A stretch of DNA of 64,000 nt, from contig JBAZKE010000001.1 of the NCBI GenBank assembly GCA_041650915.1, forward strand, positions 43,694 through 107,693, in the 5' to 3' direction. Made by a program: the position numbers and the translations under genes. Of this stretch, positions 1 through 64,000 are shown in pieces. Positions within the stretch are counted from its first letter, which is position 1. Every line of letters begins with the position of its first letter. The stretch is from Patescibacteria group bacterium. GTDB lineage: Bacteria; Patescibacteriota; Patescibacteriia; UBA10025; JAHIVO01. The notes under the pieces are model-generated. The model saw only the letters and a list, made by a program, of their open reading frames with translations, ran no database searches and was not told the origin of the DNA.

Positions 1-103
1 TAAGGCACCGCCCTTCGTGCCGTCCCGCATTTGATGGCAGCGTTGTTTTAATTTACGGTAGTGCGTAAAAATTCACAAAGTACAGTTCTTAGGAGGAATG
101 AGC

Positions 104-301
104 ATGGCTGACGTTGTTCAGATTGCCGATCAACAACTTGAAAGGCCGGAGGATCTGGGCCAGAAAGTGATTGCGATCATCGCCGAATGCTCGAAACCGG
201 GTCGCTCGATCAAGACCGCATTCGGGCCAGTCGGGCAGCTCTTGAAGCAGCATCCGGATCAGGCTGATCTGATTCTCCGTACCGCTTTTCCCCGGTGGTA
301 A
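104..301 (+). CDS. small hypothetical protein (66 aa if started at ATG 104)
   Basis: ORF 98..301 on +. A strong SD-like AGGAGGA at 89-95 sits 8 nt upstream of ATG 104, favouring it over the overlapping antisense 80-aa ORF. No recognisable domain. Confidence 0.35.
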   Translation: MADVVQIADQQLERPEDLGQKVIAIIAECSKPGRSIKTAFGPVGQLLKQHPDQADLILRTAFPRW

Positions 302-458
302 AAAACTACCTGGCACAAAGCGAAGGGGCACGGGCGATTCCGCGCCTCTTTTGTATTGATTTTATTGTATTTTTGTGCTAAACTTACCAATGGTGATCCA
401 ATCAAGCTCATGTTTGTGCGGATCCCCTTCCTCTCTTTGTACAAGGGGGATTATAAGA

Positions 459-520
459 AAGCCCGCACCGCCAATTGTGGAGTACCGTAGGGTAGTTCGC
501 AGCTCGGTGCGGGCTTTTCT
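459..520. terminator. long-loop GC-rich hairpin (AAGCCCGCACCG / CGGTGCGGGCTT) with flanking T-rich tracts on both strands; possible bidirectional terminator
   Basis: 12-bp perfect inverted repeat at 459-470 / 505-516. It is followed by TTTTCT on + and by TTTCTTATAAT on the - strand, downstream of the 523..1416 minus gene. Confidence 0.25.
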
Positions 521-522
521 CG

Positions 523-1416
523 TTATGGGAGCCGCCAGACCGTCACCGCTTTGAATGAGAGCTCTTCGTCGCCTGCAGCCCGGAAGCCGACGGATCCGCG
601 CTTGTGCGCGACCGGGATCGTGAGCGGGTTATTCGTTTTCTGGGTCTCGACGATGTGGTTGAGTATGGCGACATTTGGGATGAGGTAGGCCAGTGCGGCA
701 TCTCCGATCTTAAGGTTGACGTGCTGGCCTTTGACTTCGAGTGAACCGTTTAGCCACGTGCCGATCGGGAAATGGATGGGCTGCCCCACGCCCCTGAGTA
801 TTTGCCAGCTGCCGCTCTCCCGGTAGTGGAAGCGCGCCTGCTGGCCCGGGTTCACCTTGAACATGAGGTAGTTTTCCAAATCGCGCGCCCGGAAAATGAT
901 TCCGAAGCCGCGCTCATTGCTCACCCGGAACGCGAACGCAAGCTTAAAATTTTTCCAGCTCCGCCTGCTGAGCACGCAGCCCGCATCGGAGTCGGTCAGC
1001 ACGAGCGCTCTCTTGTCATCATCGCTCCGGAGAATGCCCTGGAATTTCCAGTCTTTCACGACCCTCGTCGCGTCCCACTCGTACGTGCCAAAACGTTTGT
1101 ACGAAGCCGCGAGCTCTCCGGCAGCCTGGAAGCCGAGGATCAGGAAGAAGGAGAGCAAGATAAACAGGAAGTACACGAGAGACTCAGGTACGTACTCGGT
1201 GATCTCATTGATAACGGCCAGGTGCAGCTTGTTCTCGAGGTAGAAGAGCCCCGACGCGAGGATGGCGGTTAAAAAAAAGTAGAGGAGCGTGACGATAATG
1301 CGGTGGTTGCGGCCGCTGTTCTTGATGTCTTCTGAAAGTTTGACAAGATATTGGAGGTTATTTTCTATCATACGCCCGGTGGTTTCATAGTTGGTCATTG
1401 TATCCTGGAGCCGCAT
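523..1416 (-). CDS. membrane-anchored protein with C-terminal DUF1080 / LamG-like (3-keto-disaccharide-hydrolase-like) beta-sandwich domain
   Basis: 297-aa ORF. Two N-terminal hydrophobic helices. C-terminal half shows DUF1080-like landmarks (W..G..., FKLAFAFRVSNERGFGIIFR, ...GTWLNGSLEVKG..V.L..., GSVGFRAAGDEELSFKAVTVWRL). The overlapping + ORF 772..1272 is rejected. Confidence 0.55.
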   Translation of the reverse strand: MRLQDTMTNYETTGRMIENNLQYLVKLSEDIKNSGRNHRIIVTLLYFFLTAILASGLFYLENKLHLAVINEITEYVPESLVYFLFILLSFFLILGFQAAGELAASYKRFGTYEWDATRVVKDWKFQGILRSDDDKRALVLTDSDAGCVLSRRSWKNFKLAFAFRVSNERGFGIIFRARDLENYLMFKVNPGQQARFHYRESGSWQILRGVGQPIHFPIGTWLNGSLEVKGQHVNLKIGDAALAYLIPNVAILNHIVETQKTNNPLTIPVAHKRGSVGFRAAGDEELSFKAVTVWRLP

Positions 1417-1481
1417 TCTGTCAAGCTGCAGTTTGACGATGTTTTTTCCCGCTGCTATACTGCAGTTACTTTAACAAGCGA

Positions 1482-1612
1482 AACTTATCAAGAGTAAACC
1501 GAGGGTCCTGGCCCGATGACGTTTCAGCAACCGCGAAGCGTCCTGAGCGATGAGCGAAGGACCTCGCAAGGTGCTCCATCCAGCTTCGCCACCGGTGAAG
1601 ATAGATAAGAGG
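1482..1612 (+). promoter_or_regulatory. SAM-I (S-box) riboswitch aptamer in metK leader
   Basis: Matches the SAM-I consensus in order: P1 5' CUUAUCAAGAG ... GAGGG .. CUGGCCCGAUGA ... CAGCAACC ... AAGGUGCUCCAUCCAGC ... 3' P1 GAUAGAUAAGAG. It lies immediately upstream of an S-adenosylmethionine synthetase gene. Confidence 0.75.
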
Positions 1613-1619
1613 TTTCCTC

Positions 1620-1648
1620 AAATCTCTTTATACGGAGATTTTTTTATT
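1620..1648 (+). terminator. riboswitch expression-platform intrinsic terminator (AAATCTC-loop-GAGATTT + U-run)
   Basis: 7-bp stem at 1620-1626 / 1635-1641 with an 8-nt loop, followed by TTTTTTATT. It sits between the aptamer and the metK start, as expected for a transcription-terminating S-box. Confidence 0.45.
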
Positions 1649-1663
1649 CTTTACCTATGACGT

Positions 1664-2824
1664 ATGATTGCCAGAACGCACGGAAAGAGGCTGTTTACTT
1701 CTGAATCGGTCACGGAGGGCCACCCGGATAAAGTATGCGATCAGATTTCTGATGCTATCTATGATGAGATGCTCAGGCAGGATCCGGACGCGCATGCCGG
1801 CATCGAATGTTTTGCCACGACCGGCCTCGTGATGGTCGGCGGTGAAGCGAAAACCACGGCGTATGTTGATATCCAGGAAATCGTGCGCCGGACATTGAAG
1901 CGCATCGGGTACGACAAGCCTGAGTACGGGTTCTGCTACCAAGATATCGGCGTCATCAATACGCTCCACGAGCAGTCGCCCGATATTGCGCAGGGCGTGG
2001 AAGGCACCGGCGATTTCAAAGAGCAGGGCGCAGGCGACCAAGGGCTGATGTTCGGGTATGCGTGCGATGAAACGCCAGAATTCATGCCGCTCCCGATTTC
2101 ACTCGCCCACCAGCTGACCATGAAGCTTGCGGAAGTGCGTAAAAACGGCACATTGCCGTATTTGCGGCCTGACGGCAAATCGCAGGTGACCGTAGAGTAT
2201 ATTGACGGCAAGCCGAAGCGCGTGACGACCGTCGTGATCGCGGCCCACCACGCAGAAGATGTTTCCACGGAAGACCTCCGCAGGGATATCCGCGAGCACG
2301 TCATTGAGCCGGTGCTCGGCACGTTCATGACCGACGACACGGAGGTGTACATTAACTCGACCGGCCGGTTTGTGCTCGGCGGGCCGCCAGCTGATACGGG
2401 CTTGACCGGCAGAAAGATAATTGTCGATACGTACGGCGGGTACGGCGCGCACGGAGGCGGCTGCTTTTCCGGCAAGTGCATCACCAAGGTAGACCGGAGT
2501 GCCTCGTACGCTGCCCGGTACATTGCCAAGAATATCGTCGCAGCAGGCCTAGCGAAGCAGTGTGAGGTTCAGCTCGCCTATTCAATCGGGGTCGCGAATC
2601 CAGTGTCACTCATGGTCAATACGTTCGGTACGGGAACGATCCCCGATGAAAAGATCGAAGAGCTCGTCAAGCGACACTTCCCGATCAAACCCGCCGACAT
2701 CATTGAGCAGCTCAACCTCAAGAAGCCGATCTACGAGAAGACCGCTGCGTACGGGCATTTTGGCAGGACTGACGTGTCTTTCCCGTGGGAGAAAACGGAT
2801 AAAGTTGACGCGCTGAAGCAGTAG
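1664..2824 (+). CDS. metK: S-adenosylmethionine synthetase
   Basis: 386 aa; N-terminal [28 protein letters not shown] and the full-length MetK pattern (GGGAFSGKD-like GGGCFSGK, C-terminal YGHFGR). Confidence 0.95.
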
Positions 2825-2914
2825 CAGGCCGCAGGCAGTGCCATACGGCGGTTGTTTTGTTATTCCGCTGCTATTTTGATATTATGGTAGAGTATTAACA
2901 GTAATGCATTATAT

Positions 2915-3319
2915 ATGAAAGCAGCAGTCATCATCATTCTCTCGCTCGGCCTGATCGGCGTTGGCGTTTATTTTGCAATCCAGGGGATGAATGGCGAAGG
3001 CGATGGGACGAATACCTTCAGCGCATCGGAGGTCGTGAGCGGTTCGGCTGCATTACAGATTAAAAATCAGGCAGATGAAACGCTCGCAATCGCCAAGGCG
3101 AAGGAGATCTGGCGCGTTCAGTTTTCGCTCGGTGAAGACCTTTCGGACGGCCCCTGCCTGTCAAATAACCTCATTGAGGACTGGGTAGCCGATATTGCGC
3201 ACAATCCGCGTAAAGCGGTCGATGACCTGCCCGAGAACCAGTGTTCTGCGTACCGTGACGGGACGGCTCGCCACTTTGTTGAGCTGGATCCGGAGGGAAA
3301 TGTGATCAGGGCATTGTAG
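2915..3319 (+). CDS. hypothetical small membrane-anchored protein
   Basis: 134-aa ORF with an N-terminal hydrophobic helix (AAVIIILSLGLIGVGVYFAI) and a soluble C-terminal part containing 2 Cys. No recognisable family. Confidence 0.5.
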   Translation: MKAAVIIILSLGLIGVGVYFAIQGMNGEGDGTNTFSASEVVSGSAALQIKNQADETLAIAKAKEIWRVQFSLGEDLSDGPCLSNNLIEDWVADIAHNPRKAVDDLPENQCSAYRDGTARHFVELDPEGNVIRAL

Positions 3320-3380
3320 GAAGCTGCCGTATCAGTAGTTGTGACGCTGCAGCCGCTACTCTGTTCTATGAAACGAAACA

Positions 3381-3701
3381 ATGATCCACGTTTACATTCA
3401 TTATCCGACAATCAAGGAAGCCAGGAGAATATCGCGGCTGCTATTGCAGAAGCATTTGGCCGCCTGTGTTAACTTTATCAGGCAGGAGGACATGTATTGG
3501 TGGCGCGGAAAAATGGTGCAAACGAAAGGGATCGTTACGTTGATTGCCACGCAGAAGAAGTATTTCAGGACGATTACAGCGCTCGTAAAAACCGAACATT
3601 CCTATAATGTGCCGTGTATTGTCGAGCTGCCCGTTGGCCGCGTATTAGAGTCGTATGAGCGATGGTTGATTGACGAGACAAGGAACCCTCGATCTTCATG
3701 A
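3381..3701 (+). CDS. cutA: divalent-cation tolerance protein CutA
   Basis: 106 aa. CutA1-family pattern (HYPTIKEARRISRLLLQKHLAACVNFI..., conserved C-terminal YxxWL). Stop overlaps the downstream start by 4 nt (ATGA). Confidence 0.75.
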   Translation: MIHVYIHYPTIKEARRISRLLLQKHLAACVNFIRQEDMYWWRGKMVQTKGIVTLIATQKKYFRTITALVKTEHSYNVPCIVELPVGRVLESYERWLIDETRNPRSS

Positions 3702-5008
3702 AAGCATGTATTAAAAAATTCGTCCCCAAGCCAGTATTACGCCGGTACCACTGGTCGCTTGCCCGGCTGGGGGCTCTCCTGTACCGGCATCCGTCCAGGA
3801 AGCTGGTCGTTATCGGGGTGACGGGCACCAAGGGGAAGTCAACAACCGCCGCGATGGCAGCGGCGGTGCTCGAGGGCGCGGGTAAGAGCGTCGGATTAAT
3901 CTCGACCATCAAGTTCAAAGTTGCGAAAAAGGAGTGGCCCAATGAGACAAAGCAGACAATGCCGGGCCGTTTTCGGCTGCAGCAGCTGCTCTCGCGGATG
4001 GTATCAGCGGGCTGCACGTATGCCGTCATCGAGACGTCTTCAGAGGGGGTAGCGCAGTACCGGCACCTCGGCATTGATTACGATGTCGCTGTTTTTACGA
4101 ACCTCTCGCCCGAGCACATTGAGGCTCATGGCAGCTACGAACAGTACCGCCACGCGAAGCTTATGCTGTTCCGGGGGCTGCAGGGGAGCTACCGGAAGTC
4201 GGTGGGCGGAGGGCAGGTGCAGAAAAAGATAATCGTGAATGCGGATGACGAAGAAGCTGAACGATTTCTGTCATGTTCATCTGACGAGGAGTGGGCGTAC
4301 GGTTTGAAATCAAGAGTTACGAGTACGCCGAATGCGGTTCGCGCTACCGGCATCGCTGAGAGCGCAGCCGGCGTTTCATTTGAAGCCGCTGGCAGGCTGT
4401 TTAATTTGCACCTGCTCGGCGAATTCAACGTCTATAACGCGCTCGCGGCACTCACCGTTGGCTTGTCTCAGGGCGTCTCCGCTGAGGTTTGCAAGCGGGC
4501 GCTCGAGAATATCCCCATGCTGCCGGGCCGGCTGGAAGAAATAAAGAATAACAGGGGATTCCGCGTATTTGTTGATTATGCGCATGAGCCGGCTTCTCTG
4601 GAAGCGGCGTACCGTACGCTCCGGCGCCTCGATCCGAGCCGGATGATCAGCGTGCTCGGTTCGCAGGGCGGGGGACGGGATAAAGCAAAGCGGCCGCTGC
4701 TCGGGCGGCTCGCGAGCCAGTATACGGATTTCGTCATCGTTACGAACGAGGATCCGTACGATGAAGACCCGCAGCGCATCATCGATGACGTGATGGCGGG
4801 CGCGCTTGATGCCGGCAAGGAGCCCGATCGCAATTGCTGGAGCGTCCTCGACCGGAGAGCAGCACTTGAAAAGGCGGTATCGCTTGCACGCGCGGGAGAT
4901 ATCGTTATCGTTACCGGCAAGGGGAGCGAAACGGTTATGGCTGTGGCAGGAGGCAGAAAAGTGCCCTGGGATGATCGGAAAGAGCTCCGCCAGCTCGTTA
5001 ATGGATAA
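3698..5008 (+). CDS. murE: Mur ligase family protein, MurE-type C-terminal region, lacking the usual N-terminal UDP-binding domain
   Basis: 436 aa. P-loop VIGVTGTKGKSTT at aa ~38. MurE-like C-terminus (DYAHEP..L.....L........VLGSQGGGRDKAKRPLLG.....D.VIVTNEDPYDEDP..I.DDV.AG....DR..A...A..AGDIVIVTGKG.E......DDR). DNPR is replaced by NEDP. Confidence 0.6.
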   Translation: MKACIKKFVPKPVLRRYHWSLARLGALLYRHPSRKLVVIGVTGTKGKSTTAAMAAAVLEGAGKSVGLISTIKFKVAKKEWPNETKQTMPGRFRLQQLLSRMVSAGCTYAVIETSSEGVAQYRHLGIDYDVAVFTNLSPEHIEAHGSYEQYRHAKLMLFRGLQGSYRKSVGGGQVQKKIIVNADDEEAERFLSCSSDEEWAYGLKSRVTSTPNAVRATGIAESAAGVSFEAAGRLFNLHLLGEFNVYNALAALTVGLSQGVSAEVCKRALENIPMLPGRLEEIKNNRGFRVFVDYAHEPASLEAAYRTLRRLDPSRMISVLGSQGGGRDKAKRPLLGRLASQYTDFVIVTNEDPYDEDPQRIIDDVMAGALDAGKEPDRNCWSVLDRRAALEKAVSLARAGDIVIVTGKGSETVMAVAGGRKVPWDDRKELRQLVNG

Positions 5009-7467
5009 TGTTTCAGATGATTGGATCGACTATGGATACCGTAGAGGGTACAGGGCAAGAGAGAACAGCGCCGAGGGTTGCCTGGAATGTGCCGGGCGGT
5101 ATTCTGTTTGGCGTCGTATTCATTTCAGGGGCGGCAGCGCTTATTTATGAAATGCTCTGGATACGCCTGCTCGGGCTCGTGTTCGGAGTGGGCAGCTTCG
5201 CGCTCGCAACGGCTTCCGCTGTTTTTTTGCTCGGCATCGGCATCGGGAGCGCTGTCTTCGGCCGGTATGCTGAAAAAGCGCGGGACGTCATGCGCTCCTA
5301 CGCTTTCCTTGAGGCCGGCATTGCAGCCACCTCCGCAGCCTCATTTTGCTTGCTACATTACACCTCGGTTTTTAACACGATTGCAGGGTACCTGTACGCC
5401 TCGTTTGACTTCTATATGCTCACGATCGCCCGTTTTTTTGTAGCGGTGTTGATTCTGCTCGTTCCTGCGATTGCGATCGGCGGTACGATCCCGCTGCTGT
5501 CGAAGTATTTATTAACGAGCAACCGTACGATCGGCTCGCGTTTCAGCTCGCTGTATTACTGGAATACGTTCGGGGCCGTATGCGGTGTGTTTTTGGCTGG
5601 TTTTGTGCTCATCCGCCAATTCGGCGTGCCCGTAACGTTTTGGATGGCTGCCGCGCTAAATGGCATTGCGGCGGCGATTGTGCTGTTTACGGGGCGGCGC
5701 AGTTCGCCGAAGCTGCCTGCTGCCATACCGCGGAGTACCGGAGAGCAGCCGGACGGAGTCCACGGGGAACGGTTGCTGCTGCCGATACTCTTCGCCACCG
5801 GCTTCATCACGCTCGGCTTTGAAATACTCTGGTTTCGGGTGCTGACGAATTTCGGGTCGGCAACAACGTTTTCGTCAACATTCGTGCTCGGCGGGTTCCT
5901 CGGCGGGCTCGCGCTCGGCGCGTTTTACGTTTCGAGGCGGATAGACCGGATGCAGCAGCCCGTACGCTCGTTCATTCGGTACAGCGTGCTTGCGGGCCTA
6001 GTCGGTGCGTGCATGATTTTTGCATTCAGCCAGCTCCATGACATATTACCGCCTACGTTTGGTACGTATGGGCAGCTCGTCATCGAGTCGATGCTCGGTT
6101 TTATCTTTTCGTTCGTCATCGCGGCAGTGCTCGGGACCCTGTTTCCGCTCGGCGTACGTCTGTATGCGGGAACCGTCAGTTCGATTGGCAGGAAGACCGG
6201 CAGCGCTTACTGGATTAATTCGCTCGGCACTATTGCGGGGAGTGTTATGACCGGTTTTGTGCTGATCCCGTTTTTGGGCGTTAAGTTGGCCGGGATTATT
6301 CTGGTTGCCCTGTGTTTTTGTGTTGGCGCCGTACTCCTCGTGTGCATGCACGTGCAGCGCAGTCGCGCCTGGACGTTTGTCGCCCTGTCGGTCATTGGTG
6401 CCGCATTCCTGCTTATTCTTTCGGGCAGTACGTTTCACCGGCACCCGATCGACGCTCAAGAGCTCTTTTATGCTGAGGGGCTCTCAGCGACGGTTACCGT
6501 GTATGCCGTTGAGAATGGGTTCCGCACCGATAAGTACCTCGAGATTGATGGCCAGGGCGTGGCGGGCACGTACGCGACCGGCGTCATCGACGCAAAAATT
6601 CTCGCGCACCTTCCCCTGCTCCTTACCGACTCTCCGCAGAAGGTCGCGACCGTCGGGTACGGTTCCGGTATCACGAGCTACAGCATGGCACTCCACGGCA
6701 CCGAAGTGTACGCGCTCGAAATTGAGCGGGAGGTGATCGAAGCCGCAGGCCAGTTTCGCGAGTATAACCATTCCGACGAAGCGAACGAGCTGCTTACCAT
6801 CATCGTCGACGACGCCAGAAACTACCTGCAGTATACGGAGGAGACGTTCGACGCGATTGTGACCGACGTTACCAACCTGAAGTACAAGAGCAATGCGTCG
6901 CTCTATACGGTGGACTACTTCCAGGTAATGCGTGATCGGCTCTCCCCGCACGGTGTCGCAGCGGCGTGGGTGCCGCTCGGGGGAGTGTCCCCGTCTGATC
7001 TAAAAATTCTAACTGCGAGTTTTCACGAAGTATTCCCGCACACAACCGTGTGGTACTTTAACCAGGATTGGACAGGCTTCCTCGTCTTTGTCGGCACCCC
7101 GGAAAAACTCGAGATTGACATTACGGAGCTCGAAGGCCGCTTTGAACTTGTGCGAGGGGACCTCGGGTCGATCGGGGTGGAGAGCGCGTATGAGCTCAGC
7201 GCTATGCTCCTGCTCGGGGAAGGCGACGTTGCGTCATACGTTGCCGGTGCGCCGCTGCATACTGACGACCGCCCGATTCTTGAGTTCTCAGACATCAAGT
7301 ACTACGCGCAGTACAGCCCCATGAGTAATTTGCGCGACCTCCTCCTCGTGCAGCAGGAAAATCTTTCCGGGTACTTTATCCTCAATGAGGAGCAGGATTC
7401 CGAGCTGCTGGATACGTTCTATGCGGGGAGAGAATTAATAAAGCACTTTATTGAGGAAAGCAGCTAG
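5008..7467 (+). CDS. polytopic membrane protein fused to spermidine/spermine-synthase-like (aminopropyltransferase-fold) domain
   Basis: 819 aa. About 450 aa with multiple hydrophobic helices, then a spermidine-synthase-like core (VATVGYGSGITSYSMALHGTEVYALEIEREVIEAAGQF...IVDDARNYL...FDAIVTDVTN), then a ~230-aa C-terminal extension. Confidence 0.65.
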   Translation: MFQMIGSTMDTVEGTGQERTAPRVAWNVPGGILFGVVFISGAAALIYEMLWIRLLGLVFGVGSFALATASAVFLLGIGIGSAVFGRYAEKARDVMRSYAFLEAGIAATSAASFCLLHYTSVFNTIAGYLYASFDFYMLTIARFFVAVLILLVPAIAIGGTIPLLSKYLLTSNRTIGSRFSSLYYWNTFGAVCGVFLAGFVLIRQFGVPVTFWMAAALNGIAAAIVLFTGRRSSPKLPAAIPRSTGEQPDGVHGERLLLPILFATGFITLGFEILWFRVLTNFGSATTFSSTFVLGGFLGGLALGAFYVSRRIDRMQQPVRSFIRYSVLAGLVGACMIFAFSQLHDILPPTFGTYGQLVIESMLGFIFSFVIAAVLGTLFPLGVRLYAGTVSSIGRKTGSAYWINSLGTIAGSVMTGFVLIPFLGVKLAGIILVALCFCVGAVLLVCMHVQRSRAWTFVALSVIGAAFLLILSGSTFHRHPIDAQELFYAEGLSATVTVYAVENGFRTDKYLEIDGQGVAGTYATGVIDAKILAHLPLLLTDSPQKVATVGYGSGITSYSMALHGTEVYALEIEREVIEAAGQFREYNHSDEANELLTIIVDDARNYLQYTEETFDAIVTDVTNLKYKSNASLYTVDYFQVMRDRLSPHGVAAAWVPLGGVSPSDLKILTASFHEVFPHTTVWYFNQDWTGFLVFVGTPEKLEIDITELEGRFELVRGDLGSIGVESAYELSAMLLLGEGDVASYVAGAPLHTDDRPILEFSDIKYYAQYSPMSNLRDLLLVQQENLSGYFILNEEQDSELLDTFYAGRELIKHFIEESS

Positions 7468-7605
7468 CTGTCCAATAAAAGGTCTTTTTTGTGGATAACC
7501 TGTGTTTTTGAACATTAGAGTGATTTTTTTTATATCCGCGAGTAAGGTGAAAATATTGCTAGTATTAGCTAAATAATTACATATTTCTTTTTTCAGCAGT
7601 ATTTC

Positions 7606-7634
7606 TTGACATCGCATCAGAGTTTTGTTACACT
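7606..7634 (+). promoter_or_regulatory. candidate sigma70-type promoter for rpoB (TTGACA-17-TACACT)
   Basis: Perfect -35 TTGACA at 7606-7611, a 17-nt spacer, and TACACT at 7629-7634, inside the ~300-nt AT-rich intergenic region upstream of rpoB. Confidence 0.35.
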
Positions 7635-7764
7635 CCATAGCACTATATTCCTAAGTGGAAAACGTCTAAACATTTTAATGACGTTGTCGAACAATAAATT
7701 AGGTCACTAAGTTTTTTTATTTTTCGCGCTCTTATCCTAGCTGGGATTGAGAGAGGGTTTTTTT

Positions 7765-10700
7765 ATGTCTACCCACGGGACTACAAAATTTGCCGATAAG
7801 CGAAAACGGTTTACCGAAATCCGTTCGGCCGTTGAGCTGCACGATTTGACCGAGGTTCAAAAAGCATCCTACGACTGGCTGCTGAAGGAAGGCCTCCGGG
7901 AACTGTTTGATGAGATTTCCCCCATCAAGGATTTTATCGGCCGCGACCTCGAGCTCTATTTTCTCAACTACTATCTGGATGAGCCGCGTTTCGATGAGCG
8001 GCTGGCAAAGGAAAAGAACATTTCATACGAAGCAGCGCTCCGCGTTGAGACGAAGCTCGTAAATAAGAAGACGGGTGAGATTAAAGAGCAGGAGGTATAC
8101 CTCGGCGACTTTCCGCTCATGACCGACCGTGGCACGTTTGTCATTAACGGAATCGAGCGCGTCGTTGTCAGCCAGCTGATCAGGTCAGCTGGTGTTTTTT
8201 TTAATTCAGAGGCGCTCCGTGGCCGCCGGTACTACGGCGCAAAAATTATCCCGAACCGCGGAGCATGGCTTGAACTCGAAACGGATGCAAACAACGTAAT
8301 TTCCGTAAAGATTGACCGAAAACGCAAGGTGCCGGTAACCGCGCTCATGCGGGCATTCGGCTACGGATCCGATGAAGAAATACTCGGGTACTTCCGCGAG
8401 GTCGATACGAATCCAGATGTTAACTATATAGAAGCGACGCTTGCGAAGGACGCTTCGCGCAATGAGGCAGAAGGCCTCAAGGAAGTGTACAAGCGTATCC
8501 GCCCGGGCGACCTCGCAACGGTCGATAATGCACGTGACCTCATCTATAAGATGTTTTTTAGCTTCGACCGGTACGATTTCGGCAGAGTTGGCCGCTATAA
8601 GATCAACCAGCGCTTTAACTTTAATTTCCCGAATGATAAGGAACACCGCGTGCTCCAGAAGAGCGACCTGATTGAGATCATCCGGGAGGTTATCAAGCTT
8701 AACAATTCGCAGAGTGAAGCGGACGACATTGACCATCTCGGCAACCGCCGCGTCCGTGCGATCGGAGAGCTCGTACAGAACAAGTTCCGCGTCGGTCTCG
8801 CCCGCATGGAGCGCATTGTCAAGGACCGCATGAGTACTCTCGATATCAATACCCTTACCCCAAATCAGCTCATCAACGCCCGGCCGATTATTGGTTCCAT
8901 CAAGGAATTTTTCATGTCTTCGCAGCTTTCACAGTTTATGGATCAGACAAATCCGCTCGCAGAGCTCGAGCACAAACGCCGCCTCTCGGCGATGGGGCCT
9001 GGTGGCCTCTCACGAGAGCGTGCTGGATTTGATGTGCGCGACGTGCACCGTACGCACTACGGCCGTATCTGCCCGATCGCCACACCCGAAGGCCCGAACA
9101 TCGGTCTCGTCGGCCACCTCTCGTGCTACGCGCGCATCAATGAGTTCGGCTTTATTGAAACTCCCTTCCGCAAGGTTATCCACGATATTGATAATAAGGC
9201 ATCGGCCACCGAGGGTGAAGTCGCCCGCGGAGATATTACGGATGCTGCAGGCACGGTCATGGTGGGCGACGGAACCGTCATTACCAAAGAGATCGCATCA
9301 AAGCTGGCGAAGTCAGAGTTGAAAACGATACCGATTAAACCGCGGGTAACTCACGAGATTGAATATCTGGATGCATTTATTGAAGAGCGGTACGTGACGA
9401 CAGCCGCGACGACGCCGATTGATGAGCGGGGCTACTTTGCCAATGAGCGTGCAGAGGTCCGTCTTCACGGCGAGCCGACAGTTGAATTGGTTTCCCGGGT
9501 CGACTACATGGACGTTGCGCCATACCAGATCATCAGCGTTACTACTGCGCTTATTCCGTTCCTCGAACACGATGATGCTGTCCGCGCACTCATGGGATCC
9601 AATATGCAGCGGCAGGCTGTTCCCTGCATCAAACCGGATGCGCCGCTCGTCGGTACCGGAGTGGAATTGCGCGCAGCGTGTGATTCCGGCCAGGTGCTCG
9701 TCAGCGAGCAGGAAGGCAAGGTTGTGCGTGCGGATGGGAATGAGATTCACGTTCTCGGGAAGAACGGCAAGGTCAAGAAGCACATTCTGAGGAAATTTAT
9801 CCGGTCAAACGCCTCAACGTGCATCAACCAGCGGCCGATCGTTGATGCCGGCGATGAGGTGCAGGTCGGCGGTGTTCTCGCGGACGGACCCGCGACCGAT
9901 GGCGGCGAGCTCGCGCTCGGGCAGAACATACTCGTCGCATTCATGCCGTGGGAAGGCGGCAACTACGAAGATGCTATCCTCATATCGGACCGCCTCGTCA
10001 ACGCGGACCGGTACACCTCGATCCATATCGAGGACTATACCGTTGACGTCCGTGATACGAAGCTCGGGCCAGAGGTCATTACGCGCGATATTCCGAATAT
10101 CGGCGAAGAGAAGCTGAAAGACCTCGACGAGGAAGGCGTTGTCCGGATCGGCGCTGAAGTTTCTTCAGGTGATATCTTGGTCGGTAAGATCACCCCGAAG
10201 GGTGAGACCGAGCTCTCAGCCGAAGAAAAGCTCCTCCGCGCGATATTCGGCGAGAAGGCAAAGGATGTTAAGGATAGTTCCCTATACCTTGAGCACGGCG
10301 AGCACGGCAAGGTTGTTGATATTAAGGTATTCTCCCGCGAGCGTGGCGATAAGCTTCCCTCAGGGATCATTAAGTCTATCCAGGTTTCTGTTGCGCAGCT
10401 TCGGAAGATACAGGTTGGGGACAAGATGGCTGGGCGCCACGGCAATAAGGGCGTTGTATCCAGGATTATCGCTGTTGAAGACATGCCGTACCTCGAGGAC
10501 GGCACGCCCGTTGATATTATCCTCAATCCGCTCGGCGTCGCTTCGCGCATGAATCTCGGGCAGATTCTCGAGACACACCTCGGCTTGGCCGCACGCAAGC
10601 TCGGCTATACGGTGGCGAGCACGCCCCTCGACGGAGTGCCTGAAGACGTGATCCGTGCCGAGCTCAAGAAGGCCGGGTTCCCGGAAGAGGGCAAGATTAC

Positions 10701-11199
10701 GCTCGTCGATGGCCGGACAGGCCAAAAGTTTGATCAGAAGGTTACCGTCGGTTATATCTACATGCTTAAGCTCAACCATATGGTTGAGGATAAGATTCAC
10801 ATGCGCTCAATCGGCCCCTACTCACTCGTGACGCAGCAACCGCTCGGCGGCAAAGCGCAGTTTGGGGGCCAGCGTTTCGGTGAAATGGAAGTGTGGGCGC
10901 TTGAAGCGTACGGCGCAGCGCATACCCTCCAAGAGATGCTGACGATCAAGTCTGATGATGTCCCCGGCCGGTCAAAAGCGTATGAAGCGATCATCAAGGG
11001 AGAGCCAATTCGGAGGCTCAATATCCCAGAGTCGTTCAATGTGCTGGTCCGTGAGCTCAAGGGCCTGTGCCTCGACGTCGATCTTATCGGCGGCAGGGAA
11101 GTATCTGCCGATGAAGAGGATAGCAGAGACAGGAGGGCGCACGCAGAAGCCGCACCGGCACCCAAGGAAAAGAAAGAAGACGATAAGGAGAAGAAATAA
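7765..11199 (+). CDS. rpoB: DNA-directed RNA polymerase subunit beta
   Basis: Unmistakable RpoB conservation throughout. The ORF track begins at TTG 7747; ATG 7765 follows GAGAGGG (7751-7757) at SD spacing and is the more likely start. Confidence 0.95.
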
Positions 11200-11208
11200 T
11201 TTTACGAT

Positions 11209-14200
11209 ATGCCAGGAGATCAGGTAAAAACTATAGATTTCAGCGCAATCCGGCTCAAACTCGCTTCGCCAGACGAGATGCTCGATTGGTCCAATGGCGA
11301 GGTAACGAAGCCCGAGACAATCAATTACCGTACCCAGAAACCGGAGAAGGACGGCTTGTTCTGCGAGAAAATTTTCGGTCCGACAAAAGACTGGGAGTGC
11401 TACTGCGGAAAGTACAAGAAGGTGCGGTATAAAGGCATTGTGTGCGATAAGTGCGGCGTCGAGGTGACACGGAGCATCGTGCGCCGCGAGCGCATGGGGC
11501 ACATCAAGCTCGCCGCACCGGTCTCCCATATTTGGTTTCTCCGTGGCGTCCCGTCAAAAATCGGCCTCGTACTCGACCTGTCAATACAGGAGCTCGAGAA
11601 GGTGGTTTACTTCGCGAGCTTTATCATTACCCACGTTGATGACGGCCTCCGGGAAGAGACGCTCAAGCAGCTCGATTCAGAGTACCAGTCAAAAAAGAAG
11701 ACGATCGAGGCGGAATTCACCAGGATAGCAAGCGATATCAAGCAGCGCAAAGCTGATGAGGTTGCCAAGCAGCAGGACACCGCCAAGCAAAAGAAGCTAA
11801 TCGCTGAGATTGACGAAGAGCTGAAGTCGAACAGTCAAATTCGGGATGAGAAACTTCGCGATTTATCGGAAGCTGTCGATCTGGCCAAGAAGGAGCTGCG
11901 CGGACTGCAGCCGCTCCAGATAATTTCTGAGCAGATGTACCGGGACCTCTCACTGAAGTACGGGCACGTATTTGAGGCGAATATCGGTGCTGAGGCGGTC
12001 CACGAGCTCCTCAATAATATTGACCTTACTCAGGAGATCAAGCGTATCAATGACGAGATCACCAACTCGCCCGAGAGCAAGCGGCGCAGGGCAGTCCGTC
12101 GCCTGAAGCTGTTCAAGAACCTCCAGATCAACAAGATACGGCCAGAGTGGATGATATTGAATGTCCTGCCGGTCATCCCGCCGGATCTCCGTCCGATGGT
12201 ACAGCTCGACGGCGGCCGCTTCGCAGCGTCAGACCTCAACGATCTCTACCGCCGTGTCATCAACCGCAATAACCGCCTTAAGAGGCTCATTGCGCTCAAC
12301 GCGCCGGAGGTAATCCAGCGGAACGAGAAGCGGATGCTCCAGGAAGCTGTTGATGCGCTCATCGATAACAATGCGCGGCACGGCAAGACCGTCACTGCTT
12401 CTACCGGCCAGAAGCGCATGCTCAAGTCGCTGGCAGATATCCTCAAGGGTAAACAGGGCCGGTTTAGGCAGAATCTGCTCGGTAAGCGCGTGGACTACTC
12501 AGGCCGTTCGGTGATCGTCGTCGGCCCGCACCTCAAGATGAGCCAGTGCGGTCTGCCGAAACGGATGGCGCTCGAGCTCTTCAAACCGTTCATCATCAGC
12601 CAGCTCATCAAGCGTGAATATGTGCACAACGTCAGGAGCGCCGGCAGATTTATTGAGGGCGGCAGGCCCGAGGTGTGGGATATCCTCGAAGAGGTTACCC
12701 GGGGTGCACACGTGCTGCTCAATCGGGCCCCGACCCTGCACCGTCTCGGCATCCAGGCGTTCAGCCCCGTGTTGATTGAGGGCAAGGCTATCCAAATTCA
12801 TCCGCTCGTCTGCTCGGCGTTCAATGCCGACTTTGACGGAGACCAGATGGCTGTCCATGTACCGCTGACCGAAAGCGCAAAGAAAGAGGCCGCTACCGTG
12901 ATTGCCTCGGTGAAGAACCTCCTGAAGCCCGCAACGGGCATTCCGATTATTACGCCGACCCAGGATATTGTGCTCGGCTGTTACTATCTGACCATGATGC
13001 ACCAGGACGAGCCGAAGACGGTACACCACTTCAGCTCATTCGATGAAGTGATGATGGCTTACCAGCTCGATCAGATCCACATTCAGGAAAAAATCGTCGT
13101 GAAGCAGGGCAAGAAGCTGCTCAAAACATCGGCAGGCAGAATTATCTTCAACAGCATCGTGCCGGAAGAAATGGGCTTCATCAACGAGATGATGGATCGC
13201 AAGACTCTCTCGCTGCTCATCAGCACTGCGCTCGGGCAGCTCGAGGATGAGCGCGTTGTCCGCTTCGTCGATGAGCTCAAGGCGCTCGCACTCCGCTACC
13301 TGACGTTCTCCGGCATCAGCTGGGGCATGGGGGATCTCGTCACGCCAAAGGATAAGTATGAAATAATCGCTGGCGCCGAAAAGCAGATCGAGGAGATACA
13401 CTCGCACTACGATCAGGGCTTACTCACGGGCGAAGAGCGGCACACGAAGGTTATCGGCGTCTGGGCCCAGGCGAAAGACAAGGTACAGAAGGTCAGCCGT
13501 GAATCCCTTGACCGGTACGGATCGGTTTTTTCTATGATTGAGTCCGGCGCCCGCGGTTCATGGGCACAGACGACCCAAATGATGGGTATGAAGGGCCTTG
13601 TGACAAACCCGGCCGGTGAAACCATCGAGCTGCCTGTCCGCGGAAGCTTCAAAGAAGGGTTTGACGTGCTCGAGTACTTTATCTCAACGCACGGCGCCCG
13701 GAAAGGCCTGTCGGATACCGCCCTGAGAACTGCGAATGCTGGGTATCTCACCCGGCGCCTCGTCGATGTTTCACAGGACGTCATCATTACCGAGGAGGAC
13801 TGTAAGGATACCGAAGGGTTCACGATCACGAGGGCAGAGTGTGATGACATGGGCGAAACATTTGAAGATCGCATACTCGGGCGTACAACGCTCGAGAGCA
13901 TCGTTGATTCGAAGAAAAACGTTATTGTTAAAAAGGGCAGCATCATTACGGTCGATGTCCTCCCGGTCATTACAGCGCTGAAGCTTGAGAAGCTGACGCT
14001 CCGGTCGGTCATGCGGTGCAAATCCCGCTGGGGGCTGTGCAGGAAGTGCTACGGATATGATCTTGGCCATAATGCGCTCGTTGAGCCGGGAACCGCGGTC
14101 GGCATTATCGCCGCGCAGAGCATCGGCGAACCAGGCACACAGCTGACTATGAGGACGTTCCACACCGGTGGTGTGGCGGGTAAAGATATTACACAGGGCC

Positions 14201-15066
14201 TCCCGCGTGTCGAAGAAATTTTTGAAGCCCGTCCGATACGCCGCCCGGCGTTAATCGCTGCGGTCACCGGCGTTGCGAAGGTCGTCGAAGAGAGCAAGGG
14301 AGTTAAGACTATCATCATTACCTACTCCGACAACGAATCTGTGAGCTATCCGATACCAAAGGTAAAATCAGCCAAGGTGCTCGTCAAGAACGGCAGCACC
14401 GTTCGGGCAGGCCAGGCGCTCATCGCCACGGATAAAGGTGAGGTAACGGCGAAGTCCGGTGGCACGGTTCGGGTCGGCGATAAAGAGTTGGCCGTGACCG
14501 GCGAAGCGGAAAAAACCAAGGAGTATCCCATCCCCACCGGCCAGATCAGCTGGGTCAATACCGGCGACCTCGTCAACAAGGGCGACCAGCTCACTGATGG
14601 CAGCATTGACCTCCATCAGCTGTTTTACCTGTCAGGCCAGGAAGCGGTAGAGCGCTACATACTCAAAGAAATTCAGTACATTTACTCTTCCCAAGGCCAG
14701 AAGCTCAACGATAAGCATATTGAGATTGTGATTCGGCAGATGTTTTCGCGGATGTACATCAAAGAGCCCGGGGACACCAGTTTCTTATCAGGTGAAATCA
14801 TCGAGCGGAGCAAACTCATCGAGGAAAACCATGTGATCGAAAAGAGGGGCGCCAAAACGGCAGAGGTAGATCAGCTGCTGCTCGGCATCACGAAGGCGTC
14901 GCTTTCGATCGACAGCTTCCTGTCCGCAGCGTCATTCCAGGAGACTGCTCGTGTACTGATCGATGCTGCCGTTTCCGGCAAGGTCGATAACCTCCGCGGC
15001 CTCAAGGAAAACGTTATCATAGGCAAGCTGATACCGGCCGGTACCGGCTACCACCCTGAAGCGTAA
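11209..15066 (+). CDS. rpoC: DNA-directed RNA polymerase subunit beta'
   Basis: 1285 aa. N-terminal zinc-binding CX2C..CX2C, NADFDGD catalytic motif, bridge helix and trigger loop. Contains a Lys/Glu-rich coiled-coil insertion after the zinc-binding region. Confidence 0.95.
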   Translation: MPGDQVKTIDFSAIRLKLASPDEMLDWSNGEVTKPETINYRTQKPEKDGLFCEKIFGPTKDWECYCGKYKKVRYKGIVCDKCGVEVTRSIVRRERMGHIKLAAPVSHIWFLRGVPSKIGLVLDLSIQELEKVVYFASFIITHVDDGLREETLKQLDSEYQSKKKTIEAEFTRIASDIKQRKADEVAKQQDTAKQKKLIAEIDEELKSNSQIRDEKLRDLSEAVDLAKKELRGLQPLQIISEQMYRDLSLKYGHVFEANIGAEAVHELLNNIDLTQEIKRINDEITNSPESKRRRAVRRLKLFKNLQINKIRPEWMILNVLPVIPPDLRPMVQLDGGRFAASDLNDLYRRVINRNNRLKRLIALNAPEVIQRNEKRMLQEAVDALIDNNARHGKTVTASTGQKRMLKSLADILKGKQGRFRQNLLGKRVDYSGRSVIVVGPHLKMSQCGLPKRMALELFKPFIISQLIKREYVHNVRSAGRFIEGGRPEVWDILEEVTRGAHVLLNRAPTLHRLGIQAFSPVLIEGKAIQIHPLVCSAFNADFDGDQMAVHVPLTESAKKEAATVIASVKNLLKPATGIPIITPTQDIVLGCYYLTMMHQDEPKTVHHFSSFDEVMMAYQLDQIHIQEKIVVKQGKKLLKTSAGRIIFNSIVPEEMGFINEMMDRKTLSLLISTALGQLEDERVVRFVDELKALALRYLTFSGISWGMGDLVTPKDKYEIIAGAEKQIEEIHSHYDQGLLTGEERHTKVIGVWAQAKDKVQKVSRESLDRYGSVFSMIESGARGSWAQTTQMMGMKGLVTNPAGETIELPVRGSFKEGFDVLEYFISTHGARKGLSDTALRTANAGYLTRRLVDVSQDVIITEEDCKDTEGFTITRAECDDMGETFEDRILGRTTLESIVDSKKNVIVKKGSIITVDVLPVITALKLEKLTLRSVMRCKSRWGLCRKCYGYDLGHNALVEPGTAVGIIAAQSIGEPGTQLTMRTFHTGGVAGKDITQGLPRVEEIFEARPIRRPALIAAVTGVAKVVEESKGVKTIIITYSDNESVSYPIPKVKSAKVLVKNGSTVRAGQALIATDKGEVTAKSGGTVRVGDKELAVTGEAEKTKEYPIPTGQISWVNTGDLVNKGDQLTDGSIDLHQLFYLSGQEAVERYILKEIQYIYSSQGQKLNDKHIEIVIRQMFSRMYIKEPGDTSFLSGEIIERSKLIEENHVIEKRGAKTAEVDQLLLGITKASLSIDSFLSAASFQETARVLIDAAVSGKVDNLRGLKENVIIGKLIPAGTGYHPEA

Positions 15067-15124
15067 TTTCTCCGCAGCCTAAAAAAATGACCTTCCCACG
15101 GTGAGCAGTGAAGGCGGTTTTACA

Positions 15125-15153
15125 TTGAAAGGGGCGGGGAGAAGTGGTAAACT
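15125..15153 (+). promoter_or_regulatory. candidate promoter for ftsK (TTGAAA-17-TAAACT)
   Basis: Hexamers at 15125-15130 and 15148-15153 with a 17-nt spacer, in the 99-nt rpoC-ftsK gap. Confidence 0.3.
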
Positions 15154-15165
15154 GTACATACATTC

Positions 15166-17505
15166 ATGGCAATAAAACCAAAAAAGAAAGAATATCTCAA
15201 GCGGTACAGAAAGGAAGCGCGGCATGAAGGCAGTATTGAGCGGGGGGATGATGAAGCTTCTCCGTCGTACCTCAAACCGGAAACCAAGAATGGCATCGCT
15301 GTCGTTTTGGTGTTCATGCTCGCTGTGCTGCTGTTTCTGAGCTTGTTTGGCTGGGCGGGAGCGCTCGGATCCGGACTCGATACAGCCATGCGGCATCTCT
15401 TCGGTTGGGTTCGGTATGCAGTGCCGGTTGTGCTGCTCGTCATCGGCTACTTGCTCGCCCGGCCGAATCGGTACGTTCTGAAAACATCAAACTATATAGG
15501 ACTCGGGATACTCATCCTGTCAGGCGCCGGATTTTTGCACCTCATCGCGGTGCCGTTTGCGGAGGCGATGGCGAATCTCGGTTCGGGAGAAGGGGGAGGT
15601 TACGCAGGGCTCGTACTCTACTACCCGCTGTACAAGCTGATGGGCCCGTGGGCGGCTGGGGTCGTTTTGTTTGCACTCTTCATCGTTGCGCTCCTCGTAA
15701 TGTTTGACGTATCACTCGCTAAGCTCTACCGTAGCGGTACTATCATCAGGCGGATTTCGAGACGGCTCGGAGATTTCTGGTACCGCCTCAAGAGTAACCT
15801 GGACGCGACCCAGGATAACGAGGAAATTTCAGGAGAGAGCCAACCTGATGCGCCAGAGGCCCCTACAGCGGGCGCTGATGCAGAGTTTGAGGTACGCTCT
15901 GTCGTCGATGAGGCGCGGCCGGCTGACGGCGGGGATGATACGCCTGCCCACGGCCAGCTTGAAATTTTGCCGAAGAAAAAGCGGGTTGTGCGCAAGATTG
16001 ACATACCCGTTAACCTGCTCGAAACCAACAATACCCGCCCGACGAGCGGTGATATTGAAGCGCACAAGGCGAAGATACAGACAACGCTTGAAAATTTTGG
16101 CATTGAGGTCGAGATGGGAGAAACTAAGGTGGGGCCAACCGTTACCCAGTATACACTCAAACCGGCAGAGGGGGTTAAGCTCTCACAGATTACGACGCTC
16201 GCAAATGATCTTGCGCTCGCGCTCGCCGCGCATCCGATCCGCATCGAAGCTCCGATACCGGGCAAGTCACTCGTCGGCGTTGAGGTCCCGAACGAAGCAG
16301 TCGCCGTCGTAAAGCTTAAAGAGGTGCTCGAGAGCCGCGAGTATAAGAAGTGGACGTCGAAGTTGACGATCGGGATCGGCAAGGACGTCGCCGGGCACGT
16401 ATGGCTCGCCGACCTTGATCCGATGCCGCACCTGCTTATCGCGGGCGCGACGGGGTCAGGCAAATCCGTATGCCTCAATAGCATACTCTTGAGCCTGCTC
16501 TACCGCAATTCCCCCGATGAGCTCAAGCTGATCCTCGTCGATCCGAAGCGGGTCGAGCTGACGATCTACAACGGAATTCCTCACCTGCTGACGCCCGTGA
16601 TTACGGATATTCAGAAGACGATCAATGCGCTGCGGTGGGTTGTTGCTGAGATGGATCGGCGGTTTGAACTGCTCTCAAAGACCGGGCACCGGGATATCCA
16701 CGCGTACAACAGGGACAACGGCAACGAGATGCCGTACCTCATCCTCGCTATCGACGAGCTCGCCGACCTGATGTCGGTTGCGGCGAATGAAGTTGAGGGC
16801 GCAATCATCCGGCTCGCGCAGATGGCGCGTGCCGTAGGCATCCACCTCATCCTCGCCACCCAGCGGCCGTCGGTTGACATTATCACCGGGCTCATCAAGG
16901 CAAATATTACATCCCGCATCGCATTTTCAGTCGCTTCGCTCATCGACTCCCGCACCATACTCGACATGTCCGGGGCTGAGAAGCTCCTCGGAAGGGGCGA
17001 TATGCTCTATATGTCACCGCAGATTTCAAAACCGAAGCGGCTGCAGGGTGCCTACGTTACCGACCAGGAGATAACCCGGGTCGTTGAATTCTTGAAGGAT
17101 AAGGGGCGGCCCCACTATATAGATGACGTTACGGAAAAGGTCATCGACCGGACGCTCCAGGGAAACTTTGAGGATATCGGAGATGATGAATTGCTTGAGC
17201 AGGCGCGGGACCTCGTTATCAAAGCCGGCAAGGCATCAGCCTCTTTCCTGCAGCGGCGGTTGAGGATTGGGTACGCGCGTGCGGCTAGGCTTCTCGATAT
17301 TCTCGAGGACCAGGGCATTATTGGGCCTGGAGACGGCGCAAAGCCCCGGGACATTTTACTCCCCCGCGGAAGCTCGGATGCCGCTCCGCTTGAAGGTGGC
17401 GCGGAAGAGCTCGACGAGGATGATGATGGAGAAGCTGATGACGGTGAGGCCAAAGAAGAAGAATCTAGTGAGGATGAGGATAGCGTGGAAGATCGAGAGC
17501 GGTAG
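15166..17505 (+). CDS. ftsK: DNA translocase FtsK/SpoIIIE
   Basis: 779 aa. N-terminal multi-TM region, acidic linker, motor domain with Walker A LIAGATGSGKSVCLNS and Walker B ILAIDELADL, and a C-terminal gamma-domain-like winged helix. Confidence 0.9.
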   Translation: MAIKPKKKEYLKRYRKEARHEGSIERGDDEASPSYLKPETKNGIAVVLVFMLAVLLFLSLFGWAGALGSGLDTAMRHLFGWVRYAVPVVLLVIGYLLARPNRYVLKTSNYIGLGILILSGAGFLHLIAVPFAEAMANLGSGEGGGYAGLVLYYPLYKLMGPWAAGVVLFALFIVALLVMFDVSLAKLYRSGTIIRRISRRLGDFWYRLKSNLDATQDNEEISGESQPDAPEAPTAGADAEFEVRSVVDEARPADGGDDTPAHGQLEILPKKKRVVRKIDIPVNLLETNNTRPTSGDIEAHKAKIQTTLENFGIEVEMGETKVGPTVTQYTLKPAEGVKLSQITTLANDLALALAAHPIRIEAPIPGKSLVGVEVPNEAVAVVKLKEVLESREYKKWTSKLTIGIGKDVAGHVWLADLDPMPHLLIAGATGSGKSVCLNSILLSLLYRNSPDELKLILVDPKRVELTIYNGIPHLLTPVITDIQKTINALRWVVAEMDRRFELLSKTGHRDIHAYNRDNGNEMPYLILAIDELADLMSVAANEVEGAIIRLAQMARAVGIHLILATQRPSVDIITGLIKANITSRIAFSVASLIDSRTILDMSGAEKLLGRGDMLYMSPQISKPKRLQGAYVTDQEITRVVEFLKDKGRPHYIDDVTEKVIDRTLQGNFEDIGDDELLEQARDLVIKAGKASASFLQRRLRIGYARAARLLDILEDQGIIGPGDGAKPRDILLPRGSSDAAPLEGGAEELDEDDDGEADDGEAKEEESSEDEDSVEDRER

Positions 17506-17511
17506 TGGCCT

Positions 17512-18180
17512 ATGGTAGAGTTTACAAAACGTCAAATGGAGCGCTCCAAAACGCTCGGAGAGCGGCTCCGCAAGGTGAGAGAGGAGGCAGGGGTGAGCCT
17601 CGATGAGGCGGCATCGGCGACACAGATACAGCGGACATACCTCACCGCACTCGAAGAGGGGAATTATTCCATCCTCCCCGGGCCTGTCTACGTTGAAAGT
17701 TTTTTAAAAAAGTACGCAGAGTACCTCAAGGTCAGCAGTTCGTTTGTGCTGAACCTGTACCGCCAGCAGGATAAAAAGATTGTGCAGCGCGGCTACACGC
17801 TGAACTCGTTTCTTCCTGAGCGCCAGTCGCAGCGGGATATCATAACGCCGAAGCTCATTCGAAATGCCAGCATCGTATTGGTTGTGGCAAGCTTGCTGGC
17901 GTATATTATCCTTGAGGTTGCGAATGTCTTTTCTCCGCCGTCACTCACCATCGATAGCCCGCAGGACTTCACGAGCGTCACGGAGGGTACCATAACGGTT
18001 ATGGGCACGACTGAGCCGGAGTCTGAGCTGACAATAAACGGGCGCCAGGTGTACCTCGATCCGTCCGGGCGGTTCAGCGTGGCAGTTAATTTAACGGAAG
18101 GGGTCAACGAGATCATCGTGACCGCGACGAAGAAGCGGAGCAAGCCGACGACGGTGCAGCGGAGCGTAATACTGGAGTAG
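17512..18180 (+). CDS. rodZ: RodZ-like protein (XRE-type HTH + single TM + extracytoplasmic beta domain)
   Basis: 222 aa. HTH (LGERLRKVREEAGVSLDEAASATQIQRTYLTALEEGNY), a GPVYVESFLKKYAEYL motif typical of RodZ, a TM helix (ASIVLVVASLLAYIILEV), and a C-terminal beta-rich domain. Confidence 0.5.
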   Translation: MVEFTKRQMERSKTLGERLRKVREEAGVSLDEAASATQIQRTYLTALEEGNYSILPGPVYVESFLKKYAEYLKVSSSFVLNLYRQQDKKIVQRGYTLNSFLPERQSQRDIITPKLIRNASIVLVVASLLAYIILEVANVFSPPSLTIDSPQDFTSVTEGTITVMGTTEPESELTINGRQVYLDPSGRFSVAVNLTEGVNEIIVTATKKRSKPTTVQRSVILE

Positions 18181-18226
18181 GGCACTTAAAAGAGTTTACG
18201 AATAATTAACGGGGAGTCTAAATCAT

Positions 18227-19258
18227 ATGCAAAAACAAGTTAAAAAAACGGATCCGGCGAGCAGCGGAAAACGGCGAGCAGCCGAGGAGGCGATCGCGCA
18301 GATTCGGGAGCGTTTTGGGGATGGCTCAATCATGAAACTCGGTGAGGCGACGAGGATGGAGGTTGACGTGGTGCCTACCGGGTGCCTCTCACTCGACCTT
18401 GCGCTCGGGGTAGGCGGCGTGCCGCGCGGGCGGATTATTGAGATATACGGACCGGAGGCTTCCGGCAAGACGACGCTCGCCCAGCACATCGTCGCGTCTG
18501 TCCAGCGGCTCGGGGGGACGGCAGCTTTTGTGGATGCGGAGCACGCTCTTGACCCAACCTATGCTAAAAAGATCGGCGTCAACGTTGATGACCTCCTCAT
18601 CTCACAGCCCGATACCGGGGAGCAGGCGCTCGAGATAACCGAGACGCTCGTTCGTTCGAATGGCGTTGATGTCGTTGTGATTGATTCTGTCGCGGCGCTT
18701 ACGCCTAAGGCCGAGATTGAGGGTGACATGGGCGACTCGCACATGGGGCTGCAGGCCCGGCTCATGAGCCAGGCGCTTCGTAAGCTCGCGAGCATTGTAT
18801 CGAAAACCAAGACGGTCGTGATTTTTATCAACCAGACACGCATGAAGATTGGAGTCTTCTTCGGCAATCCGGAAACGACAACGGGCGGCATGGCCCTCAA
18901 GTTTTATGCGTCGGTCCGGGTTGAGGTCAGGCGTGCGGCGCAGATCAAGAAGGGAGAGCAGTCAATCGGCAACCGCGTCAAGTGTAAGATCGTGAAGAAC
19001 AAGGTAGCGCCTCCTTTCCGGACCTGTGAGTTCGATATCATGTACAATGAGGGCATCTCTATCGCAGGTGACGTGCTTGATGCCGGCGTTCTCCATAAGG
19101 TCATACAGAAGAGCGGCAATTCGTTTTCATACGGTGAGGTTAAGCTCGGCGTCGGGCATGAGACGGCGCGCCAGTATCTGCGGCAGAATCCGAAGGTCGT
19201 CGAGGACATCAAGAAACGCGTCACCGAGGCAGTCCGTCAAGAAGAGCGCGAGGAGTAG
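18227..19258 (+). CDS. recA: recombinase RecA
   Basis: 343 aa. Walker [13 protein letters not shown]1/L2 loops and canonical RecA conservation. GGGGAG RBS at 18212-18217. Confidence 0.95.
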
Positions 19259-19473
19259 CGGAGATTTGGCTTATCGCTTTATAAGAGAGCTTCGTTGCGA
19301 GGCTGCGTTTCGGCGTACACAAGAAGCTTTTGTTGAGGCATGCTGCCTCCAGCCGCTAACGTTGGCAGATAGTCCATAGCGGATTAACGCCATTTATGAT
19401 GGGATTGCTTTTTTAACGCGCTTGATTACAATAATACTGAAAGCAAAAAGTAAAAACCAAAGAGACAGGAGGA

Positions 19474-19830
19474 GTGATGAAGTTCTTTATCAAGGTATGC
19501 GTTGCATTTAACGCGCGCTGCACCGATGTGACCGCCATCATGCTGGCTGATTTTCTTGACGCCCTAGTACGCGTAACGGAATATCTTGGCGATAATGAGC
19601 CCCCTGAATGTGTTCCGAACTGCTTGCCACGTAATGTCATGGGTCATTTCGTCTACCCTCACGAGGATTTTATCCGGCGTTTTTTGGATGGATGTGCCCG
19701 AGCGGAAGGGAAACTTGCCGAACATGCGTTCTGGCAGCGTTTGGTAGGCCGATCCGGCGGCACGTTCGGCAGTGACAGAGAAGTCGGACGCTTCGTTGAT
19801 CAGCTGTGTACCGAGCTTGGCGTGTCCTGA
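19474..19830 (+). CDS. hypothetical protein (118 aa, Cys-containing)
   Basis: Strong SD AGGAGGAG at 19461-19468, 5 nt before the ATG. Followed by a clean intrinsic terminator. No recognisable family. Confidence 0.45.
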   Translation: MMKFFIKVCVAFNARCTDVTAIMLADFLDALVRVTEYLGDNEPPECVPNCLPRNVMGHFVYPHEDFIRRFLDGCARAEGKLAEHAFWQRLVGRSGGTFGSDREVGRFVDQLCTELGVS

Positions 19831-19857
19831 AGATATATGGCCAGCGCGGCATCCATG

Positions 19858-19891
19858 CCCACCTCTCATGAGCGGAGGTGGGTTTATTATT
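19858..19891 (+). terminator. rho-independent terminator (CCCACCTC-9nt loop-GAGGTGGG + TTTATTATT)
   Basis: Perfect 8-bp GC-rich stem at 19858-19865 / 19875-19882 followed by a T-rich run. Confidence 0.55.
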
Positions 19892-19975
19892 GATTTAATT
19901 GCCGTTGTGTGGTACCGTTGTTCAATTACAAACAGAGGACATTGATTTAACGATAAAGGTAGAAAGGAGGGTACG

Positions 19976-21082
19976 ATGAAGATCGTACTCGATGTCATGG
20001 GAGGCGACTTTGGGCCCGAGCCGATCGTGCGCGGCGCACTCGAAGCGCTGTGGCGCCTGCCATTCCATGATTTTGAGATCGTACTCGTTGGTGACCAGGC
20101 TGCAATTAAAGAGCTGCTCCAATCGAGTAAGTATGCGCGGCGGTACCGTGCCGTTGCGCAGCGAATCAGTATCATCCACGCCCGCTCGGTTATTACGATG
20201 GCTGACAAGCCGGATACCGTCAATGGCAAGACGGATTCGTCGATATCCGCCGGGCTCGATTTGGTACGAAGCGGAATCGGTACGGCGTTTATCAGCACCG
20301 GAAACACGGGAGCGGTCGTGACCTGCGCCGCAGCGAAACTCGGCTTAATCGAGGGGCTGTTCCACAGGCCCGCTATCGGTACGCTGCTGCCGACTCTCGG
20401 AGGACAGTGTATCATGCTTGATTCCGGTGCAACGACTGATTGCAAGCCGAGGCACCTGGTGCAGTATGCCATACTGGGAGCTCTGTATGTTGAGCGCGTG
20501 CTCAAGGTGCGTAATCCGCGGATCGGCATACTCAATAACGGCGCGGAAGACGGCAAGGGCAATAGGCTGACAAAGGATTCGCTTGCGCCGCTCCGTCAGG
20601 TTTTTCCGGAAGCGCGGTTTGTCGAGGGGCACGAGGTGGCGCTCGGGGCTGTCGATGTCTGCGCGACCGACGGATTTGTGGGCAATGTCGTCCTCAAATC
20701 CTACGAAGGCCTGTACTTCCTGCTGAAACGCATACTCAGCATCGTCCCCCGGTGGAAGAGGATCGTCGCTGCTGCCGGGCTCGTTGGGCTCGTGGTGCCT
20801 CCTGCGCTTGTTGCGGTATTTGAGCCGACCTGGTTTCTCCTGACTTACATTCCCGCGTGGCTCGCTGCTTACTTCGCGGTCAAGCCGGTTTACTCGTTCC
20901 TCAAGCAGCGTTTTGACTGGCGTGAGCATGGCGGCGGCCCGCTCCTCGGCGTTAACGGCACCGTCATCATCGCGCACGGACGGTCTCCGTGGAAAGCCAT
21001 CGTCAGTGCAGTGCGGCAAGCTCGTTTAATGGCGCTATCAGGCATTAACAGTGCGATCAGAGAGTCTCTCGCTGCTCAGTAA
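19976..21082 (+). CDS. plsX: phosphate acyltransferase PlsX (with ~40-aa hydrophobic insertion near C-terminus)
   Basis: 368 aa. MKIVLDVMGGDFGPEP... and a C-terminal EHGGGPLLGVNGTVIIAHGRS. AGGAGGG RBS at 19962-19968. Confidence 0.9.
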   Translation: MKIVLDVMGGDFGPEPIVRGALEALWRLPFHDFEIVLVGDQAAIKELLQSSKYARRYRAVAQRISIIHARSVITMADKPDTVNGKTDSSISAGLDLVRSGIGTAFISTGNTGAVVTCAAAKLGLIEGLFHRPAIGTLLPTLGGQCIMLDSGATTDCKPRHLVQYAILGALYVERVLKVRNPRIGILNNGAEDGKGNRLTKDSLAPLRQVFPEARFVEGHEVALGAVDVCATDGFVGNVVLKSYEGLYFLLKRILSIVPRWKRIVAAAGLVGLVVPPALVAVFEPTWFLLTYIPAWLAAYFAVKPVYSFLKQRFDWREHGGGPLLGVNGTVIIAHGRSPWKAIVSAVRQARLMALSGINSAIRESLAAQ

Positions 21083-21114
21083 GGCATAGCCACTACTTCA
21101 GCAGCAATGGAGCA

Positions 21115-21150
21115 CGTCCGCCAGGTTTACCAGGCGGACGTTTTTTATTT
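21115..21150 (+). terminator. rho-independent terminator after plsX (CGTCCGCC-loop-GGCGGACG + TTTTTTATTT)
   Basis: 8-bp GC-rich stem at 21115-21122 / 21133-21140 with a 10-nt loop and an immediately following T-run. Confidence 0.6.
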
Positions 21151-21152
21151 AC

Positions 21153-21181
21153 TAGACAAGGGTACCATAATGTGATATAAT
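21153..21181 (+). promoter_or_regulatory. candidate promoter of the giant gene: TAGACA-17-TGaTATAAT (extended -10)
   Basis: Perfect -10 TATAAT at 21176-21181 preceded by TGa, with a -35-like TAGACA at 21153-21158. Followed by a 66-nt GT-rich leader containing hairpin GTTAGG/CCTAAC (21202-21224). Confidence 0.45.
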
Positions 21182-21247
21182 ACCTTTGTTAAGTTTGGTA
21201 AGTTAGGTTTGGTTTTTGCCTAACGTAAGCGCAGATAGCTAATTACC

Positions 21248-24200
21248 GTGGCGCTTTCAAAGCCATTCAAGAGAGCGGGTCAGTTCCTCGGGGGGAATAA
21301 GAATAAACAGGGAATTGACTTTAATGCACTGCCGGAGCTCCTCACCTTGGATCAGGTGAGTGAGATTCTTGGTGTCCATCCCAATACGCTCCGCAACTGG
21401 GATCGTTCCGGCAAGTTTGCCGCGCTCCGTGTCGGCCCGCGAAAAGACCGCCGCTACGAGAAAGAGGCTGTCTATAGGATGCACCTGGAGATGAAACCAG
21501 CGGTCCATGCAGCAGATCGGGAGGTCGATGGGCGCAAACCGGAGCCATCAGACAATAAGTACGTCATCCATCCCGGATTCTCGTGGAACAAGTTGCGGCT
21601 CTACTTCATGAGCCGCCGCTTTTCGATATTCGTATATTCGGTAGGGCTCGTCGCTTTCACCTTCGTGGTGATGCAGGTGACTTTTTTTGCGTACGTTTTC
21701 TTAGTCCGCGCCGAAGAGAAGCCTCCGCTCGTCGCCCGGCTCGCCCCATCGGCGGTGACCGGCTGGCAGGGTGCGGAAAAAGCGAAGACAATCGATGCAC
21801 TGGGCACGGCGCCGCTTGATGATTTCAGCATCTACAATTCAGCAGTTTTTTATAATGGTTCTGAGCCGATTGTTGTCGAGGAAGAGGAAGCCGCGGGCAC
21901 TGCCGAACCAGCGCAAGAGGCACCTGCCGAACCTGCGGTCGTGACGCCGCAGGACACCGAGCCCGAACCTGAAGAGCAAGCTCCTACGGAAGAGCCGCAA
22001 GCTCCTGCGGATGTTCCCGCAGAGGAGGCGGAAGAGCCGGTTGATGCATCCGCTATGCCTGCCGAAGAAGGCGAGGCGCCTGCTGTTGAGGAAGGGCTGC
22101 CTGCCGAAGCTGGCGTTGACGGGGGAGCGGCCACAGATGCCGCTGTTCCTGCAACGGAGGAGGCGGTGACCGATGAATCCGACGCGACGGTCGTGAAGGG
22201 CATGGTACTCGGCGAAGAGACGGATGCTGCAGACGAGCCGCTGTCGGAGCAGAATCCGGTGCTCGAGGCTCGGTCATTCGCGGTACCGGAAGCTATTCCC
22301 GCTGGCACGCAGATCAGTGATGCGCGGCTCCTGCTGTCTTTTGCCGCGGATACGTATCCGGACAATGAAGATGTGATTACCTTTTCCTACTCAGTGGACG
22401 GGAGCAGCTGGACCGTGCTCGATTCGCAGGGGCTCATTTCGGATATGAGTAACGGTACGCACGAGGGTTACTGGTCCTTCAGCATCCCCGAACTCCATGT
22501 CATCGATGAAATTGCAGATCTGATTGTACGGGTGGAATACCACGCAGTCGCACCGGTTGAAATGAGCACCGCGTACCTGGACGGCATTGAGCTCGACCTG
22601 ACGCTCGAGGAACCCGATGCGGTTGCCGCGGAGATTATCGAGAGCGTTGAGATAGAAAATGATGTGCTCGATACAGGCGAGGATCCCACGATCAACGTCC
22701 ATATCGAAGAAGAGTCGCCCCTCTCTTTCCTCGGCGCGTCATCACGGCAGCGTACGGTGAAAGACGTCCGGCTGCAGGATCCGAACGGGCGGGAGATTGA
22801 AGCGGTATACACGATTGCCGATGAACAGCAGGGCAGCGTAAAGACGGCAGCGTACACTTTTGATACGGGGGCATTTTCCAAGCCGGGCAAGTATACCGTT
22901 ACCTTGGAGGTTGAACAAAACGGTACGGTCGAGGAGGTTGAACAGGATTTCACCTGGGGCGTTTTGGCCATTAATCCCGATTACGCCATACAGAAGCTCG
23001 GGCAGGAAACGCAGTTTTCCATCGGCGTTCTGGACGATTCAGGCGATATCGTGTGCGACGCGGAAGTCACGCTGGAAATAGTAGATCCCGCCGGCCATGC
23101 CGTTACCCAGTCGACCGTTGACGGCAGGATTACCGTGAGTGACAGCTGCCTGACCAAAGGCGTGTACCAAGGCCCGGATTATTATTCGACCTACACGCCG
23201 CAGATGCCGGGCACGTACCAGCTGCACCTTACCGCAACGCACTACAACGGCACCCGCACCCTGGACAGCGAGTTTGCGGTCGAGGCGAATCCGCGCTTTA
23301 CCGTAAAGCGCACCGGGCCGACCCGCATCTTCCCGTACGTGTACCAGCCGATGCTTCTGGAAGTAACGGCATATGAAGATTTTACCGGCGAGATAACGGA
23401 GATCGTGCCGGGCGTATTTGAAATTGAGGTGCACAATGACGGCGCGATCCGGCCGTTTGACCAGGGAGGGCATATCGACCACCAGATCGTTTGGAAAGCT
23501 TCGTTGAAGGCCGGAGAATCAGCCACGTTCGGGTATTCGTTCAAAACGCCGGAAGAAAGCCCGGCACTGTATATGGCTGGTCCGGCGGCTGTGGGTACCG
23601 TGTGGGACGAAGGCCGGCAGTGGCAGATGGCGATTGACGCGACGTATGTATATCTGCTTTCATCATCAAACAGCGCTCCGGCCGGCTGGTCGTACGTGGA
23701 CACGTACAACAGCAAGTATGTCCGGGGAGCGTCTAGCTTCAGCGGAACGGGCGGCGGCGCTGCAACCCATACGCATACATACAGCGAATCAGTAACTGAT
23801 TCGAGCGTCAATACGGCTGGAATTGTATGCTCACGGCGATGTTTAAGCGTAGCGGGTTTGGGCCATACCCATACGTCAACCGGCAGCACGATAGGGCCTG
23901 AAAACAATGATCCGGCGCATTATACGTACCGGCTCTGGAAGTACGATACAGCTGACGCAACGCCCATGACGATCCCCCAGAATGCGTTTATCTTTTGGAA
24001 AGATAATAGCGCGGATCCATCATCGCCGTGGACCCGTTTTTCCAGCGGCGATGACCGCATGGTCAAGCTTGCGGATAGCCACACCACGGGCGGTTCGACT
24101 ACCCATAAGCATACCATCACCTGGGGCAGCCTCAATGCGACTACGGGCACAAATATTGAAGGTATTCTTGGTGACATATACACCATGACGTCGGCAACTC

Positions 24201-27200
24201 ATACGCATACAGCGCCAACATCGTCATATACGTCTGAAGAGACATTGCTTCCCGAGTATGTGACGCTCGATATTTGGCAGCAGCCGGACGCAACACCGCA
24301 GGCGATCGTGACCGGCACGGTTGCCATGTTTGACGGCACCTTGCCGACCGGGTGGACGGCCATCTCAAATGGTAGCCCGTACCAGAACCGGCTTGTCCGC
24401 GGGTCAACCACTGCGGGATCCCAGGCAGGCAGCGCGACTCATGGTCATGACGATACCGAAGGCACGACTGGCGGGGCAAGTGCACAAGTGAAGCCTGGGG
24501 AAGGTCTTGACGTGCTGACCGCGGCAGAAAACCATACGCATGGTATTCGGTTAGCTGATTTTAGCAGCGGAGACCAAACGCCGCCGTACGTTGACTTTGT
24601 GCTGGCGGAATGCACAACGTGCGCAATAACGACGATTACAGCAGGCGGGATCGCGTACCAGGAGAACGAGTCAACGCCGATCGACGGCACGTCAGACAAT
24701 AAAACCATCACCCTGCTGGTCAACGGTGCAAATACGGCATGCGGCGGCGGAGCGTGCACGGATACGATCGACGATGACACCGGAGCCTGGTCAATCAGCA
24801 ACATCACGTCATCGAGCGGAGATATTATCACCGTATACCTTGATGATGAGACTGAGGAGGCAACGACTGTATTTGTATCGGACGATACGACTCAGAGCAA
24901 CGTTGATCTGTACCAGAATGCGGTAGTAGTTCGGCACGACACGGGCGCTTCGATTACCAATGCGAACTTGTTAACCGGCGACGGCGGGGATGATGACATC
25001 AAATATAGCGTTACCGGCGGGGCACTGTCGGTGGATACCGGATTTGAGCTGCACGTGTGGGCGGGCGATACGTATGATCCAGGCGGCGCGGTGACGACGC
25101 AGGGAACCGGCGGAGACGTGCATGTTGACGATAATGCCACTATGTATATTGATACGATTGATTCGCGGATTACCAACAATATCATGATCGATTCGGGTGC
25201 AGCACTGACCGTACAGGTAAATTCGCAAGTTGATGGCGGCGCTGCCGGCGGCGTTACAGTGGCAGGCACCCTGAATGCATCGGGCGGTACGTTTACGGTC
25301 GGTGACGGCACGGACGAGGTTGTATACGTGGATAGCGGTACGGTGAACGTGGATGGCGGCATCCTGACTATTAAGGATGATTTGTATAATAATTCGGCAG
25401 GCGGCACTGAAGATATCAATATCTCGAGCGGCACGGTGAATGTGGGCGACGATTTCCGGGTCGAGAGCACGGCGGACGTTGACGTGACCGGCGGCACGGT
25501 GAACGTGACCGGCATGCTGGATGTCAATGGAGGTACGTTCGACACGTCTGGTTCATCCGACGTAAACGTGACTGAAATACTGGACCAGGATGGCGGTACG
25601 GTGACGTTTGGCGGCACGTCGACCGTTGATTTTGGGGGAGTTGCTAATGCCGTTAATGACGGAGCCCTTAACCAGACCGGCGGTACGGTGACGTTCGGCA
25701 ACAGTACTGATGAGGATTTGTACGCAAATGCCGGTGCCACAATCACGCTTTCCGGCGGTACGACCGAGATCAAAGATGATTTTTTCCTACCGTCCGTAAC
25801 CGGTTCGGCAACCGTGAGCAATACAGTGAATATGACGGCAGGTTCAAATGAAACCATTGACCTGGACGGCGGCACCCTGACCGTCTATGAAGGAGCTGAT
25901 ATTAATTGTGATTACCGGCTGGATGTGCGCGCCGCAAGCATCGTTGACCTGAACGGCGGCAGCCTGGATACCGGGAATTACTGGCTTATTTACGATGGCA
26001 CGCTCAATCTGGACGGCGGGGACCATAATATCGGCACGTCTGGGTACCTGTATTTTTTACCGAACGCGACGAGCATCACGTTTAACCAGACGGGCGGGCA
26101 AATCACCACCTATCGGCTCTTTGTGGGCAACGGAGCCGGAACCATGTATACCCCGACCGTAACGGGGGGCACGATCAATATCGGGACAGCAGCAGGAACA
26201 AAGGATATTTATTTTACCGAGGCAGGGGATTATAAGTTTTATAACGTCACGATCGAGGAAAATGCCGTTTTCAATACGAGTTCAACTAATTCGCTAAAAC
26301 TCGCCGGATCGTTCACGATCAATAACGGCAAGACGTTTGGCGCAAACGCAGAGGCGATCCAGATCGAGGGCGATAATGCCGGGTCCCCGACCGGCGGGTT
26401 CATCAACGAGGGCACGTTTACGTACGGAACGAGCACCGTCACCATGCTGAACGGCGAGATAAAAGGAAGCCCTGATGTTATGCTCACTTGGAGCAGCTTT
26501 TATAACCTGAATATCGGCGACGCTACCACGTCGAATACGATTGACGTGGGCGGCTCCAATAACTTTTGGGTCCAGAACGCATTTGCCATTACTTCCGGCG
26601 ATGCGCTGTCGATCGGTTCGGGCCTGTATGCCGGGCATTCCGGGCCGACATTTACGCTCGATGGCACGGTGAGCGGTGACGGCACGCTCGCATTTGATTC
26701 CGCCTCCCCCGGTCCGGGCACCGGCGGCACACTGAGCGCAAACGTCCGGTATGATACCACTGCGGGCAATATTGCGGCCGCAACATTTGACGCCCGCACG
26801 TACGGCGGCGATGTTGATATATACCTGGGTGAACTGGTCATCGGTGCAAAGAGCGCTATCGCCGGAGCGGGCACGCTCGCGATAGGCGGCGGCCTGACTC
26901 TTACCGATGAAAGCGCGGAGGGGTTAAGCTTGGACATGAACACGAACGATCCGACGACAACGGTCGCGGGCAGCGTTACGGTCTGTGCAACGTGCACGCT
27001 CAGCGCGCCGAGTACGGTGAGTGATACCGCATTCATCGTCAATGGTAGCTGGGCCAATAGCGGCACGTTTACCGCAAACGGAGGCCAGGTTACGCTCGAC
27101 GGATCCGCTACCCAGACGCTGTCCGGTACCATGTCCGGAGCGTCTTCGTTTGCAAACCTGAAAATCCGGGACGCTTCAGCGCGCACGGTTGATTTCGAGG

Positions 27201-30200
27201 CGCAGGCAATCACCACCGGCACCTACACTATCGAAAATGACACCAATGCTACCACGGTGCAGTATGAGAATGTCGCCGACAGCGCGCCATTCACCTTTGC
27301 GGACATATCCTGGGGCCAGGCTGGCACCAACGGCATCACGTTTGCAGGAGAATCAGGCTCGTCCGAATGGCACCTGAAAGTGACTGACGCATCGCAGGCA
27401 GTGAGCTACGTGTCCGTATCATGGTCAGATGCGAGCGTTACCGACGGCCTGGAAATAGCCGCGTCGGACGGCACCAATACGGACGGCAACAACAATACCA
27501 ACTGGGATTTCGGGTTTACCATATCCGGCACGTCAACCAGCTTTGGCACGGTAAAAGTCGCGGTTAATACTACCGTACAGACCGACAGCGCCGTCATATC
27601 GGGCGGCACATGGCAGATCACGGCTGATGCGGATCCGATTTCCGGGGATGTTATTACGGCGTACATTGACGGAGTGGACGATAGCCTTGAAGCAGTTGGC
27701 GTAACGAAGTATGACGGCACTGGGACCATCAGCGGCATGGTGCTGAATGGATATGAAGTTTGGTTTGGGAGCACCAGTGATACTCCGAGCTTGACCCTGA
27801 CAGACCTCGAGAACTGGGATTACGACAATGATGAAGACGTATTCTTTTCAGTTGCATCGAGCACGCTTGAGATGAACGGCGATTCAGCCCATTCGCTCAA
27901 CGTACTGCAGATCATGGATAACGCGACGCTCACCTTGAGCACAGGGCAGACACTGAATGTTACCGAACTTTTTGTCAGGAGCGACGTTACGGACGGCCAT
28001 CTGACCATGAGCGGATCGCCCATCATCAATGTAAAAGAATTGTTTAATAATGCGGGCGATTATAACGCTTCCACCGAAACGGTCAACATGGCAAATACCA
28101 TGATCGGCTATATTACCGCGGCAGGCGCGTCTGACAGCGATATTTATAACCTCAACATCAGCCCGACGAGCGGCCTATTAACGGTCAGCTTAAACTCGGC
28201 GCTGGTGGTGAATAACGCGCTGACGGTTACTGCCGGCACATTTGCGGTTGACGAAAACCTGAACGTGAACGGTGCAGAAAATGCGTTAACAGTTTCGGGC
28301 GGTACGCTGAGCCATACTGCCGGCACGCTCACGGTTGGCAATAGCACTAACGAAGATTTGTATATTACGAGCGGTGTAGTAACCACGAGCGGCGGCAACC
28401 TTGTCGTGACGGATGACATCCGCCATGCGGGTGGCACGGTGAATATCAATGACGGGTCCAATGTGGACGTAACAGGCCAGTATACCAATGACCTGGCCGG
28501 CTCGCCGATCCTGAACCTGAATGGCGGCAGCATGGACTGCCAGAGCCACATTCTGCTTGACCGCGGAACCGTAAATCTCAACGGCGGCGTGCACCGGGCA
28601 GGCGTGGCGGTTACGGACGGCATTATCGAGATGAACCGGAACAGCACCAAGAGCGAGCATTTTTATTTCAACATGACGGGCGGCGAGCTGCACGGACGGG
28701 CAATCGTCATATATGACAATAAAACGCTTCACACGGATACGGTGTCAGGCGGCCAGTTGTGGGTCGACAATATTTCGGAAATTACCGCTACCGAGGAATT
28801 TTACCAGTGGAACACGGACAGTCCGACATTCTGGAGTCTGGTGCTGAACGAAGACGACGCGAGGATCAACAGCACGTCGCAGATTACCGACCTCAACGGC
28901 GACCTCATCATCAACAGCAGCATGGGCTTGTACCAGCAGGGCCGGGAAATCAAGGTGGCGGGTAATTGGACGCATAACGGTACCACGTATTCGCACGGCA
29001 ATGGAACTGTCCATATGGATGGAGTTGACAGCACAGGATCCATTAACGGCACTACTGCATCGACATTTTATAACCTGTACCTTGAGGACAATACGAGTTT
29101 ATCCAATGGGAATGTAACGGTCGAGTATGTGTTGCTTTTACTTGGAGGAATTGATTTTTCCATCGGGTCTGGCAGGACGGCAACTGTTACGTCTGCCGGT
29201 GGCATGACGGGCCTGACCGGATCTACGGTGAGCGGCGACGGCACGTTGATATTTCAAGCGCCTACGTTAACCGGGCCGGCCCCTGCCATTGATAGTCTGC
29301 TTCGCATGGATGCGGTTGATACGGACCAGAGCATCGAGAGCGGCCCGACCAGAAATTTCGGAAGTACGGTCGAGTTTTACAACAGCGGCGCGAGCTCGCG
29401 CACGATTACGATCGGCAGCGGCGCTGACCAGACGTTCAATTTTTACGGCGATGCCACGTCCACGGTCACCGGCGGCGGCACGCTCTCGGTCAGGCAGGAT
29501 ACCTATAATCCAATTGTCAATATCGTCGGTGATTTTACGATCGGCGCGAGCAGTACGTACATTGCCTCAGCTACGGGCGCACTCAACCTTAGTGGCAGTT
29601 ACACGAATACCGGCGCTTTTACCCACAGCAGCGGCACGGTGACGCTCAACGGGACAGCGTTGCAAACCTTGAGCGGGACTATGACTGGTGCGAGTTCATT
29701 TAATAGCCTCACTATTACCAATGCATACGGTAGTGTTTCTGGGTGTGATACGCTGTTCTCGCCGGGAGTTTCATTTGGTACATCGGCGACAATCGCCGGG
29801 ACGTATACAATTACGACAGCAGGGGTTAACGTCCGCTACAATTCCGGGTCTACGTATACCGTAAATAATATTAATTGGCAGGGCGGAGCAGGCGATGAAA
29901 TTATTTTCCGCAATTCAAACCTCACGTCGGGTACGTGGCTTCTTGCTGTATCCGGGACGCAGACGAACGTCTCGTATGTCAATGCCGCACGGTCAGACGC
30001 CTCATCGGGAGACGTGATCGACGCTTCGAACGGCACAAATACTGATTGTGATAATAATACCAACTGGGATTTTTACGCGGGGATACTCGTGACCGGCACG
30101 CTCGGGTTTTCTCCGGCAGCCGGCACGGTAAAAGTAGCGGTTGACGGTGACGTGCAGACTGACGGCTATGACGTGACCGGCGGCAGCCCGTGGGAGGTGT

Positions 30201-33200
30201 ACACTGATGCCGAACTTGCCGGGGATGAGACGGTCACCGTATTTATCGACGGCGCGGAGACTGCGGATGAATCCACGGCAATCACCGGGTACGATGGCAG
30301 CGGAGACATTACCGGTATGGTCCTGAACCAGCACGTATTAACGGCCGGCAGCGCTGACAACCATACGCTGGTGGTGGACGATTTCAGTACGTATTGGAAC
30401 ACTGATGATGAAGACGTGATGCACGGCATTTTTCTGGGAATGGAAACCATGACTCTTTATGTTGACAATAGCCAGTATACGGACGAGCGGCTTCATATTG
30501 TAAGCGGCACGACCGTACGCCTTACCAGCAATTCGGGTGATTTGGAAAATTTGAATACTTTTAATATAACGATTGACGGAACCCTGGACATTACCGGAAC
30601 TGCGACTGCTCAGATTGACGTATACGGCAATTGGGACAATAACGGCGCCTTTAATTCGAATACGAGTTATACGATATTTAGGGCAACGAGCGGGTCGTTT
30701 ACGATTGATTCAACGGGCGCCTCAGCATCGGCATTTTATCGGCTGACACTCGGCGGCGTGAGCGGTTCGGCTACGTTTACGCTCGAATCACCCCTGGTGG
30801 TGAACAACAATCTGATGATTAATTATGGCACATTGGACACCAAGTCGGGCGAAAACAACAGCATTACGGTTGGCGGCACTTGGACCAATTATGATACGTT
30901 TACCGCTAATACCGGCTCCGTGACGTTTACCGGTACTGGAAGCATCAATGGCGATCACGACACGACGTTTTATGATCTCACAATCGGCGACGGTACGGAT
31001 GGGACGATGACCGTCAATGGCACGGATGATCCGACCGTTACCCACAATATTGATATTGACGCCGGCGATATACTCTCGATCGGATCAGACAGGACGGTAA
31101 CGTATACCTATGATGCCAATTCATTCACGCTTGACGGCACGATATCCGGAGCCGGCAGGCTGGTCTATAAGAGTTCTGACGCATTTCCAGCGACCGGCAC
31201 GATAAGCACAATTGTGCGGTTTGATGCGACGGACGTTATCTGGCAAAATACCGGTGGACGTACGTATGGTAATACGGTTGAGATTTACCATAATTCTGAC
31301 GCACTGCCCAAACTGATTTATCTTGCGGGCAGCGGCGCTACCGTGATTAATGGGGATTTGTTATTCATGACCGGCGCATCAGCATCGCTGGACATGACCG
31401 TATCCAATACCAATAATTACGATGTGGATATTGCCGGGTCATTGAGCGTTTCAAAAAGCGGCAGCGGCGATATCACCTTTGACGCCGGAACTGCTGCGTA
31501 TACGGTTGGCGATGACGTGAATTTCACCAATGCGGCAGTAACGCTCGAGGCCGGCAGCCTGGTGGAAATGACCGGCGCGGAAGACGGCACCGGTACCCTG
31601 ACGTCAGCCGGGACTACGCTGCAAGACGTCACGCTGTCCGGCGGCACGATCACGCTTGCGGATGCGACCCATACCATCAGCGGTTCGCTTGACATGACCG
31701 GCGCGGCCGTTACTGCCGGCACGTCTACCGTACTGATGAACGGCGCCGTCGCGTCACTATACGGCGGTGGCAATGCGCTGAATAATTTGACGCTGTCTTC
31801 TGATTCGACAACAACCTTGTATTCGGATATTGACATTGACGGGGTGCTTGATATTACCGCCAGTGATACGCTCGACATTTACGTTGGCATTTTTGCTACC
31901 TTAACACACTATGCGGAATTGACGTTTAACGGGACGATCTCAGGTATAGGGGGGTACTTAGTGTACCAGTCCAGTACCCAGTTCCCGGCCGCAGGCGGGA
32001 CATTCGGATCTATGCTGAACGTGCGGTTTGATGCGAACTACGTCAATATGGTGATACCGGGCAGGAACTACGGTACCGGCATATTTGAGTTGTATAATAC
32101 AGGCGCTACTAATAAAACGATCTATCTCGGCACCGGTACCGGGCAAACGTTTAGCCAAACGGAGGAGGTTAACATCGTGCGCACCGGCGCCGGCAGCCTG
32201 CTCGTAGATGCAGATTTCTACGATCCGACGGTTACGTTCGGGTATATGACGATCGGGGCGGGCACCACGTATTTGTCAGCGAACTCGCATACGTTCACCT
32301 GCTTTTACGATTGCGACAACCAGGGGACGTTTACCCACAATGACGGCACGGTTGCTGTCGGCACGAGCGGCATGAATTTAGCGGGTGACTGGACCGGCTC
32401 GAGCGCGCTGTACAATCTTACGACCGATAAAAATCTTGATTTTGACGGAGCGGTGACCGTCGCCAATACGTTCACGATCGATAACGGGAGCAATACGGTT
32501 GACGTGGAGTTCGAGCCCGGTGCTACATATACATTCGCCAATATCGTGTGGGGCCAGGCAGGCACGAATGCGGTAACGATGCACGGTGAAACTTCAAGCG
32601 CCTGGAATTTGAAAGTTACGGATGAATATTCATCACAGCAGGTGAGCTATGTGACGGTCAGCTATTCAAACGCATGCGTGTCGGGCGGGCAAAATATTGA
32701 TGCGACCGACGGCACTAATAATAATAACGGCAATAACAGCTGCTGGGATTTCAGCGATTCAATGGATATTTCAGGGACGGCGGACGGCAACGCGGGCGAG
32801 CTCGTGAAACTTGCTGTAAATGGCGTTCGGACGACCGAAGTGGGAAACATCATTACCGGTGCGCCGAATACATGGACGATTGCGAATGTTGGCACGATCA
32901 ATTCCGGTGATGTAGTAACGGTTTGGATCGAGAATACTATTGGAAACATTTCTGACACGGATGAATCATCGGGCATTACGAAGTATGACGGCAGCGGGGA
33001 CGTTACTGGCATGGCACTCGATACGCACGTACTGACGGTGGGCAGCGCGGACAACCCAAGCTTTGTGCGCGACGACTTTTTGCTGTACTACAATGACGAC
33101 GACGAAGACATCATGCATGGAAAGGATGAAACGCCGGATTGTAAGGATGGCATATGTCCGACTGATCTGAATAGTGACATTGATAACGTGTATTCGGATG

Positions 33201-36200
33201 ATTTGTTCAGGGTATTATCAGGGGCAACGGTTACCTTATCTGCGGATGCGGATGACTATTATGACGTGCTGGATGCCCACGATGTTACCAATGAGGGGAC
33301 GATTGTCACTACCACGACAGGCCTTACCCCGAAACTTCAAATCAGCGGGTCATGGAATAATACCGTGGCAGCGACATTTACATCGAGTTTAGAACAATTT
33401 ACATTTGATTCAAGCAGCGCAGGTGAAACGATTACAACGGGCGGCGATCCCGTGTATAGTTTGTTTTTTATGGGTACTGGATCATGGTCCAACGCCGATG
33501 CGCTGACGGTAAACAACGGCCTGTATGTCCAGAATACGGGCACGTTCAACGTAACGGGCAATGACGTGACGGTAAAAGGCGCTTCCGGCATGCATATATC
33601 CGACGGTACGGTCGCTATCTCGTCCGGGATAGTTACCGTCGGCGATAGCACGGACGAAGACCTTATCCTTGACGGCGGGACGCTCAACGCTTCGGGTGGC
33701 ACGCTGATTGTGCAAGATGATCTCATCACGACCGCCGCAGGGAATGCCGAGGATATCAATGTAACCGGCGGGGTGCTCACGGTCAACGGTTCATTGGACA
33801 TTAATGACGGTACGGTTGATTTCGGGCCGGGCGCATCGGGAGCTATTGATGTTAATGTGAGCGATTGCATGCATCAGACCGCAGGTGCCGTGACGGTGGG
33901 TACGGGAAGCTACGCCGTTGATGTGGATATTGACAATGGTGAATTTACGAGTGCGTGTACTTCTTTAACCCACGGATATGAAATAACCGGCGGTACATTG
34001 ACTATTGACACCAATGCTGATGTTGCTATTACTGACGCATACTATTTCCAGACCGGCGGCACGTTTAATCTGGATGGCGGCAGCATTGCCATGGCCGGGC
34101 CGGCTGGTTACAGCTTTGAGTTCAGCGGCGGCACGTTTAATCTGGATGGCGGCACCGTGGATGCTGATGATGATAAAGATTATTATGTTAATTTGTCTGA
34201 CACGGGCCCTGTCACGTTTAATATGTATAGTGGCGATATTTATACCAGCGCTTTTTACGTACAGAATAACTATACGACCACAACCCTGAATCCCGCATTG
34301 GGAGGCACCATTCATATAAGCGGACCAGAGAGCGGCGGCAGTAAATTTTACCAGTACAGTGATGACAGCCCTCATTTCTATAATCTTTCGATAGAAAAAG
34401 GAATCGTCGGTTACCCCGTATCGTTCCAAAGCGGCGGCCAGAATGAAACTATTTTGGACGGAGATTTTACGATCTTGAATGCTGATGATTACTTTCGTCC
34501 CTGGGGACAAGCCATTGCCATCAAAGGAGATTATACAAATAACGGCACCTGCTATAGCTGTAATAGCTCGACATTTACTTTTGACGGGACTGCTGGCCAG
34601 GCGCTTTCAGGAAATCTCAACGGTACCAGCATGTTGGACGCAGTGATCATAGAAAATTCAGGCGGCACAGTTGATATTGATAACTACCTGCGTGCCAATT
34701 CATTAACAATTGACAATTCCGGCGGTACGGTTGATATCGAGTGGGAATCTGACGCGGACGGCACCAATTACCACGAGTTTGCCGACATCGTATGGGGCCA
34801 GGCAGGAGCTAACGCCATCACATTTACAAAAGAGACAAGCGCGAACAGCCAGTGGTACCTGAAAGTGACGGATACGTCCCAGCAGGTCAGCTACGTGGCG
34901 GTCGCCGATTCAAACGCATGCGTATCCGGCGGCCAGACCATCATGGCAGACGACGGGACCAGTGTTGACAACGATAATAACGATTGCTGGGATTTCGGGC
35001 TGGTGATAATCAGCGGCACCGCGCCATCATACATTGACGGTACGACGATCAAGGTAGCTGTGGATGACGAGGAGCAGGCCGGAAAGACGGGCAGCGTAAC
35101 GAGTGAAGCATGGACAATCGAGGACGTGCTGGTGCCGGACGGCGCAATCGTAACAGTATGGGTGGACGGCGCTGGCGAAATAACAGAATCAACGGCGGTG
35201 ACTGAGCATATCGGCGACGGTGATATCACCGGCATGGTGCTGAACATCAACGTCATTACGCTCGGCAGCACGTCGGATGCCGCGACGCTGACAGCAAACA
35301 ACCTAGCGCAGTGGCAGAATGGCGATAATGAAGATGTCATGCATTCCGTGCTATCCGACATAGGCGGGGGGCAAACGATGTATTCTGATTATAGCAGCGA
35401 GTACACTGATGATACATTTCGGATATTAACTGGCACGACGCTTACAATCAACTCTGGAACTGGCGAACCAACATGGGAGGATGCACTGATCGTTGATAAT
35501 TTAATATTGGATGGATCGCTGACCATGAGCGGCGGATACAGTCCGCAAGTTGAGATATGGGGCGATTGGGACAACAACGGCGATTTCAATACTGACGGGT
35601 CTGAGACCGTACAATTCCGCGCTGCGGAAACGGGGCATACCATTGACCATACTGGCTCGTCTGACAGCGATATTCAACAATTGACGTTTAATGGTTCAGG
35701 CGGCAGGTGGACCGTGCTGCATCCGTCGACCTGGGTTATTAACGGCGATATGACCATGAGTAACGGCATTGCTGATATCGCAACCAATATGCGCGTTGAC
35801 GGCGGGGATGTGACGGGCAATGGCGTTGTCAATGCGTTTGCGGGTTCATTTGAGGTTACGGGTGCCGGTAACTTTGGAGGCGATAGCGCATGGGTATTCA
35901 ATGACCTGACGTTTTCGGGCAATACATACACCACCACCGCTGCGGGATCCGGGTCGATCACGGTCGGAAACGTCCTGACGATCGGTAGCGGGCATGCGCT
36001 GAATGCAGGGTCAAAAACATGGATTCTGTCCGATACGGGTACGCCATTAATCATTGCGGGAACATTGACGCCGTCCAGCTCAACGTTCCGATATACTGGC
36101 GCTGGAGCGACAACGGTGTTTGATGCCTCTTATTACAATCTTGAAGTCATACCAGGAGCTGACAGCGTTACGCACACATTGAGCAGTGATCTTCTTTCCG

Positions 36201-39200
36201 GCGTCATTTCAGTTGCAAATAACATGGTGATCGGCGGTTCGCATCTCGCATGTACGGTTAGCGGCGCATTGTATATGACGAATTTGGACGTCGGCAACAA
36301 CGTGACGATAAATATCGGTACTGCTTTTGTTGCACCTAGCGCGGCAGCGAGCTTTACGGTGGGCGGCAGTTGGTCTAACTCCGACACCTTTACGCACTCG
36401 AGCGGCACGGTTACGTTTGATGCCAATACAACCGGCAAGACCATCCAGTCAAATTCGAACAATTGGAATAATGTCACGTTCAATAACGCGAGCGGCGGGT
36501 GGAGTTTTTCCGACACGACAACGCTGGCTGGCGACCTGACCGTCACCGCAGGCACGCTGTCCGGTACGGTTGATATCGACGTGCAGGGCGGCGACTTGAA
36601 GGGCGACGGGACCGTAACCATGACCGCGGGAACCGTGAATCTTATCAATGACGGCACGATCGGCACGTCGTCCGGCTCAAATGACTGGACGTTCTATGAC
36701 CTGAACCTTGGGCAGACCGGTTGTGCGGCAAACACCACCACTACGGCAAATGCCGGCACCGGCGCTATCATCATCACGAATACCTTTACATATGATGCAT
36801 GCTCGTGCGGCGAAGAGTGCGCACGGTACCACCGCGTACACCCGGGTGCGAGAACGTGGCGCCTGACCGGTACGGGCACGCCGCTGGAATCTGGCATAAT
36901 CAATGTCGGAAATATTGGAACCTCAGTATTCCAGTTCACTGGTACGGGAAGCGCGGTAGCGGTCGCGGGTTATTATTTTTACGACCTCGAACTGATTCCC
37001 GGTTCGGCAACTGATTATAGTTTTAGCGCCCCTACCCTCTACGCGATCGGCCATGATTTGACGATCAATGTGAACGCTGCCGGCAATTTCGATCCCGGAT
37101 CCGCTTACGTTGAGATGGGCGGTGCCACTGGCACCCTGGACGTGAATGGGGCTGATATCCAAGAATTGCGGACTGATCTTGGAACCAGCAACGCGATAAC
37201 GGTAGCGTCTGATGCGATGATTTCATACCGGTTTGTCATTTTTGACGCAGGTGACGTGCTGTCGGTTTCAAGCGGGGCCACGGTTACTCATACCGGTGCG
37301 ACTGCGAATATCCTCGGCGGCACCATATCCGGCGACGGGTTACTTACCTTTACCAATACTTCCACCGGCCCGTCAACCGGCGGCACGGTTACCGCAGACG
37401 TGCGGTTTGACGCGACGGACGGGGATATCACCTCTTCGACGTTTGATACCCGTACGTACGGCGGCGACCTGGAACTGTACAGCGCGCATTCTAGCGGACG
37501 CACCATTACGCCAGCTGCCGGAACGCTTACCGTAGGGGGCAACTTAAACACTACCTCAACAACATCCACGCTTGCAGCTGCGTTTAATACGAATAATCCA
37601 ACGACGCTTATTGGCACGATCGATAATGCGTTAACTGGTGATGTCTCGATTTGCGCAACGTGCACCCTGTCAGCGCCGGGTTCGTTGACGCTGTACGGCG
37701 ATTACCAAAATTCCGGCACCTTTACCCATAACAACGGTACGGTGACGCTCGGTGCGCCCGGCATAGTACAAGCCCAGGCCATGTACGGGGCGATGACCGG
37801 CGCCAGTGCATTCTATAATCTAACCGTGGAAAACGACTTTGAAGCTAACGGTCCTTCATTTGTTAACGATTCTGAGGTTTCCAACACGTATACCATTACG
37901 ACGCCGGCTGTTCTCGTATACTACGATACGGGCACAACCCATACGTACAACAATGTGAACTGGAACGGGCAGGCTGCCGGAAGCCGGATCCGGCTTGTCG
38001 GCACTGATACTTGGAACCTCGAAGTGTCCGGCACCCAGAGCGTGAGCTATGTGGACGCGAGCTATTCAAACGCCTGCGGCGGAGACGTGATCGACGCAGA
38101 CAACGGCACGAATAATAACGGCGGCAATAATAGCTGCTGGGATTTTATCCAGGGCGTTGAAATAGACGGGATTGCGTACGCTGAGAATGAAAGCACGCCG
38201 CTGGGGATCGGACGAGACGTCACCTTACTGGTCAACGGCGAGGAGAATTCGTGCAGTTTTACGCCGTGTACCGGGTCGACGGACGGCGTTGGCGGGTATG
38301 CGATCGCGGATGTTGACGTGCTTTCCGGAGACGTGGTAACCGTGTACTTGGACGACGCTTCAGAAGAAGCGACTATGGTGTACATCAGCAATGGCACCGC
38401 CCAGACGAATATTGATTTATACCAAAACGCGGTTATTGCGCGGGCGGACACCGGATCAATCACCAATGCTAATCTGTCGACCGGCGATGGAGGGGATGAT
38501 GATATAAAGTATGCTGTTGCGGGCAATAATGCCACGTTTGATTCCGGATTTGAACTCCACGTGTGGACGGGCGATACGTACGATCCGGGCGGCCAGATAA
38601 TTACACAAGGCGCGGGTGGCGATCTTCACGTGGATGACAGCGCGCTTGCGTACGTCGACACGGCAAGCTCTGCGATTGCCGGTTCAGTGAGCATTGATAC
38701 CGGCGGTACGGTTACGATGCAGTCCGGCACATGGACTATAGCTGGTGATATGACGGTAACGGGAACGTTCAACGGGACCGGAGATACGGTAGTGAATGGC
38801 GGCGATATGACCGGCACGGGATCAGTCAGTTTAACGGGCGGCAGCGTCACGATGGCTGCTGGGGGCAGCATTGACCTCGGGGGCACTGATACGTTTTCTA
38901 CCCTTATTATCAACAATGGTGATGCCACGACTACCGTAGTAGGCAGCTTGAATATTTCAGGCGGCCTTGAGGTGAGCGCTGGCGATACGCTGGCAAACAG
39001 CACCGGCACCATGAAGCTCAATACAAGCACGGCAACCCTGGCGCTTGCGGGCACCATCAGCGGCTCCGGGACTCTGGTTTACCAGTCGGGAGTTGCGTTC
39101 CCAACCGGCGGCACGCTGTCGATGAACGTGATATTTGACCCCCACCTGACAAGCCAGAGCATGAGTGCGCGAACGTACGGCGGCGACGTGAAGATCAATG

Positions 39201-42200
39201 ATATAGCCGGAAATCCGAGCAGCAACCGTACCGTGACTATGCTTGCCGGTTCATATACGATTATTGGCCAGCTGTGGATGGTTGAGGATACGATGCGAAT
39301 AATCACGCTCGATGCGGCCACGAACGACCCGACCGTGCAAATTAACGGAGACCTGACAGGGAGCGGTACGTCGAGCAATCTCACGCTTCATATGGGCGCT
39401 GGCACATGGACGGTTGGCGATGATGTGAACCTAACACATATGGATGTTGATGTTGAAACTGGGGGAGAGCTTGAGCTGACCGGATCCACTGATTCCATAC
39501 TATCCGCTAGTGCTACCGATATTTTTTACGATTTGACCATGTCCGGAAGCGATGTGGAGTTCGGGCCGGTCGGCGAGGGATGGAGCGCGATCGCGGTTTC
39601 CCATGACCTTAGCTTAACCGGCACGCTTGACGCGAAACTAGCAACAGTGCAGATGGTAGGCGCTGGCGGTTCAATCATCGGCGGAGGCAATACGCTTTAT
39701 AAATTGAAAATTGATCCTGATCCGGACGGCACGGTGACCCTTACCACTTCCGATCTCACGATCAGTAATAGCATATCGACTCCGTTGGAAGTAACTGACA
39801 GCGGCGATATACTATCTATTGAAAGTGGCAGAGTTTTGACCGTCACCGGCGCGACTACGACGGAGATTTCCGGTGTTGGGTCTATTACGGGCGATGGTAC
39901 GCTGCGGTTTGACCACAATTCAGGCGGGCCGGGAACAACCCTTGGAACGCTCGGTGTAGCGGTGCGCTATGACGCGACGTTGGGTGATATCGCGCCGGAA
40001 ACGTTTGACGCGAGGACGTACGGCGGCGATGTCGAAGTATATGCAGGCACAGGCCTGATTGAACGCGTTGTTACGGCGCCATCATCCGGCACGTTTGCGT
40101 TTGAAAAAGCACTGACAACCACCTGCTCTTCGTGTAATTTGCTTACCCTTGGTTTTGACGGCGTCACTGACCCGACGGTTACCATTGATGGGGCATTAAC
40201 GATCGGCGCTACAACCGGATTGTCAGCCCCGTCTAGCGTGGATTTTACACTCAATGGGGGCTATACGAACAGCGGCAGTTTTTACGATAACAGTGGTACT
40301 ATAGTACTTGGCGGTTCAGCAATCCAGACGCTTGATGGCACCATGACCGGCGTGTCTGATTTTAATAACCTGACGATAACAAACGCCTCGGCGGCCGGTA
40401 TCGTATTTGCCAAAGCAGCGACGATTTCCGGCACATACACGATCACGACTGCGGATGTGAAAGTGACCTACCTTGCTGGCGCTGCATATACGGTTACGGA
40501 TATCAATTGGGACGGCCAGGACGCGGGTACCCGCATTGAATTCGTGAGCTCAACGCCGGATACGCAGTGGAATCTCAACGTGTCGGGCACTCAGACGGAT
40601 GTGAGTTACGTTAACGTGACCGATTCAAATGCGTGCGCTGGCGATGAGATCGTTGCAAATAACGGCACAAACTATAATGGAGGCAATAACGACTGCTGGC
40701 TATTCGGTATCCACATTTCGGGCACCTCGAATACAACGGGCACGGTCAAGGCGGCCATCAACACCTCGCTTGAACCGGATTCAGACTTGATCGCAGAAGG
40801 CACCTGGGATATCGAAACGAGCACCGTGCCGGTCGTGAACGATGTTATTACGGTTTTTATCGACGAGGCAGAAGAGTCCGGCGAATCGAGCGCGGTAACG
40901 CGGTACGATGGCAGCGGGAGCCTCACCGGCGTGGTGCTCGATGCAAACGTGCTGTCCATCGGGAGCGACAATTCAATATACGTGCGCCTGGATGACTTTG
41001 TTTACACCCGTTCGCTCGATGAGGATTTGATGTTTGACCTGAGCACGGGAGAGTGCAGTTCGAGGACGCTCACGATTGACGCGGTCGGGCAGTATACTGA
41101 CGAGACGCTCTCGATCCTCGGGGGAAGCCAGCTCTACCTTCTGTCTTACTTCAATGACGGCGGGCCATGCAACCGCTACGATACGGTCAATACCCACAAT
41201 ATTGATATCAGCGGCTATTTGTCCGAAACCGGCGACAGGGAGTCAACCATCAATGTTTCCGGTTCCTGGGCAAACAGCGGCACGTCTACCAGCGGCATCG
41301 GCGGCACGCAGGGAGGGTTTGAATCCGGAAATTCGGTTGTTAACTTTACGGCGCCATCCGGCACCGAGACTATCAATTCCTCTGCCGCGATCAGCGGCGG
41401 CGGGTTGCGGGCATTCGATGATATTGTTTTCAATGACTCCAGCGGCTCGGCGACATATTTGCTGAAGTCCGACCTGGATGCCAATCATGACATTACAATT
41501 ACTGGCGGCACGCTTGATGCCGAGTCAGGCGTTAACCATGATATTTATGTAGGCGGTGTGTGGAACAACGATGATACGTTTGAAGCTAGGTGGGGCAAGG
41601 TGATTTTCGACGGTGCAGGAACGTTTATGCTGTATGCCGGTTCGTCGTGGTTTTATGACCTTGAGTTTAATAATGTTGGCGGTTTATGGGATTTTGATGA
41701 GGATGCAGTCACGGCCGGCAACGACGTCGTGGTCACGGTCGGCATCCTCGAGACCGAAGTGGATATCACTATCAAAGGCGGTGACCTTACCGGCGACGGT
41801 ACTGTGACGTTCAACGGCGGCACGCTTACCATGGAGCAGACTGGCACGATCGGCACTGCCAGCGGCAGCAATAATTGGACACTGTACAATGTCACGTACG
41901 GGCTCGGTGGCCAATGCACGTTGGATTATACGACTACGGCAAACGGCGGCGCTGGCACGATTACCGTCGCCGGGCAGATGCAGGGTTCTGCATGCAGTTG
42001 CGGCGGAGAATGCTTTAAGGTCCATCGGCTTGATCCAGGAGCAAGAACGTGGATATTCAGCGGAACAGGGCTCTCGGGCGCTGCCGATAAAATACCCCTT
42101 GTTGATTCGACATTTATAAATAACGGCGGCACCTCAACAGCCCGCTTTACCGCGACGACCGGCCCTGGCTATGTTGTGCAGGTTAGCGACAATGATTATT

Positions 42201-45200
42201 ACAATTTAGAAATGCTTCCCGCTGAATCCGAAGATTATGAGTGGTCAAGCGATACCGGCATTTATGGGATTTACCACGATCTAACGATCAATTCCAACGC
42301 CGCCGCCAATTTTGACGAAAAGCAGGCAGTTCTCCGGCTTTATGGCACTGACCAGACGATTGATGCCAATGGGGCTGATCTTTACGATGTCGGCACGTGG
42401 ACGGATGGAGTGCAGGCAGTATCCATAGCTTCGGATGTCACTATAACCTCGCGTTTTCTGGAGTTGTATAGCGGCAATACCATAACGATCGCGGATGGAG
42501 CCACCATGACCGTCTCTGGTGCCCAGACAAACATTATTGCAGACGGTGCGGTCCTGACCTCGGTCGGTACTGGCATGCTCCGGTTCCTGCCGGGCACGAC
42601 AGGCCCCGGCACCACAGGCACGCTGAGCGCGAACGTGCGCTATGATGCGACTGATGGTGATATCGCGAGCGGGACGATTGACGCGCGCACGTACGGAAAC
42701 AGGGTTGAGGTTTACTCCGGGAGCAGCTCGGCTGACCGCACCGTGACAATAGCGTCCGGCACGTACACGCTGTCCGGCGCGAGTTCGCACCTGCACCTCC
42801 TTGCAAACGGCGATAATAACGTAACGCTCGCCGGTGCAACGAACAATCCTACCGTTACGATCGGGGGCAATGTCGACTTTGCCGGTACGGGCGGCGGGAG
42901 TGAGATAATCACGTCCGGCACCGGCACGTGGACCGTCTCGGGTAATGTCGATTTCACCGGCGGGACGTATACGGCGACATCCGGCAACACGCTCATCATG
43001 AACGGCACCGGCACGCCTTCGATCACGTCAGCGAGCAATTCATTGTACAATTTCCAGACCAGCGGCACCGGCACGATCACGCCCCAGGATAATTTGACGG
43101 CTGCAAACGACATAACGCTCGGAAACGGCACGACTGTGTCCAGCGCGCATGACATCACGGCCAATGGCGGCGACCTGACTACCACGGGCGGCACCGGCAC
43201 CGGCGTGCTGACCCATACGGCTGGAACCGTTTCGATATCGGGAACGGGCAATGTCGGCGGCAACAGCGCGTGGACCGTCCAGAATCTCACGTTTTCCCAG
43301 GCCGTGTGCGCTGATTATACGACAACAGCGACCGGTACCGGCACCATCACGGTCAATGGCACGCTCCTGACGGATGACTGCACGTCGGGCGAAACCGAGT
43401 ACCACAAGCTCGCCGCTGGGTCAAAGACGTGGATCCTCACCGGCACGACGCCGTTTACCAATGATGGAGGCTTGGACGGCGGCACGTCTCTATTCCGGTT
43501 TACGACTGCCGGGCCGGCTACGATACCGCTCGGCAACGTCGGCGGGTCAACGGGGTACTATACGCTTGAGCTCAAGCCGTCAGGTTCCAGTCCGACCTAT
43601 ACATTCGCGGCTGGCGCTGATTTCAATATCAATAATAACTTAGTTATCGGCGACGGGACAAATAGCGTGACGGTCAGCGGAACCGCTAATAACCCGACGC
43701 TTGATATCGCCGGCAGTGTTTCCTGCACCGCGGGCGCGAGTACCAATACGGTCGCGACAGGGACGGGCACGTGGCATGTCGCTACTAATGCGGATTTGTC
43801 AGAGTGCGATTCGTGGACGGCCACCAGCGGCCATACGCTTGATATGGACGGTGCGGGCCAGATCACGGCAGCAGGCAAGACGCTTTATAATTTTCAGTCA
43901 TCGGGCATGGGTGTCGTCAGTTATTCCGCCATGGACGTGAATGGCACGTTTACCGTTGCAACAGGGAGCAATTTTGAGCAAGCGGATGAAGATAATATCA
44001 ATGTCGCGGGCAATTTTACGATCCAGGCGAGCTCGACCTTCCTTGCGGCGGAAGGCGCGGGCATGCTGATTCTGGACGGTGACCTCACGTTTACCGACAG
44101 CACCGTAGGCCTTCAGGACCTTGGTGATGTGCAGGTCGGCACCTCGCCCGATACGACCAATCTCGCGTCAGACATGAAAGCAAATTCTTTGACTGTTGCA
44201 ACCGGCGATTTCTTCTATACCAATGGGTATGACCTGGATTTGGGCACCGGCGGATTGACGGTCGATGGCACGTTTGACGCGGCTGACGACGTGGAAACGG
44301 ATGAAACGCTCATTACGACGAACGGCGATGTCAGGTTCAGCGCCCCGGCAACGTTCGGGCAGGACCAGTCAACAATCGAGTTCGACGGGTCTTCCGGCAC
44401 GGACGTGCTGTTGACGAGCGCTAAGCCGATTTATAACCTCGTGATTGACGGCGGCGCCAATCTACTTGTTGAGCTTGGCAGTGCGCTTGACGCGGACGGC
44501 TCGATCACCATCAACGTCGGTGAGCTTGATGTCACCGCCGCGCCGTACGCGATAACGCTTGGCGGCAGCTGGATAAACGCAGACACGTTTACGGCGCGCA
44601 CTGGTACCGTTACTATAGATGGCAGCTCGGCGGTTGGCACGTTTGACATCAATTCAACCGGCGCCACTGCCGCGTCATTTTATAACTTGATACTGAATGA
44701 TGCCGGCGGCGGGGATACGTTTGAATTGGAATCCGCGCTGGATGTTGACAATGACCTGACGATCACCGGCGGAACGCTGGATACCAAGAACGGATCAAAT
44801 TGGGGAATTAGTGTTGGTGGCGACTGGACAAACGCTGACATCTTTACGGCTCGTGCAGGCATCGTCACGTTTAACGCAACGGATACCGGCCATACGATCA
44901 ATTCCGGATCATCTCAGTTTTTCTCCGTTGTATTTGATGGTGCCAGCGGCTCGTGGTCGCCATTGACGAACAATATAACCATTACCGGCACCCTGACCAT
45001 GACCAATGGCACGTTTGACACTTCTGCGGGCACTGCCAATGTTACGGTTCGGAGCCACGTACAGTGTGGAGCAACCTGCGGCACCATTAACATGGCGTCA
45101 ACCAACACTTTTACGGTGCAGGCGCTATTTACCGCAACGATCAATTTCGGCACCAATGTTGCGGTTGCGACTGACTGGACTTTTTATAACCTCACGCTCC

Positions 45201-48200
45201 ATTCAACGAGCAGCGGCACGATCCGGTTCAACGGCACCGGCACCGGTGAAACTAACGTGCTCAATAATCTGAGCGTTACCGGCACGGGATTTGATACCAC
45301 GGTCGATGTCAATACAAACGACCGCATCATTGACGCGAATAATGTTTCTCTCAGCGCGGACGCTGTATTTCAGGCATCAAACTCGGCGGCATTTACCGTG
45401 AGCGGCAACTGGTCCAATAGCGGCACATTTACCTCAAATTCAGGCACGGTTACGTTTGACGGCGCGGATTCGTCGACGCAGGCATTTACCGGCGATACGA
45501 CGTTCGGCAGCTTTACGGCAACGACCGCCGATAATTCTGCGGGCCGTACGCTGCAGTTTGCCGGGAGTTCCACAACTGCCGTGTCCGGAACCTGGACGGT
45601 CACCGGCGCATCCGGCAAGGTGCTTACTCTGCAGTCATCCGATACGAACAACTGGACGATTAATCCCACTGCGGCGTCCGTGACGTACGTCAGCGTTTCC
45701 CGGTCTACTAATGCCGGTGCGTCTTTCTGCGCCACGTATTCAAATGACGGCGGGAACAACGTAAATTGGGCTATTTCCACGGGTGCGCAGTGCCAGGTCA
45801 TTAGCGGTACGATTTATAGTGATATCAGTTCTGCTGAGTATGACTGTACCACTCCGTATACCGTTAAATTACGCGTGAATGGTTCTGGTACGTATTCCAC
45901 GGAATGTACCAATACGCCAACCATGGGATATTTCGAGTTTAATAATGTAGCCTCGACTAGCGGCGACGTTATTACGTTATATTTAGACAATGAAGAATAT
46001 GAGGGTACGACCGTCATGGTTACGGACGGGACCATACAGACCGACGTTGATATCTATTGGGATAATACGATCGTGAGGGCGGATACTGGTTCGATTACCA
46101 ATGCGAATCTGGCAACGGGTGATGACGGGGATGATGATGTCAAGTACAATGTGGCAACGAATAACGTGACGTACGATTCTAGTTTCGGTTTGTACGTGTG
46201 GGATGGGGATACATACGATCCGGGCGGTACGATTGCACTGTCAAACGCTGATGTATGGGTTGGGCCCAGCGCAACACTATACTTTGATACCGCCACCAAT
46301 ACGCCCGGCAATAATATGAGCGTTATGACTGGCGCAACTGTGCATGTCGATGCCGCTACCACGTTTGCGAACGGCATTGATGTGATGGGGAGCGTGATCG
46401 GAACCGGAGATCTTACGCTTACCATCGGTTCTATGGTTTCAAGCAACGGGATCGGAACCGTTACTATGACGGGTGGAACTGTAACGCTCGGTGGTGGCGG
46501 CACATTTCAGTCAAGCAGTGCCGATTGGACGTTCCATGATTTGTATTTAGCGCAACCGCCGGCTTGTAGCGTACCGGCAACGTGCACCGAGATCACCTGT
46601 GCAAAAGTTACCAATGCTTCAGGTACTGGCGGCGTGACGATCAGCGGCACCGTTACAAGCGATATATGCTCACCTCCGATGCCGTCAGAAAATACCTATG
46701 CGCATCAGCTTGATGCTGCTGTGGGTAATCCAAAAGTATGGACTTTTAACGGAGATTCCGGAGACGCGAGTCCCTATGTTCCGATTACGAGTGTATATAT
46801 GGAAAATGTCGAGACGCATGAATCAACCTTTGCGTTTACCAGTATTGATTCCAACGGAGTCAGCATGCCGTTAAACTCGATGGATTTTTATAATCTTTCA
46901 ATCAATCCTGCGTCTGCGACTGACTACAATTTCGAAGCGCCTGCCTATCGGCTCTGGAATGACTTATTTATTCACCCGAATGCAAATGTGATTTCGGGTT
47001 CAACAGTAATGGCATTTGCTTGCGATGATTGCGAGATCAATGCGGGCGGTACCACATTTGGTGATGTGGAAGTTTATTATTCTGATAAAAACGTTTCGGT
47101 CACTACAACGGGCACTGATTTCAGTATTGCTGGCCGGCTTTGGATGGCAACAGGGATAAGCTATACGACGGATTTGGTTATAGGTGAAGGCCGCACCGTA
47201 ACTATGGAAAACGGCAGTACCGTAAACCTTGGCACTACGTCTACGGTTGGAGGAGCGGGCACCTGGGAGTTTTTGCCGGGCTCATCCGGTCCGGATGACG
47301 TGGGGACGGTTAATTCGGTTGTTCGGTACAATGCTTCATCGGATAATATAGCGAATACGACGTTTGATCCGCGCACATACGGTAATAACGTTGAGATATA
47401 TTCCGAGAGCAGCGCAGGTGACCGCTCGGTTGCGTTCGCGGCAGGTACGTACACGCTGTCCGGCGCAAATGCTGATTTTACTATCGAATCAGCAGGCACG
47501 AGCAACTTGAGCCTCGCTAATTCCGCAGGTACGGTGAATATGGCTATCGGCGGCGATCTGGGATTTACCAAAGGAAGCACGGGCACGCCGTCGGTTACGA
47601 CCGGTGCCGGCACCTGGGCCGTAAGCGGGGACGTTGATTTGAGTAACGGCACGTTTACGGCATCTTCGGGCCATACGCTTGAGCTGGATGCGGCAGCGGA
47701 CGGCACGGGGCTCATCACATCGGCAGGGAATACCCTCATGAACTTCCTCGCGTCCGGGAGCGACTTGGTTGGGAGCACGGACGCGCTCGATGCAGACGGC
47801 ACGTTTGGGGTAAGTGAAACAGCTGATTTTGCCCAAGCTGCTGATAATAATCTGAACGTTGCCGGAAATTTCACGATCGCTTCCGGCGCTACCTTTAATA
47901 AAGCTTCTGGCAGCGGCACGCTCATCTTTGACAGTAATACCGACTTTACGGACAGCAGCTCGCCGCTGCAAGACCTTGGCAGCGTGACAATATCCGGGCT
48001 GGTTGACCTGCTTTCAAATATGAAGGAAGAGTCCCTTGCTATCAGCGGTACGCTCCGCCAGGACGGGTATGACCTTGATGTGGGCGGGGGTATCACGGTG
48101 CAGAGCGGCGCAAATTTATGGCCGGTGGCTGGTGCAGGCGGCGATCCGGCGATTAATCTCGAGGGAAGCCTGACTATTGAGGATGCTGCGGTATTCAATT

Positions 48201-50383
48201 CCGAGAACTCTACGGTCACGTTTGACGGCACGAGCGGCACGGCGGATCTGATAACCGACCCTGCTTGCACAGACTGCAATCTTGATACGCTTGTTGTCAA
48301 TGACGGCGGAGGCGGGTTATTGACCGTTGAGGTTGAAGACGCGCTTGATGCAGCACACGTCACGATAACGAGCGGCACGCTTGATGCGGTCGCGCTGGAG
48401 AGCAATGCCATCAACGTTTCCGGGAATTGGGTCAACGATGACACGTTTGAAGCGCGAAATGGCACGGTGACGTTTGCAGCAACGGACGGGGATAACAGGA
48501 TCGAGAGCGGCATATCGCCTTTTTACAATGTTGATTTTAACGGAGCGGACGGCGCATGGACCTTGTATGAGCCGCTGGACGTCAACGGCACGTTTGACCT
48601 GACGCAAGGCACGTTTGTCCAGGGAACGGATTATAATCTCAACGTTGCCGGTGATTTCACGCTTGCGAATGGCACGACGTTTACCAAAGACACTGGCACC
48701 GGTCTTGTTATTTTCGACGGCGACCTGACATTTACGGACAGCAATGGGACCAAACAGGATATCGGAAGCGTAGAAATCGGAATGTCGCCTGATACTACGG
48801 AACTCGCGTCTGATATGTCAGCGACCACGCTTAATGTCAATAATAATGATATCCTGAATACCAATGGATATGACCTGAATATCGGCACGGGCGGGGTTAC
48901 TATTAAAAATGGCGGCGTTATCAACGCTCTTGATGACGTTGAGACGGATGAAACGATGATCAATACTGAGGGTGACTTTGAGATTAGTTCGGGTGGCGAC
49001 TTTAATTACGACCAGTCAACGATAATTTTTGACGCAGGATCAGGCACTGATGACCTTATTACCGACGGATCGGGCGATAACTATGCGGTGTACAATCTGC
49101 AGTTAAATGATGCCGGTGGCAGCTTGACTGTTGAGGTTGAGGATGATGTTGTTATCAAGGGCAATGTTACGGTTACTGCCGGCACGCTTGATGTTAAGAC
49201 GGAGAATAATGCCATTACCGTCGGCGGCAGCTGGACTAACGCAGACACCTTTACTGCGCGCGGCGGTACGGTAACATTTGATGGCGCTTCCGGCAGCGCT
49301 GGCACGTTTGACATTGATTCTACCGGTGCGACAACCGATGACTTTTACCACCTGGCTTTCAACGACGCTGGTGACGGCGATACGTTCCAGCTCGAATCAG
49401 CACTCGACGTAAACGGTAATCTCACCATCACCGGAGGCACGCTGGATACCAAGTCAGGGGAGGATAATGGCATTACGGCAGCAGGCAATTGGACCAATGA
49501 TGATACGTTTACAGCAAATAGCGGGACGGTAACGCTTGACGGCACGGGGCAGCAGGCGCTCTCCGGGCAGATGACGGGCGTATCAGACCGGTTTTACGAC
49601 CTCACGGTCACAAACACCGGCGTATCGAATCCCGACGTTATCTTCGCCGCTTCTGCCGAAACAGCGCATACGTTTACCGCGGGTACGGCAGGATCACAGG
49701 TGCAGTTCGACGACGCCGGGACGTATACGTTCCAGAATATCGATCTCGACGGCCAGGACCCCGCGACGCGCATTGTCCTGACGAGCGATTCCGCAGGCAC
49801 CCAGTGGGATATTAACGTCGCTGGCACGAGGAGCGTGTACAGCACCGATGTGCAGGACTCGAACGCGTGCGGCCAGCCGCCTGATATCAATGCCACACAC
49901 ATATCGAATAAGGATTCAGGCAATACGGACTGTTGGGACTTCACGGCAATTACCTTCACGATCAGCAGCAATGCGATCGACCTTGGCACGCTTTCAACCG
50001 GCTCTGTCAGTACGACGAGCCATACCGTCAGGACGGTCACGAGCGCAGATAGCGGCTACACGACGCTCGTCTACGACGACGGCAACCTCAGGAAGGGTTC
50101 CGACGATATCAACGACGTGGCTGACGGTGCCGTGACGGCAGGTTCGGAAGAGTACGGCCTCTCGACCACGGACAGCAGCCAGGACATTGCCCAGGATGCG
50201 GCCTGCGGCAGCGCTCCGTACACCGCATCCGCACTCACCGCGACCCAGCAGTCAGTCGCAGGAGCTGCCTCCGGTCCGGTGGATGAAACGATCACGGTCT
50301 GCTATGCAGCCTCGATCGACGTGAATACGATTTCGGGATCGTACGTTCATACCGTCACGTATATAACGGTAGGCCAGTTTTAA
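21248..50383 (+). CDS. giant (up to 9,711 aa) membrane-anchored, Thr/Gly/Asn/Asp-rich repetitive surface fibre / adhesin-like protein
   Basis: Single uninterrupted 29.1-kb ORF. Start is uncertain: GTG 21248, ATG 21479 (preceded by AAAGAGG) or ATG 21608. Parts in order: in-frame HTH (aa ~28-78), long hydrophobic anchor (aa ~125-152), acidic PE-rich linker, Ig-like domains, HxH tail-collar-like repeats, beta-helix-like GGT/NGT repeat arrays organised into ~8 super-repeats, and a C-terminal ~140-aa domain shared with the next gene. Confidence 0.9.
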   Translation: MALSKPFKRAGQFLGGNKNKQGIDFNALPELLTLDQVSEILGVHPNTLRNWDRSGKFAALRVGPRKDRRYEKEAVYRMHLEMKPAVHAADREVDGRKPEPSDNKYVIHPGFSWNKLRLYFMSRRFSIFVYSVGLVAFTFVVMQVTFFAYVFLVRAEEKPPLVARLAPSAVTGWQGAEKAKTIDALGTAPLDDFSIYNSAVFYNGSEPIVVEEEEAAGTAEPAQEAPAEPAVVTPQDTEPEPEEQAPTEEPQAPADVPAEEAEEPVDASAMPAEEGEAPAVEEGLPAEAGVDGGAATDAAVPATEEAVTDESDATVVKGMVLGEETDAADEPLSEQNPVLEARSFAVPEAIPAGTQISDARLLLSFAADTYPDNEDVITFSYSVDGSSWTVLDSQGLISDMSNGTHEGYWSFSIPELHVIDEIADLIVRVEYHAVAPVEMSTAYLDGIELDLTLEEPDAVAAEIIESVEIENDVLDTGEDPTINVHIEEESPLSFLGASSRQRTVKDVRLQDPNGREIEAVYTIADEQQGSVKTAAYTFDTGAFSKPGKYTVTLEVEQNGTVEEVEQDFTWGVLAINPDYAIQKLGQETQFSIGVLDDSGDIVCDAEVTLEIVDPAGHAVTQSTVDGRITVSDSCLTKGVYQGPDYYSTYTPQMPGTYQLHLTATHYNGTRTLDSEFAVEANPRFTVKRTGPTRIFPYVYQPMLLEVTAYEDFTGEITEIVPGVFEIEVHNDGAIRPFDQGGHIDHQIVWKASLKAGESATFGYSFKTPEESPALYMAGPAAVGTVWDEGRQWQMAIDATYVYLLSSSNSAPAGWSYVDTYNSKYVRGASSFSGTGGGAATHTHTYSESVTDSSVNTAGIVCSRRCLSVAGLGHTHTSTGSTIGPENNDPAHYTYRLWKYDTADATPMTIPQNAFIFWKDNSADPSSPWTRFSSGDDRMVKLADSHTTGGSTTHKHTITWGSLNATTGTNIEGILGDIYTMTSATHTHTAPTSSYTSEETLLPEYVTLDIWQQPDATPQAIVTGTVAMFDGTLPTGWTAISNGSPYQNRLVRGSTTAGSQAGSATHGHDDTEGTTGGASAQVKPGEGLDVLTAAENHTHGIRLADFSSGDQTPPYVDFVLAECTTCAITTITAGGIAYQENESTPIDGTSDNKTITLLVNGANTACGGGACTDTIDDDTGAWSISNITSSSGDIITVYLDDETEEATTVFVSDDTTQSNVDLYQNAVVVRHDTGASITNANLLTGDGGDDDIKYSVTGGALSVDTGFELHVWAGDTYDPGGAVTTQGTGGDVHVDDNATMYIDTIDSRITNNIMIDSGAALTVQVNSQVDGGAAGGVTVAGTLNASGGTFTVGDGTDEVVYVDSGTVNVDGGILTIKDDLYNNSAGGTEDINISSGTVNVGDDFRVESTADVDVTGGTVNVTGMLDVNGGTFDTSGSSDVNVTEILDQDGGTVTFGGTSTVDFGGVANAVNDGALNQTGGTVTFGNSTDEDLYANAGATITLSGGTTEIKDDFFLPSVTGSATVSNTVNMTAGSNETIDLDGGTLTVYEGADINCDYRLDVRAASIVDLNGGSLDTGNYWLIYDGTLNLDGGDHNIGTSGYLYFLPNATSITFNQTGGQITTYRLFVGNGAGTMYTPTVTGGTINIGTAAGTKDIYFTEAGDYKFYNVTIEENAVFNTSSTNSLKLAGSFTINNGKTFGANAEAIQIEGDNAGSPTGGFINEGTFTYGTSTVTMLNGEIKGSPDVMLTWSSFYNLNIGDATTSNTIDVGGSNNFWVQNAFAITSGDALSIGSGLYAGHSGPTFTLDGTVSGDGTLAFDSASPGPGTGGTLSANVRYDTTAGNIAAATFDARTYGGDVDIYLGELVIGAKSAIAGAGTLAIGGGLTLTDESAEGLSLDMNTNDPTTTVAGSVTVCATCTLSAPSTVSDTAFIVNGSWANSGTFTANGGQVTLDGSATQTLSGTMSGASSFANLKIRDASARTVDFEAQAITTGTYTIENDTNATTVQYENVADSAPFTFADISWGQAGTNGITFAGESGSSEWHLKVTDASQAVSYVSVSWSDASVTDGLEIAASDGTNTDGNNNTNWDFGFTISGTSTSFGTVKVAVNTTVQTDSAVISGGTWQITADADPISGDVITAYIDGVDDSLEAVGVTKYDGTGTISGMVLNGYEVWFGSTSDTPSLTLTDLENWDYDNDEDVFFSVASSTLEMNGDSAHSLNVLQIMDNATLTLSTGQTLNVTELFVRSDVTDGHLTMSGSPIINVKELFNNAGDYNASTETVNMANTMIGYITAAGASDSDIYNLNISPTSGLLTVSLNSALVVNNALTVTAGTFAVDENLNVNGAENALTVSGGTLSHTAGTLTVGNSTNEDLYITSGVVTTSGGNLVVTDDIRHAGGTVNINDGSNVDVTGQYTNDLAGSPILNLNGGSMDCQSHILLDRGTVNLNGGVHRAGVAVTDGIIEMNRNSTKSEHFYFNMTGGELHGRAIVIYDNKTLHTDTVSGGQLWVDNISEITATEEFYQWNTDSPTFWSLVLNEDDARINSTSQITDLNGDLIINSSMGLYQQGREIKVAGNWTHNGTTYSHGNGTVHMDGVDSTGSINGTTASTFYNLYLEDNTSLSNGNVTVEYVLLLLGGIDFSIGSGRTATVTSAGGMTGLTGSTVSGDGTLIFQAPTLTGPAPAIDSLLRMDAVDTDQSIESGPTRNFGSTVEFYNSGASSRTITIGSGADQTFNFYGDATSTVTGGGTLSVRQDTYNPIVNIVGDFTIGASSTYIASATGALNLSGSYTNTGAFTHSSGTVTLNGTALQTLSGTMTGASSFNSLTITNAYGSVSGCDTLFSPGVSFGTSATIAGTYTITTAGVNVRYNSGSTYTVNNINWQGGAGDEIIFRNSNLTSGTWLLAVSGTQTNVSYVNAARSDASSGDVIDASNGTNTDCDNNTNWDFYAGILVTGTLGFSPAAGTVKVAVDGDVQTDGYDVTGGSPWEVYTDAELAGDETVTVFIDGAETADESTAITGYDGSGDITGMVLNQHVLTAGSADNHTLVVDDFSTYWNTDDEDVMHGIFLGMETMTLYVDNSQYTDERLHIVSGTTVRLTSNSGDLENLNTFNITIDGTLDITGTATAQIDVYGNWDNNGAFNSNTSYTIFRATSGSFTIDSTGASASAFYRLTLGGVSGSATFTLESPLVVNNNLMINYGTLDTKSGENNSITVGGTWTNYDTFTANTGSVTFTGTGSINGDHDTTFYDLTIGDGTDGTMTVNGTDDPTVTHNIDIDAGDILSIGSDRTVTYTYDANSFTLDGTISGAGRLVYKSSDAFPATGTISTIVRFDATDVIWQNTGGRTYGNTVEIYHNSDALPKLIYLAGSGATVINGDLLFMTGASASLDMTVSNTNNYDVDIAGSLSVSKSGSGDITFDAGTAAYTVGDDVNFTNAAVTLEAGSLVEMTGAEDGTGTLTSAGTTLQDVTLSGGTITLADATHTISGSLDMTGAAVTAGTSTVLMNGAVASLYGGGNALNNLTLSSDSTTTLYSDIDIDGVLDITASDTLDIYVGIFATLTHYAELTFNGTISGIGGYLVYQSSTQFPAAGGTFGSMLNVRFDANYVNMVIPGRNYGTGIFELYNTGATNKTIYLGTGTGQTFSQTEEVNIVRTGAGSLLVDADFYDPTVTFGYMTIGAGTTYLSANSHTFTCFYDCDNQGTFTHNDGTVAVGTSGMNLAGDWTGSSALYNLTTDKNLDFDGAVTVANTFTIDNGSNTVDVEFEPGATYTFANIVWGQAGTNAVTMHGETSSAWNLKVTDEYSSQQVSYVTVSYSNACVSGGQNIDATDGTNNNNGNNSCWDFSDSMDISGTADGNAGELVKLAVNGVRTTEVGNIITGAPNTWTIANVGTINSGDVVTVWIENTIGNISDTDESSGITKYDGSGDVTGMALDTHVLTVGSADNPSFVRDDFLLYYNDDDEDIMHGKDETPDCKDGICPTDLNSDIDNVYSDDLFRVLSGATVTLSADADDYYDVLDAHDVTNEGTIVTTTTGLTPKLQISGSWNNTVAATFTSSLEQFTFDSSSAGETITTGGDPVYSLFFMGTGSWSNADALTVNNGLYVQNTGTFNVTGNDVTVKGASGMHISDGTVAISSGIVTVGDSTDEDLILDGGTLNASGGTLIVQDDLITTAAGNAEDINVTGGVLTVNGSLDINDGTVDFGPGASGAIDVNVSDCMHQTAGAVTVGTGSYAVDVDIDNGEFTSACTSLTHGYEITGGTLTIDTNADVAITDAYYFQTGGTFNLDGGSIAMAGPAGYSFEFSGGTFNLDGGTVDADDDKDYYVNLSDTGPVTFNMYSGDIYTSAFYVQNNYTTTTLNPALGGTIHISGPESGGSKFYQYSDDSPHFYNLSIEKGIVGYPVSFQSGGQNETILDGDFTILNADDYFRPWGQAIAIKGDYTNNGTCYSCNSSTFTFDGTAGQALSGNLNGTSMLDAVIIENSGGTVDIDNYLRANSLTIDNSGGTVDIEWESDADGTNYHEFADIVWGQAGANAITFTKETSANSQWYLKVTDTSQQVSYVAVADSNACVSGGQTIMADDGTSVDNDNNDCWDFGLVIISGTAPSYIDGTTIKVAVDDEEQAGKTGSVTSEAWTIEDVLVPDGAIVTVWVDGAGEITESTAVTEHIGDGDITGMVLNINVITLGSTSDAATLTANNLAQWQNGDNEDVMHSVLSDIGGGQTMYSDYSSEYTDDTFRILTGTTLTINSGTGEPTWEDALIVDNLILDGSLTMSGGYSPQVEIWGDWDNNGDFNTDGSETVQFRAAETGHTIDHTGSSDSDIQQLTFNGSGGRWTVLHPSTWVINGDMTMSNGIADIATNMRVDGGDVTGNGVVNAFAGSFEVTGAGNFGGDSAWVFNDLTFSGNTYTTTAAGSGSITVGNVLTIGSGHALNAGSKTWILSDTGTPLIIAGTLTPSSSTFRYTGAGATTVFDASYYNLEVIPGADSVTHTLSSDLLSGVISVANNMVIGGSHLACTVSGALYMTNLDVGNNVTINIGTAFVAPSAAASFTVGGSWSNSDTFTHSSGTVTFDANTTGKTIQSNSNNWNNVTFNNASGGWSFSDTTTLAGDLTVTAGTLSGTVDIDVQGGDLKGDGTVTMTAGTVNLINDGTIGTSSGSNDWTFYDLNLGQTGCAANTTTTANAGTGAIIITNTFTYDACSCGEECARYHRVHPGARTWRLTGTGTPLESGIINVGNIGTSVFQFTGTGSAVAVAGYYFYDLELIPGSATDYSFSAPTLYAIGHDLTINVNAAGNFDPGSAYVEMGGATGTLDVNGADIQELRTDLGTSNAITVASDAMISYRFVIFDAGDVLSVSSGATVTHTGATANILGGTISGDGLLTFTNTSTGPSTGGTVTADVRFDATDGDITSSTFDTRTYGGDLELYSAHSSGRTITPAAGTLTVGGNLNTTSTTSTLAAAFNTNNPTTLIGTIDNALTGDVSICATCTLSAPGSLTLYGDYQNSGTFTHNNGTVTLGAPGIVQAQAMYGAMTGASAFYNLTVENDFEANGPSFVNDSEVSNTYTITTPAVLVYYDTGTTHTYNNVNWNGQAAGSRIRLVGTDTWNLEVSGTQSVSYVDASYSNACGGDVIDADNGTNNNGGNNSCWDFIQGVEIDGIAYAENESTPLGIGRDVTLLVNGEENSCSFTPCTGSTDGVGGYAIADVDVLSGDVVTVYLDDASEEATMVYISNGTAQTNIDLYQNAVIARADTGSITNANLSTGDGGDDDIKYAVAGNNATFDSGFELHVWTGDTYDPGGQIITQGAGGDLHVDDSALAYVDTASSAIAGSVSIDTGGTVTMQSGTWTIAGDMTVTGTFNGTGDTVVNGGDMTGTGSVSLTGGSVTMAAGGSIDLGGTDTFSTLIINNGDATTTVVGSLNISGGLEVSAGDTLANSTGTMKLNTSTATLALAGTISGSGTLVYQSGVAFPTGGTLSMNVIFDPHLTSQSMSARTYGGDVKINDIAGNPSSNRTVTMLAGSYTIIGQLWMVEDTMRIITLDAATNDPTVQINGDLTGSGTSSNLTLHMGAGTWTVGDDVNLTHMDVDVETGGELELTGSTDSILSASATDIFYDLTMSGSDVEFGPVGEGWSAIAVSHDLSLTGTLDAKLATVQMVGAGGSIIGGGNTLYKLKIDPDPDGTVTLTTSDLTISNSISTPLEVTDSGDILSIESGRVLTVTGATTTEISGVGSITGDGTLRFDHNSGGPGTTLGTLGVAVRYDATLGDIAPETFDARTYGGDVEVYAGTGLIERVVTAPSSGTFAFEKALTTTCSSCNLLTLGFDGVTDPTVTIDGALTIGATTGLSAPSSVDFTLNGGYTNSGSFYDNSGTIVLGGSAIQTLDGTMTGVSDFNNLTITNASAAGIVFAKAATISGTYTITTADVKVTYLAGAAYTVTDINWDGQDAGTRIEFVSSTPDTQWNLNVSGTQTDVSYVNVTDSNACAGDEIVANNGTNYNGGNNDCWLFGIHISGTSNTTGTVKAAINTSLEPDSDLIAEGTWDIETSTVPVVNDVITVFIDEAEESGESSAVTRYDGSGSLTGVVLDANVLSIGSDNSIYVRLDDFVYTRSLDEDLMFDLSTGECSSRTLTIDAVGQYTDETLSILGGSQLYLLSYFNDGGPCNRYDTVNTHNIDISGYLSETGDRESTINVSGSWANSGTSTSGIGGTQGGFESGNSVVNFTAPSGTETINSSAAISGGGLRAFDDIVFNDSSGSATYLLKSDLDANHDITITGGTLDAESGVNHDIYVGGVWNNDDTFEARWGKVIFDGAGTFMLYAGSSWFYDLEFNNVGGLWDFDEDAVTAGNDVVVTVGILETEVDITIKGGDLTGDGTVTFNGGTLTMEQTGTIGTASGSNNWTLYNVTYGLGGQCTLDYTTTANGGAGTITVAGQMQGSACSCGGECFKVHRLDPGARTWIFSGTGLSGAADKIPLVDSTFINNGGTSTARFTATTGPGYVVQVSDNDYYNLEMLPAESEDYEWSSDTGIYGIYHDLTINSNAAANFDEKQAVLRLYGTDQTIDANGADLYDVGTWTDGVQAVSIASDVTITSRFLELYSGNTITIADGATMTVSGAQTNIIADGAVLTSVGTGMLRFLPGTTGPGTTGTLSANVRYDATDGDIASGTIDARTYGNRVEVYSGSSSADRTVTIASGTYTLSGASSHLHLLANGDNNVTLAGATNNPTVTIGGNVDFAGTGGGSEIITSGTGTWTVSGNVDFTGGTYTATSGNTLIMNGTGTPSITSASNSLYNFQTSGTGTITPQDNLTAANDITLGNGTTVSSAHDITANGGDLTTTGGTGTGVLTHTAGTVSISGTGNVGGNSAWTVQNLTFSQAVCADYTTTATGTGTITVNGTLLTDDCTSGETEYHKLAAGSKTWILTGTTPFTNDGGLDGGTSLFRFTTAGPATIPLGNVGGSTGYYTLELKPSGSSPTYTFAAGADFNINNNLVIGDGTNSVTVSGTANNPTLDIAGSVSCTAGASTNTVATGTGTWHVATNADLSECDSWTATSGHTLDMDGAGQITAAGKTLYNFQSSGMGVVSYSAMDVNGTFTVATGSNFEQADEDNINVAGNFTIQASSTFLAAEGAGMLILDGDLTFTDSTVGLQDLGDVQVGTSPDTTNLASDMKANSLTVATGDFFYTNGYDLDLGTGGLTVDGTFDAADDVETDETLITTNGDVRFSAPATFGQDQSTIEFDGSSGTDVLLTSAKPIYNLVIDGGANLLVELGSALDADGSITINVGELDVTAAPYAITLGGSWINADTFTARTGTVTIDGSSAVGTFDINSTGATAASFYNLILNDAGGGDTFELESALDVDNDLTITGGTLDTKNGSNWGISVGGDWTNADIFTARAGIVTFNATDTGHTINSGSSQFFSVVFDGASGSWSPLTNNITITGTLTMTNGTFDTSAGTANVTVRSHVQCGATCGTINMASTNTFTVQALFTATINFGTNVAVATDWTFYNLTLHSTSSGTIRFNGTGTGETNVLNNLSVTGTGFDTTVDVNTNDRIIDANNVSLSADAVFQASNSAAFTVSGNWSNSGTFTSNSGTVTFDGADSSTQAFTGDTTFGSFTATTADNSAGRTLQFAGSSTTAVSGTWTVTGASGKVLTLQSSDTNNWTINPTAASVTYVSVSRSTNAGASFCATYSNDGGNNVNWAISTGAQCQVISGTIYSDISSAEYDCTTPYTVKLRVNGSGTYSTECTNTPTMGYFEFNNVASTSGDVITLYLDNEEYEGTTVMVTDGTIQTDVDIYWDNTIVRADTGSITNANLATGDDGDDDVKYNVATNNVTYDSSFGLYVWDGDTYDPGGTIALSNADVWVGPSATLYFDTATNTPGNNMSVMTGATVHVDAATTFANGIDVMGSVIGTGDLTLTIGSMVSSNGIGTVTMTGGTVTLGGGGTFQSSSADWTFHDLYLAQPPACSVPATCTEITCAKVTNASGTGGVTISGTVTSDICSPPMPSENTYAHQLDAAVGNPKVWTFNGDSGDASPYVPITSVYMENVETHESTFAFTSIDSNGVSMPLNSMDFYNLSINPASATDYNFEAPAYRLWNDLFIHPNANVISGSTVMAFACDDCEINAGGTTFGDVEVYYSDKNVSVTTTGTDFSIAGRLWMATGISYTTDLVIGEGRTVTMENGSTVNLGTTSTVGGAGTWEFLPGSSGPDDVGTVNSVVRYNASSDNIANTTFDPRTYGNNVEIYSESSAGDRSVAFAAGTYTLSGANADFTIESAGTSNLSLANSAGTVNMAIGGDLGFTKGSTGTPSVTTGAGTWAVSGDVDLSNGTFTASSGHTLELDAAADGTGLITSAGNTLMNFLASGSDLVGSTDALDADGTFGVSETADFAQAADNNLNVAGNFTIASGATFNKASGSGTLIFDSNTDFTDSSSPLQDLGSVTISGLVDLLSNMKEESLAISGTLRQDGYDLDVGGGITVQSGANLWPVAGAGGDPAINLEGSLTIEDAAVFNSENSTVTFDGTSGTADLITDPACTDCNLDTLVVNDGGGGLLTVEVEDALDAAHVTITSGTLDAVALESNAINVSGNWVNDDTFEARNGTVTFAATDGDNRIESGISPFYNVDFNGADGAWTLYEPLDVNGTFDLTQGTFVQGTDYNLNVAGDFTLANGTTFTKDTGTGLVIFDGDLTFTDSNGTKQDIGSVEIGMSPDTTELASDMSATTLNVNNNDILNTNGYDLNIGTGGVTIKNGGVINALDDVETDETMINTEGDFEISSGGDFNYDQSTIIFDAGSGTDDLITDGSGDNYAVYNLQLNDAGGSLTVEVEDDVVIKGNVTVTAGTLDVKTENNAITVGGSWTNADTFTARGGTVTFDGASGSAGTFDIDSTGATTDDFYHLAFNDAGDGDTFQLESALDVNGNLTITGGTLDTKSGEDNGITAAGNWTNDDTFTANSGTVTLDGTGQQALSGQMTGVSDRFYDLTVTNTGVSNPDVIFAASAETAHTFTAGTAGSQVQFDDAGTYTFQNIDLDGQDPATRIVLTSDSAGTQWDINVAGTRSVYSTDVQDSNACGQPPDINATHISNKDSGNTDCWDFTAITFTISSNAIDLGTLSTGSVSTTSHTVRTVTSADSGYTTLVYDDGNLRKGSDDINDVADGAVTAGSEEYGLSTTDSSQDIAQDAACGSAPYTASALTATQQSVAGAASGPVDETITVCYAASIDVNTISGSYVHTVTYITVGQF
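27290..49945 (+). repeat. protein-level tandem super-repeats (~2.3-3.1 kb period, ~8 copies) within giant CDS
   Basis: Each unit ends with ...NI.W.GQ.AG..I.F......W.L.VSGTQ..VSYV.V..SNAC...I.A.DGTN..GNN.CWDF. The W/C-WDF codons are at ~27.50, 30.07, 32.74, 34.99, 38.14, 40.70, 45.76 and 49.94 kb. Divergent at nucleotide level. Confidence 0.6.
50051..50317 (+). repeat. 267-nt perfect direct repeat, copy 1 (3' end of giant CDS)
   Basis: Identical nucleotide string to 51244..51510 (offset 1193 nt). Antisense ORFs 50071..50295 and 51264..51488 translate to identical 74-aa peptides, confirming identity. Confidence 0.9.
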
Positions 50384-50393
50384 TGGTTTCCTC

Positions 50394-50422
50394 TTGTTTT
50401 TACCGACGAACTGTGTTATAAT
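50394..50422 (+). promoter_or_regulatory. candidate promoter for the 345-aa gene / downstream operon (TTGTTT-17-TGtTATAAT)
   Basis: Perfect -10 TATAAT at 50417-50422 with extended TGt and a weak -35, in the 155-nt AT-rich gap after the giant gene. Confidence 0.35.
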
Positions 50423-50538
50423 AGGTAATGTAAAGTAGAAAGCGGCTGTTTATATTTTTTTAAAGAGGAAAAGATTTTTCATTTTTGTGTTGGCATCTTT
50501 CGACATATAAAATTATTTATTAAAGTTACGAAAAGCCT

Positions 50539-51576
50539 ATGAAAGTACTAAAAAACACTAGTGTGGTGGTGTTGATGGCGGCATTTATCGCTGTCATGCT
50601 CTTTCCGGTCCAGGCAGCATACGCGGGTACCCTCACCACACCGCGCGATTACCTGAACAGGGTTAAGGAGAGTTTAACCTCCGGTGTGCAGCACGAGGTG
50701 TTCTTCACTACCGAGGGGGCAGTTTCAGGAGGAGCAGGGAACAACGAGATTACGCTCGTCTTCCCGGATGCGGATGACGGCGGCTGGTGCGCCACCGCAG
50801 CAGCCGACATGACGGTCACCGGCATTACGGATCCGACAGGCGGTTCCGAGAGCGCAACGTCGCTCCCCGGCACACTCGTCGGTACGTGTACGCAGGGTGC
50901 AGGCGCTTCGAGCTACGACACCTTCACAATCACCGGGGTCAATGATCTCAGCTCGGCTACGAAGTACGGCGTCCGTATCGCGGATGGCACAACGGCAGAG
51001 CTCGGTACGCCGGCTGCGTCGACGACGGGTCTCATCACCATTACCACAAACAACGGCTCAACTGACGTTGACTCTGCATTTACGAGCGTCGATATCATCA
51101 GCGATGACCAGGTGGCTGTTTCCGCCGATGTCCCATCGAGCATTACTTTCACGCTCAGCGATACCACGATCGACCTTGGCACGCTCTCAACGGGCGCGGT
51201 CAGCACTTCGTCACATACCGTCCAGACCGTCACCAATGCGTCGAGCGGCTACACGACGCTCGTCTACGACGACGGCAACCTCAGGAAGGGTTCCGACGAT
51301 ATCAACGACGTGGCTGACGGTGCCGTGACGGCAGGTTCGGAAGAGTACGGCCTCTCGACCACGGACAGCAGCCAGGACATTGCCCAGGATGCGGCCTGCG
51401 GCAGCGCTCCGTACACCGCATCCGCACTCACCGCGACCCAGCAGTCAGTCGCAGGAGCTGCCTCCGGTCCGGTGGATGAAACGATCACGGTCTGCTATGC
51501 AGCCTCGATCAGCGCAAGCACGGTAGCGGGCGCATACGCGCATACGGTTACATACGTAACGGTCGGGTTATTCTAA
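50539..51576 (+). CDS. secreted 345-aa protein sharing the C-terminal ~140-aa domain of the giant protein (possible divergent WxL-like cell-surface domain)
   Basis: N-terminal signal peptide (MKVLKNTSVVVLMAAFIAVMLFPVQAAYAG). The C-terminal 140 aa are near-identical to the giant protein's C-terminus (IDLGTLSTGAVSTSSHTV...TVTYVTVGLF). Confidence 0.8.
   Translation: MKVLKNTSVVVLMAAFIAVMLFPVQAAYAGTLTTPRDYLNRVKESLTSGVQHEVFFTTEGAVSGGAGNNEITLVFPDADDGGWCATAAADMTVTGITDPTGGSESATSLPGTLVGTCTQGAGASSYDTFTITGVNDLSSATKYGVRIADGTTAELGTPAASTTGLITITTNNGSTDVDSAFTSVDIISDDQVAVSADVPSSITFTLSDTTIDLGTLSTGAVSTSSHTVQTVTNASSGYTTLVYDDGNLRKGSDDINDVADGAVTAGSEEYGLSTTDSSQDIAQDAACGSAPYTASALTATQQSVAGAASGPVDETITVCYAASISASTVAGAYAHTVTYVTVGLF
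51244..51510 (+). repeat. 267-nt perfect direct repeat, copy 2 (3' part of the 345-aa gene)
   Basis: See copy 1. Confidence 0.9.
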
Positions 51577-51610
51577 TAACAGTTACTACCTCCTTCGCGG
51601 GCAATTTCAT

Positions 51611-52558
51611 ATGGAGGGAGGGCAGGTAATAACAAATAATTTTCATACGACTATGAATTGGAGGACAACAATAACCCTATCGGCAGCCGTGCTCGTTGCG
51701 GCATTCATCGTGCCAATAGGCGCCGATGCGCTGACGCTTCAGCCGACGTTTCAGGAAATAACCCTGACGCCCGGCAAAACGACAACGACAGCCGTTGAGC
51801 TCGAGAACGAAACGCAGGAATCTATCGAGCTCACCTCAGAGGTAGCAACATTCTCTGCAAAGGATGAGACGGGCGAACCCGAGTTCAACTTTGATGCTCC
51901 CGAGACGGGGATTGTGGCGTGGACAACTGCGGAATCGGGCCCCTTCACGCTCGAGGCAGGCGCCACGGAAACGGTGATCGTCACGTTCGAGACGCCTCTC
52001 GATGCGGAACCAGGCGGCCACTACGTTGCGGTCTTCTTCAACCAACTCCTCGAGGCTGAGGAGCCCGGGCAGGTCAATATAGAGTCGAAGCTCGGCACCC
52101 TCTTCCTTGCAACGGTGACCGGTACGTACGCAGAGAAGGGCTCAATTGCAGAATTCAAAACCGCGGGTACGGCAACGAGCTATTCCGAGGGACCGGTGGA
52201 CTTTACGTTCCGGTACCAAAATACAGGCGACGTTCACCTCAAGCCGACTGGCACTATTACCGTCAAGAATATGCTCGGGGGCACAGTCGCTACGATACCA
52301 GTCAATCGTGAGGGCGGCGCAACGCTTCCCGGCAGCATTCGGGAGTATGACGTTGCGAGCTGGGCAGACCTCGGGAACGGATTCGGCAAGTATACGGTCA
52401 CGATTGACCTCTCCGCAGGGACAGTTTCGAACAGCATGACGCTGAGCTTCTGGGTGTTCACGACGGTCGGTACGGTTATTGCCGCCGCCATCGCCCTCGT
52501 TATCATTGTGCTCATCATTGTGCTGCTCCGGGCTACGACAAAGAAGAAGCCAGATTAG
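51611..52558 (+). CDS. tail-anchored cell-surface protein, paralog A (signal peptide + beta-rich ectodomain + C-terminal TM and basic tail)
   Basis: 315-aa ORF. The start is more likely ATG 51653 (MNWRTTITLSAAVLVAAFIVPIGADA signal peptide). Paralogous to the next gene (shared ...FSAKDETGEPEFNFDA...EPGGHYVAVFF...). C-terminal hydrophobic helix then KKKPD. Confidence 0.8.
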   Translation: MEGGQVITNNFHTTMNWRTTITLSAAVLVAAFIVPIGADALTLQPTFQEITLTPGKTTTTAVELENETQESIELTSEVATFSAKDETGEPEFNFDAPETGIVAWTTAESGPFTLEAGATETVIVTFETPLDAEPGGHYVAVFFNQLLEAEEPGQVNIESKLGTLFLATVTGTYAEKGSIAEFKTAGTATSYSEGPVDFTFRYQNTGDVHLKPTGTITVKNMLGGTVATIPVNREGGATLPGSIREYDVASWADLGNGFGKYTVTIDLSAGTVSNSMTLSFWVFTTVGTVIAAAIALVIIVLIIVLLRATTKKKPD

Positions 52559-52612
52559 GCACGCATTAACAATGGCGGTCGGCAACCGTATGGTCGCCTG
52601 ATCGCCGAGCCT

Positions 52613-53608
52613 ATGAAAAAGAAGCTACTATACATACTAGCATTCACCCTCGCGGTACTGTTTACCGCCAGTACGTTTCCCGCGCAGCGTGCGGACGCAA
52701 TCACCCTCATCCCGCCGATTCTTGAATTTGGCCTCATCCCCGGCGAGCCATCGAAGATAGCGATCAAGCTCTTCAATGAATCATCAAGTACCGTAGAGCT
52801 GTATACGGAAGCGCACAACTTCAGTGCCAAGGATGATACCGGACAGCCGCAGTTTGATTTCGAGAGCGATGCGGATGGCATAAGCTCCTGGATCGACATG
52901 GAGGAGGGCCCAATCATCATCGAGCCGAACGGCCGGTATGAGGTGCCGGTGACGATCAATCCGCCGTCAGAGGCGGATCCAGGCGGGCACTACGCAGCCG
53001 TTTTTTTCTCGACGACTCCACCCGAAGAGGGCCAGGTCAGGATTGCCTCGAAAGTCGGGACGCTCATCCTGGCAAAGGTTGCCGGTGACGTAGAGGAGGA
53101 CGGTTCGATCGTAGAGTTCGACGTTGTCGACGGCAAACGGTTTTTCAATCGCCTCCCCGCTGCATTTGAAGCGCGGTTTGAAAATACCGGCAATGTGCAC
53201 CTCCGGCCGGCTGGGACGATCGTTATCGAAAATTTTTTCGGACAGCAGACCGATGAGGTCGATTTCAATCCGAGCGGCGGTGCAACGCTTCCGGATACGA
53301 CGCGCCGGTATGAAGCAATATGGGAAAAGGGGCAGGTCGGCGATACTGCAGGCAACGTGTGGACGAGTTTTTGGAAAGAATACGTAAACGAGAAGAATAA
53401 TTTTGCGATCGGCAGGTATACGGCGGCGATCTCTATTGAAGCGGGCACTGACAACGGCGTTACGGATGCCGCTTCAGTCTCGTTTTGGATCTTTCCGTGG
53501 CGTGTCGTACTCGTTTGGGCGGTAGCCGCTGCACTCGCCGTTATACTGCTCATCTACTTCCTCAGGCGCTACAACGCTTGGATCGTCAAGAAAGCCCGGG
53601 GAAAATAA
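52613..53608 (+). CDS. tail-anchored cell-surface protein, paralog B
   Basis: 331 aa. Signal peptide MKKKLLYILAFTLAVLFTASTFPAQRADA. Shares FSAKDDTGQPQFDFES...DPGGHYAAVFF with paralog A. C-terminal TM then RRYNAWIVKKARGK. Confidence 0.8.
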   Translation: MKKKLLYILAFTLAVLFTASTFPAQRADAITLIPPILEFGLIPGEPSKIAIKLFNESSSTVELYTEAHNFSAKDDTGQPQFDFESDADGISSWIDMEEGPIIIEPNGRYEVPVTINPPSEADPGGHYAAVFFSTTPPEEGQVRIASKVGTLILAKVAGDVEEDGSIVEFDVVDGKRFFNRLPAAFEARFENTGNVHLRPAGTIVIENFFGQQTDEVDFNPSGGATLPDTTRRYEAIWEKGQVGDTAGNVWTSFWKEYVNEKNNFAIGRYTAAISIEAGTDNGVTDAASVSFWIFPWRVVLVWAVAAALAVILLIYFLRRYNAWIVKKARGK

Positions 53609-53621
53609 TACCCATACGAAC

Positions 53622-54521
53622 GTGCGTCGTTTTTTGAAACTGCGGACAGTATTAATCTGGGGTATCCCGTTGATCGTGCTGATCGCGGGATATTCTGTTG
53701 TGTGCGCGCAAGTTTCACGCCAGGTTACGGTAACGGCGACTGTTCCGGAGCAGCCGCCCCTCGAGCCGCCCGATACGACCGTTCAGTTCAGCGGCATAGC
53801 GTACCCATCCTCTACGGTAACGATTACGCAGGATTCGGTGCCGATATCCATCATTACCGCCACAGCCCAGGCGGGTTTTCAGGTATCCATTATTGTCGAT
53901 CCGGGCACCCATACGTTTACAGTGTACGGCATCGACGTGGACGGGGTTCAGGGGCGCGTATCCAGCTTTACGCTGCTCCTTTCGGAGGGCAGCACGACTA
54001 CCATCAGCGGAATTTTTCTCGGCCCGACGATTACGACTGACCAGACGACCATTACTTCGGGAGAGACCGTGACGCTCTCCGGTACGACGGCACCGGACAG
54101 CGAGGTGAACGTTACCCTGACTTCGCCTGCCGTCGGTGCGGCAGCCGGAGAGGCGAAGATTGCCGTGCACATTGCGAGCGCAGACGGTAACGGCCGCTGG
54201 CTGCAGCTCTTCAATGCTGATGACCTCGTCGAGGGCAGCCACTCCGCAAAGGCGCAGGCGACCGATCCGGTTACGAGTTCGGTTTCCGAGTTTAGCAATG
54301 AGGTTGTTTTTGAGGTGGTCGCAGCTGAAGAGCCTGATGCGTGTGCCGGCATGGCCCCCGGCGATATCAACTGTGACGGTTCAGTCAACTTAGTCGACTT
54401 CAGCATCCTGCTCTTCTACTGGAACGCGGCAAATCCGGCAAATCCGAGAGCTGATATCAATAGTGACGGTACCGTCGATATAATCGACTTCAGCATTATG
54501 CTCTACTATTGGACGGGATAA
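53622..54521 (+). CDS. secreted protein with Ig-like repeats and C-terminal dockerin (two Ca-binding EF-hand-like repeats)
   Basis: 299 aa from a GTG start. Signal peptide with a ...VVCAQ site. The C-terminus has two dockerin repeats, DINCDGSVNLVDFSILLFYW and DINSDGTVDIIDFSIMLYYW, with D/N at loop positions 1, 3, 5 and 12. Confidence 0.7.
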   Translation: MRRFLKLRTVLIWGIPLIVLIAGYSVVCAQVSRQVTVTATVPEQPPLEPPDTTVQFSGIAYPSSTVTITQDSVPISIITATAQAGFQVSIIVDPGTHTFTVYGIDVDGVQGRVSSFTLLLSEGSTTTISGIFLGPTITTDQTTITSGETVTLSGTTAPDSEVNVTLTSPAVGAAAGEAKIAVHIASADGNGRWLQLFNADDLVEGSHSAKAQATDPVTSSVSEFSNEVVFEVVAAEEPDACAGMAPGDINCDGSVNLVDFSILLFYWNAANPANPRADINSDGTVDIIDFSIMLYYWTG

Positions 54522-54525
54522 AACC

Positions 54526-55668
54526 ATGCATTTTTTACGGCATACAATTTTTCTATCAGTTTCAGTGCTGCTCGGAGCGGTTCTATTCGGGCAGTCTGCT
54601 GACGCTGCCGTGATTTCGTTCGATCCGTCGGGCGGGGAGCTTTCGCTGAATGAGGAATTTCTGGTAACCCTGCACCTCAACAGCGAACAGGAGGTTATCA
54701 ATGCAGTCGACATTACGCTCACGTATCCTGCTTCCGCACTCGAGGTCATTGATGTTTCTCGGGGAGGTTCTTTCCTGACGCTGTGGGTCGAGGATCCCGT
54801 CGTCGACGATACGGCGGGTACGATAACGTTTGCGGGGGGCATTCCGAATGGCAGCCTCGTCGCGGATGGCGTTATTGCGACTGTGATTTTCAGGTCGAAT
54901 GCGCCGGGAGGGGTAGAGATCGGCGTTGATACGGAAGCGACCAAGGTTTTGCTCAACGATGGGAGGGGAACCCAAGCGGCGCTGTCGGCGGAGCCAAGCG
55001 TTTTTACCATATCGTCGTTGTCGTTTGTGGCGATTACCTCACCGACGCATCCGGATGAGAATGCCTGGTACCGCGAGAATGATTTTACTGCAGAGTGGGC
55101 AACCACTGCCGGCGCTGAATACAGCTATACGGTGAGCGCCCGATCCGATACGGTGCCCGATGACAGCAGGGACATTACCGACGGCAGCGCTACCTTTTTC
55201 AGTTTGCCCGACGGCATCCACTATTTTATTCTGAAGGAGCGGCTTCCCCACAAGGATTGGCGCATCATCGGCAAGCGGCGCGTCATGGTTGATTCGACTC
55301 CGCCGCTGCCGTTCACCGCGGAAATCGTAAAGGAGCGCACGCTGTACGGCGGCAAGTCGATCGTCACCTTCACTGCCCAGGACTTCACATCCGGCATCGC
55401 ACGGTATGATATTGCTGAGAATGATGCGATAACGCAGGACGTAACCTCGCCGTACATACTCAAGGACCAGTCACTCAGCCAGGCGGTTATCCTCTGGGCC
55501 GTTGACCGCGCGGGCAATACAACAGAGTTCTCATTTGGCGGGCACGGCAGCACGCCGGGGGGAAGCTCTGGCGATCCTATTGATATTCTCGTATACGTAT
55601 TTGCCGGCTGCATGTTTCTGCTCCTCGTGCTGGTCGCGGTACGATGGCGAATAAAAAAGAAAGCGTAA
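54526..55668 (+). CDS. cohesin-domain protein with Ig/FN3-like second domain and C-terminal TM anchor
   Basis: 380 aa. Signal peptide. N-terminal ~140-aa cohesin-like module (VINAVDITLTYPASALEVIDVSRG...GTITFAGG...DGVIATVIFRS). Middle domain paralogous to the next protein. C-terminal hydrophobic helix + RIKKKA. Confidence 0.7.
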   Translation: MHFLRHTIFLSVSVLLGAVLFGQSADAAVISFDPSGGELSLNEEFLVTLHLNSEQEVINAVDITLTYPASALEVIDVSRGGSFLTLWVEDPVVDDTAGTITFAGGIPNGSLVADGVIATVIFRSNAPGGVEIGVDTEATKVLLNDGRGTQAALSAEPSVFTISSLSFVAITSPTHPDENAWYRENDFTAEWATTAGAEYSYTVSARSDTVPDDSRDITDGSATFFSLPDGIHYFILKERLPHKDWRIIGKRRVMVDSTPPLPFTAEIVKERTLYGGKSIVTFTAQDFTSGIARYDIAENDAITQDVTSPYILKDQSLSQAVILWAVDRAGNTTEFSFGGHGSTPGGSSGDPIDILVYVFAGCMFLLLVLVAVRWRIKKKA

Positions 55669-55677
55669 CATGGCACT

Positions 55678-58188
55678 ATGGTACGACGGCTCCTCGCAAT
55701 AAGCTTCATCTCCGCTATACTGCTGGTAGCCGTACCTGCAGCCGCCGATGCAGCATCGCTCTACCTCAGCCCATCGAGCGGAACGTACACGGTCGGCGGC
55801 AGCTTTAGCGTTACCGTCGCGGTAGATACCGGCGGCGTCGCGATCAATTCGGCGCAGGCGACTGTTTCGTTCCCGAATGATATCCTCGAGATTACCAGCG
55901 TCGGGCAAGCTGGCATCTTTACGCTGTGGCCGATCAGCCCGACGTACTCGAATGCGACCGGCACCGTATCGTTCGCAGGAGGCGTTCCGAATCCGGGCTA
56001 TACGGGTTCTGGCGGCACGATTATTACGGTTACGTTTGCAACAAAGGTAGCAGGCACTGCCACCGTCACGATGGGCTCGGCGAGCATTCTCGCAAACGAC
56101 GGGCTCGGGACAAATATCCTGACCGGCGCAAGCGGCGGGACCTATACGGTCAGAGCAGCAGCCGTGGAACCAGAGCCGGAACCTGAACCAGAGCCAGATT
56201 TACAGTTCCCTGAAGCGGTGACGATCACGTCATCCTCGCATCCGGAACAGTCACTGTGGTACTCAAACCGGGATCCGCAGTTCGCGTGGAACCGCCAGGA
56301 TGGCGTTGTCGGATTCAGCTATGCGCTCGATGATCAGGATGGCGGTACGGTTGACCAAGTCCGAGATACGACCGATACGACGGGCAGCTTCGCAGGAATT
56401 GGCGACGGCATTTGGTACTTTCACGTACGTGCGCAAAATAATGACGGATGGGGCCCCGTTGCACAGTATAAAATTCTTGTCGACGGCACTCCGCCGCTCC
56501 CGTTTGAGATTGAATTGCTCGACGGCAAGCAGACGGAGGATAGGACGCCCCAGGTGAGTTTTGAAGCCACCGATGAGCATTCGGGCGTGCACCACTATGT
56601 TTTAGTCATCAATAACGAACCGCCGATCAGCATCGATGTCGGCGCCACGGCACCGTACACTTTGCCGGAACTCGCCGAAGGCAAGCACGGCATAACGGTG
56701 TACGCATACGATTTTGCGTCAAACAGTACCGCGGCATTTGCTACCTTCACGATCGGGGAGCCTCCCGGTCCGGTTGTTGTTGACGATGGCGAGGAGGAGG
56801 CGGAGACCCCCGCTGCAGTTCGGGCTATCGACGATGCGTTAAGGTCGATTGAAGAGGCGCTCCCGCAATCAGTGAAGGAGCTTATTGGCAATATTGGAGA
56901 TGTCATCGGCAATTTACGGGACAATGCTACCGTCAGTACCATCGTCAATGACTTCGTCGAACCGGCGGTTGTCACGACGGCTATCGTTACTTCTGCCGGC
57001 CTCATCGCGACCGCGTCTGCATTCCAGATTACCAATCTCGCGTACCTCTTCCTCCGGTTCAGCTACTTCTGGGTTGCTCCGGTACACCTCGGCCGGCGCC
57101 GCAGGAGGCCGTGGGGGATCGTATTCGACAGTACGACGGGAATGCCGGTCGCCCGCGCTATCGTGCGGATATTTTCCCGGGAGTTTAATAAGCTCAAGGA
57201 GAGCCAAATTACAGACGAAGAGGGCCGCTTTGGGTTTCTTATCGAGCCGGATCAGTATTACCTTGCCGTTTCCCGCTCCGGCTATATTTTTCCTTCCCAT
57301 CTCCTGCGGAGCGTGGCAATCAGCCAGTATGAGGACATATACCGGGGCGACACCATCACGGTCACCAAGCAAAATATGGGTGGTCTCTCGATCAACGTGC
57401 CGATCGATCCGAACGTACGGACTGTTTCGCAGACACGTTTGCTGTGGCTGCGGGTGATCAACTTCCTCGGCTTTATGCTGGAGAAGTTCAGCTTACCGCT
57501 GCTTATTGCCGGTACGCTGCTGAGCTGGGTCACCCTCGTGCTGGAACCGAAGACGAGCAACTATGTCATTCTCCTCCTGTACGGTATTTTTATCTTCCTC
57601 AAGTATATGGTGCAGCAGCTGCTCGAGCGCTCATGGGGTTTTGTTGAGGATGACACCACCGGCGATCCCGTCGATCTCGCCATTATCCGCATCTACAATA
57701 CGGCATCCGGCCTCCTCATCGGTACCCGGGTCACGAACCAGCGGGGACAGTTTACCGCGCTCGTGCCTCCGGGGCAGTACTACATCGTAGCCGTGAAACC
57801 GGGGTACGAGGTGTTCAGGAGCAAACCGATGATGGTATCGAAGCGCAAAGGCCTCATCAGGCTCAGGGTTAAGCTCAAGCCGCAGACGAAGAAGCCGGAC
57901 ACGACCGTGGCGCTTGAGGAGGTCGTTACGCTCGAGGCGGCTGATACGACCGTATCCGAAGCGCCTGTATCACCGAAGAAACGGGGGAAGGGGCAGCAGC
58001 CTGTACAGGCGGAGGCAGAGGAACAGCCCGCAAAACCCTCCCGGAGCATGAAGAAAGAAACGGCTGCTCGGAGGGGAGCCCAGCCGCTGAAGAAACCGAC
58101 TAAGCGCCCGCCGGCGGGCAGCCCGCCGGGCACTCCAAAAACGCCGTCGGTTGACGACCTCGGTAATTTGGATAGCCAGGGCTCTTAG
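55678..58188 (+). CDS. cohesin-domain membrane protein with two CarboxypepD_reg-like (prealbumin-fold) domains interleaved with TM helices and a Lys-rich C-terminal tail
   Basis: 836 aa. Signal peptide. Cohesin-like module (VAINSAQATVSFPNDILEITSVGQAG...GTVSFAGG). Ig-like domain paralogous to the 380-aa protein. Two repeats of W G(I/F)V(F/E)D..TG.PV..A(I)(V/I)RI(F/Y)...G.....T...G.F......Y. Several hydrophobic helices. Basic/Pro-rich tail. Confidence 0.7.
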   Translation: MVRRLLAISFISAILLVAVPAAADAASLYLSPSSGTYTVGGSFSVTVAVDTGGVAINSAQATVSFPNDILEITSVGQAGIFTLWPISPTYSNATGTVSFAGGVPNPGYTGSGGTIITVTFATKVAGTATVTMGSASILANDGLGTNILTGASGGTYTVRAAAVEPEPEPEPEPDLQFPEAVTITSSSHPEQSLWYSNRDPQFAWNRQDGVVGFSYALDDQDGGTVDQVRDTTDTTGSFAGIGDGIWYFHVRAQNNDGWGPVAQYKILVDGTPPLPFEIELLDGKQTEDRTPQVSFEATDEHSGVHHYVLVINNEPPISIDVGATAPYTLPELAEGKHGITVYAYDFASNSTAAFATFTIGEPPGPVVVDDGEEEAETPAAVRAIDDALRSIEEALPQSVKELIGNIGDVIGNLRDNATVSTIVNDFVEPAVVTTAIVTSAGLIATASAFQITNLAYLFLRFSYFWVAPVHLGRRRRRPWGIVFDSTTGMPVARAIVRIFSREFNKLKESQITDEEGRFGFLIEPDQYYLAVSRSGYIFPSHLLRSVAISQYEDIYRGDTITVTKQNMGGLSINVPIDPNVRTVSQTRLLWLRVINFLGFMLEKFSLPLLIAGTLLSWVTLVLEPKTSNYVILLLYGIFIFLKYMVQQLLERSWGFVEDDTTGDPVDLAIIRIYNTASGLLIGTRVTNQRGQFTALVPPGQYYIVAVKPGYEVFRSKPMMVSKRKGLIRLRVKLKPQTKKPDTTVALEEVVTLEAADTTVSEAPVSPKKRGKGQQPVQAEAEEQPAKPSRSMKKETAARRGAQPLKKPTKRPPAGSPPGTPKTPSVDDLGNLDSQGS

Positions 58189-59000
58189 CGCGTACGGTTC
58201 ACTGCTTCGTTTGGGATGCCGCTGATTTTTGGTTTCACCGGCTGCCCGAGCCAGCGCTCGATGAGTTGTGTGAGGTGCGGTGGAATGTCGCTGAACAGGA
58301 ACTGGTGCTGGTTGCTTCTCGTGAGTCGCGCCTCAGTGTCAGGATGCTGCCTGAGGTATTCTCGGAGGAGGAGAATGGTTTGCTCTGCCGGATCAACGAG
58401 CGTTACGCGCTTGCCGATTTTTTGCTGGATTACGTCGCGGAGGAGCGGGTAGTGCGTACAGCCGAGGATGAGCGTGTCAATCTGGTCGTTTTTCATTGGA
58501 CGGAGGTACTTCTGGGCGATGAGCTTGGCAGCGGGTTTTTTCTCCCAGCCTTCCTCGGCGAGCGGCACGAAGAGCGGGCATGCTTTGCTGACGATGGTGT
58601 AGCCGTTTTTTTTGTGCTTGATCGTATCTTCGTAGATGCGGCTCTCGATTGTAGCGCGGGTTCCGATGACGCCGATCCGCTTGTTTCTCGTAACTTCGGT
58701 GCCGCGTTTAACGGCAGGAGTGATGACTTCAAAGATCGGGATGGTAGGGTACCGCTTTTTAAGCTCGGCAGCAGCGACCGCGGAAGCGGTATTGCACGCG
58801 ACGACAACCACCGTCGCGCCGTGCTTGAGCAGCAGCTCCGTATCCTCGACTGCGTACCTGACGATGGTGTCCCTGCTCTTGTTGCCGTACGGGGTGCGTG
58901 CCGTATCGCCGAAGTATAGAATTTGGTATTCGGGGAGCAGCCTGAGCACCTCTCGGGCTACGGTCAATCCGCCGATTCCTGAATCAAAAATTCCGATCAT
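58185..59000 (-). CDS. murI: glutamate racemase
   Basis: 271 aa. MIGIFDSGIGGLTV..., a conserved Cys/Thr active-site environment (VVACNTAS, ILGCTHYPLL). Converges on the 836-aa gene with a 4-nt stop overlap. Confidence 0.9.
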   Translation of the reverse strand: MIGIFDSGIGGLTVAREVLRLLPEYQILYFGDTARTPYGNKSRDTIVRYAVEDTELLLKHGATVVVVACNTASAVAAAELKKRYPTIPIFEVITPAVKRGTEVTRNKRIGVIGTRATIESRIYEDTIKHKKNGYTIVSKACPLFVPLAEEGWEKKPAAKLIAQKYLRPMKNDQIDTLILGCTHYPLLRDVIQQKIGKRVTLVDPAEQTILLLREYLRQHPDTEARLTRSNQHQFLFSDIPPHLTQLIERWLGQPVKPKISGIPNEAVNRTR

Positions 59001-59003
59001 AGG

Positions 59004-60527
59004 TTAAACGATAATTGATGTGCCGGTCATGTCGTCCGGTTTGTCGATATGAAGCAGCTTCAGCATGCTCGGGGCGATGTCACGGAGCGAACCCGCCTCG
59101 CGGAGGGTGGCGTTCTTGTCCTGCTCATCGACGTAGATGAACGGAACGAGGTTATCCGTGTGGAACGTGTGCGGTTGCTGTGATTCCTTATCCCATACGA
59201 TTTCCGCATCGCCGTGGTCTGCGGAAATAATTGCCTGGCCGTTCATATTGAGCAATTCTTGGTATATGAGCCCAACCGCGGTGTCGACAACGCTGATGCC
59301 CTTCATGATTGCCTTCTTGTTTCCCGTGTGCCCCAGCATGTCGGGATTTGCGAAATTGATGAAGTACACGTCGAATGACTTTTGGTGGATGTGGTTTGCG
59401 ACGGCTTTTGCGATTTCCATTGCCTTCATCTCGGGCTTGAGGTCGTACGTCGCGACCTTGTCGGAGGGGATGAGCTCCCGCACCTCGCCGGGAAACGGGT
59501 CTTCTTGGAGCCCGTTGAATATTTTCGTGAGGTAAACCCACTTCTCCGTCTCGGCGCAGCGGAATTGGGTCAGGTGATTCTTGCTGAGCATCTCACCGAG
59601 CGTGTTTTTGGGGAGCTTCCGCTTGAATGCGACCGGGCAGCTGATTCCCTCGTAATAGTCGGTCATGGCGACATAGTATACCATCGGCCGTTCACCCCGG
59701 TTGAAATCTTTGAAGCCCGGCTCGATGAGCGCCTGCGTCATCTCTATTTCACGGTCAACCCGGAAGTTGAAATTGAGCACGACATCATCGTCCTTGAAGT
59801 GGCTGTCTTTGATAATGAGCGTCGGCTTGATGAATTCATCGGTCTCATCCTGCTCGTACGCCGTATTGATCGCTTCATCAATCGTTTTTGCGGTGCGGAC
59901 AGCCTTGCCATGGACGAGCATATCGTACGCCTTCTGGACGCGTTCCCAGCGGTGGTCACGGTCCATAGCCCAGTAGCGGCCTTGGATGCTCGCAATGTTG
60001 CCAACGCCGATTTTTCTGAGGCGCTCCACGTATTTCTGCACGCTCTTTGGCGGCACATCACGCCCGTCGGAGAAAATGTGCACGAAGATGCGCTCATCTG
60101 GTATACCCTGTTTTTTAGCGAGTTCGAGCAGCACGTGGCAGGACTCGTCGTAGCCGTGCACCCCTTTGTCAGACAGCAGTCCCATGATATGCAGGCGGCT
60201 GCCAGCGCGTTTGCAGTGGTCGAGTGCATCGAGGTATGCCCGGTTGTGCTTGACTTCGCCGCTCTGATTCGCCATTCTGATCTGCGTTTGGGGGAGCACG
60301 ACGTTTTGGCCCGCGCCGATGATGAGGTGGCCGATTTCAGAGGAACCCTGGTGCCCCGGTGTAAGCCCGATGTGCTCACCTGCCGCGCCGATGAGCGTGT
60401 GCGCGTACGTGCCCATGAGGTGGTCGATATTCGGCGTCGGAGCCAGGTAAATCGGGTTATGCTCGTCGTTTTCACCGACTCCCCACCCGTCCATGATGAT
60501 GAGTACGAACGGTCGTTCTATTTTCAT
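59004..60527 (-). CDS. gpmI: 2,3-bisphosphoglycerate-independent phosphoglycerate mutase
   Basis: 507 aa. ILDGWG-type N-terminus (LIIMDGWGVG), phosphoserine region (SSEIGHL), and the Mn-binding C-terminal domain (ADHGD). Confidence 0.95.
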   Translation of the reverse strand: MKIERPFVLIIMDGWGVGENDEHNPIYLAPTPNIDHLMGTYAHTLIGAAGEHIGLTPGHQGSSEIGHLIIGAGQNVVLPQTQIRMANQSGEVKHNRAYLDALDHCKRAGSRLHIMGLLSDKGVHGYDESCHVLLELAKKQGIPDERIFVHIFSDGRDVPPKSVQKYVERLRKIGVGNIASIQGRYWAMDRDHRWERVQKAYDMLVHGKAVRTAKTIDEAINTAYEQDETDEFIKPTLIIKDSHFKDDDVVLNFNFRVDREIEMTQALIEPGFKDFNRGERPMVYYVAMTDYYEGISCPVAFKRKLPKNTLGEMLSKNHLTQFRCAETEKWVYLTKIFNGLQEDPFPGEVRELIPSDKVATYDLKPEMKAMEIAKAVANHIHQKSFDVYFINFANPDMLGHTGNKKAIMKGISVVDTAVGLIYQELLNMNGQAIISADHGDAEIVWDKESQQPHTFHTDNLVPFIYVDEQDKNATLREAGSLRDIAPSMLKLLHIDKPDDMTGTSIIV

Positions 60528-60554
60528 ACGTGTTGGATTTATTGGTGTTAGCTG

Positions 60555-61217
60555 CTACAGCCGCTTGATCGCGCTGAGCTTGATTGCGTTCATCGCCTTT
60601 ACGGTGAGATCTGCCGTTTTTAAATCTTTTGTGGAGGTGTACGGCTGCTTGTATGCGATACATTTCATGCCGGCACGGTGTGCTGCCCGTATTCCGCCGC
60701 CCGAATCCTCGATGACGAGGGTTTCTCGCGGCAGTGAGCCGAGCAGCCGTGCAGCCTTGAGGAACAGGTCCGGCCATGGCTTTCCGCGGCGTACGTCCAT
60801 GCCCGACAGGGCGTACTTGAAGTAGCGGCGCAGCGCATAGCGTTTGAGTATATAGCGTATCACGCGGTTTGGAGATGATGAGGCAAGCGCGAGCGGGTAC
60901 CCTGCCCTCTTGAGCCTCCGTATGAGGTGCAGGGCCCCCGGAATCATTCTGAGCGACTGGTCGAATGCCCTGATTGCTTCGCGGGCACAGTCGTCGATGA
61001 TTTTTTTCCGCGAATCCCGTACCCTGAATTCAGCTTGAATGCGTTTCGCGATCGAAGGCCAGTTGGTTCCCCGTATGGAGGCATTGAAATTTCTGACCGC
61101 CGACTGGTCGTACCGGTTTCCGCACTGCTTCCGGAAGTAGCTTTCAAAGACAGCCGTCCACCGCGGTTCGGAGTCGATGATCACCCCGTCCATATCGAAT
61201 ATGACTGCCCGTATCAT
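60555..61217 (-). CDS. HAD-superfamily hydrolase (subfamily IA, phosphatase/beta-phosphoglucomutase-like)
   Basis: 220 aa. Motif I DMDGVIIDSE at the N-terminus and HAD motifs II/III (ASSS, ...EDSGGG...). Translationally coupled to the upstream mutase gene by a 4-nt overlap. Confidence 0.85.
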   Translation of the reverse strand: MIRAVIFDMDGVIIDSEPRWTAVFESYFRKQCGNRYDQSAVRNFNASIRGTNWPSIAKRIQAEFRVRDSRKKIIDDCAREAIRAFDQSLRMIPGALHLIRRLKRAGYPLALASSSPNRVIRYILKRYALRRYFKYALSGMDVRRGKPWPDLFLKAARLLGSLPRETLVIEDSGGGIRAAHRAGMKCIAYKQPYTSTKDLKTADLTVKAMNAIKLSAIKRL

Positions 61218-62560
61218 TCCGCGATGCTCTCAATGAACCCCACAACTTCTTTCTGGCGCGCTTTTAGAATGTCCTGCGTATCCCCCTCAACCGTGATGCG
61301 GAGGAGCGGCTCGGTATTCGACGGCCGTACGTTGACCCACCAATCTTTGTACTGGATCGTGACGCCGTCGAGCTCATCTTGCTCGCCGTCCGCGAATTTT
61401 TCCTTGACCTTCCTGATGACCTCTTCGATGTTCTTGACCGTGATGTTGACTTCATCTGCCTTGCTGTAGGGCTTGAGGGGTTCGATAATTTCCGAGAGCG
61501 GCTTGCCGTGCTCTGAGATGAGCATGAGCAGGGTAACGAATGAGATGAAGCCCGAATCAGCGTTGAAATTGTCCCGGTAGCAATAGTGCGCGGATACTTC
61601 CCCGCCCATGACGGCATTTTCTTTTTTCATTCCCTCCGATACGTTCACGAAGCCAACTTTAGTACGGACCGGCTTGCCGCCCCACTCCGCTATCTTGGCG
61701 GGGACTGCTCTGCTGCAGACTGCATTGTAGGCGATCGCAGCGCCCGGCTCCCTTTCCATAAAATACTTCGCGAGCACGAGGAGTGTCGTGTCAGCCGGCA
61801 CAAATTCAGCTTTTTCCGTTACGAAAAACAGGCGGTCGGTATCGCCGTCCATGATAACGCCGAAGTCGGCCTTTTCCTCCAGTATTTTTTTCTTGATCTG
61901 GGCTTGTGATTCCGGCAGCAGGGGATTCGAGGGGTGCGCGGGGAAGTTCCCGTCGAGTTCAAAGTTAAGCGGAACGAGCTTGCAGGGGAGTTTTTTGAAG
62001 AGCAGCGGCATTACCTTGCCAGCCATGCCATTGCCGGCATCCACGACGATTTTGAACGGCTTTATTTTGCCCACGTCGGCGAATGAGAGCACGTGCTCGA
62101 TGAATTCAGGCATGACGTCACGCTCGGTTACCGTGCCGCGTTTTTTTGCTGTAGTAAACTTTTTATCCTTCAGAAAATCGTACAGCTGCTTGCCGCGGAC
62201 CATGGCGATGCCGTTGTCGAGCACGGTCATCTTGAGGCCGTTGTATTCCTTGGGGTTGTGCGAGGCGGTGATCATGGTGCCGCCGTCGTAGCCGTACCTG
62301 CCGGTTGCGAAGTAGACTGTATCAATCGATACCATGCCAAGATCGTCGACATCTGCTCCCTGGCTTGTCACGCCAGCGATGAACTTTTCCGCGATCTCCC
62401 GGGAGCCGATGCGCATATCACGCCCGACGACAACCTTCTTCACTCCGGTCAGCTGCGCGTACGCCTGGCCGATGGTGTAGGCCGTCTCCTCATCGAGGTC
62501 GGTAGGGTAGATACCCCTGATATCGTATGATTTGAAAATGTTAGGATTTACTTTTTGCAT
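61214..62560 (-). CDS. phosphomannomutase/phosphoglucomutase family protein
   Basis: 448 aa. Active-site phosphoserine loop TASHNPKEYNGLK, metal-binding DGDTDR, and sugar-binding loops. Exact substrate (Man/Glc/GlcN) not assignable. Confidence 0.9.
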   Translation of the reverse strand: MQKVNPNIFKSYDIRGIYPTDLDEETAYTIGQAYAQLTGVKKVVVGRDMRIGSREIAEKFIAGVTSQGADVDDLGMVSIDTVYFATGRYGYDGGTMITASHNPKEYNGLKMTVLDNGIAMVRGKQLYDFLKDKKFTTAKKRGTVTERDVMPEFIEHVLSFADVGKIKPFKIVVDAGNGMAGKVMPLLFKKLPCKLVPLNFELDGNFPAHPSNPLLPESQAQIKKKILEEKADFGVIMDGDTDRLFFVTEKAEFVPADTTLLVLAKYFMEREPGAAIAYNAVCSRAVPAKIAEWGGKPVRTKVGFVNVSEGMKKENAVMGGEVSAHYCYRDNFNADSGFISFVTLLMLISEHGKPLSEIIEPLKPYSKADEVNITVKNIEEVIRKVKEKFADGEQDELDGVTIQYKDWWVNVRPSNTEPLLRITVEGDTQDILKARQKEVVGFIESIAE

Positions 62561-63785
62561 CGCTCTTGGATTCTTTTTTTCCTGCTATGGCAGTGTGTAT
62601 GAGGCGCCAGACGGTGCCGAGGAACAGCGCAATCACCGCAAGCGAGAAGACCCATCCGGCATACGGAATGCTCATGAGGACGTACAGAATAAAGGTGCCG
62701 AGCATCATGGTCCAGATGATCGCGACTTTCGCCCCGTCCTCCCGGTGTGCGTTGAGCAGCTTTTCGCCGAGCAGCACGCCGGCAAAGACCGTCGACAGGT
62801 AAATGAGGAGCGCGTAGGTGCCCATGAGGATCATGGCGAGCGGTATGCCGATGATCGTCACCGTGATGGCCACCGCGGCTATCGGCGTGCCGATGAGTAT
62901 GAGCAAGCCCCACAGCACTGACGGCGCTGGACGATCCCACAGCGCTCCGGCGACCTCCATTGTCTTCCGTTTCATGAGGCTGACGATGATCGTACCGACG
63001 AGGAGCAGCGAGAAGAGCCCGATCACCTTTCCGAGGAGCCAGGAGATGTGCAGAAACTGCCGTGCGCCGAGAACGTCCTCAAACGGCATAGTGTGAATGG
63101 TATCACCTTTGACGAGGGCGCCCGCTGCGATAGCAGCGTCCGTATCACTGCGGTATGTCAGGTCTCCCCCGATTGTCACTCCCGGCTCGAGGGTGACGCG
63201 CCCGAGTTCGTCGAGGAGTACGGTAACGTTTGAGCCGACGGCGCTTCCGAGCGTCACGTTACCGCCGTAACCATAGATGCTTCCGCCGACGGCACCGTTG
63301 ATTTCAATGGCGCCGGACCAGAAGGCGAGTGTCCAGCCGATCGAGGCGTCCTCGCCCAGTACGGCTGTGCCAGCGAAAATGTTGGCGTTTTTTCCGATCG
63401 AACCGTTGACTTCTACCGTCGAGCCTGCGACGCGTACGTTGCCGGCTACCGCGCCGTTGATCGTGATTTCTTCCGCGGCGGCAATGATATCGCCGTCAAC
63501 GTCTCCGTTGACCGTAAGCTCGTATGCGCCGATAATGAGGTCTCCGGCGATGTCGCCGTCAATCGTAACCTCATCGGCAAACCGTACGAAATTATCGTTG
63601 ATCGTTTGCCCGGCCGGCACCTTAACCGTCTGATAATTTTCGCCCTGGCGCGCAGTATTCCTGAGCGCTTCAATAAATCCGCCGTACCGGTCGTACGCGT
63701 TTGTCTGAGCGAGCACGCTTTGTGGCACAGCAAAGAGCGTCAGTACCAGCAGAACGGGTAATAAAAATAATGATTTTCTTTTCAT
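62541..63785 (-). CDS. secreted beta-helical repeat (bactofilin/DUF4097-like) protein with four C-terminal TM helices and Lys-rich tail
   Basis: 414 aa. Signal peptide MKRKSLFLLPVLLVLTLFAVPQSVLAQT. Repeating G.V.G.I... units (VTIDGDIAGDLIIGAYELTVNGDVDGDIIAAAEEITINGAVAGNVRVAGSTVEVNG...), then four hydrophobic helices. Confidence 0.6.
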   Translation of the reverse strand: MKRKSLFLLPVLLVLTLFAVPQSVLAQTNAYDRYGGFIEALRNTARQGENYQTVKVPAGQTINDNFVRFADEVTIDGDIAGDLIIGAYELTVNGDVDGDIIAAAEEITINGAVAGNVRVAGSTVEVNGSIGKNANIFAGTAVLGEDASIGWTLAFWSGAIEINGAVGGSIYGYGGNVTLGSAVGSNVTVLLDELGRVTLEPGVTIGGDLTYRSDTDAAIAAGALVKGDTIHTMPFEDVLGARQFLHISWLLGKVIGLFSLLLVGTIIVSLMKRKTMEVAGALWDRPAPSVLWGLLILIGTPIAAVAITVTIIGIPLAMILMGTYALLIYLSTVFAGVLLGEKLLNAHREDGAKVAIIWTMMLGTFILYVLMSIPYAGWVFSLAVIALFLGTVWRLIHTAIAGKKESKSDAKSKS

Positions 63786-64000
63786 GTGAGCTGCTTAGTG
63801 GGTAAATTGCAGTGGTGTTACCCTACCATTTTTCCGTACTTTTTTCAAGGTTTTTTCGCAATGGTTACGATATTATATCCGGTATACCACGATACCGCTG
63901 CGCCCCGTTTCGTGTACCATGACCGTACCGAATCGAAGCCGCTGCGCCGGAGCAGGCGCGTGAGCTCACCCCTCGTGAAGGGATGCAGGTAGCGTTGTCC

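Follow-up and report, generated by a model that had tools for sequence, protein, structure and literature searches.

A predicted divergent Pam-type pilus with a giant tip fibre in a Patescibacteria bacterium

We propose that a seven-gene surface-protein cluster of an ultrasmall bacterium of the Patescibacteria (CPR), made up of a giant open reading frame (ORF) followed by genes g2 to g7, encodes a divergent and elaborated Pam-type pilus with a giant tip and a cohesin-dockerin base, a reading to which we assign a probability of about 0.6. Pam pili are sortase-free, usher-free donor-strand-exchange pili of Patescibacteria, and their pilins polymerise, as seen by cryo-EM (bioRxiv 10.64898/2026.03.03.709456). 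The earlier note on this DNA could not assign the locus to a described system, a statement since overtaken, as its core appears to be a divergent Pam pilus (same preprint; NCBIfam NF058581). The products of the cluster probably serve long-range attachment, either to a host cell or to a substrate.

The cluster, its limits and its conservation

Within the window (the whole stretch of 64,000 nucleotides that was analysed), all of the genes lie, by a re-check of the ORF list, where they had been placed before:

21114..21150, plus strand: terminator-like hairpin and T-run, read off the sequence, with a 9-bp perfect stem ACGTCCGCC/GGCGGACGT (21114-21141)
21153..21181, plus: promoter-like site TAGACA-17-TATAAT with extended TG, a consensus match only (11/12 positions)
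21248..50383, plus: giant gene, predicted pilus tip fibre, 9,711 aa
50390..50422, plus: candidate internal promoter TTGTTT-17-TGtTATAAT, below the scanner's -35 threshold and speculative
50539..51576, plus: g2, predicted Pam-type shaft pilin, 345 aa
51611..52558, plus: g3, predicted membrane-anchored pilus chaperone, PamC/D-like and DUF916/WxLIP-like (architecture, hhalign)
52613..53608, plus: g4, paralogue of g3 (38.5% identity; same family evidence)
53622..54521, plus: g5, predicted pilus terminator and anchor adaptor
54526..55668, plus: g6, membrane anchor (Pfam Cohesin, hydropathy, NCBIfam)
55678..58188, plus: g7, second membrane anchor (paralogy to g6, hydropathy, Pfam)

The limits formerly drawn around the cluster stand. 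Upstream, the hairpin with its T-run closes the plsX unit and is followed by the promoter-like site; it went unreported by the consensus scanner because its loop exceeds the 8 nt up to which hairpin loops are considered. Downstream, murI (58185-59000) is convergent with the cluster. The candidate internal promoter lies in the AT-rich gap of 155 nt upstream of g2. The absence of secretion ATPases, sortases and glycosyltransferases holds for the scanned ORFs of the window, but in relatives a GT2 gene and a signal peptidase S26 gene are found directly 3' of the cluster.

The suggestion that these genes form a conserved surface-fibre cluster, with components that should co-occur elsewhere, is borne out: the cluster is chromosomally encoded, and its synteny extends to more than 20 species of Patescibacteria, with 21 species-level loci surveyed. 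A gene of the g3/g4 family follows g2 in 19/19 loci with downstream sequence, and a second protein with the same C-domain end precedes g2 in 20/20 loci with upstream sequence, 15 of these 20 proteins being beta-helix giants; in loci devoid of a giant, its position is occupied by acceptor-only proteins of PamT size, possessing ordinary signal peptides. A dockerin protein and two to three cohesin proteins, g6 orthologues among them, are encoded in 14 loci. In two loci (L019 and L025) the dockerin protein consists of a full g2 N-domain, the linker and the dockerin. At one locus (L014) a giant is present and the 4 kb downstream encode neither dockerin nor cohesin; at another (L031) both of these occur and the giant is missing.

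The giant protein

The giant is built of an HTH_17 leader, a transmembrane (TM)/signal core, an acidic-Pro linker, an Ig-like region, a beta-helix array and an acceptor domain, in this order:

21338..21472, plus: helix-turn-helix of HTH_17/MerR-excisionase type, predicted cytoplasmic, aa 31-75 (Pfam HTH_17)
21617..21712, plus: lone hydrophobic segment, aa 124-155, ending V-R-A, then E-E (hydropathy)
22235..25147, plus: Ig-like/beta-sandwich region, aa ~330-1300 (weak profile matches, internal repeat)
25145..49942, plus: right-handed parallel beta-helix array, aa ~1300-9565 (repeat map, modelling)
49943..50380, plus: Pam-pilin-type acceptor domain, aa 9566-9711 (NCBIfam CPR_Pam_pilin_C, E 1.6e-10)

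It is almost certain that this ORF is no artefact of assembly or gene calling, a possibility that the earlier note had raised, and that the highly repetitive sequence, the source in a metagenome-assembled genome and the length of the next longest homologue listed (6,677 aa) might seem to favour. Over 29,136 nt it has 0 in-frame stops, versus ~415 expected from shuffles, with 178-687 stops in each of the other five frames, and GC by codon position is uniform, GC3 exceeding GC2 along the entire ORF as in the neighbouring genes. Identity among internal DNA repeats does not exceed 74%, making a collapsed or expanded repeat unlikely, and orthologous giants of 2,250-6,677 aa, with the same N- and C-termini, are present in many independent assemblies, one of them a single-cell genome.

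The leader scores 28.8 bits against Pfam HTH_17 (cutoff 27) and matches Gp37 (PDB 4j2n, E 8e-5), and at least 25 representative giants carry it N-terminally; such conservation of a cytoplasmic HTH argues for a leader function of its own. The Pam C-domain terminates 18 of the 22 long proteins whose N-terminus is of the HTH-TM kind. Hydropathy agrees with the TM anchor described earlier and gives one segment, at aa 124-155, which is predicted to be a signal anchor or the core of a signal peptide, Ala155 being the last residue before a candidate signal-peptidase site. The motif at the end of this segment, [VIL]-x-A then [EGD], is conserved in 13 homologues, and at the corresponding position the giant of locus L022 bears a plain signal peptide. 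If left uncleaved, the TM would tether the giant by its N-terminus, a misfit with a simple tip position.

The Ig-like region shows weak matches to Filamin, MG2 and WxLIP_HBD (Pfam) and to TIGR03769 (NCBIfam), along with an internal repeat (aa 800-1026 versus 914-1136), and cleavage of the leader would make it the distal end. The array that follows holds more than 30 copies of the modA/modB repeat, of 25-55% identity, interrupted by eight modS domains of ~114 aa (starting at nt 24677, 27503, 30065, 32744, 34988, 38138, 40697 and 45800). The tail-collar-like repeats noted previously have no match in Pfam, and none of their matches to viral structures is convincing (best TM-score 0.23), and the supposed phage-fibre-like module is, as modelled, a generic right-handed beta-helix, the fold of tailspikes and of many bacterial adhesins alike.

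The shared pilin domain, the chaperone-like proteins and the anchors

A common Pam-pilin C-terminal domain, a truncated Ig of the strand-acceptor type, closes both the giant and g2; that the two share a C-terminal domain had been recognized in the earlier note. The two spans (9566-9711 in the giant, 200-345 in g2) share 86% identity and are reflected in a 300-nt DNA repeat of 91% identity, and the giant C-terminus matches positions 200-345 of the g2-family HMM at E 9e-47. In five of five genomes the giant C-domain is nearer to the g2 of its own genome (86, 82, 70, 66 and 57% identity) than to other giants (68, 68, 59, 46 and 46%).

As to g2, it has the two-domain Pam pilin architecture, which has been described for PamA and PamB (bioRxiv 10.64898/2026.03.03.709456), with a signal peptide, a nine-strand beta-sandwich N-domain, a linker and the truncated-Ig C-domain; both the nine strands and the Ig-like C-terminal domain are present in the AF2 model (pLDDT 93.9), and cysteines pair as 84/117 and 287/319. 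The CPR_Pam_pilin_C profile matches g2 (E 2.2e-11) with 44.1 bits and the giant with 41.3, below the curated cutoff of 55 bits, and by the NCBIfam rule the two are therefore not called Pam pilins; it matches 61 of the 71 members of the g2 family (best E 1.8e-20), and the PamT profile matches 19 of them (best E 8.8e-18). The shared domain was also considered as a WxL domain, and this was ruled out (Pfam WxL 0/71, hhalign probability 0.3%, no Trp). The WxL/Csc-like logic claimed for the locus fails in this respect, while it is upheld by the gene layout (PMC10599100) and by g3/g4, whose family aligns with a DUF916 protein of Clavibacter (hhalign 98.9%, E 4e-17).

The strand that would fill the acceptor groove is predicted in two of the proteins:

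51103..51135, plus: g2 linker DDQVAVSADVP, aa 189-199, predicted donor strand (alternating hydrophobic residues, family-conserved)
53718-53747, plus: g5 donor-strand motif RQVTVTATVP, aa 33-42 (A39 and V41 invariant in 11 orthologues)

This motif is conserved in g2 (where the linker is not a regular strand in the AF2 monomer model), follows directly on the signal peptide in every g5 orthologue, and is absent from 14/14 giants, in all of which the beta-helix cap, ...DCWDF, leads straight into the C-domain, with no intervening donor or linker strand. With ~10 residues the motif is too short for profile statistics, and in the 52,298 aa of six-frame ORFs from the window it turns up nowhere but in g2, g5 and a single junk ORF, with ~0.1 expected. 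By sequence, giants would possess an acceptor domain and no donor strand, g2 both, and g5 the donor-strand motif without an acceptor, a logic that suggests an order of tip, shaft and base.

Both g3 and g4 have a signal peptide and a C-terminal TM, in agreement with the tail anchors proposed earlier; g3 has two Ig-like domains, and g4 carries an insertion of ~30 aa in the second domain. They belong to a family of TM-anchored two-Ig proteins of pam-like operons that are also DUF916/WxLIP homologues. Their full-length homologue P0168 of Saccharimonadia (hhalign 99.96%, E 9e-39) comes from a pam-like operon that also encodes a PamR-like protein (E 6e-60) and two proteins resembling Pam pilins. The assignment as chaperones is based on architecture and on this one operon, and the likeness to PamC/PamD (signal peptide, two Ig domains, C-terminal TM) on comparison by description.

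The dockerin protein and the two cohesin membrane proteins previously named are also recovered. Protein g5 is composed of a signal peptide, the donor-strand motif, a Pro-rich spacer, Ig-like domains and the dockerin:

54357-54500, plus: g5 type I dockerin, aa 246-293 (Pfam Dockerin_1, E 6e-9; 36.3 bits, cutoff 22.9)

Both g6 and g7 bear cohesins with membrane anchors. In g6, a signal peptide, a cohesin (aa 43-128; 26.6 bits, Pfam cutoff 24.1), an Ig-like/OmpL47-type domain and a C-terminal TM (aa 349-377) follow one another, and the N-terminal 365 aa of g7, which are cohesin-like, are paralogous to g6 (E 6e-38); beyond these are several TM segments, two CarboxypepD_reg domains (Pfam) and a Lys/Pro-rich tail, this half being kept in the closest relatives only.

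Proposed assembly and alternative readings

In the proposed scheme every product would be exported via Sec, and the membrane-tethered chaperones g3/g4 would act as caps over the open grooves of the acceptor domains. Having an acceptor domain and no donor strand, the giant could only be placed at the distal tip, a role proposed for PamT, which it would exceed by ~9,400 residues, its beta-helix forming a fibre roughly 100-200 nm long. Subunits of g2 would join beneath, each inserting its linker strand into the preceding groove, and g5, with a strand copy at its mature N-terminus and no groove to offer, would for this reason end the growth of the pilus. The g5 dockerin would then plug into the g6/g7 cohesins, fixing the fibre to the membrane in the place of PamR, of which a homologue was searched for and none is present. 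With the giant distal, its HTH-TM leader would have to be cut, probably after Ala155, between V-R-A and E-E, and the HTH-TM stub would be left in the membrane. We infer that g2 polymerises, that assembly proceeds in this order, that the leader is cleaved and that the dockerin pairs with the cohesins; PamA-E, PamC/D and PamR of M. amalyticus were likened by their published description. Compared to the preprint, the giant tip, the anchoring by cohesin and dockerin, and the HTH_17 leader preceding a TM that resembles a signal peptide are additions.

A static display of the WxL/Csc type, with no pilus, in which g3/g4, as WxLIP-like anchors that stay permanently in the membrane, would hold the C-domains of the giant and of a non-polymerising g2 on the cell surface by strand insertion, the dockerin-cohesin pair displaying g5 independently, we regard as unlikely. 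It is in line with the homology of g3/g4 to DUF916/WxLIP-type proteins, with two chaperone-like paralogues for two clients, matched in the closest relatives, and with the definition of WxL clusters, in which a TM-anchored two-Ig protein accompanies a big and a small protein that have a C-domain in common; stable binding of WxL by WxLIP, through beta-hairpin insertion, has been proposed (PMC10599100). However, the shared domain is that of Pam pilins, which polymerise, and not WxL, and neither the copy of the g2 linker motif in g5, a protein lacking an acceptor domain, nor the g2 N-domain and linker in the dockerin proteins of L019 and L025 would be explained. It is improbable, in our view, that the leader stays uncleaved and keeps the giant fixed N-terminally in the membrane, as a base or an arch with a RodZ-like topology, its cytoplasmic HTH binding DNA or a partner, its distal C-domain nucleating a g2 chain, and the dockerin end binding cohesins of the same or a sibling cell. 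The single TM segment with positive-inside flanks, the well-conserved HTH, above the Pfam cutoff, and a RodZ-like HTH-TM-ectodomain protein encoded in the same genome speak for such a topology, as does the fact that cleavage at Ala155 is itself a prediction; against it speak the conserved small-x-Ala motif closing the hydrophobic segment, the ordinary signal peptides that occupy this place in the giant of L022 and in the short PamT-like proteins, and the membrane-proximal growth of donor-strand systems, at TM-anchored chaperones, which puts acceptor-only subunits at the distal end.

Cohesins and dockerins are hallmarks of cellulosomes, and in Southlakia epibiotic growth requires a dockerin protein, for which host glycans have been suggested as the target. 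In a further reading the pair would organise a degradative surface complex against host cell-wall polymers, with the beta-helix as a pectate-lyase or a tailspike-type glycan depolymerase. We consider this very improbable: no catalytic family is recognized in the giant or g5 by Pfam or NCBIfam, the beta-helix fold is equally typical of non-enzymatic adhesins, and the Pam pilin and chaperone components would be left unaccounted for. A depolymerase activity located at the tip would nevertheless be compatible with the pilus model.

The giant gene and its cluster

The seven-gene cluster in the window may represent a distinct class of monoderm pilus, combining a tip pilin fused to a beta-helix, a cohesin-dockerin plug and an HTH_17 stub leader, with the WxL and DUF916 clusters as its relatives; we give this reading about three chances in ten. 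The cluster and its candidate signals are as follows:

21114-21150: hairpin and T-run upstream of the giant, read from the sequence
21153-21181: strong promoter-like site upstream of the giant
21248-50383, forward strand: giant ORF, 9,711 residues
50384-50538: AT-rich spacer between giant and g2, with a candidate internal promoter (extended -10 TGtTATAAT at 50414-50422, weak -35)
50539-51576, forward strand: g2, putative pilin (identical to NCBI protein WC505_00270)
51611-52558 and 52613-53608, forward strand: g3 and g4, paralogous two-Ig-domain proteins
53622-54521, forward strand: g5, dockerin protein
54526-55668 and 55678-58188, forward strand: g6 and g7, cohesin membrane proteins (in g7 by paralogy)

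The giant gene takes up 4.3% of the 679,916-bp contig (about 4% of the coding capacity of the genome), and the earlier note had raised the possibility that it is an assembly artefact. This is ruled out by the absence of stops over 29,136 nt (versus about 415 in shuffles and 178-687 in the five other frames), by codon-position GC similar to that of the neighbouring genes, and by the divergence of the internal repeats, which are at most 74% identical at the DNA level, all indicative of a real gene and not of repeat collapse. Past the 155-nt spacer, the element in which may, as an internal promoter, provide the pilin and anchor genes with an expression level of their own, the six remaining genes follow with gaps of 4-54 nt. 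The closest relatives having names are Candidatus Kerfeldbacteria. Housekeeping genes are found both on the 5' side (metK, Mur ligase, rpoB, rpoC, ftsK, a RodZ-like gene, recA, plsX) and on the 3' side (murI, convergent with g7, then iPGM, HAD hydrolase and phosphomannomutase), and the cluster is therefore chromosomal, without an obvious mobile element. Two further proteins of the window are of note in their own right. One (5008-7467, forward strand; 819 aa) is of an unusually large architecture, its sole recognised domain being a spermidine-synthase fold (aa 530-651). The other (62541-63785, reverse strand; 413 aa) has a signal peptide; its N-half, of Gly/Asp/Ile-rich repeats, looks bactofilin-like by eye, its C-half contains four or five TM segments, and it matches no Pfam family at E<=1e-5.

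Co-occurrence of the components in other genomes was the key test of the system proposed in the earlier note, and it is borne out. The same seven-gene order, between other flanks, accompanies giants of 3,870-6,290 aa in four further genomes, and a reduced core of two proteins with the shared C-domain and one or two g3/g4-like genes is found in Woykebacteria and Dojkabacteria. A profile scan from 17 g2-family sequences, at one genome per species, returned 21 loci, which were scored with profiles. A g3/g4-family gene lies 3' of g2 in 19 of the 19 loci having downstream sequence, and a second shared-C-domain protein lies 5' of g2 in all 20 having upstream sequence (15 beta-helix giants and 5 proteins of 247-636 aa), while a dockerin protein with two or three cohesin membrane proteins is present in 14 loci, almost always with a giant. 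By these counts the cluster is real and conserved. The genes directly 3' of the cluster vary: in the window this is murI, and in three of the loci from other genomes a GT2 glycosyltransferase, a signal peptidase S26 and hisS are found, at the following positions:

L001, 17516-20584
L003, 17645-20636
L007, 18804-21101

For the GT2 and S26 genes an accessory part in the system (glycosylation, leader cleavage) is conceivable, as is mere adjacency. Three other loci (L013, L021, L025) come from records titled 'uncultured Gammaproteobacteria bacterium' that hold the CPR-specific cluster, with g2 43-65% identical, and these bins are probably mislabelled.

The shared C-domain and the Pam pilus

Pfam has no match in the C-domain common to the giant and g2. 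A donor-strand pilus of Patescibacteria (CPR), Pam, has recently been described from cryo-EM of filaments from the parasite Ca. Mycosynbacter amalyticus, and was reported mainly from Saccharimonadia and Microgenomatia (Troman et al., bioRxiv 10.64898/2026.03.03.709456). Its pilins are composed of a nine-strand N-domain and a truncated-Ig C-domain that accepts the linker strand of its neighbour, with paired cysteines; the tip pilin PamT (~240 aa) possesses the C-domain only; PamC and PamD are PapD-like chaperones with a C-terminal TM helix; and the RbmA-like PamR, with an N-terminal strand, two FnIII domains and a TM, is the proposed terminator and anchor (bioRxiv 10.64898/2026.03.03.709456). 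Release 20 of NCBIfam (June 2026) holds CPR-specific models for this pilus (NF058578, NF058579, NF058581). One of these, CPR_Pam_pilin_C (NF058581), aligns end to end (model positions 3-148 of 148) at the C-termini of both g2 (residues 208-345; E 2.2e-11, 44.1 bits) and the giant (extreme C-terminus; E 1.6e-10, 41.3 bits), in each case under the curated cutoff of 55, and it matches 61 of the 71 g2-family members (best E 1.8e-20), with PamT matching 19 of the 71. Homology of the shared domain to Pam pilins is thus clear at the domain level, short of curated membership.

The rest of g2, as modelled, fits the published description of a two-domain Pam pilin point by point. The AF2 model (pLDDT 93.9) is of two beta-sandwich domains, residues 33-185 forming nine strands, 186-201 a conserved stretch without structure and 202-343 the C-domain; the protein has a signal peptide, and its cysteines are at 84/117 and 287/319. 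The family linker, DDQVAVSA[DT]VP, is conserved, with hydrophobic residues alternating. Searches of PDB sequences by profiles of g2 and of g3/g4 returned nothing useful. The terminal 146 residues of the giant are 86% identical to the C-terminus of g2, and in five of five genomes the C-domain of the giant is nearer to the g2 of its own genome than to any other giant, as would follow from a need for the two grooves to take the same strands and chaperones.

The view that the cluster is not assignable to a described system has thus to be given up for its core, which by domain homology (the 61 matching family members) and by architecture belongs with Pam, at scores below the curated cutoffs and with PamR absent. 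Both systems are CPR-restricted and feature a two-domain pilin with paired cysteines, a linker as donor strand (in the cluster a predicted one) and a truncated-Ig acceptor, as well as a subunit that has the acceptor domain only (in the cluster the putative tip) and two-Ig chaperone-like proteins with a C-terminal TM helix; neither has an usher, a sortase or an ATPase, and the parts are Sec-exported and encoded in one operon. The differences are also multiple. The scores under the curated cutoffs place the cluster in a distant subfamily, its lineage is of the Kerfeldbacteria/Parcubacteria type, and it has one pilin gene, versus PamA, PamB and PamE. Its putative tip is a beta-helix protein of 2,000-9,711 aa, versus the ~240-aa PamT, many of the giants carry a cytoplasmic HTH_17 before the signal core, and in place of PamR there are a predicted donor-strand-plus-dockerin adaptor and two to three cohesin membrane proteins. 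None of these differences is mentioned in the description of Pam (bioRxiv 10.64898/2026.03.03.709456). What is new beyond it are the putative giant tip with its HTH leader, the predicted anchoring by cohesin and dockerin, and the lineage, for which no description was found in the literature searched; the Omnitrophota giant-gene preprint and CPR reviews do not describe the cluster.

Chaperone-like and putative anchor proteins, and likeness to other systems

Each of the paralogues g3 and g4 has two Ig-like domains between a signal peptide and a C-terminal TM. Their family aligns over its full length (hhalign, 99.96%, E 9e-39) to P0168, a Saccharimonadia protein from a pam-like operon with one PamR-like gene and two Pam-pilin-like genes; matches to PapD_N and pilus-chaperone models are faint, and the likeness to PamC and PamD is drawn on architecture. 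With DUF916 (PF06030), both g3 (15.3 bits, cutoff 27.3) and g4 stay below the Pfam cutoff, while 7 of 11 family members match the model (best E 2e-5) and three database homologues carry it. By hhalign, the family aligns to a Clavibacter DUF916 protein across both domains and the TM (98.9%, E 4e-17, 252 columns), and to a Listeria WxLIP only locally (84% over 58 columns). A link of the chaperones to DUF916/WxLIP goes unmentioned in the Pam paper (bioRxiv 10.64898/2026.03.03.709456). The connection suggests a common mechanism for the poorly understood WxL surface clusters of lactobacilli, enterococci and Listeria. DUF916-type TM proteins akin to g3/g4 are also found outside CPR:

L008, 5101-6915: Clavibacter plasmid
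L009, 4892-10638: Deinococcus plasmid

Further homologues of this type are found on Streptomyces and Arthrobacter plasmids. The small secreted hypothetical neighbours of these genes match no WxL and no Pam model, and those of Clavibacter, Deinococcus and Listeria were dropped as candidate relatives of g2 and Pam for lack of any signal; these genes and their neighbours may be further unrecognised chaperone-plus-client surface systems.

The remaining genes likely concern anchoring. The type I dockerin of g5 (Dockerin_1, 36.3, cutoff 22.9) has both DxNxDGxV...D Ca-binding repeats intact, g6 has a cohesin (26.6, cutoff 24.1) and a C-terminal TM, and g7 is g6-like over its first 365 aa, from which its cohesin is assigned by paralogy, followed by TM segments and two CarboxypepD_reg domains. 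A type I dockerin and cell-bound cohesins are thus both encoded, and their pairing is predicted. In every g5 orthologue QQVxVTATVP, a copy of the g2 linker motif, is found directly past the signal peptide, followed by a Pro-rich spacer, Ig-like domains and the dockerin, without an acceptor domain; in two lineages the dockerin protein consists of an entire g2 N-domain, linker and dockerin. Profile comparison of g5 with g2 aligned only the signal peptides, the motif being too short. A split PamR was considered for g5 and g6 and is rejected for lack of homology: the PamR model (NF058578) has no match among g2-g7, and the g5 and g6 profiles align to a PamR-like protein at a probability below 1%. 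The cohesin-dockerin module of g5 and g6/g7 thus appears to take over the function of PamR without being PamR in two pieces. The C-terminal half of g7 (aa ~430-836), in which the two transthyretin-like CarboxypepD_reg domains alternate with TM segments before a Lys/Pro/Ala-rich tail, is conserved in none but the nearest relatives, and its place is taken by a third cohesin protein in loci further away.

Several known systems resemble parts of the cluster. Similar in layout are the WxL/Csc clusters of Bacillota (Siezen 2006, PMC1534035; Hassan et al. 2023, PMC10599100), likewise of monoderm envelopes, in which a small and a large protein share a C-terminal domain, a protein of signal peptide, two Ig domains and TM is present (WxLIP; DUF916 plus DUF3324, PF11797), and a strand of the Ig protein is predicted to insert into the domain that the two share. 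The homology of the g3/g4 family to DUF916-annotated proteins explains the WxL/Csc-like logic sensed in the earlier note, and this part of the claim stands, along with the gene layout. The shared domain itself, however, is not a WxL domain: it has neither W-x-L motifs nor any Trp, PF13731 matches 0 of the 71 family members, and hhalign with a WxL protein of Listeria pLM5578 gives 0.3%; the cluster also has no LPXTG protein, and WxL proteins are regarded as surface-displayed, not as polymerising. Chaperone-usher pili (Pap/Fim) present the same donor-strand exchange logic as is proposed for the cluster, with two-Ig-domain chaperones, a shaft subunit having both strand and groove, tip adhesins (FimH, PapG) made of an N-terminal binding part and a C-terminal pilin domain without a donor strand, and a terminator (PapH) that stops growth. 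In contrast, the cluster has no usher and no outer membrane, its putative chaperones are membrane-anchored, its predicted donor strand is an inter-domain linker and not an N-terminal extension (g5 excepted), and no sequence homology is detectable.

The putative anchor module recalls the cellulosomes of Clostridia (SdbA/OlpB-type scaffoldins), with a type I dockerin of two intact Ca-binding repeats, cohesins on cell-bound proteins and a non-covalent plug-and-socket attachment to the envelope. However, the cluster lacks enzymes and carbohydrate-binding modules (no catalytic or CBM family in any of its proteins by Pfam and NCBIfam, and no dockerin-borne carbohydrate-active enzymes for a scaffoldin), its cohesin proteins are held by TM segments and not by SLH domains or sortase, and the bearer of its dockerin is a predicted pilus terminator. 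The giant shares with large adhesins (the autotransporter and TPS passengers VacA, pertactin and EtpA; SRRP and PfbA of Gram-positives) a long right-handed beta-helix as a surface or adhesive rod, and with the Omnitrophota giant genes (bioRxiv 10.1101/2023.11.21.568195) an outsized genome share for one surface protein, but it differs from them in anchoring and export logic, starting with an HTH leader and ending in a Pam acceptor domain, and without a translocator beta-barrel, LPXTG, SecA-like or enzymatic domains. A specific relation to phage fibres, suggested from a tail-collar-like module, is rejected: Pfam finds no Collar (PF07484) or tail-fibre domain in the giant, the best viral match of a BFVD structural search has an E of 5.8e-4 and a probability of 0.57, with TM-score at most 0.23, and the PDB tailspike matches are those of a generic beta-helix, common to bacterial adhesins.

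The giant as a putative tip, and proposed assembly

The giant has the following parts:

aa 31-75: HTH_17/MerR-excisionase-type helix-turn-helix, above the Pfam cutoff
aa 124-155: single hydrophobic segment, followed by an acidic, Pro-rich linker and an Ig-like region
aa ~1300-9565: over 30 divergent copies of beta-strand coil modules, with eight domains of ~114 aa set between them

The nearest solved relative of the HTH is a phage excisionase. The HTH-TM N-terminus opens at least 25 representative giant proteins (2,000-6,700 aa), and 18 of 22 long HTH-TM proteins end in the Pam C-domain. Directly past the hydrophobic segment is a conserved [VIL]-x-Ala, then Glu/Gly/Asp (in the window's giant VRA followed by EE, the break falling after Ala155), with a conserved ...GW...NSA motif downstream, and the giant of locus L022 has a plain signal peptide where others carry the leader. 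On the Ala motif and the L022 giant, cleavage after Ala155 is predicted; the tip model requires it, and it is the least secure step of the model. Proteins at the tip position range across loci from 247 to 9,711 aa, and examples of their genes are:

L022, 261-7649
L023, 342-1994
L024, 5484-6272
L027, 9129-9869
L030, 9019-9804
L031, 7927-9834

Ordinary signal peptides are found on the short forms and on one giant of 2,463 aa, which makes the HTH leader an add-on in many, not all, giants. The RodZ-like protein of the window (17512-18180, forward strand; HTH_25/HTH_19, one TM, Glucodextran_B-type ectodomain) is a second protein with a cytoplasmic HTH, a TM and an extracellular domain, and a precedent for the topology of the leader.

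None of the 14 giants examined has a donor strand before the C-domain, which is joined directly by the beta-helix cap (...DCWDF), and in the whole 64-kb window the linker motif is found only in g2, g5 and one junk antisense ORF. By sequence, giants would thus accept but not donate a strand, the defining trait of a tip subunit. The window lacks a PamT gene apart from the giant, the PamT model matches the giant weakly (E 9e-4), and in giant-less loci PamT-sized acceptor-only proteins with ordinary signal peptides fill the position of the giant. The donor motifs are simply conserved within genomes, and co-variation added no information. From this bookkeeping of donors and acceptors, we propose an order in which the giant would be the distal tip, with g2 below it as the shaft, g5 next and g6/g7 at the membrane. 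The linker strand of g2 would be donated to the truncated-Ig groove of its neighbour, g5, as a donor only, would end polymer growth, and its dockerin would plug into the cohesins of g6 and g7, while the HTH-TM leader of the giant would be removed after Ala155, its stub staying behind. Order, polymerisation, cleavage and binding are all proposals at this point.

Patescibacteria, which live attached to other cells, account for much of bacterial diversity. The recognition of Pam pili dates only from 2026 and from a single cultivated parasite, and the locus appears to present the principle in a different, uncultivated lineage, as a modular one in which a fibre-bearing tip is possible and the anchor is exchangeable for a cohesin-dockerin pair, with a concrete proposed order of subunits (giant, g2, g5, g6/g7). 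If a distinct pilus class is indeed in question, then its tip pilin and beta-helix rod grew by module duplication from ~250 aa to 9,711 aa across lineages, cohesin-dockerin pairing finds its first structural, non-cellulosomal use, as a pilus anchor replacing a dedicated terminator, and each exported fibre leaves a membrane-tethered DNA-binding stub. Such a stub could couple fibre export to gene expression, or hold the 29-kb gene at the translocon, and the presence of an HTH leader on a giant that is secreted may shed light on the export or regulation of very large proteins. From the homology of the Pam chaperone-like family to DUF916/WxLIP, the widespread WxL clusters in Bacillota, like the DUF916 clusters in Actinomycetota and Deinococcota, would be relatives of a chaperone-only donor-strand system. 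The cluster is of interest to specialists of CPR biology and pilus assembly. As to dimensions, ~7,350 beta-helix residues, with ~30 of them to a coil as modelled and a rise of 0.48 nm for each coil, would make a rod of ~120 nm, and the whole fibre, with the inserted and Ig-like domains, would measure roughly 100-200 nm, comparable to the diameter of a CPR cell.

Follow-up and report, generated by a model that had tools for sequence, protein, structure and literature searches.

The N-terminus of a giant protein encoded by a Patescibacteria group bacterium carries a winged helix-turn-helix (wHTH) domain in the same reading frame as a transmembrane (TM) helix and a very large ectodomain. The gene lies on contig JBAZKE010000001.1, within the 64-kb stretch analysed here (the window), and consists of a single uninterrupted open reading frame (ORF; 21248..50383, + strand) of 9,711 aa, whose translation from 21248 begins VALSKPFKRAGQFLGGNKNKQGIDFNALPELLTLDQVSEILGVHPNTLRNWDRSGKFAALRVGPRKDRRYEKEAVYRM. 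Sequence comparison indicates that the HTH genuinely belongs to the giant gene and is both translated and under selection. The gene product is almost certainly a type-II membrane protein, with a cytoplasmic basic arm and BldC/Xis-like wHTH, a flexible tether of ~45 residues, one TM helix and ~9,550 residues outside. By analogy with known DNA-binding proteins, the protein most likely acts as a membrane-tethered BldC/Xis-like regulator on its own promoter, through autoregulation in cis; we assign this reading a probability of about 45–50%. Literature searches on giant proteins, Patescibacteria, Kerfeldbacteria, HTH domains and excisionases turned up no account of the HTH–TM–giant architecture.

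The fold of the HTH was assigned by several methods. In a Pfam search with aa 1–200, HTH_17 (PF12728) matched aa 31–75 with 33.6 bits (cut-off 27; E = 4.6e-08) and MerR_1 matched aa 33–80 with 30.2 bits (cut-off 21.6), both far beyond what chance would give. The MerR model PF00376 scored 24.8 bits, under its cut-off of 28.2, and Pfam returned no Trans_reg_C match in the N-terminal region. The AlphaFold2 model has a pLDDT of 82–92 over aa 28–82 (E31–33, H34–41, H45–54, E68–71, H72–82), in the order β1–α1–α2 (the recognition helix, HPNTLRNW)–wing (RVGPRKDRRY)–α3. No coiled coil follows α3 (aa 72–82); instead, a variable, low-confidence linker leads into the TM helix. The top structural matches in Foldseek were Xis, BldC, gpNu1, RacA and MerR N-domains. 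Mycobacteriophage Pukovnik Xis (4J2N) was the best match by both sequence and structure (E = 2e-5, r.m.s.d. 1.4 Å, 35% identity), and the DNA-bound structures of Streptomyces BldC (6AMK/6AMA) matched with TM scores of 0.75–0.84, r.m.s.d. of 1.2–1.7 Å and ~30% identity. The window holds no second HTH copy.

A preliminary description of this DNA had reported an excisionase-family HTH at 21329–21482 (aa 28–78, with a quoted peptide of aa 31–78), and its label of excisionase/MerR-type HTH_17 is correct at the level of fold and Pfam family. A function as an excisionase was rejected: unlike the genes for excisionases and other recombination directionality factors (RDFs), the giant gene lies near neither an integrase gene nor an att site and is not set in a mobile element, its HTH is fused to a membrane anchor, and its neighbours are core chromosomal genes. 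Upstream lie rpoB, rpoC, ftsK, a rodZ-like gene, recA and plsX, and downstream lie genes for secreted proteins; the order ftsK–rodZ-like–recA–plsX is syntenic in two of the 14 orthologous loci (L004 and L009). The domain shares with BldC the same minimal MerR-like wHTH fold, with neither a coiled coil nor an effector domain. Unlike BldC, a soluble protein of 68 aa, it sits at the N-terminal end of a membrane protein of 9,711 aa rather than forming a small stand-alone protein, and its score against the NCBIfam model HTH_BldC (NF033787), 18.8 bits, is far under the threshold of 77. It also differs from classical MerR regulators, in which a coiled-coil dimerisation helix and an effector domain follow the wHTH.

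The fusion is widely conserved. In 14 orthologous loci from different Patescibacteria species (GC 35–55%), the HTH, linker, TM helix and an ectodomain of >2,000 aa share one frame. A word-indexed protein search returned small paralogues or three partial orthologues only, and an exhaustive HMMER search and a genome scan were required. Among the best 150 HMMER matches, 34 are at least 500 aa long, and ~28 further protein clusters combine an N-terminal HTH with a single TM segment at aa ~100–160 and lengths of up to 6,677 aa. Public gene calls made independently also contain HTH–TM–giant proteins, the longest with 6,677 aa. At NCBI, HTH-giant proteins are named only ‘helix-turn-helix domain-containing protein’ or ‘hypothetical’; the former annotation is right even on proteins of 4,000–9,700 aa and does not reflect an error in gene calling. 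Among the orthologues, no segment is better conserved than the HTH (mean identity 0.68, compared with 0.43 for the ectodomain), with its invariant recognition helix and basic wing (R-G-RKDRRY). Between the window and its orthologues 14–26 of 50 HTH codons differ synonymously, and the domain is evidently under in-frame purifying selection.

The preliminary description had put forward two origins: either the giant surface protein truly carries a cytoplasmic DNA-binding head, or a small regulator gene became fused to it when its stop was lost. The first is borne out by the same continuous frame in the 14 orthologous loci, where no stop separates the HTH from the giant gene and the motif is conserved; the same fused loci lead us to reject the second, as a recent event, at this locus. 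In evolutionary terms, the head may plausibly descend from a small stand-alone HTH gene that fused long ago, because HTH paralogues of 58–100 aa that stand alone and carry a related motif upstream are frequent. Stand-alone HTH–TM proteins without an ectodomain also occur (P0001, 119 aa; P0030, 138 aa).

As described earlier, GTG 21248 is the sole in-frame start upstream of the HTH, and no Shine–Dalgarno sequence (SD) precedes it; none was found at the orthologous HTH-giant genes either. The next in-frame starts, TTG 21347 and GTG 21356, both lie within the HTH domain. Orthologues start with ATG, GTG or TTG, 20–35 codons upstream of an LPxLLT motif. A simple test detected an SD at 3 of the 22 long ORFs of the window, so an SD-less GTG is not unusual there. 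An SD-like string before ATG 21479, also noted previously, is present (AAAGAGG, 21461–21467, 11 nt before the ATG), but its role in marking the true start was rejected, since it encodes a conserved E-K-E of the HTH protein and Met78 is kept in only 2 of 14 orthologues. There is a practically negligible chance that the arrangement is an artefact or recent accident, in which stop loss or misassembly joined a small regulator gene to the giant gene, whose protein would really start at ATG 21479. The SD-less GTG and the AAAGAGG string would suit such an accident, but the same fusion recurs in 14 species and ~28 more distant clusters, SDs are rare in the window, and the HTH is under in-frame purifying selection. 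Features of the locus are collected in Table 1.

Table 1. Features of the giant gene and its surroundings, in window coordinates.
Feature	Position	Strand	Evidence or remarks
RodZ-like HTH_25–TM–ectodomain gene	17512–18180		Pfam; 3 kb upstream of giant gene
plsX (PF02504)	19976–21082		Pfam; upstream of giant gene
Intrinsic terminator of plsX, hairpin and U-run	21108..21152	+	Fold −21.1 kcal/mol, z = −6.0 versus shuffles, then UUUUUUAUUU
Strong sigma-70-type promoter	21153..21181	+	−35 TAGACA (21153–58), 17-nt spacer, extended −10 TGaTATAAT (21173–81); 11/12 consensus matches with TG
Cis element, five 9-bp phased units (r1–r5), proposed HTH operator	21186..21230	+	Column and spacing conservation
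r1 TTGTTAAGT	21186–94	+	9-bp unit
r2 TTGGTAAGT	21195–203	+	9-bp unit
r3, r4	between r2 and r5	+	Degenerate 9-bp units
r5 AACGTAAGC	21222–30	+	9-bp unit
GTG start codon, giant gene	21248..21250	+	Sole in-frame start 5′ of HTH; orthologues with starts at equivalent place
Basic N-terminal arm, poorly conserved (aa 2–27)	21251..21328	+	Mean identity 0.23; Lys/Arg/Gly-rich in every orthologue; pLDDT <50
wHTH, MerR-like, without coiled coil (HTH_17; aa 28–82)	21329..21493	+	Pfam, AlphaFold2, Foldseek, PDB sequence matches
Variable cytoplasmic linker, probably disordered (aa 83–102)	21494..21553	+	Mean identity 0.15; length varies; pLDDT ~50
Conserved juxtamembrane motif KYV(I/L)xPGFS....KL...S(R/K)(R/K)FS, cytoplasmic (aa 103–123)	21554..21616	+	Mean identity 0.51
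Lone TM helix, N-in/C-out (aa 124–155)	21617..21712	+	Kyte–Doolittle 2.23; basic stretch on N side
Giant extracytoplasmic part (aa 156–9711 and stop)	21713..50383	+	Composition; orthology over aa 341–650+
Conserved partner gene 3′ of giant gene; 345-aa product with cleavable signal peptide ...AAYA↓G	50539..51576	+	C-terminal domain common with giant protein

By Kyte–Doolittle hydropathy, the TM segment is the only such hydrophobic segment in the 9,711 aa, and AlphaFold2 predicts a helix over aa 113–156 with a pLDDT of 95–98. The juxtamembrane motif is the source of the positive-inside charges. The TM helix ends in [AVIL]-[RQ]-A↓[EDG] in 15 of 15 orthologues, with [AVIL] at −3 and Ala at −1 invariant; the window protein carries V-R-A↓E, a possible signal-peptidase-I site after Ala155. 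The hydrophobic stretch before this site is ~30 residues long, compared with ~7–15 residues and a helix breaker in the h-region of a cleavable Sec signal peptide, contains no Pro or Gly and differs from the five local signal peptides. In more distant HTH-giant proteins, AxA-type sites end the hydrophobic segment, with textbook h and c regions.

With the plsX terminator in front of it, the giant gene forms a transcription unit of its own. Its promoter is conserved, with a −35 of (T)TGGACA and an extended −10 kept in 14 of 14 orthologous loci. The new feature here is a conserved DNA element just 3′ of this strong promoter. The element has invariant columns TTG-TAAGT and CTAA..T.AG, with zero indels from r2 to r5 in 11 loci, and is thus conserved in sequence and exact spacing, whereas the adjacent coding N-terminus is not. 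Its units are spaced by 9, 27 and 36 bp at the giant gene; small stand-alone paralogues mainly show 10 bp rather than 9. Unlike classical MerR targets, where a palindrome lies inside a spacer of 19–20 bp, the direct units here lie downstream of the −10 of a promoter with a 17-bp spacer.

The element is closely associated with this gene family. The r2-N18-r5 pattern occurs at 13 of 15 clade-1 and three of four clade-2 giant-gene loci, with one stray copy in 287 kb of clade-1 and clade-2 loci and four in 667 kb of other family loci; the window contains no other copy of the composite element. Upstream of the 66 other members of the family, among them small stand-alone paralogues, the shorter motif TG[GT]TA[AG]GT reaches 2.65/kb, about ten times its density in the rest of their intergenic DNA (0.25/kb; P = 7e-24); for the orthologues the two densities are 5.0 and 0.21/kb. 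A pattern scan of metagenomes gave 21 matches, five of them in promoter context, and all three of those with enough downstream sequence precede HTH-giant genes. The 16 matches without promoter context look like chance and include five copies of one RNA-binding-protein gene start. A lone TTGGTAAGTTT in the window, at 380–390 (− strand), lies between convergent genes, has no gene downstream of it and was also treated as chance.

We infer DNA binding and the choice of target from this co-occurrence and from analogy. BldC protomers each occupy a 9-bp site and bind head-to-tail on direct repeats (PMC5859096). Such sites match the 9/27/36-bp spacings of the element, which we propose as the operator of the HTH; by this analogy the HTH may bind the phased direct units at the giant gene's promoter head-to-tail. 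The repeat itself differs, being TTGKTAAGT here and AATTnnnnC for BldC. In the autoregulatory reading, the HTH would bind an array of TTG(G/T)TAAGT-type 9-bp phased units located 5–50 nt past the −10 in the strong promoter of its own gene. Each costly giant molecule would then bring one membrane-tethered repressor module, limiting further transcription, and in cells only a few hundred nm wide a membrane-bound HTH could reach the nucleoid. No single simple repression model fits the placement of the element, which is at +5..+50 in clade 1 and at about −60..−100 from the proximal promoter in clade 2. Small stand-alone paralogues have the identical recognition helix; the regulator that actually acts on the element could be one of these soluble proteins, with the tethered copy doing something else.

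The position of the element also bears on whether the leader acts as RNA, in translation control or targeting for the SD-less GTG and unrelated to the HTH. In clade 1 the element is transcribed, always in the sense orientation, and its distance from the start codon hardly varies (leader length 66–73 nt in 10 of 15 orthologous loci), and none of these genes has an SD. In clade 2, however, it lies upstream of the proximal promoter and is therefore absent from that mRNA, and cytosolic small paralogues also carry the motif. RNAalifold found no consensus pairs and no covariation in the leader alignment, two candidate helices (long-range 21–29/41–49; local hairpin 37–42/51–56) were no better than shuffles, and the fold of the window leader showed no excess stability over shuffled sequence (z = −0.10). 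Rfam gave no match on the leader, either at E ≤ 10 over 20900–21600 or at gathering thresholds over the whole window. We regard an RNA role as very unlikely.

The HTH might instead serve as a protein-interaction module, as in RodZ, and link the surface protein to a partner in the cytoplasm. The element would then be bound by another factor or be a second promoter, recognised by an alternative sigma factor; its differing position relative to the sigma-70 promoter in the two clades is what a second promoter might show. The RodZ-like gene upstream offers a precedent for such an architecture without DNA binding, as RodZ also places an HTH in the cytoplasm, followed by a single TM helix and a domain outside. 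The HTH of RodZ, however, is Xre-type (HTH_25) and binds MreB rather than DNA, and RodZ is of a different size and has no associated DNA repeat element. In the giant protein the invariant residues are those of the recognition helix and basic wing, the parts that contact DNA in BldC and Xis. Both membrane-bound and soluble members of the HTH family are accompanied by the motif, and the TTGGTA to TAACNT spacing, read from the sequence as 20 bp, is too long for a sigma-70-type promoter. An interaction module has a slim chance of being correct.

For how the giant protein would work, the closest analogy is the ToxR, TcpP and CadC type, in which a cytoplasmic N-terminal DNA-binding domain (predicted in our case) is followed by one TM helix and a C-terminal extracytoplasmic part. 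These regulators have an OmpR/PhoB-type winged helix and a periplasmic sensor of ~100–250 aa, whereas the giant protein has a MerR-like/Xis-type wHTH, a repetitive, adhesin-like ectodomain of ~9,550 aa and a possible signal-peptidase site after the TM helix. Patescibacteria are epibionts with large surface proteins, and the ectodomain might sense a host cell or surface, so that the HTH, possibly after proteolytic release, switches other genes, its own promoter being one of several targets. The topology equals that of known membrane-tethered one-component regulators, and processing could be directed by the conserved juxtamembrane motif and the conserved [AVIL]-[RQ]-A↓E site. This transducer nevertheless seems unlikely: the composite element occurs once in the window, metagenome matches in promoter context are seen only at HTH-giant genes, a repetitive ectodomain of 9,556 aa is unlike any known sensor domain, and no protease gene was seen near the giant gene.

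The HTH might alternatively have a non-transcriptional role, anchoring the chromosome or transcribed gene to the membrane and keeping the locus, the 29-kb mRNA and the translocon together during co-translational export. RacA of Bacillus subtilis (5I44, TM score 0.64) has a MerR-like wHTH and links DNA to the membrane or pole, the candidate binding element lies in cis beside the giant gene, and HTH–TM proteins such as P0001 and P0030 exist without an ectodomain. But RacA is soluble, reaches the membrane via DivIVA and binds many dispersed GC-rich sites as a symmetric dimer; a single site per locus, with no dispersed sites seen in the window, would be a weak anchor. Ordinary autoregulation also fits better with soluble paralogues that have the same upstream motif, and we consider a tether improbable.

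A further variant of repression at the gene's own promoter would build the transcription factor into the export signal, with a signal-peptidase cut at [AVIL]-[RQ]-A↓E leaving an HTH–TM remnant as the repressor. One remnant, resembling the stand-alone 119-aa P0001, would remain per exported 9,556-aa ectodomain and bind the 9-bp array, so that the cell would count exported molecules and shut off its most expensive gene. We know of no precedent in bacteria for such secretion-coupled stoichiometric feedback, and judge this variant rather doubtful.

Giant genes make up 2–3% of these tiny (~1 Mb) genomes, and to our knowledge nothing is known about the control of such genes or the role of their products. 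A DNA-binding head together with a specific element beside the promoter offers a concrete hypothesis for how an uncultured symbiont might regulate, or report on, its largest surface structure. If true, it would extend membrane-tethered transcription factors to the MerR-like/BldC–Xis fold and to Patescibacteria. It could be tested in vitro with a short protein fragment and 100 bp of DNA.

The ectodomain consists of an acidic spacer, a conserved N-terminal module (aa ~341–800) with a weak Ig/filamin-like signal, and a repetitive body rich in T, G, S, D and N. Searched over its entire length against Pfam and NCBIfam, the protein showed no domain beyond the HTH and a weak Filamin match; one orthologue has an S8 domain further inside. 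In size, repetitive composition, scarcity of recognisable domains and extracellular location, the protein resembles the products of Omnitrophota giant genes and LapA-type adhesins. A survey of the Omnitrophota genes describes SecA-like domains and peptidase domains of the C39 or S8 type at the N-terminus, together with numerous TM segments, with no mention of an HTH or DNA-binding domain (bioRxiv 10.1101/2023.11.21.568195). The C-terminal 146 aa of the giant protein are 86% identical to the product of the downstream partner gene, homologues of which lie directly 3′ of the giant gene in the clade-2 loci L105–L108.

The giant gene of the window is a single open reading frame of 9,711 codons, and residues 1–82 of its translation read VALSKPFKRAGQFLGGNKNKQGIDFNALPELLTLDQVSEILGVHPNTLRNWDRSGKFAALRVGPRKDRRYEKEAVYRMHLEM. 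Pfam places HTH_17 at aa 31–75 (33.6 bits, cut-off 27; E=4.6e-08) and MerR_1 at aa 33–80 (30.2 bits, cut-off 21.6). Because these matches exceed their cut-offs and GTG 21248 is the sole in-frame start 5' of the HTH, the preliminary description was correct about the HTH feature, its coordinates and the missing ATG; initiation at TTG 21347 or GTG 21356 would truncate the domain. It had also set this GTG, which lacks an SD, against a plausible SD before ATG 21479. The first observation stands but is uninformative, since a simple test finds an SD at only 3 of the 22 long ORFs of the window and at none of the 14 orthologous giant genes, three of which have an ATG at the equivalent start position. 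The second does not hold: the SD-like AAAGAGG, 11 nt 5' of ATG 21479, comprises the codons for a conserved Glu-Lys-Glu after the RRY motif, and Met78, encoded by that ATG, is kept in only 2/14 orthologues.

Orthologues were sought in one genome per GTDB species, using invariant peptides of the HTH family as queries. Among 273 relatives, 14 (loci L004–L017) gave a tblastn match running continuously through HTH, linker and TM helix at 49–57% identity. All are Patescibacteria-type MAGs, among them a complete Candidatus Kerfeldbacteria bacterium chromosome, and the order ftsK–rodZ-like–recA–plsX is common to the window, L004 and L009. In all 14 loci no stop interrupts the frame within the fetched DNA (>2,000 codons wherever 6 kb was available), and the products can be aligned to the window protein as far as residue 650 or beyond. 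Each orthologue has 14–26 synonymous differences from the window across the 50 codons of the HTH, which shows that the frame is read and under selection. A genuine fusion, the first of two options originally offered, is borne out by the one open frame in 14/14 loci and by the HTH being the best-conserved segment (see table); neither a stop between the HTH and the giant gene nor a non-conserved motif was seen in the 14 orthologues. That the HTH head is an artefact is hardly credible.

Features of the window, and conservation of protein segments as mean identity to the window residue
Feature	Window position	Detail
Lone r2-unit copy	380-390 (-)	TTGGTAAGTTT; convergent intergenic region, no gene downstream in that orientation
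SAM riboswitch RF00162	1482-1611 (+)	65.8 bits (gathering score 44.4); upstream of ORF 1664-2824
RodZ-like gene	17512-18180 (+)	222 aa; HTH_25 (73.6 bits) and Glucodextran_B/Ig-like domain
plsX	19976-21082	upstream of giant gene
Strong intrinsic terminator of plsX	21108-21152	-21.1 kcal/mol, z = -6.0
Near-consensus promoter	21153-21181	TAGACA-17-TGaTATAAT; directly after plsX terminator
r1	21186-94	TTGTTAAGT
r2	21195-203	TTGGTAAGT
r3, r4		degenerate; 9-bp register
r5	21222-30	AACGTAAGC
Giant gene	21248..50383 (+)	
N-terminal arm		mean identity 0.23
HTH		mean identity 0.68
Linker		mean identity 0.15
Juxtamembrane motif (aa 103-123)	21554-21616	mean identity 0.51
TM helix		mean identity 0.63
Conserved ectodomain module		mean identity 0.43
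Partner gene	50539-51576	345 aa, secreted
Secreted-protein genes	53622-58188 (+)	Dockerin_1 (53622-54521), weak Cohesin match (54526-55668), CarboxypepD_reg (55678-58188)

When 1.84 billion representative proteins were searched exhaustively with HMMER, 998 matches were obtained. Among the best 150 of these, 34 are at least 500 aa long, and about 28 of the 34 have the HTH at aa ~20–90, a single TM at ~100–160 and lengths up to 6,677 aa. Public annotation calls the HTH-giant relatives 'helix-turn-helix domain-containing protein' or 'hypothetical protein'. The literature searched gave no description of an N-terminal HTH on giant Patescibacteria proteins, an absence that is no proof of absence overall, and a survey of giant genes (bioRxiv 10.1101/2023.11.21.568195) does not mention an HTH. 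The architecture is solid, widespread and unannotated, and its cis element makes it directly testable.

The protein joins a translated, conserved cytoplasmic wHTH to a giant ectodomain through one TM helix. Its 9,711 residues contain one hydrophobic segment, aa 124–155, with K/R residues before and Glu-Glu-Lys after it, and the topology is therefore N-in/C-out. An AlphaFold2 model of the N-terminal part, based on ten sequences, has a confident wHTH (pLDDT 82–92; beta 31–33, helices 34–41 and 45–54, wing 60–71, helix 72–82), low confidence at aa 83–112 and a long helix at 113–156 (pLDDT 95–98). The cytoplasmic juxtamembrane motif reads KYV(I/L)xPGFS....KL...S(R/K)(R/K)FS. The ectodomain (9,556 residues) is rich in T, G, S, D and N, and Pfam and NCBIfam detected no domain in it except a weak filamin-like signal at aa 583–662. 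In one orthologue (P0011, encoded at L005) the conserved N-terminal ectodomain module is followed by a Peptidase_S8 (subtilase) domain (aa 913–1007; E=1.4e-13). At this position the window protein lacks such a domain, so orthologues differ in ectodomain content.

In all 15 proteins of the window's clade (clade 1) the last residues of the hydrophobic segment are [AVIL]-[RQ]-Ala, followed by Glu, Asp or Gly (window V-R-A|E-E, aa 153–157, 21704–21718), a possible signal-peptidase-I site at which the ectodomain would be cut from the HTH-TM part. In distant HTH-giant proteins this segment has the look of a textbook signal peptide, with a basic n-region, an h-region of ~13–20 residues and an AxA-type site at its end (c-regions such as SSSQFVAA|D, GALARA|D and APASA|E); secreted proteins encoded next to the giant gene also have A-x-A sites. 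In clade 1 the hydrophobic stretch spans ~30 residues with no Pro or Gly before the site, which favours a stable anchor. Were cleavage to occur, it would leave the HTH-TM part as a tail-anchored protein of its own, comparable to P0001, which is naturally stand-alone, and one such part would be made per exported ectodomain.

Of the solved structures, mycobacteriophage Pukovnik Xis (4J2N, E=2e-5) and Streptomyces BldC (6AMK/6AMA) are closest in sequence. Structural matches follow the same order (Xis, rmsd 1.4 Å; BldC, TM 0.75–0.84), followed by Lambda gpNu1, RacA and classical MerR N-domains. BldC and Xis are thus closest in fold, but the giant protein departs from them in family model, size and context. 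Since it has no coiled coil or effector domain, lies outside any mobile-element context and scores far below the curated BldC cut-off, the HTH is a MerR-like minimal wHTH: not a classical MerR, not an excisionase by function and, by curated model, not BldC-family. Its subfamily is Patescibacteria-wide and keeps recognition helix and wing invariant (HPNTLRNW...G..R.G.RKDRRY); its members are mostly stand-alone proteins of 58–100 aa. A few are HTH+TM only (P0001, 119 aa), HsdM fusions or tandem HTH arrays. Three of the latter (P0020, P0024 and P0124; 325–661 aa) have 4, 8 and 7 HTH copies, and at two loci (L035, L060) the HTH is fused N-terminally to type I restriction-modification HsdM-like methyltransferases. 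The P0001 gene adjoins 1.2 kb of non-coding DNA (L001, 10360–11560) with about six units 136–211 nt apart, each with paired AAAGTTAACAT boxes, and beyond them comes a transposase-like HTH gene.

A specific phased repeat element, r1–r5, adjoins the promoter of HTH-giant genes. The 66 nt from the -10 to GTG 21248 are better conserved than the first 27 codons, and the -35 (T)TGGACA and extended -10 are common to 15/15 clade-1 loci. The clade-1 consensus after the -10 is TTGTTAAGT-TTG(G/T)TAAGT, then AA(C/T)nT(A/T)AGC exactly 27 bp past the second unit. The r2–r5 interval has no indel in 11 loci, and core-motif distances in orthologues are mostly 9, 27 and 36 bp. In the four loci of a sub-group r5 is TTGGTTAGA/G, an evident direct copy of r2. 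The element occurs once in the 64-kb window. A relaxed r2-N18-r5 pattern is present in 13/15 clade-1 loci and in 3/4 loci of the more distant clade 2 (L105–L108, fetched separately), namely L105–L107; L108 has only the r2 copy and a degenerate r5. Strays number one in the 287 kb of those loci and, at other loci of the family, four in 667 kb. The strict pattern had 21 matches in 241 million metagenome records, five with promoter context, and all three of these with enough downstream sequence precede HTH-giant ORFs.

A related motif lies upstream of the HTH's soluble paralogues. An unbiased 6-mer count was made on DNA upstream of a further 66 family members, small soluble HTH genes for the most part; TAAGTT, GTTAAG, TTGTTA and TTAAGT were among the most enriched. 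There TG[GT]TA[AG]GT reaches 2.65/kb versus 0.25/kb in the rest of these loci's intergenic DNA (P=7e-24); in the orthologues the figures are 5.0 versus 0.21/kb. After the lone r2-unit copy elsewhere in the window, an A-rich stretch (ACAAAAATACAA) resembles DNA upstream of small HTH paralogues.

From these data we infer a mechanism in which the HTH binds the r1–r5 element. On direct repeats, BldC, the nearest structural relative, occupies 9-bp units in head-to-tail order (PMC5859096), a mode that fits the element's 9-bp register. The window site covers +5..+50, where occupancy would block transcription, so that binding would give negative feedback on the giant gene: every molecule of a very expensive product would carry its own repressor module. 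We assign this reading a probability of roughly 0.45–0.5. Against it, the element's position differs in clade 2, and stand-alone paralogues mostly have 10-bp, not 9-bp, spacing. A soluble paralogue with an identical recognition helix could moreover be the site's real ligand; a protein-interaction role of the RodZ kind for the HTH, in which another factor or sigma would use the element, seems improbable. ToxR, TcpP and CadC, membrane-tethered one-component regulators, are closest in way of working and share the giant protein's topology, but their DNA-binding domain is of another type; ToxR-like signalling to other genes is unlikely. RacA is among the structural matches, and a RacA-like or transertion tether would be a rather improbable use of the HTH.

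Clade-2 HTH-TM-giant genes (4,380–6,524 aa) are divergent from a LytR_cpsA_psr gene. Their element (about 1397–1484 in L105–L108) lies 55–100 bp upstream of a strong proximal promoter (11/12 matches; L106–L108). From this promoter it is only 16 nt to the ATG of L106 and L107, and 52 nt to the TTG start of L108. The order of element and sigma-70 promoter is thus opposite to the window's, and the clade-2 element is outside the proximal promoter's mRNA because it lies upstream. In the window the element follows the promoter, where it might act as an RNA-level leader. This is very improbable: RNAalifold gave no consensus pair on the leader element, covariation in two plausible leader helices was no better than in shuffles, the window leader folds no more stably than shuffled sequence (z = -0.10), and an Rfam search found nothing on the leader. 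Since primary sequence and helical phase are conserved without pairing, the pattern points to a protein-binding DNA site.

The genes upstream are chromosomal core: rpoB, rpoC, ftsK, a RodZ-like gene, recA and plsX. The RodZ-like gene, 3 kb upstream and syntenic in L004 and L009, encodes a second cytoplasmic-HTH/ectodomain protein. The 345-aa product of the next gene downstream is a conserved partner: its C-terminal 146 aa and those of the giant protein (window 49943–50380) share 86% identity, and in L105–L108 its homologues also follow the giant gene and match the giant's C-terminus. The common module possibly serves co-assembly or anchoring. Other downstream genes encode secreted proteins, dockerin- and cohesin-like ones among them, and a cohesin–dockerin surface assembly may be associated with the giant protein. 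The window also holds a SAM riboswitch.

Follow-up and report, generated by a model that had tools for sequence, protein, structure and literature searches.

We found that a giant protein of 9,711 residues, encoded in the 64,000-nucleotide stretch of Patescibacteria DNA analysed here (the window), carries a recurrent block of about 120 residues that probably has a structural role, capping the C-terminal end of each beta-helix segment and marking it off as a domain in a long, membrane-anchored surface fibre. This block represents a widespread, unnamed sequence family. Neither its fold nor the capping of solenoids is new, and the block is distinguished by two alternative cysteine staples, by its reiteration in giant proteins and by its broad phyletic spread.

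The open reading frame of the giant protein (21248..50383) carries every copy of the block and, as is the case for all features located in this study, lies on the + strand. It takes up about 4% of its contig and is surrounded by housekeeping genes, including metK, a Mur ligase gene, rpoB, rpoC, ftsK, recA and plsX. The protein is rich in Thr (14%), Gly (12%) and Ser (9%), and Ala and Asp are also abundant. Near the N-terminus, residues 31-80 (21338..21487) form an HTH_17/MerR-like helix-turn-helix (Pfam HTH_17, E 2e-6; MerR_1, E 2e-5), which is presumably cytoplasmic. A hydrophobic stretch is found at residues 125-153 (FSIFVYSVGLVAFTFVVMQVTFFAYVFLV; 21620..21706). Judging from its sequence, this stretch would be a membrane anchor, from which we infer the topology of the protein. 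It is followed by an acidic, Pro/Glu-rich spacer at residues ~195-330. The helix-turn-helix and the hydrophobic anchor are kept together in nine giant homologues and, hence, this N-terminus is a genuine part of the protein. A Pfam scan of the whole giant protein also returned sub-threshold Ig-like matches (Filamin, MG2) near residues 506-662. Beyond these regions, the remaining ~9,000 residues were unmatched in Pfam and NCBIfam. In particular, the giant protein had no Pfam match to the Autotransporter, TPS or haemagglutination-activity domains, nor to Beta_helix (PF13229), NosD, Pectate_lyase_3, Pertactin or PATR (PF12951).

To delimit the block, a profile HMM was seeded from the four exact occurrences of CWDF in the giant protein and then iterated on this protein. 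It recovered seven strong copies, with independent E-values of 6e-45 to 1e-52, and a weak one. Copy 1 (residues 1973-2099; 27164..27544; E 4e-47) has no cysteine pair. Copy 2 (residues 2833-2954; 29744..30109; E 4e-51) has the pair C2833 and C2934 (NTDCDNNTNWDF), whose two cysteines are 101 residues apart. Copies 3 (residues 3723-3847; 32414..32788; E 1e-50), 4 (residues 4468-4595; 34649..35032; E 6e-45) and 5 (residues 5528-5646; 37829..38185; E 6e-50) carry the pairs C3810-C3832, C4558-C4580 and C5610-C5630, respectively. Copy 6 (residues 6377-6497; 40376..40738; E 1e-52), which was chosen for AlphaFold2 (AF2) modelling, has C6463-C6483 within a CWLF variant of the motif. The weak copy is the diverged copy 7 (residues 8080-8186; 45485..45805), detected with E 6e-4 by the in-protein HMM and 2e-11 by the family HMM; it reads NNVNWAI and has a differing pair, C8161/C8182, with a separation of 21. 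Finally, copy 8 (residues 9456-9577; 49613..49978; E 5e-49) has C9541-C9562 and is followed by the C-terminal domain. A sequence-only reading of this DNA had placed the repeats between 27290 and 49945; the former position falls inside the first block and the latter just past the last CWDF (49931-49942). The motif given in the same reading includes SNAC and CWDF. The SNAC..CW.F cysteine pair is present in five of the eight copies and missing from the others, copies 1 and 2 reading SDAS..TNWDF instead.

The blocks terminate units that are themselves related. The distances between successive block ends are 855, 893, 748, 1051, 851, 1689 and 1391 residues, in line with the ~750-1050 residues, and up to ~1700, that had been described. 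In pairwise alignments that cover 550-1,220 residues, the inter-block units show 31-43% identity to one another, and 300-residue tiles of these units give composition-corrected BLAST E-values down to 1e-86, which bears out the proposal of tandem super-repeats ending in the block. The overall architecture is a mosaic; units 7 and 8 stand out as irregular, with additional repeats of ~280 residues that lack the block. The block is the conservation peak within its unit: mean pairwise identity reaches 48% in its C-terminal half and 34% in its N-terminal half, and the flanks range from 23 to 35%. The earlier description of the block as nearly invariant was, however, too strong, as all seven strong copies have an identical residue in only 12 of the 134 columns. 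Likewise, the blocks do not contain most of the cysteines and tryptophans of the protein. They make up 10% of its length and hold 14 of 69 Cys (20%) and 25 of 120 Trp (21%). At the DNA level, the longest exact run common to any two blocks is 17 bp. This finding leads us to reject the idea of recent duplicates or recombination substrates and indicates that the blocks are old, diverged copies maintained by selection on the protein.

The AF2 model of residues 6292-6505, built with 46 diverse family sequences, reached a pLDDT of 92.1 and a pTM of 0.87. Its secondary structure consists entirely of beta strands, grouped in triplets that recur every 23-31 residues through the block up to the final W-L-F. 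These features agree with a right-handed parallel beta-helix, a solenoid in which each rung has three strands and about 22-30 residues, and the model could be superposed on solved members of this class. Autotransporter passengers were among the structural matches of the block model, and a Foldseek search against the PDB returned nothing significant, with no E-value below 3. A first AF2 model, based on the eight internal copies only, showed a beta-helix ahead of the block and a small all-beta module behind it, with the distal half of the block at pLDDT <50. Confidence in the block thus depends on the deeper alignment of 46 sequences, and the first model was left out of the argument for a cap.

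Covariation within the family, a line of evidence that does not depend on any model, points in the same direction. In a MI-APC analysis of 359 instances, the strongest pair consisted of two cysteines with a separation of 21, and 19 of the top 40 pairs had separations of 19-27, compared with an expected 12.8%. A few of the top pairs lay at about double this distance. Covariation at separations of 19-27 indicates residues stacked on successive rungs. Moreover, the conserved hydrophobic positions (W.L.V, VSYV.V, I.A, W.F) repeat at the rung spacing. Altogether, the block most likely makes up the end of a right-handed parallel beta-helix, with its last four to five rungs, among them a final partial one. 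In this prediction, the geometry of the last rung and the Cys-Cys distance are deduced from covariation and from the string of secondary-structure assignments.

The position of the block within proteins agrees with a terminal role. We compared 336 instances of the block from 156 related proteins. Within a few residues of W.F, they lead into one of four continuations: an 'ISGTxY' beta module, a C-terminal domain of ~150 residues, a stretch reading 'YWVG..W..NW' that opens a new helix, or the protein terminus. Thus, the block consistently marks the C-terminal boundary of a beta-helix domain. Together with the model of terminal rungs, this result sustains the capping role that the sequence-only reading had offered as one possibility. 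In the giant protein, an all-beta module adjoins the C-terminal side of blocks 1-7 (pLDDT 74-86 in the first AF2 model). The example after copy 6 (40739..40987) reads ISGT..GTVK.AVNG..W.I..GDVITV.IDG and is conserved in the alignment; this module is probably a small beta-sandwich.

The cysteines of the block come in two arrangements. Within the family, Cys87 (in SNAC) and Cys108 (in CW.F) co-occur in 60 of 62 cases (Fisher p 1.6e-55, uncorrected for relatedness). The SNAC..CW.F cysteines of the giant protein are 20-22 residues apart, that is, one rung. This pattern fits an optional disulfide that would staple the last partial rung to the preceding one. In the other arrangement, to which copy 2 belongs, Cys103 has its partner cysteine 98-107 residues upstream, within an insertion, in 49 of 49 instances. 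The Cys87/Cys108 pair and the Cys103 pair are mutually exclusive. The local pair is present in about 25% of the family instances and the long-range pair in about 20%, and about half lack both. Hence, the suggestion of a disulfide-stabilised cap gains support from the co-occurrence and from the top covarying pair, but only as an option that about a quarter of the family takes up in its local form.

An exhaustive profile search covering 1.84 billion cluster representatives detected the block in 1,550 of them at E<=1e-3, in 665 at E<=1e-10 and in 96 at E<=1e-30. Most of these representatives are 1,000-7,000 residues long, with 1-12 copies each. A word-indexed homology search had given an impression of rarity, with a single match for one block alignment and eight short ones for the diverse alignment; this impression is contradicted by the 1,550 representatives, and that search appears restricted to proteins near the query length. 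Among the Patescibacteria, the block is found in Kerfeldbacteria, Saccharibacteria, Kaiserbacteria, Paceibacterota and Peribacteraceae. It also occurs in Omnitrophota, Planctomycetota, Elusimicrobiota, Verrucomicrobia, Dehalococcoidales, Treponema, Alphaproteobacteria, Ignavibacteriales, Desulfobacteraceae, Bdellovibrionales, Wallbacteria and Latescibacterota. This distribution, which spans at least a dozen phyla, is a lower bound obtained from named sources and from a genome scan with a narrow pattern. The consensus of 241 full instances is ..F..G.TYTF.NI.W.GQA.GTRI.LRSS..G..W.L.V.GTQ.VSYV.V.DS(D/N)A(S/C).GG..I.A.DGTN.D.GNN.(N/C)W.F.

In agreement with the initial impression that the block is not a named domain, no counterpart was found in Pfam, NCBIfam or the sequences of the PDB. 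The blocks alone gave a best E-value of 0.087 against Pfam, ten other block-bearing proteins had no Pfam model covering the block, and 46 extended instances had no Pfam or NCBIfam model over it. A search of PDB sequences with two block profiles reached best E-values of 0.27-0.35. No description of the block was found in literature searches, and a close homologue is named in NCBI only as 'beta strand repeat-containing protein'. The search of protein sets with an HMM, which had been proposed as a check, therefore uncovered no known annotated domain, and it revealed that the block is not rare.

The last block is adjoined by a C-terminal domain of 146 residues (ITFTISSNAIDLG...TVTYITVGQF; 49943..50380). 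At least 29 related proteins likewise have this domain at their end, 147-165 residues from the C-terminus, and it had no match in Pfam or the PDB. The next gene (50539..51576) codes for a protein of 345 residues with a signal-peptide-like N-terminus, whose last 146 residues are 86% identical to the C-terminal domain of the giant protein (BLASTP E 2e-86). At the DNA level, the two regions share 87% identity, with an exact run of 267 bp. A downstream gene (d2) gave a sub-threshold match to WxLIP_PGBD (E 0.022; 15.3 bits versus a cut-off of 27.3) over 100 of the 121 profile positions. We considered whether the C-terminal domain could be a WxL domain; this assignment has no Pfam or PDB support, and 18 C-terminal domains had no Pfam match to WxL (PF13731).

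Other explanations of the block deserve consideration. That its similarity is a by-product of a T/G/S/N-rich composition might be expected of a protein with 14% Thr, 12% Gly and 9% Ser, and yet the data already refute this reading, to which we give practically no credence. The in-protein HMM yields E-values of 1e-44 to 1e-52, a regular expression for the motif core matches the giant protein six times and none of 2,000 shuffled versions, and 665 library proteins are found at E<=1e-10. Furthermore, the positions that are conserved (W, F, Y, V, I, C) are not the abundant residues. The regular 'punctuation' pattern is the one observation that would favour processing sites cutting a giant precursor into subunits of about 850 residues. 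This possibility appears very improbable: the block matches no known self-cleaving module, the model structure is continuous into the following strand, and many proteins have a single block or a block at their extreme C-terminus, where cleavage would be pointless.

The block might instead be a ligand or metal site, binding Ca2+ or a glycan through its D/N/S/T/G turns and recognising the surface of the host cell repeatedly along the fibre. Conservation of the polar turn residues (DGTN, GNN) equals that of the core, which is not readily accounted for if the block is purely structural. However, the hydrophobic core positions are equally conserved, there is no sequence match to a CBM or any other Pfam family, and the block lies at domain boundaries, including before unrelated domains and at protein ends. 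In the AF2 model, moreover, the block forms integral rungs of the solenoid with no protruding knob, and the 'ligand-binding knob' suggested earlier is accordingly unsupported. Overall, we regard a binding site as unlikely. An autochaperone-like folding nucleus, which would be the first part to fold and would then serve as a template for the remaining helix, is suggested by analogy with autotransporters, whose passengers are among the structural matches. Like their autochaperone/PATR region (PF12951), the block is the best-conserved part and sits at the C-terminal end of a beta-helix, and one block-bearing homologue (P0040) carries PATR repeats. Unlike autotransporters, the giant protein is encoded in a Patescibacteria genome, would be anchored at its N-terminus and has neither a PATR match nor a beta-barrel translocator. 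With N-to-C export, the block would emerge last and lock the helix rather than nucleate it. A nucleating role is therefore unlikely in view of the export direction. This explanation overlaps with the capping role that we favour.

The proposed cap can be likened to elements of several known systems. Right-handed parallel beta-helix proteins of the pectate-lyase-like fold, such as VacA p55, the Candida Awp adhesins, the autotransporter passengers Hap, Hbp and pertactin, and phage tailspikes, provide the closest analogy in fold; compared with solved beta-helix proteins, the giant protein has no detectable sequence relationship and its terminal block has no sequence counterpart. Beta-solenoids need terminal caps against fraying and edge aggregation, and disulfide caps have been experimentally shown to stabilise fungal ice-nucleating solenoids (PMC13288671). 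The block resembles these fungal caps in being a conserved end element with Cys pairs placed to tie the terminal coil. It differs from them in that its sequence is unrelated, its cysteines are optional and the cap recurs eight times per polypeptide. Giant surface proteins of ultrasmall or predatory bacteria, for instance those of Omnitrophota, are also very large, repetitive and membrane-anchored, and have been proposed to act in cell contact; those described include HEAT/TPR-rich 'Archaeovorins', dockerin-type proteins and an antiparallel beta-helix tubule (bioRxiv 10.1101/2023.11.21.568195). Our protein is likewise very large, repetitive and probably extracellular, and the block is found in Omnitrophota too, whereas a parallel beta-helix with a reiterated cap is absent from the description in that study (bioRxiv 10.1101/2023.11.21.568195).

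Based on these observations, we propose that each unit of ~750-1,700 residues would form a beta-helix rod segment closed by the block, with the small all-beta module linking the capped segment to the next one. The conserved hydrophobic residues would fill the core of the last rungs, and the Asn/Asp/Gly-rich turns (DS[ND]A, DGTN, GNN) would close the solenoid, keeping its open edge from fraying or from pairing with other strands. The block may also set the junction with the module that follows. In a subset of copies, covariation suggests that the CW.F partial rung is stapled to the SNAC rung by a disulfide; in the exclusive variant, the last turn would instead be bound to the cysteine of an insertion that lies about 100 residues upstream. 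Such optional disulfides may add covalent stabilisation outside the cell. Assuming about 24 residues per 0.48-nm rung, the whole protein would be a segmented fibre with a length of the order of 100-200 nm. The N-terminal anchor would hold this fibre in the membrane, from which it would project out of the episymbiotic Patescibacteria cell. Most plausibly, the fibre is an adhesin for attachment, presumably to the host. A bolder scenario, to which we assign a low probability, sees the block as a portable 'solenoid terminator' family in which the exclusive staples and the Asp/Asn-rich turns would create a redox- or Ca2+-sensitive joint or a reiterated host-surface site. If the duplicated C-terminal domain and the WxLIP-like neighbours are also taken into account, the locus could then correspond in Patescibacteria to the WxL cell-surface complex of Gram-positive bacteria, serving to hold on to host cells.

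The block alone reveals no new mechanism; it is a structural landmark, and the biological surprise is modest. Its value lies in the nature of the proteins that carry it. In Patescibacteria and other uncultured bacteria, most giant surface proteins with repeats carry annotations such as 'hypothetical' or 'beta strand repeat-containing', and splitting them into domains is hard. The cap block offers a landmark by which these giants could be divided into segments able to fold, which would help structure prediction, expression and comparison, and it could reasonably be proposed as a new Pfam family. In addition, its two exclusive cysteine pairings would represent a natural case of covalent beta-solenoid capping, which is relevant to protein design.

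We found that the 146-residue C-terminal domain of the giant protein (ORF 21248..50383, forward strand; 9,711 aa), encoded at 49943-50380, occurs a second time at 51136-51573. There it ends the product of the gene that follows (50539..51576), a protein of 345 aa whose start resembles a signal peptide. The two copies lie only ~750 bp apart and show 86% protein identity and 87% DNA identity, including an exact run of 267 bp. This high identity between nearby copies suggests that gene conversion took place recently or that the domain is an exchangeable C-terminal cassette. At least 29 related giant proteins also end in this domain.

At the opposite end, the giant, an extracellular protein, carries an HTH_17/MerR helix-turn-helix of cytoplasmic type fused directly upstream of a putative membrane anchor (aa 31-153; 21338-21706). 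This N-terminal arrangement is kept in nine other giant homologues, at 30-57% identity. Before the first repeat unit, H-T-H-T and T-H-x-H motifs recur over aa ~880-1135 (~23900-24650), as in ATHTHTYSE, GHTHTSTG, TTHKHTITWG, ATHTHTAPT, ATHGHDD and ENHTHGIRL. The region, which has no match in Pfam, may bind metal or represent a tail-collar-like module.

Units 7 and 8, the last two and irregular repeat units, contain a second type of repeat of ~270-290 aa (aa ~7450-9433; ~43600-49550), which lacks the cap block, the conserved block closing each unit, and is distinct from and better conserved than the cap-block repeats. For example, aa 7605-7878 and 9152-9433 are 57% identical, and aa 7751-7878 and 9305-9433 are 64% identical. 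At the DNA level, the sole exact repeat of at least 24 bp across the 29-kb gene is a short tandem duplication at 34054-34155, in which 24-mers recur at a 72-nt offset. The exact sequence of the giant is absent from a collection of 15 billion proteins while those of its neighbours are present. The deposited gene call probably uses another start or is split.

Downstream lie two paralogous genes (51611-52558 and 52613-53608; 38% mutual identity), each coding for a signal-like N-terminus and a hydrophobic C-terminal anchor. One of them gives a sub-threshold match (E 0.022) spanning most of the WxLIP_PGBD (DUF916-type) profile. Considered together with the C-terminal domain that the giant and its next gene share upstream of these anchored paralogues, the locus loosely resembles the WxL/Csc cell-surface-complex clusters of Gram-positive bacteria. 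Further along the locus, within 53622-58188, come genes for a protein with a dockerin domain, one with a cohesin domain and a larger paralogue bearing CarboxypepD_reg domains, the last two being ~30% identical across ~350 aa. These genes adjoining the giant gene could constitute a surface-assembly toolkit.

Follow-up and report, generated by a model that had tools for sequence, protein, structure and literature searches.

The locus analysed here raises the question of why two neighbouring genes, one encoding a surface protein of 9,711 residues and the other a 345-residue pilin, should be identical, base for base, over part of their 3' ends and diverged on either side of it.

Extent of the repeat

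Within the window (the whole 64 kb stretch of DNA that was analysed), the perfect direct repeat described in the initial annotation was confirmed: positions 50051-50317 and 51244-51510 are identical over 267 nt, which is the longest exact run at this offset (1193). The tract opens in codon phase 0 and, as had been noted, specifies the same 89 residues from both copies (aa 9602-9690 of the giant protein and aa 236-324 of the small protein). It lies within 439 nt of in-register homology, running from ~49945 through the stop codons at 50383 and 51576, and self-BLAST of the window aligned 425 nt of the two copies at 88.7% identity. All remaining repeats in the window were at most 76% identical, a value that this pair alone exceeded. 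The initial annotation had put the identity of the surrounding domain at ~85%; this agrees with the shared C-terminal domain taken as a whole (86% between giant and small protein) but not with the sequence outside the tract, where protein identity is only ~62% and 56 of 172 aligned nucleotides differ. With 56 mismatches placed randomly over 439 sites, the probability of a run of at least 267 nt has an upper bound of 10^-23.8, and no such run arose in 200,000 permutations.

Such a pattern could have been produced by an assembly error, and the earlier concern that the repeat is an assembly hazard was a fair one. Judged from the sequences, this explanation is unlikely: each copy preserves flanks diagnostic of its own gene, and the same pattern, at lower identity, was present in a single-cell genome, an ENA metagenome and three JGI samples, the last three of which gave identical assemblies.

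A Pam-type pilus operon

The C-terminal domain of both proteins matched the full profile of NCBIfam NF058581 (Pam pilus pilin C-terminal domain; E ~1e-11), with scores under the curated cutoff. The locus represents a variant form of the Pam pilus operon, which was described recently from ultrasmall bacteria (CPR/Patescibacteria). The conserved operon comprises the giant protein, which carries at its C-terminal end the pilin domain common to the neighbouring gene, together with the two-domain pilin itself, two PapD/WxLIP-like proteins with C-terminal membrane anchors, a dockerin protein and a cohesin membrane protein. This Pam-type operon is kept in relatives.

Gene conversion between the two pilin domains

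Comparison across genomes strongly supports recent gene conversion between the C-terminal pilin domains of the giant and neighbouring pilin genes, as the initial annotation had proposed, and indicates that this conversion is also recurrent, because in five independent lineages sequences at the domain centre resemble each other more closely within one genome (100, 89, 85 and 80% identity) than between orthologues (57-76%), while the edges and flanks retain gene-specific residues and group by gene type. Duplication, a diversity-generating retroelement and selection alone were each rejected as the source of this pattern.

Recombinational deletion, which the initial annotation had also suggested, is physically possible through RecA acting on the two direct repeats (recA lies at 18227-19258), but such an event would cost the pilin its promoter and N-terminal domain, and none of the relatives examined showed it. 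Programmed C-terminus switching was not supported. The gene that would have to act as donor is complete and conserved, encodes a signal peptide, has a promoter-like site of its own and comes from a family of more than 130 members. It is the sole copy of its kind, the surrounding genes include no recombinase, invertase or reverse transcriptase, and gene order was unchanged across all relatives examined.

Proposed roles in the pilus

The pilin linker motif DQVxVSATVP occurs again in the dockerin protein, at its mature N-terminus; the giant proteins lack it. This distribution suggests an arrangement in which the giant would be acceptor-only and placed at the filament end, the shaft pilin would act as donor plus acceptor, and the base adaptor would be donor-only.

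Shared C-terminal domain and the identical tract

The gene for the giant surface protein (9,711 aa; 21248..50383, delineated from the ORF list and Pfam) and the neighbouring gene for a 345-aa pilin (50539..51576, characterised by an AF2 model, NF058581 and homologues) both lie on the + strand, as do all features located below between 21248 and 58188, and both end in the same C-terminal pilin domain (CTD). Within the giant, the CTD corresponds to aa 9566–9711 (49943..50380), as delimited by its match to NF058581, the NCBIfam profile of the Pam pilus pilin C-terminus, and by BLASTP, in which it was 86% identical to pilin aa 200–345. In-register homology between the two genes extends from ~49945 to both stop codons (50383 and 51576). 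Inside this stretch, 50051..50317 (giant aa 9602–9690) is an exact match to 51244..51510 (pilin aa 236–324), in frame in both genes. The initial annotation had described a 267-nt nucleotide-identical repeat encoding the same 89 residues, and this was borne out, with the maximal exact run measuring exactly 267 nt at an offset of 1193. Its accompanying statement that the domain is otherwise ~85% identical holds as a value for the domain as a whole, but not for the flanks, in which 56 of 172 aligned nucleotides differ and protein identity falls to ~62%. Given 56 mismatches over 439 sites, the upper-bound probability of an uninterrupted run of at least 267 is 10^-23.8. When the window was compared with itself by BLAST, the pair was recovered as 425 nt at 88.7% identity, and all remaining repeats, including those internal to the giant, were at most 76% identical. 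The absence of any synonymous change over the 89 codons, set against the differences in the flanks, supports the recent gene conversion that the initial annotation had invoked.

The tract covers most CTD strands together with both cysteines of the CTD pair (C287 and C319), leaving the first two CTD strands and the last strand outside. Residues that distinguish the paralogues are concentrated in three places: the N-terminal junction, a loop reading TSAD in the giant and TNAS in the pilin, and the loop preceding the last strand. Homology of the giant to the pilin starts at ITFT, after a giant-specific CWDF junction. We consider it likely that the repeat reflects very recent, non-reciprocal homologous recombination between adjacent genes that end in an ancient Pam-type CTD and that belong to a surface-filament operon of seven genes, conserved among relatives of this Kerfeldbacteria-like patescibacterium.

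The pilin family and its operon

The pilin starts with a signal peptide, probably cleaved after A29 to judge from its residues; a linker then connects a beta-sandwich at the N-terminus to the CTD. Its AF2 model (pLDDT 92.7) contains two beta domains, and the cysteines are paired as C84/C117 and C287/C319. Upstream of the gene, an AT-rich spacer of 155 nt contains a promoter-like site (50393..50422), read from the sequence as a consensus match, in which TTGTTT is followed by an 18-nt spacer and TGtTATAAT, an extended −10 element at 50414–50422. The −35 hexamer is weak, and a promoter scan did not report the site. This arrangement suggests that the pilin may be transcribed independently of the giant gene, perhaps more strongly.

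Against NF058581, pilin aa 208–345 matched profile positions 3–148 of 148 (E=2.2e-11, 44.1 bits) and the giant CTD matched positions 2–148 of 148 (E=4.3e-11, 43.1 bits). Both fall short of the curated cutoff of 55 bits, though the full profile is matched at E ~1e-11, so the window proteins are distant relatives of Pam pilins. The giants of four relatives also matched the profile (five giants in all), each below the cutoff. Using tblastn, pilin residues 1–345 could be aligned end to end with Saccharibacteria proteins of 360–361 aa encoded at two loci in other genomes, L007 and L008 (30–31% identity; E 1e-17 and 2e-15), which themselves pass the NF058581 cutoff at 71.4 and 62.2 bits. Every named member among 135 pilin homologues is from Patescibacteria, and the closest named relatives are Kerfeldbacteria; a single-protein scan with the pilin led to eight loci. 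No Pfam model for the shared domain was found in scans of the pilin, the giant C-terminus and relatives of ~225 aa. PDB sequence searches, both with single sequences and with profiles from two alignments (A1 and A2), returned no relative, PamA and PamB being apparently absent from the PDB copy searched.

A search with the giant CTD gave 343 clusters at E ≤1e-3. Among the best 150 of these, the end of the domain coincided with the C-terminus of the protein wherever it was aligned, the exceptions being a few fragments and two-stretch matches. The best 150 fell into length classes of ~215–240, 330–370 and 500–930 aa, with 12 of the 150 exceeding 1,000 aa, which makes large proteins with this terminal domain a recurrent architecture. 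A custom HMM of the CTD missed the giants of the window and of L002, a related locus, among six-frame ORFs. Both giants did match when their last 200 aa were scanned against NCBIfam. The class of ~225-aa proteins (P0076, P0083, P0090 and P0099–P0117; alignment A2) is widespread in CPR and has, besides a signal peptide and the shared C-terminal domain, three S-x-N-Y-x-L repeats. The matches of these proteins to NF058579, the PamT profile, were weak and fell well short of the cutoff (E 1e-13 to 1e-18), and their repeat region matched no known family. CPR-type pilin and chaperone-like genes were also seen at L004, labelled as a Gammaproteobacteria MAG, and at L010, labelled as a Pirellulales MAG; both are probably CPR contigs placed in wrong bins.

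Downstream of the pilin gene lie genes for two putative membrane-anchored pilus chaperones. The first (51653..52558; 301 aa from the annotated start, or 315 aa if the ORF is taken from 51611) has two beta domains, and the second (52613..53608; 331 aa) is its paralogue at 38% identity; in both, a signal peptide precedes ~250 extracellular residues, and a transmembrane helix lies at the C-terminus. An HMM of this chaperone-like family detected a homologue directly 3′ of every pilin gene at L007–L009 in Saccharibacteria (E 1e-55 to 1e-91), which indicates homology with pam-type loci at the level of the operon. The next gene encodes a dockerin protein (53622..54521; 299 aa; Pfam Dockerin_1, E=6.4e-9, above cutoff) in which a signal peptide and a short motif described below are followed by Ig-like domains, with a type I dockerin at the C-terminus and no acceptor domain. 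It is followed by a gene for a cohesin protein (54526..55668; 380 aa; Pfam Cohesin at 26.6 bits against a cutoff of 24.1; transmembrane segment at aa 349–377). The last conserved gene of the cluster (55678..58188) encodes an 836-aa membrane protein with a signal peptide, two CarboxypepD_reg domains and several transmembrane segments, whose N-terminal region resembles, by eye, the start of the cohesin protein. The occurrence of a cohesin–dockerin pair in a pilus operon is unusual.

The same gene order was found in six related genomes: the giant, a pilin of ~345 aa, proteins of ~310 and ~333 aa, a dockerin protein of ~300 aa, a cohesin protein of ~377 aa and a protein of ~810 aa with CarboxypepD_reg. 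The surroundings are chromosomal, with the housekeeping genes metK, a Mur ligase gene, rpoB, rpoC, ftsK, recA and plsX upstream, and racemase, iPGM and PGM genes downstream. Orthologous giants, located upstream of the pilin gene in the relatives, range from 3,870 to more than 8,137 aa and carry an HTH_17 domain where the N-terminus is present; such a match was recorded for the L002 giant too. In the window, the N-terminus of the giant (21248–21710) has an HTH_17/MerR-like domain at aa 31–75 (Pfam HTH_17 and MerR_1), then a basic stretch and one transmembrane segment (aa 125–152). The following ~9,400 aa are almost free of Pfam matches, the only ones being sub-threshold hits to Filamin, MG2 and PKD (PKD_4) near aa 506–662. 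From its layout, the N-terminus looks like a cytoplasmic domain joined to a signal-anchor, and this DNA-binding region could serve as a regulatory signal-anchor that is cleaved off. The flanks of the transmembrane segment conform to the positive-inside pattern, with basic residues before it, and the VRA|EE that comes after it is a possible site for signal peptidase.

A candidate donor-strand filament and its alternative

The Pam pilus of CPR comprises the pilins PamA, PamB and PamT, the chaperones PamC and PamD and the anchor PamR (Troman et al. 2026, bioRxiv 10.64898/2026.03.03.709456; NF058581, NF058579). In PamA and PamB, a sandwich of nine strands at the N-terminus is joined to a truncated Ig-like C-terminal acceptor domain by a linker, which cryo-EM shows to be the strand donated to the following subunit; PamT is an acceptor domain alone (10.64898/2026.03.03.709456). 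The chaperones PamC and PamD resemble PapD and carry a membrane helix at the C-terminus, and PamR is an RbmA-like membrane anchor with a C-terminal transmembrane helix that donates its N-terminal strand (10.64898/2026.03.03.709456). The locus studied here shares with this system a secreted two-domain pilin with paired cysteines, in which an N-terminal beta-sandwich is joined by a linker to an Ig-like CTD, as well as adjoining genes for PapD-like proteins with C-terminal membrane helices, restriction to CPR, and the presence of homologues of both pilin and chaperone-like proteins in Saccharibacteria pam-type loci. It differs in that the lineage is Kerfeldbacteria-like rather than Saccharimonadia or Microgenomatia, that the acceptor-only subunit is 3,900–9,700 aa long as opposed to the small PamT, and that a dockerin protein with a donor motif is encoded beside a membrane cohesin. 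Pfam and NCBIfam family scans of the operon proteins detected no RbmA-like PamR. The paper describing the Pam pilus makes no mention of giants, dockerin, cohesin or gene conversion (10.64898/2026.03.03.709456).

The distribution of the linker motif suggests an order of subunits. A motif of the form DQVxVSATVP lies between both domains in all pilin orthologues; in the window pilin it is represented by DDQVAVSADVP (aa 189–199; 51103..51135), which is the putative donor strand, given its conservation and the role of the Pam linker. The dockerin protein carries QVTVTATVP (aa 34–42; nt 53721–53747) at or near its mature N-terminus, right after the signal peptide, and the motif is kept there in six genomes; in some relatives, L014 among them, the dockerin protein has a full pilin N-terminal domain. 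The donor motif is absent from the giants, and with an acceptor domain and no donor motif the giant fits solely an acceptor-only end. Hence the roles inferred are acceptor-only for the giant, donor-plus-acceptor for the pilin and donor-only for the dockerin protein, corresponding to the end, shaft and terminator that donor-strand exchange requires of a filament.

A filament with these subunits would be built by donor-strand exchange. The giant would form the acceptor-only end subunit carrying ~1 MDa of adhesin, at what may be called the distal tip by analogy with FimH, PapG and PamT; the pilin, with its donor linker and acceptor domain, would make up the shaft; and the dockerin protein would cap the base and plug into the membrane-anchored cohesin protein. 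The CTDs of the giant and the pilin presumably share a donor strand and chaperones, so that overwriting one by the other would be tolerated. If the N-terminal transmembrane anchor of the giant remained uncleaved, this would conflict with the giant as a free distal tip; the giant would then be tethered by its N-terminus, and the filament might, for example, be anchored at both ends or bridge cells.

Chaperone-usher systems offer a further comparison. In Fim and Pap pili, the pilin domains of tip and shaft are highly diverged, whereas their putative counterparts here are 86% identical as a result of conversion. There is also neither an outer membrane nor an usher in the present case (no usher-like family was found among the operon proteins in Pfam and NCBIfam scans), and the adhesive part is ~9,500 aa, unlike in tip adhesins such as FimH, PapG and CsuE.

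The most serious functional rival is that the CTD is a non-polymerising module for cell-surface anchoring, with the giant and the small protein held by WxLIP-like membrane proteins in the manner of WxL clusters; conversion would still explain the repeat, and there would be no pilus. WxL clusters of Firmicutes encode a small WxL protein, a large protein with a C-terminal WxL domain and WxLIP (DUF916-DUF3324-TM), and WxL proteins are described as peptidoglycan-bound and not polymerised (Hassan et al. 2023, PMC10599100). The resemblance lies in the pairing of a small and a large protein that have a C-terminal domain in common, and in a neighbouring Ig-fold protein that ends in a membrane helix. 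In the chaperone-like family of the 315-aa protein, 45 of 55 members match PF06030 (WxLIP_PGBD), and the family matches the EfmWxLIP1 structure as well. The CTD, however, has no tryptophan and hence no WxL motif, and Pfam scans of the pilin, the giant C-terminus and the PamT-like family found no WxL family. It instead matches the Pam pilin profile, with the homology to Saccharibacteria pilins of the cryo-EM filament family running end to end, and a linker motif that is common to the dockerin protein and missing from the giants suits a chain of donors and acceptors. We therefore regard anchoring without polymerisation as unlikely.

The boldest functional reading, which we put forward tentatively as possible but short of probable, is that Kerfeldbacteria-like CPR may assemble a Pam-type donor-strand-exchange filament to which a terminal megadalton subunit of up to 9,711 aa is joined via its CTD; that the base would be a dockerin–cohesin joint in place of a PamR-type anchor; and that gene conversion would repeatedly rewrite the tip CTD from the shaft gene, keeping tip, shaft and chaperones compatible. 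The locus is a variant of the system described in 2026, and neither a new kind of system nor a switching device. CPR bacteria live attached to other microbes by means that are largely unknown, and the Pam pilus was described just in 2026, for Saccharibacteria-type lineages alone. The locus suggests that the Pam assembly logic reaches another CPR clade, and that a giant adhesin may serve as end subunit and a cohesin–dockerin joint as anchor. The donor-only, donor-plus-acceptor and acceptor-only pattern yields a testable order of subunits.

Conversion tracts in related genomes

Comparison with related genomes, a check that had been proposed along with the repeat, showed domain centres that are alike within a genome and flanks that follow gene type, with tracts of graded age at the corresponding position in L001, L013 and L015–L017. 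Over the last 150 residues, the giant and the pilin of the same genome were 84% (window), 81% (L001) and 79% (L013) identical; among orthologues, identity was 54–68% for giants and 59–76% for pilins. With the split between centre and flanks placed at the boundaries of the window tract, identity of the centre between giant and pilin within a genome was 100% in the window, 89% in L001, 85% in L013, 80% in L012, 73% in L011 and 70% in L002, and centres of orthologues were 57–76% identical to those of the window. For the flanks, the best matches of the window giant to other giants were 68–70% and those of the window pilin to other pilins 70–75%, compared with 62% between the window giant and pilin. 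Nucleotide identity of the central tract is complete in the window, ~93% in L001, ~90% in L015–L017 and ~88% in L013; it was not raised in L002, L011 and L012. An indel (GGGGC..YDADP) is common to both L001 copies and occurs nowhere else.

These comparisons of aligned sequences show a centre homogenised within the genome at different times in five lineages, with edges that remain gene-specific. Since the giant of every lineage carries the CTD with edges specific to giants, its place there is ancient, and the identity therefore stems from repeated conversion and not from recent duplication. Homology does not extend beyond the domain, and this mechanical limit is enough to account for the internal position of the tracts; selection is not required. 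In a diagnostic-residue analysis of the direction of conversion, the four informative central columns were mutually conflicting. Over 6969–9029 and 10075–11409, L014, a more remote relative, encodes two tandem pilins as well as the dockerin protein with a pilin N-terminal domain; the giant matches one of these pilins in the centre. The last ~70 nt of the two pilin genes are ~93% identical, versus 65% overall, a separate conversion tract at their 3′ ends.

Concerted evolution of tufA and tufB and antigenic variation at pilE/pilS in Neisseria are established cases of conversion between bacterial paralogues. The present locus resembles tufA/tufB in that two functional genes are kept alike, and RecA-type non-reciprocal transfer leaves identical tracts in otherwise diverged genes. 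Unlike in the tuf genes, it is an internal part of one domain that is homogenised, between proteins of very different size and role. The graded tracts provide a clean natural case of concerted evolution between pilus subunits that differ greatly in size.

The initial annotation had also suggested a possible mechanism for switching C-termini. In a programmed switching or antigenic-variation system, the small gene would act as a cassette, copied into the end of the giant gene or recombined with it and thereby altering the tip. The direct repeats do lie 1,193 nt apart with recA in the same window, and conversion repeatedly rewrites the giant CTD. Nevertheless, rather than a silent cassette, the single partner copy is a complete gene with a promoter-like site of its own, and its secreted product is conserved. 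Only two CTD copies occur in the window, both in complete genes; in contrast to pilE/pilS there is no silent-cassette bank, and conversion makes the copies alike and so generates no diversity. When the window ORFs of 150 aa or more were scanned against Pfam, neither a site-specific recombinase nor a reverse transcriptase turned up, and gene order is constant in all relatives compared. With a lone partner that is a complete conserved gene, the suggestion is unsupported, and we judge switching to be very improbable.

A similarly low probability attaches to an assembly artefact in which two paralogous segments, being similar, were collapsed or mis-threaded during short-read assembly. The sequence does come from a metagenome-assembled genome, and 267 nt exceeds typical k-mers and reads. 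A scan of other metagenome contigs gave no hit to a 42-nt core of the repeat, which means that there is no independent assembly of the strain, and an exact-match lookup returned no second assembly with the window pilin. Each copy nevertheless carries the flanks of its own gene: the tail of the giant, SIDVNTISGSYVHTVTYITVGQF, agrees with those of the L001 and L015 giants, and that of the pilin agrees with pilin orthologues. Moreover, the pattern of a high centre and low flanks recurs at 88–93% in assemblies produced by different groups with different methods, and the contig, at 679,916 bp, is unbroken at the repeat. An artefact is thus unlikely as the cause of the perfect identity, and for annotators and assemblers the locus is a warning that the perfect internal repeat here is probably biological.

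Recent gain of the domain by the giant through duplication, selection alone, and a template/variable repeat pair of a diversity-generating retroelement have nothing specific in their favour besides the repeat itself and can scarcely be credited, because a CTD with giant-specific edges already terminates every orthologous giant, even the one with as little as 35% identity (L014), protein-level selection cannot erase every synonymous difference over 89 codons, the flank mismatches are not adenine-specific, and the Pfam scan of window ORFs of 150 aa or more revealed no reverse transcriptase.

Some further features of these loci were observed. In one relative, a gene for an IS200/IS605-type Y1 transposase lies between the giant and pilin genes (L015 2651–3202, L016 7321–7881 and L017 3471–4031), the operon being otherwise apparently intact; L016 and L017 are the same over the compared region, and the transposase call in L015 is shorter (183 versus 186 aa). 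Two other window proteins, both unrelated to the repeat, are a 222-aa protein with RodZ-like HTH_25 and Glucodextran_B domains (17512–18180) and a 414-aa protein encoded on the − strand (62541–63785) with a weak bactofilin match.
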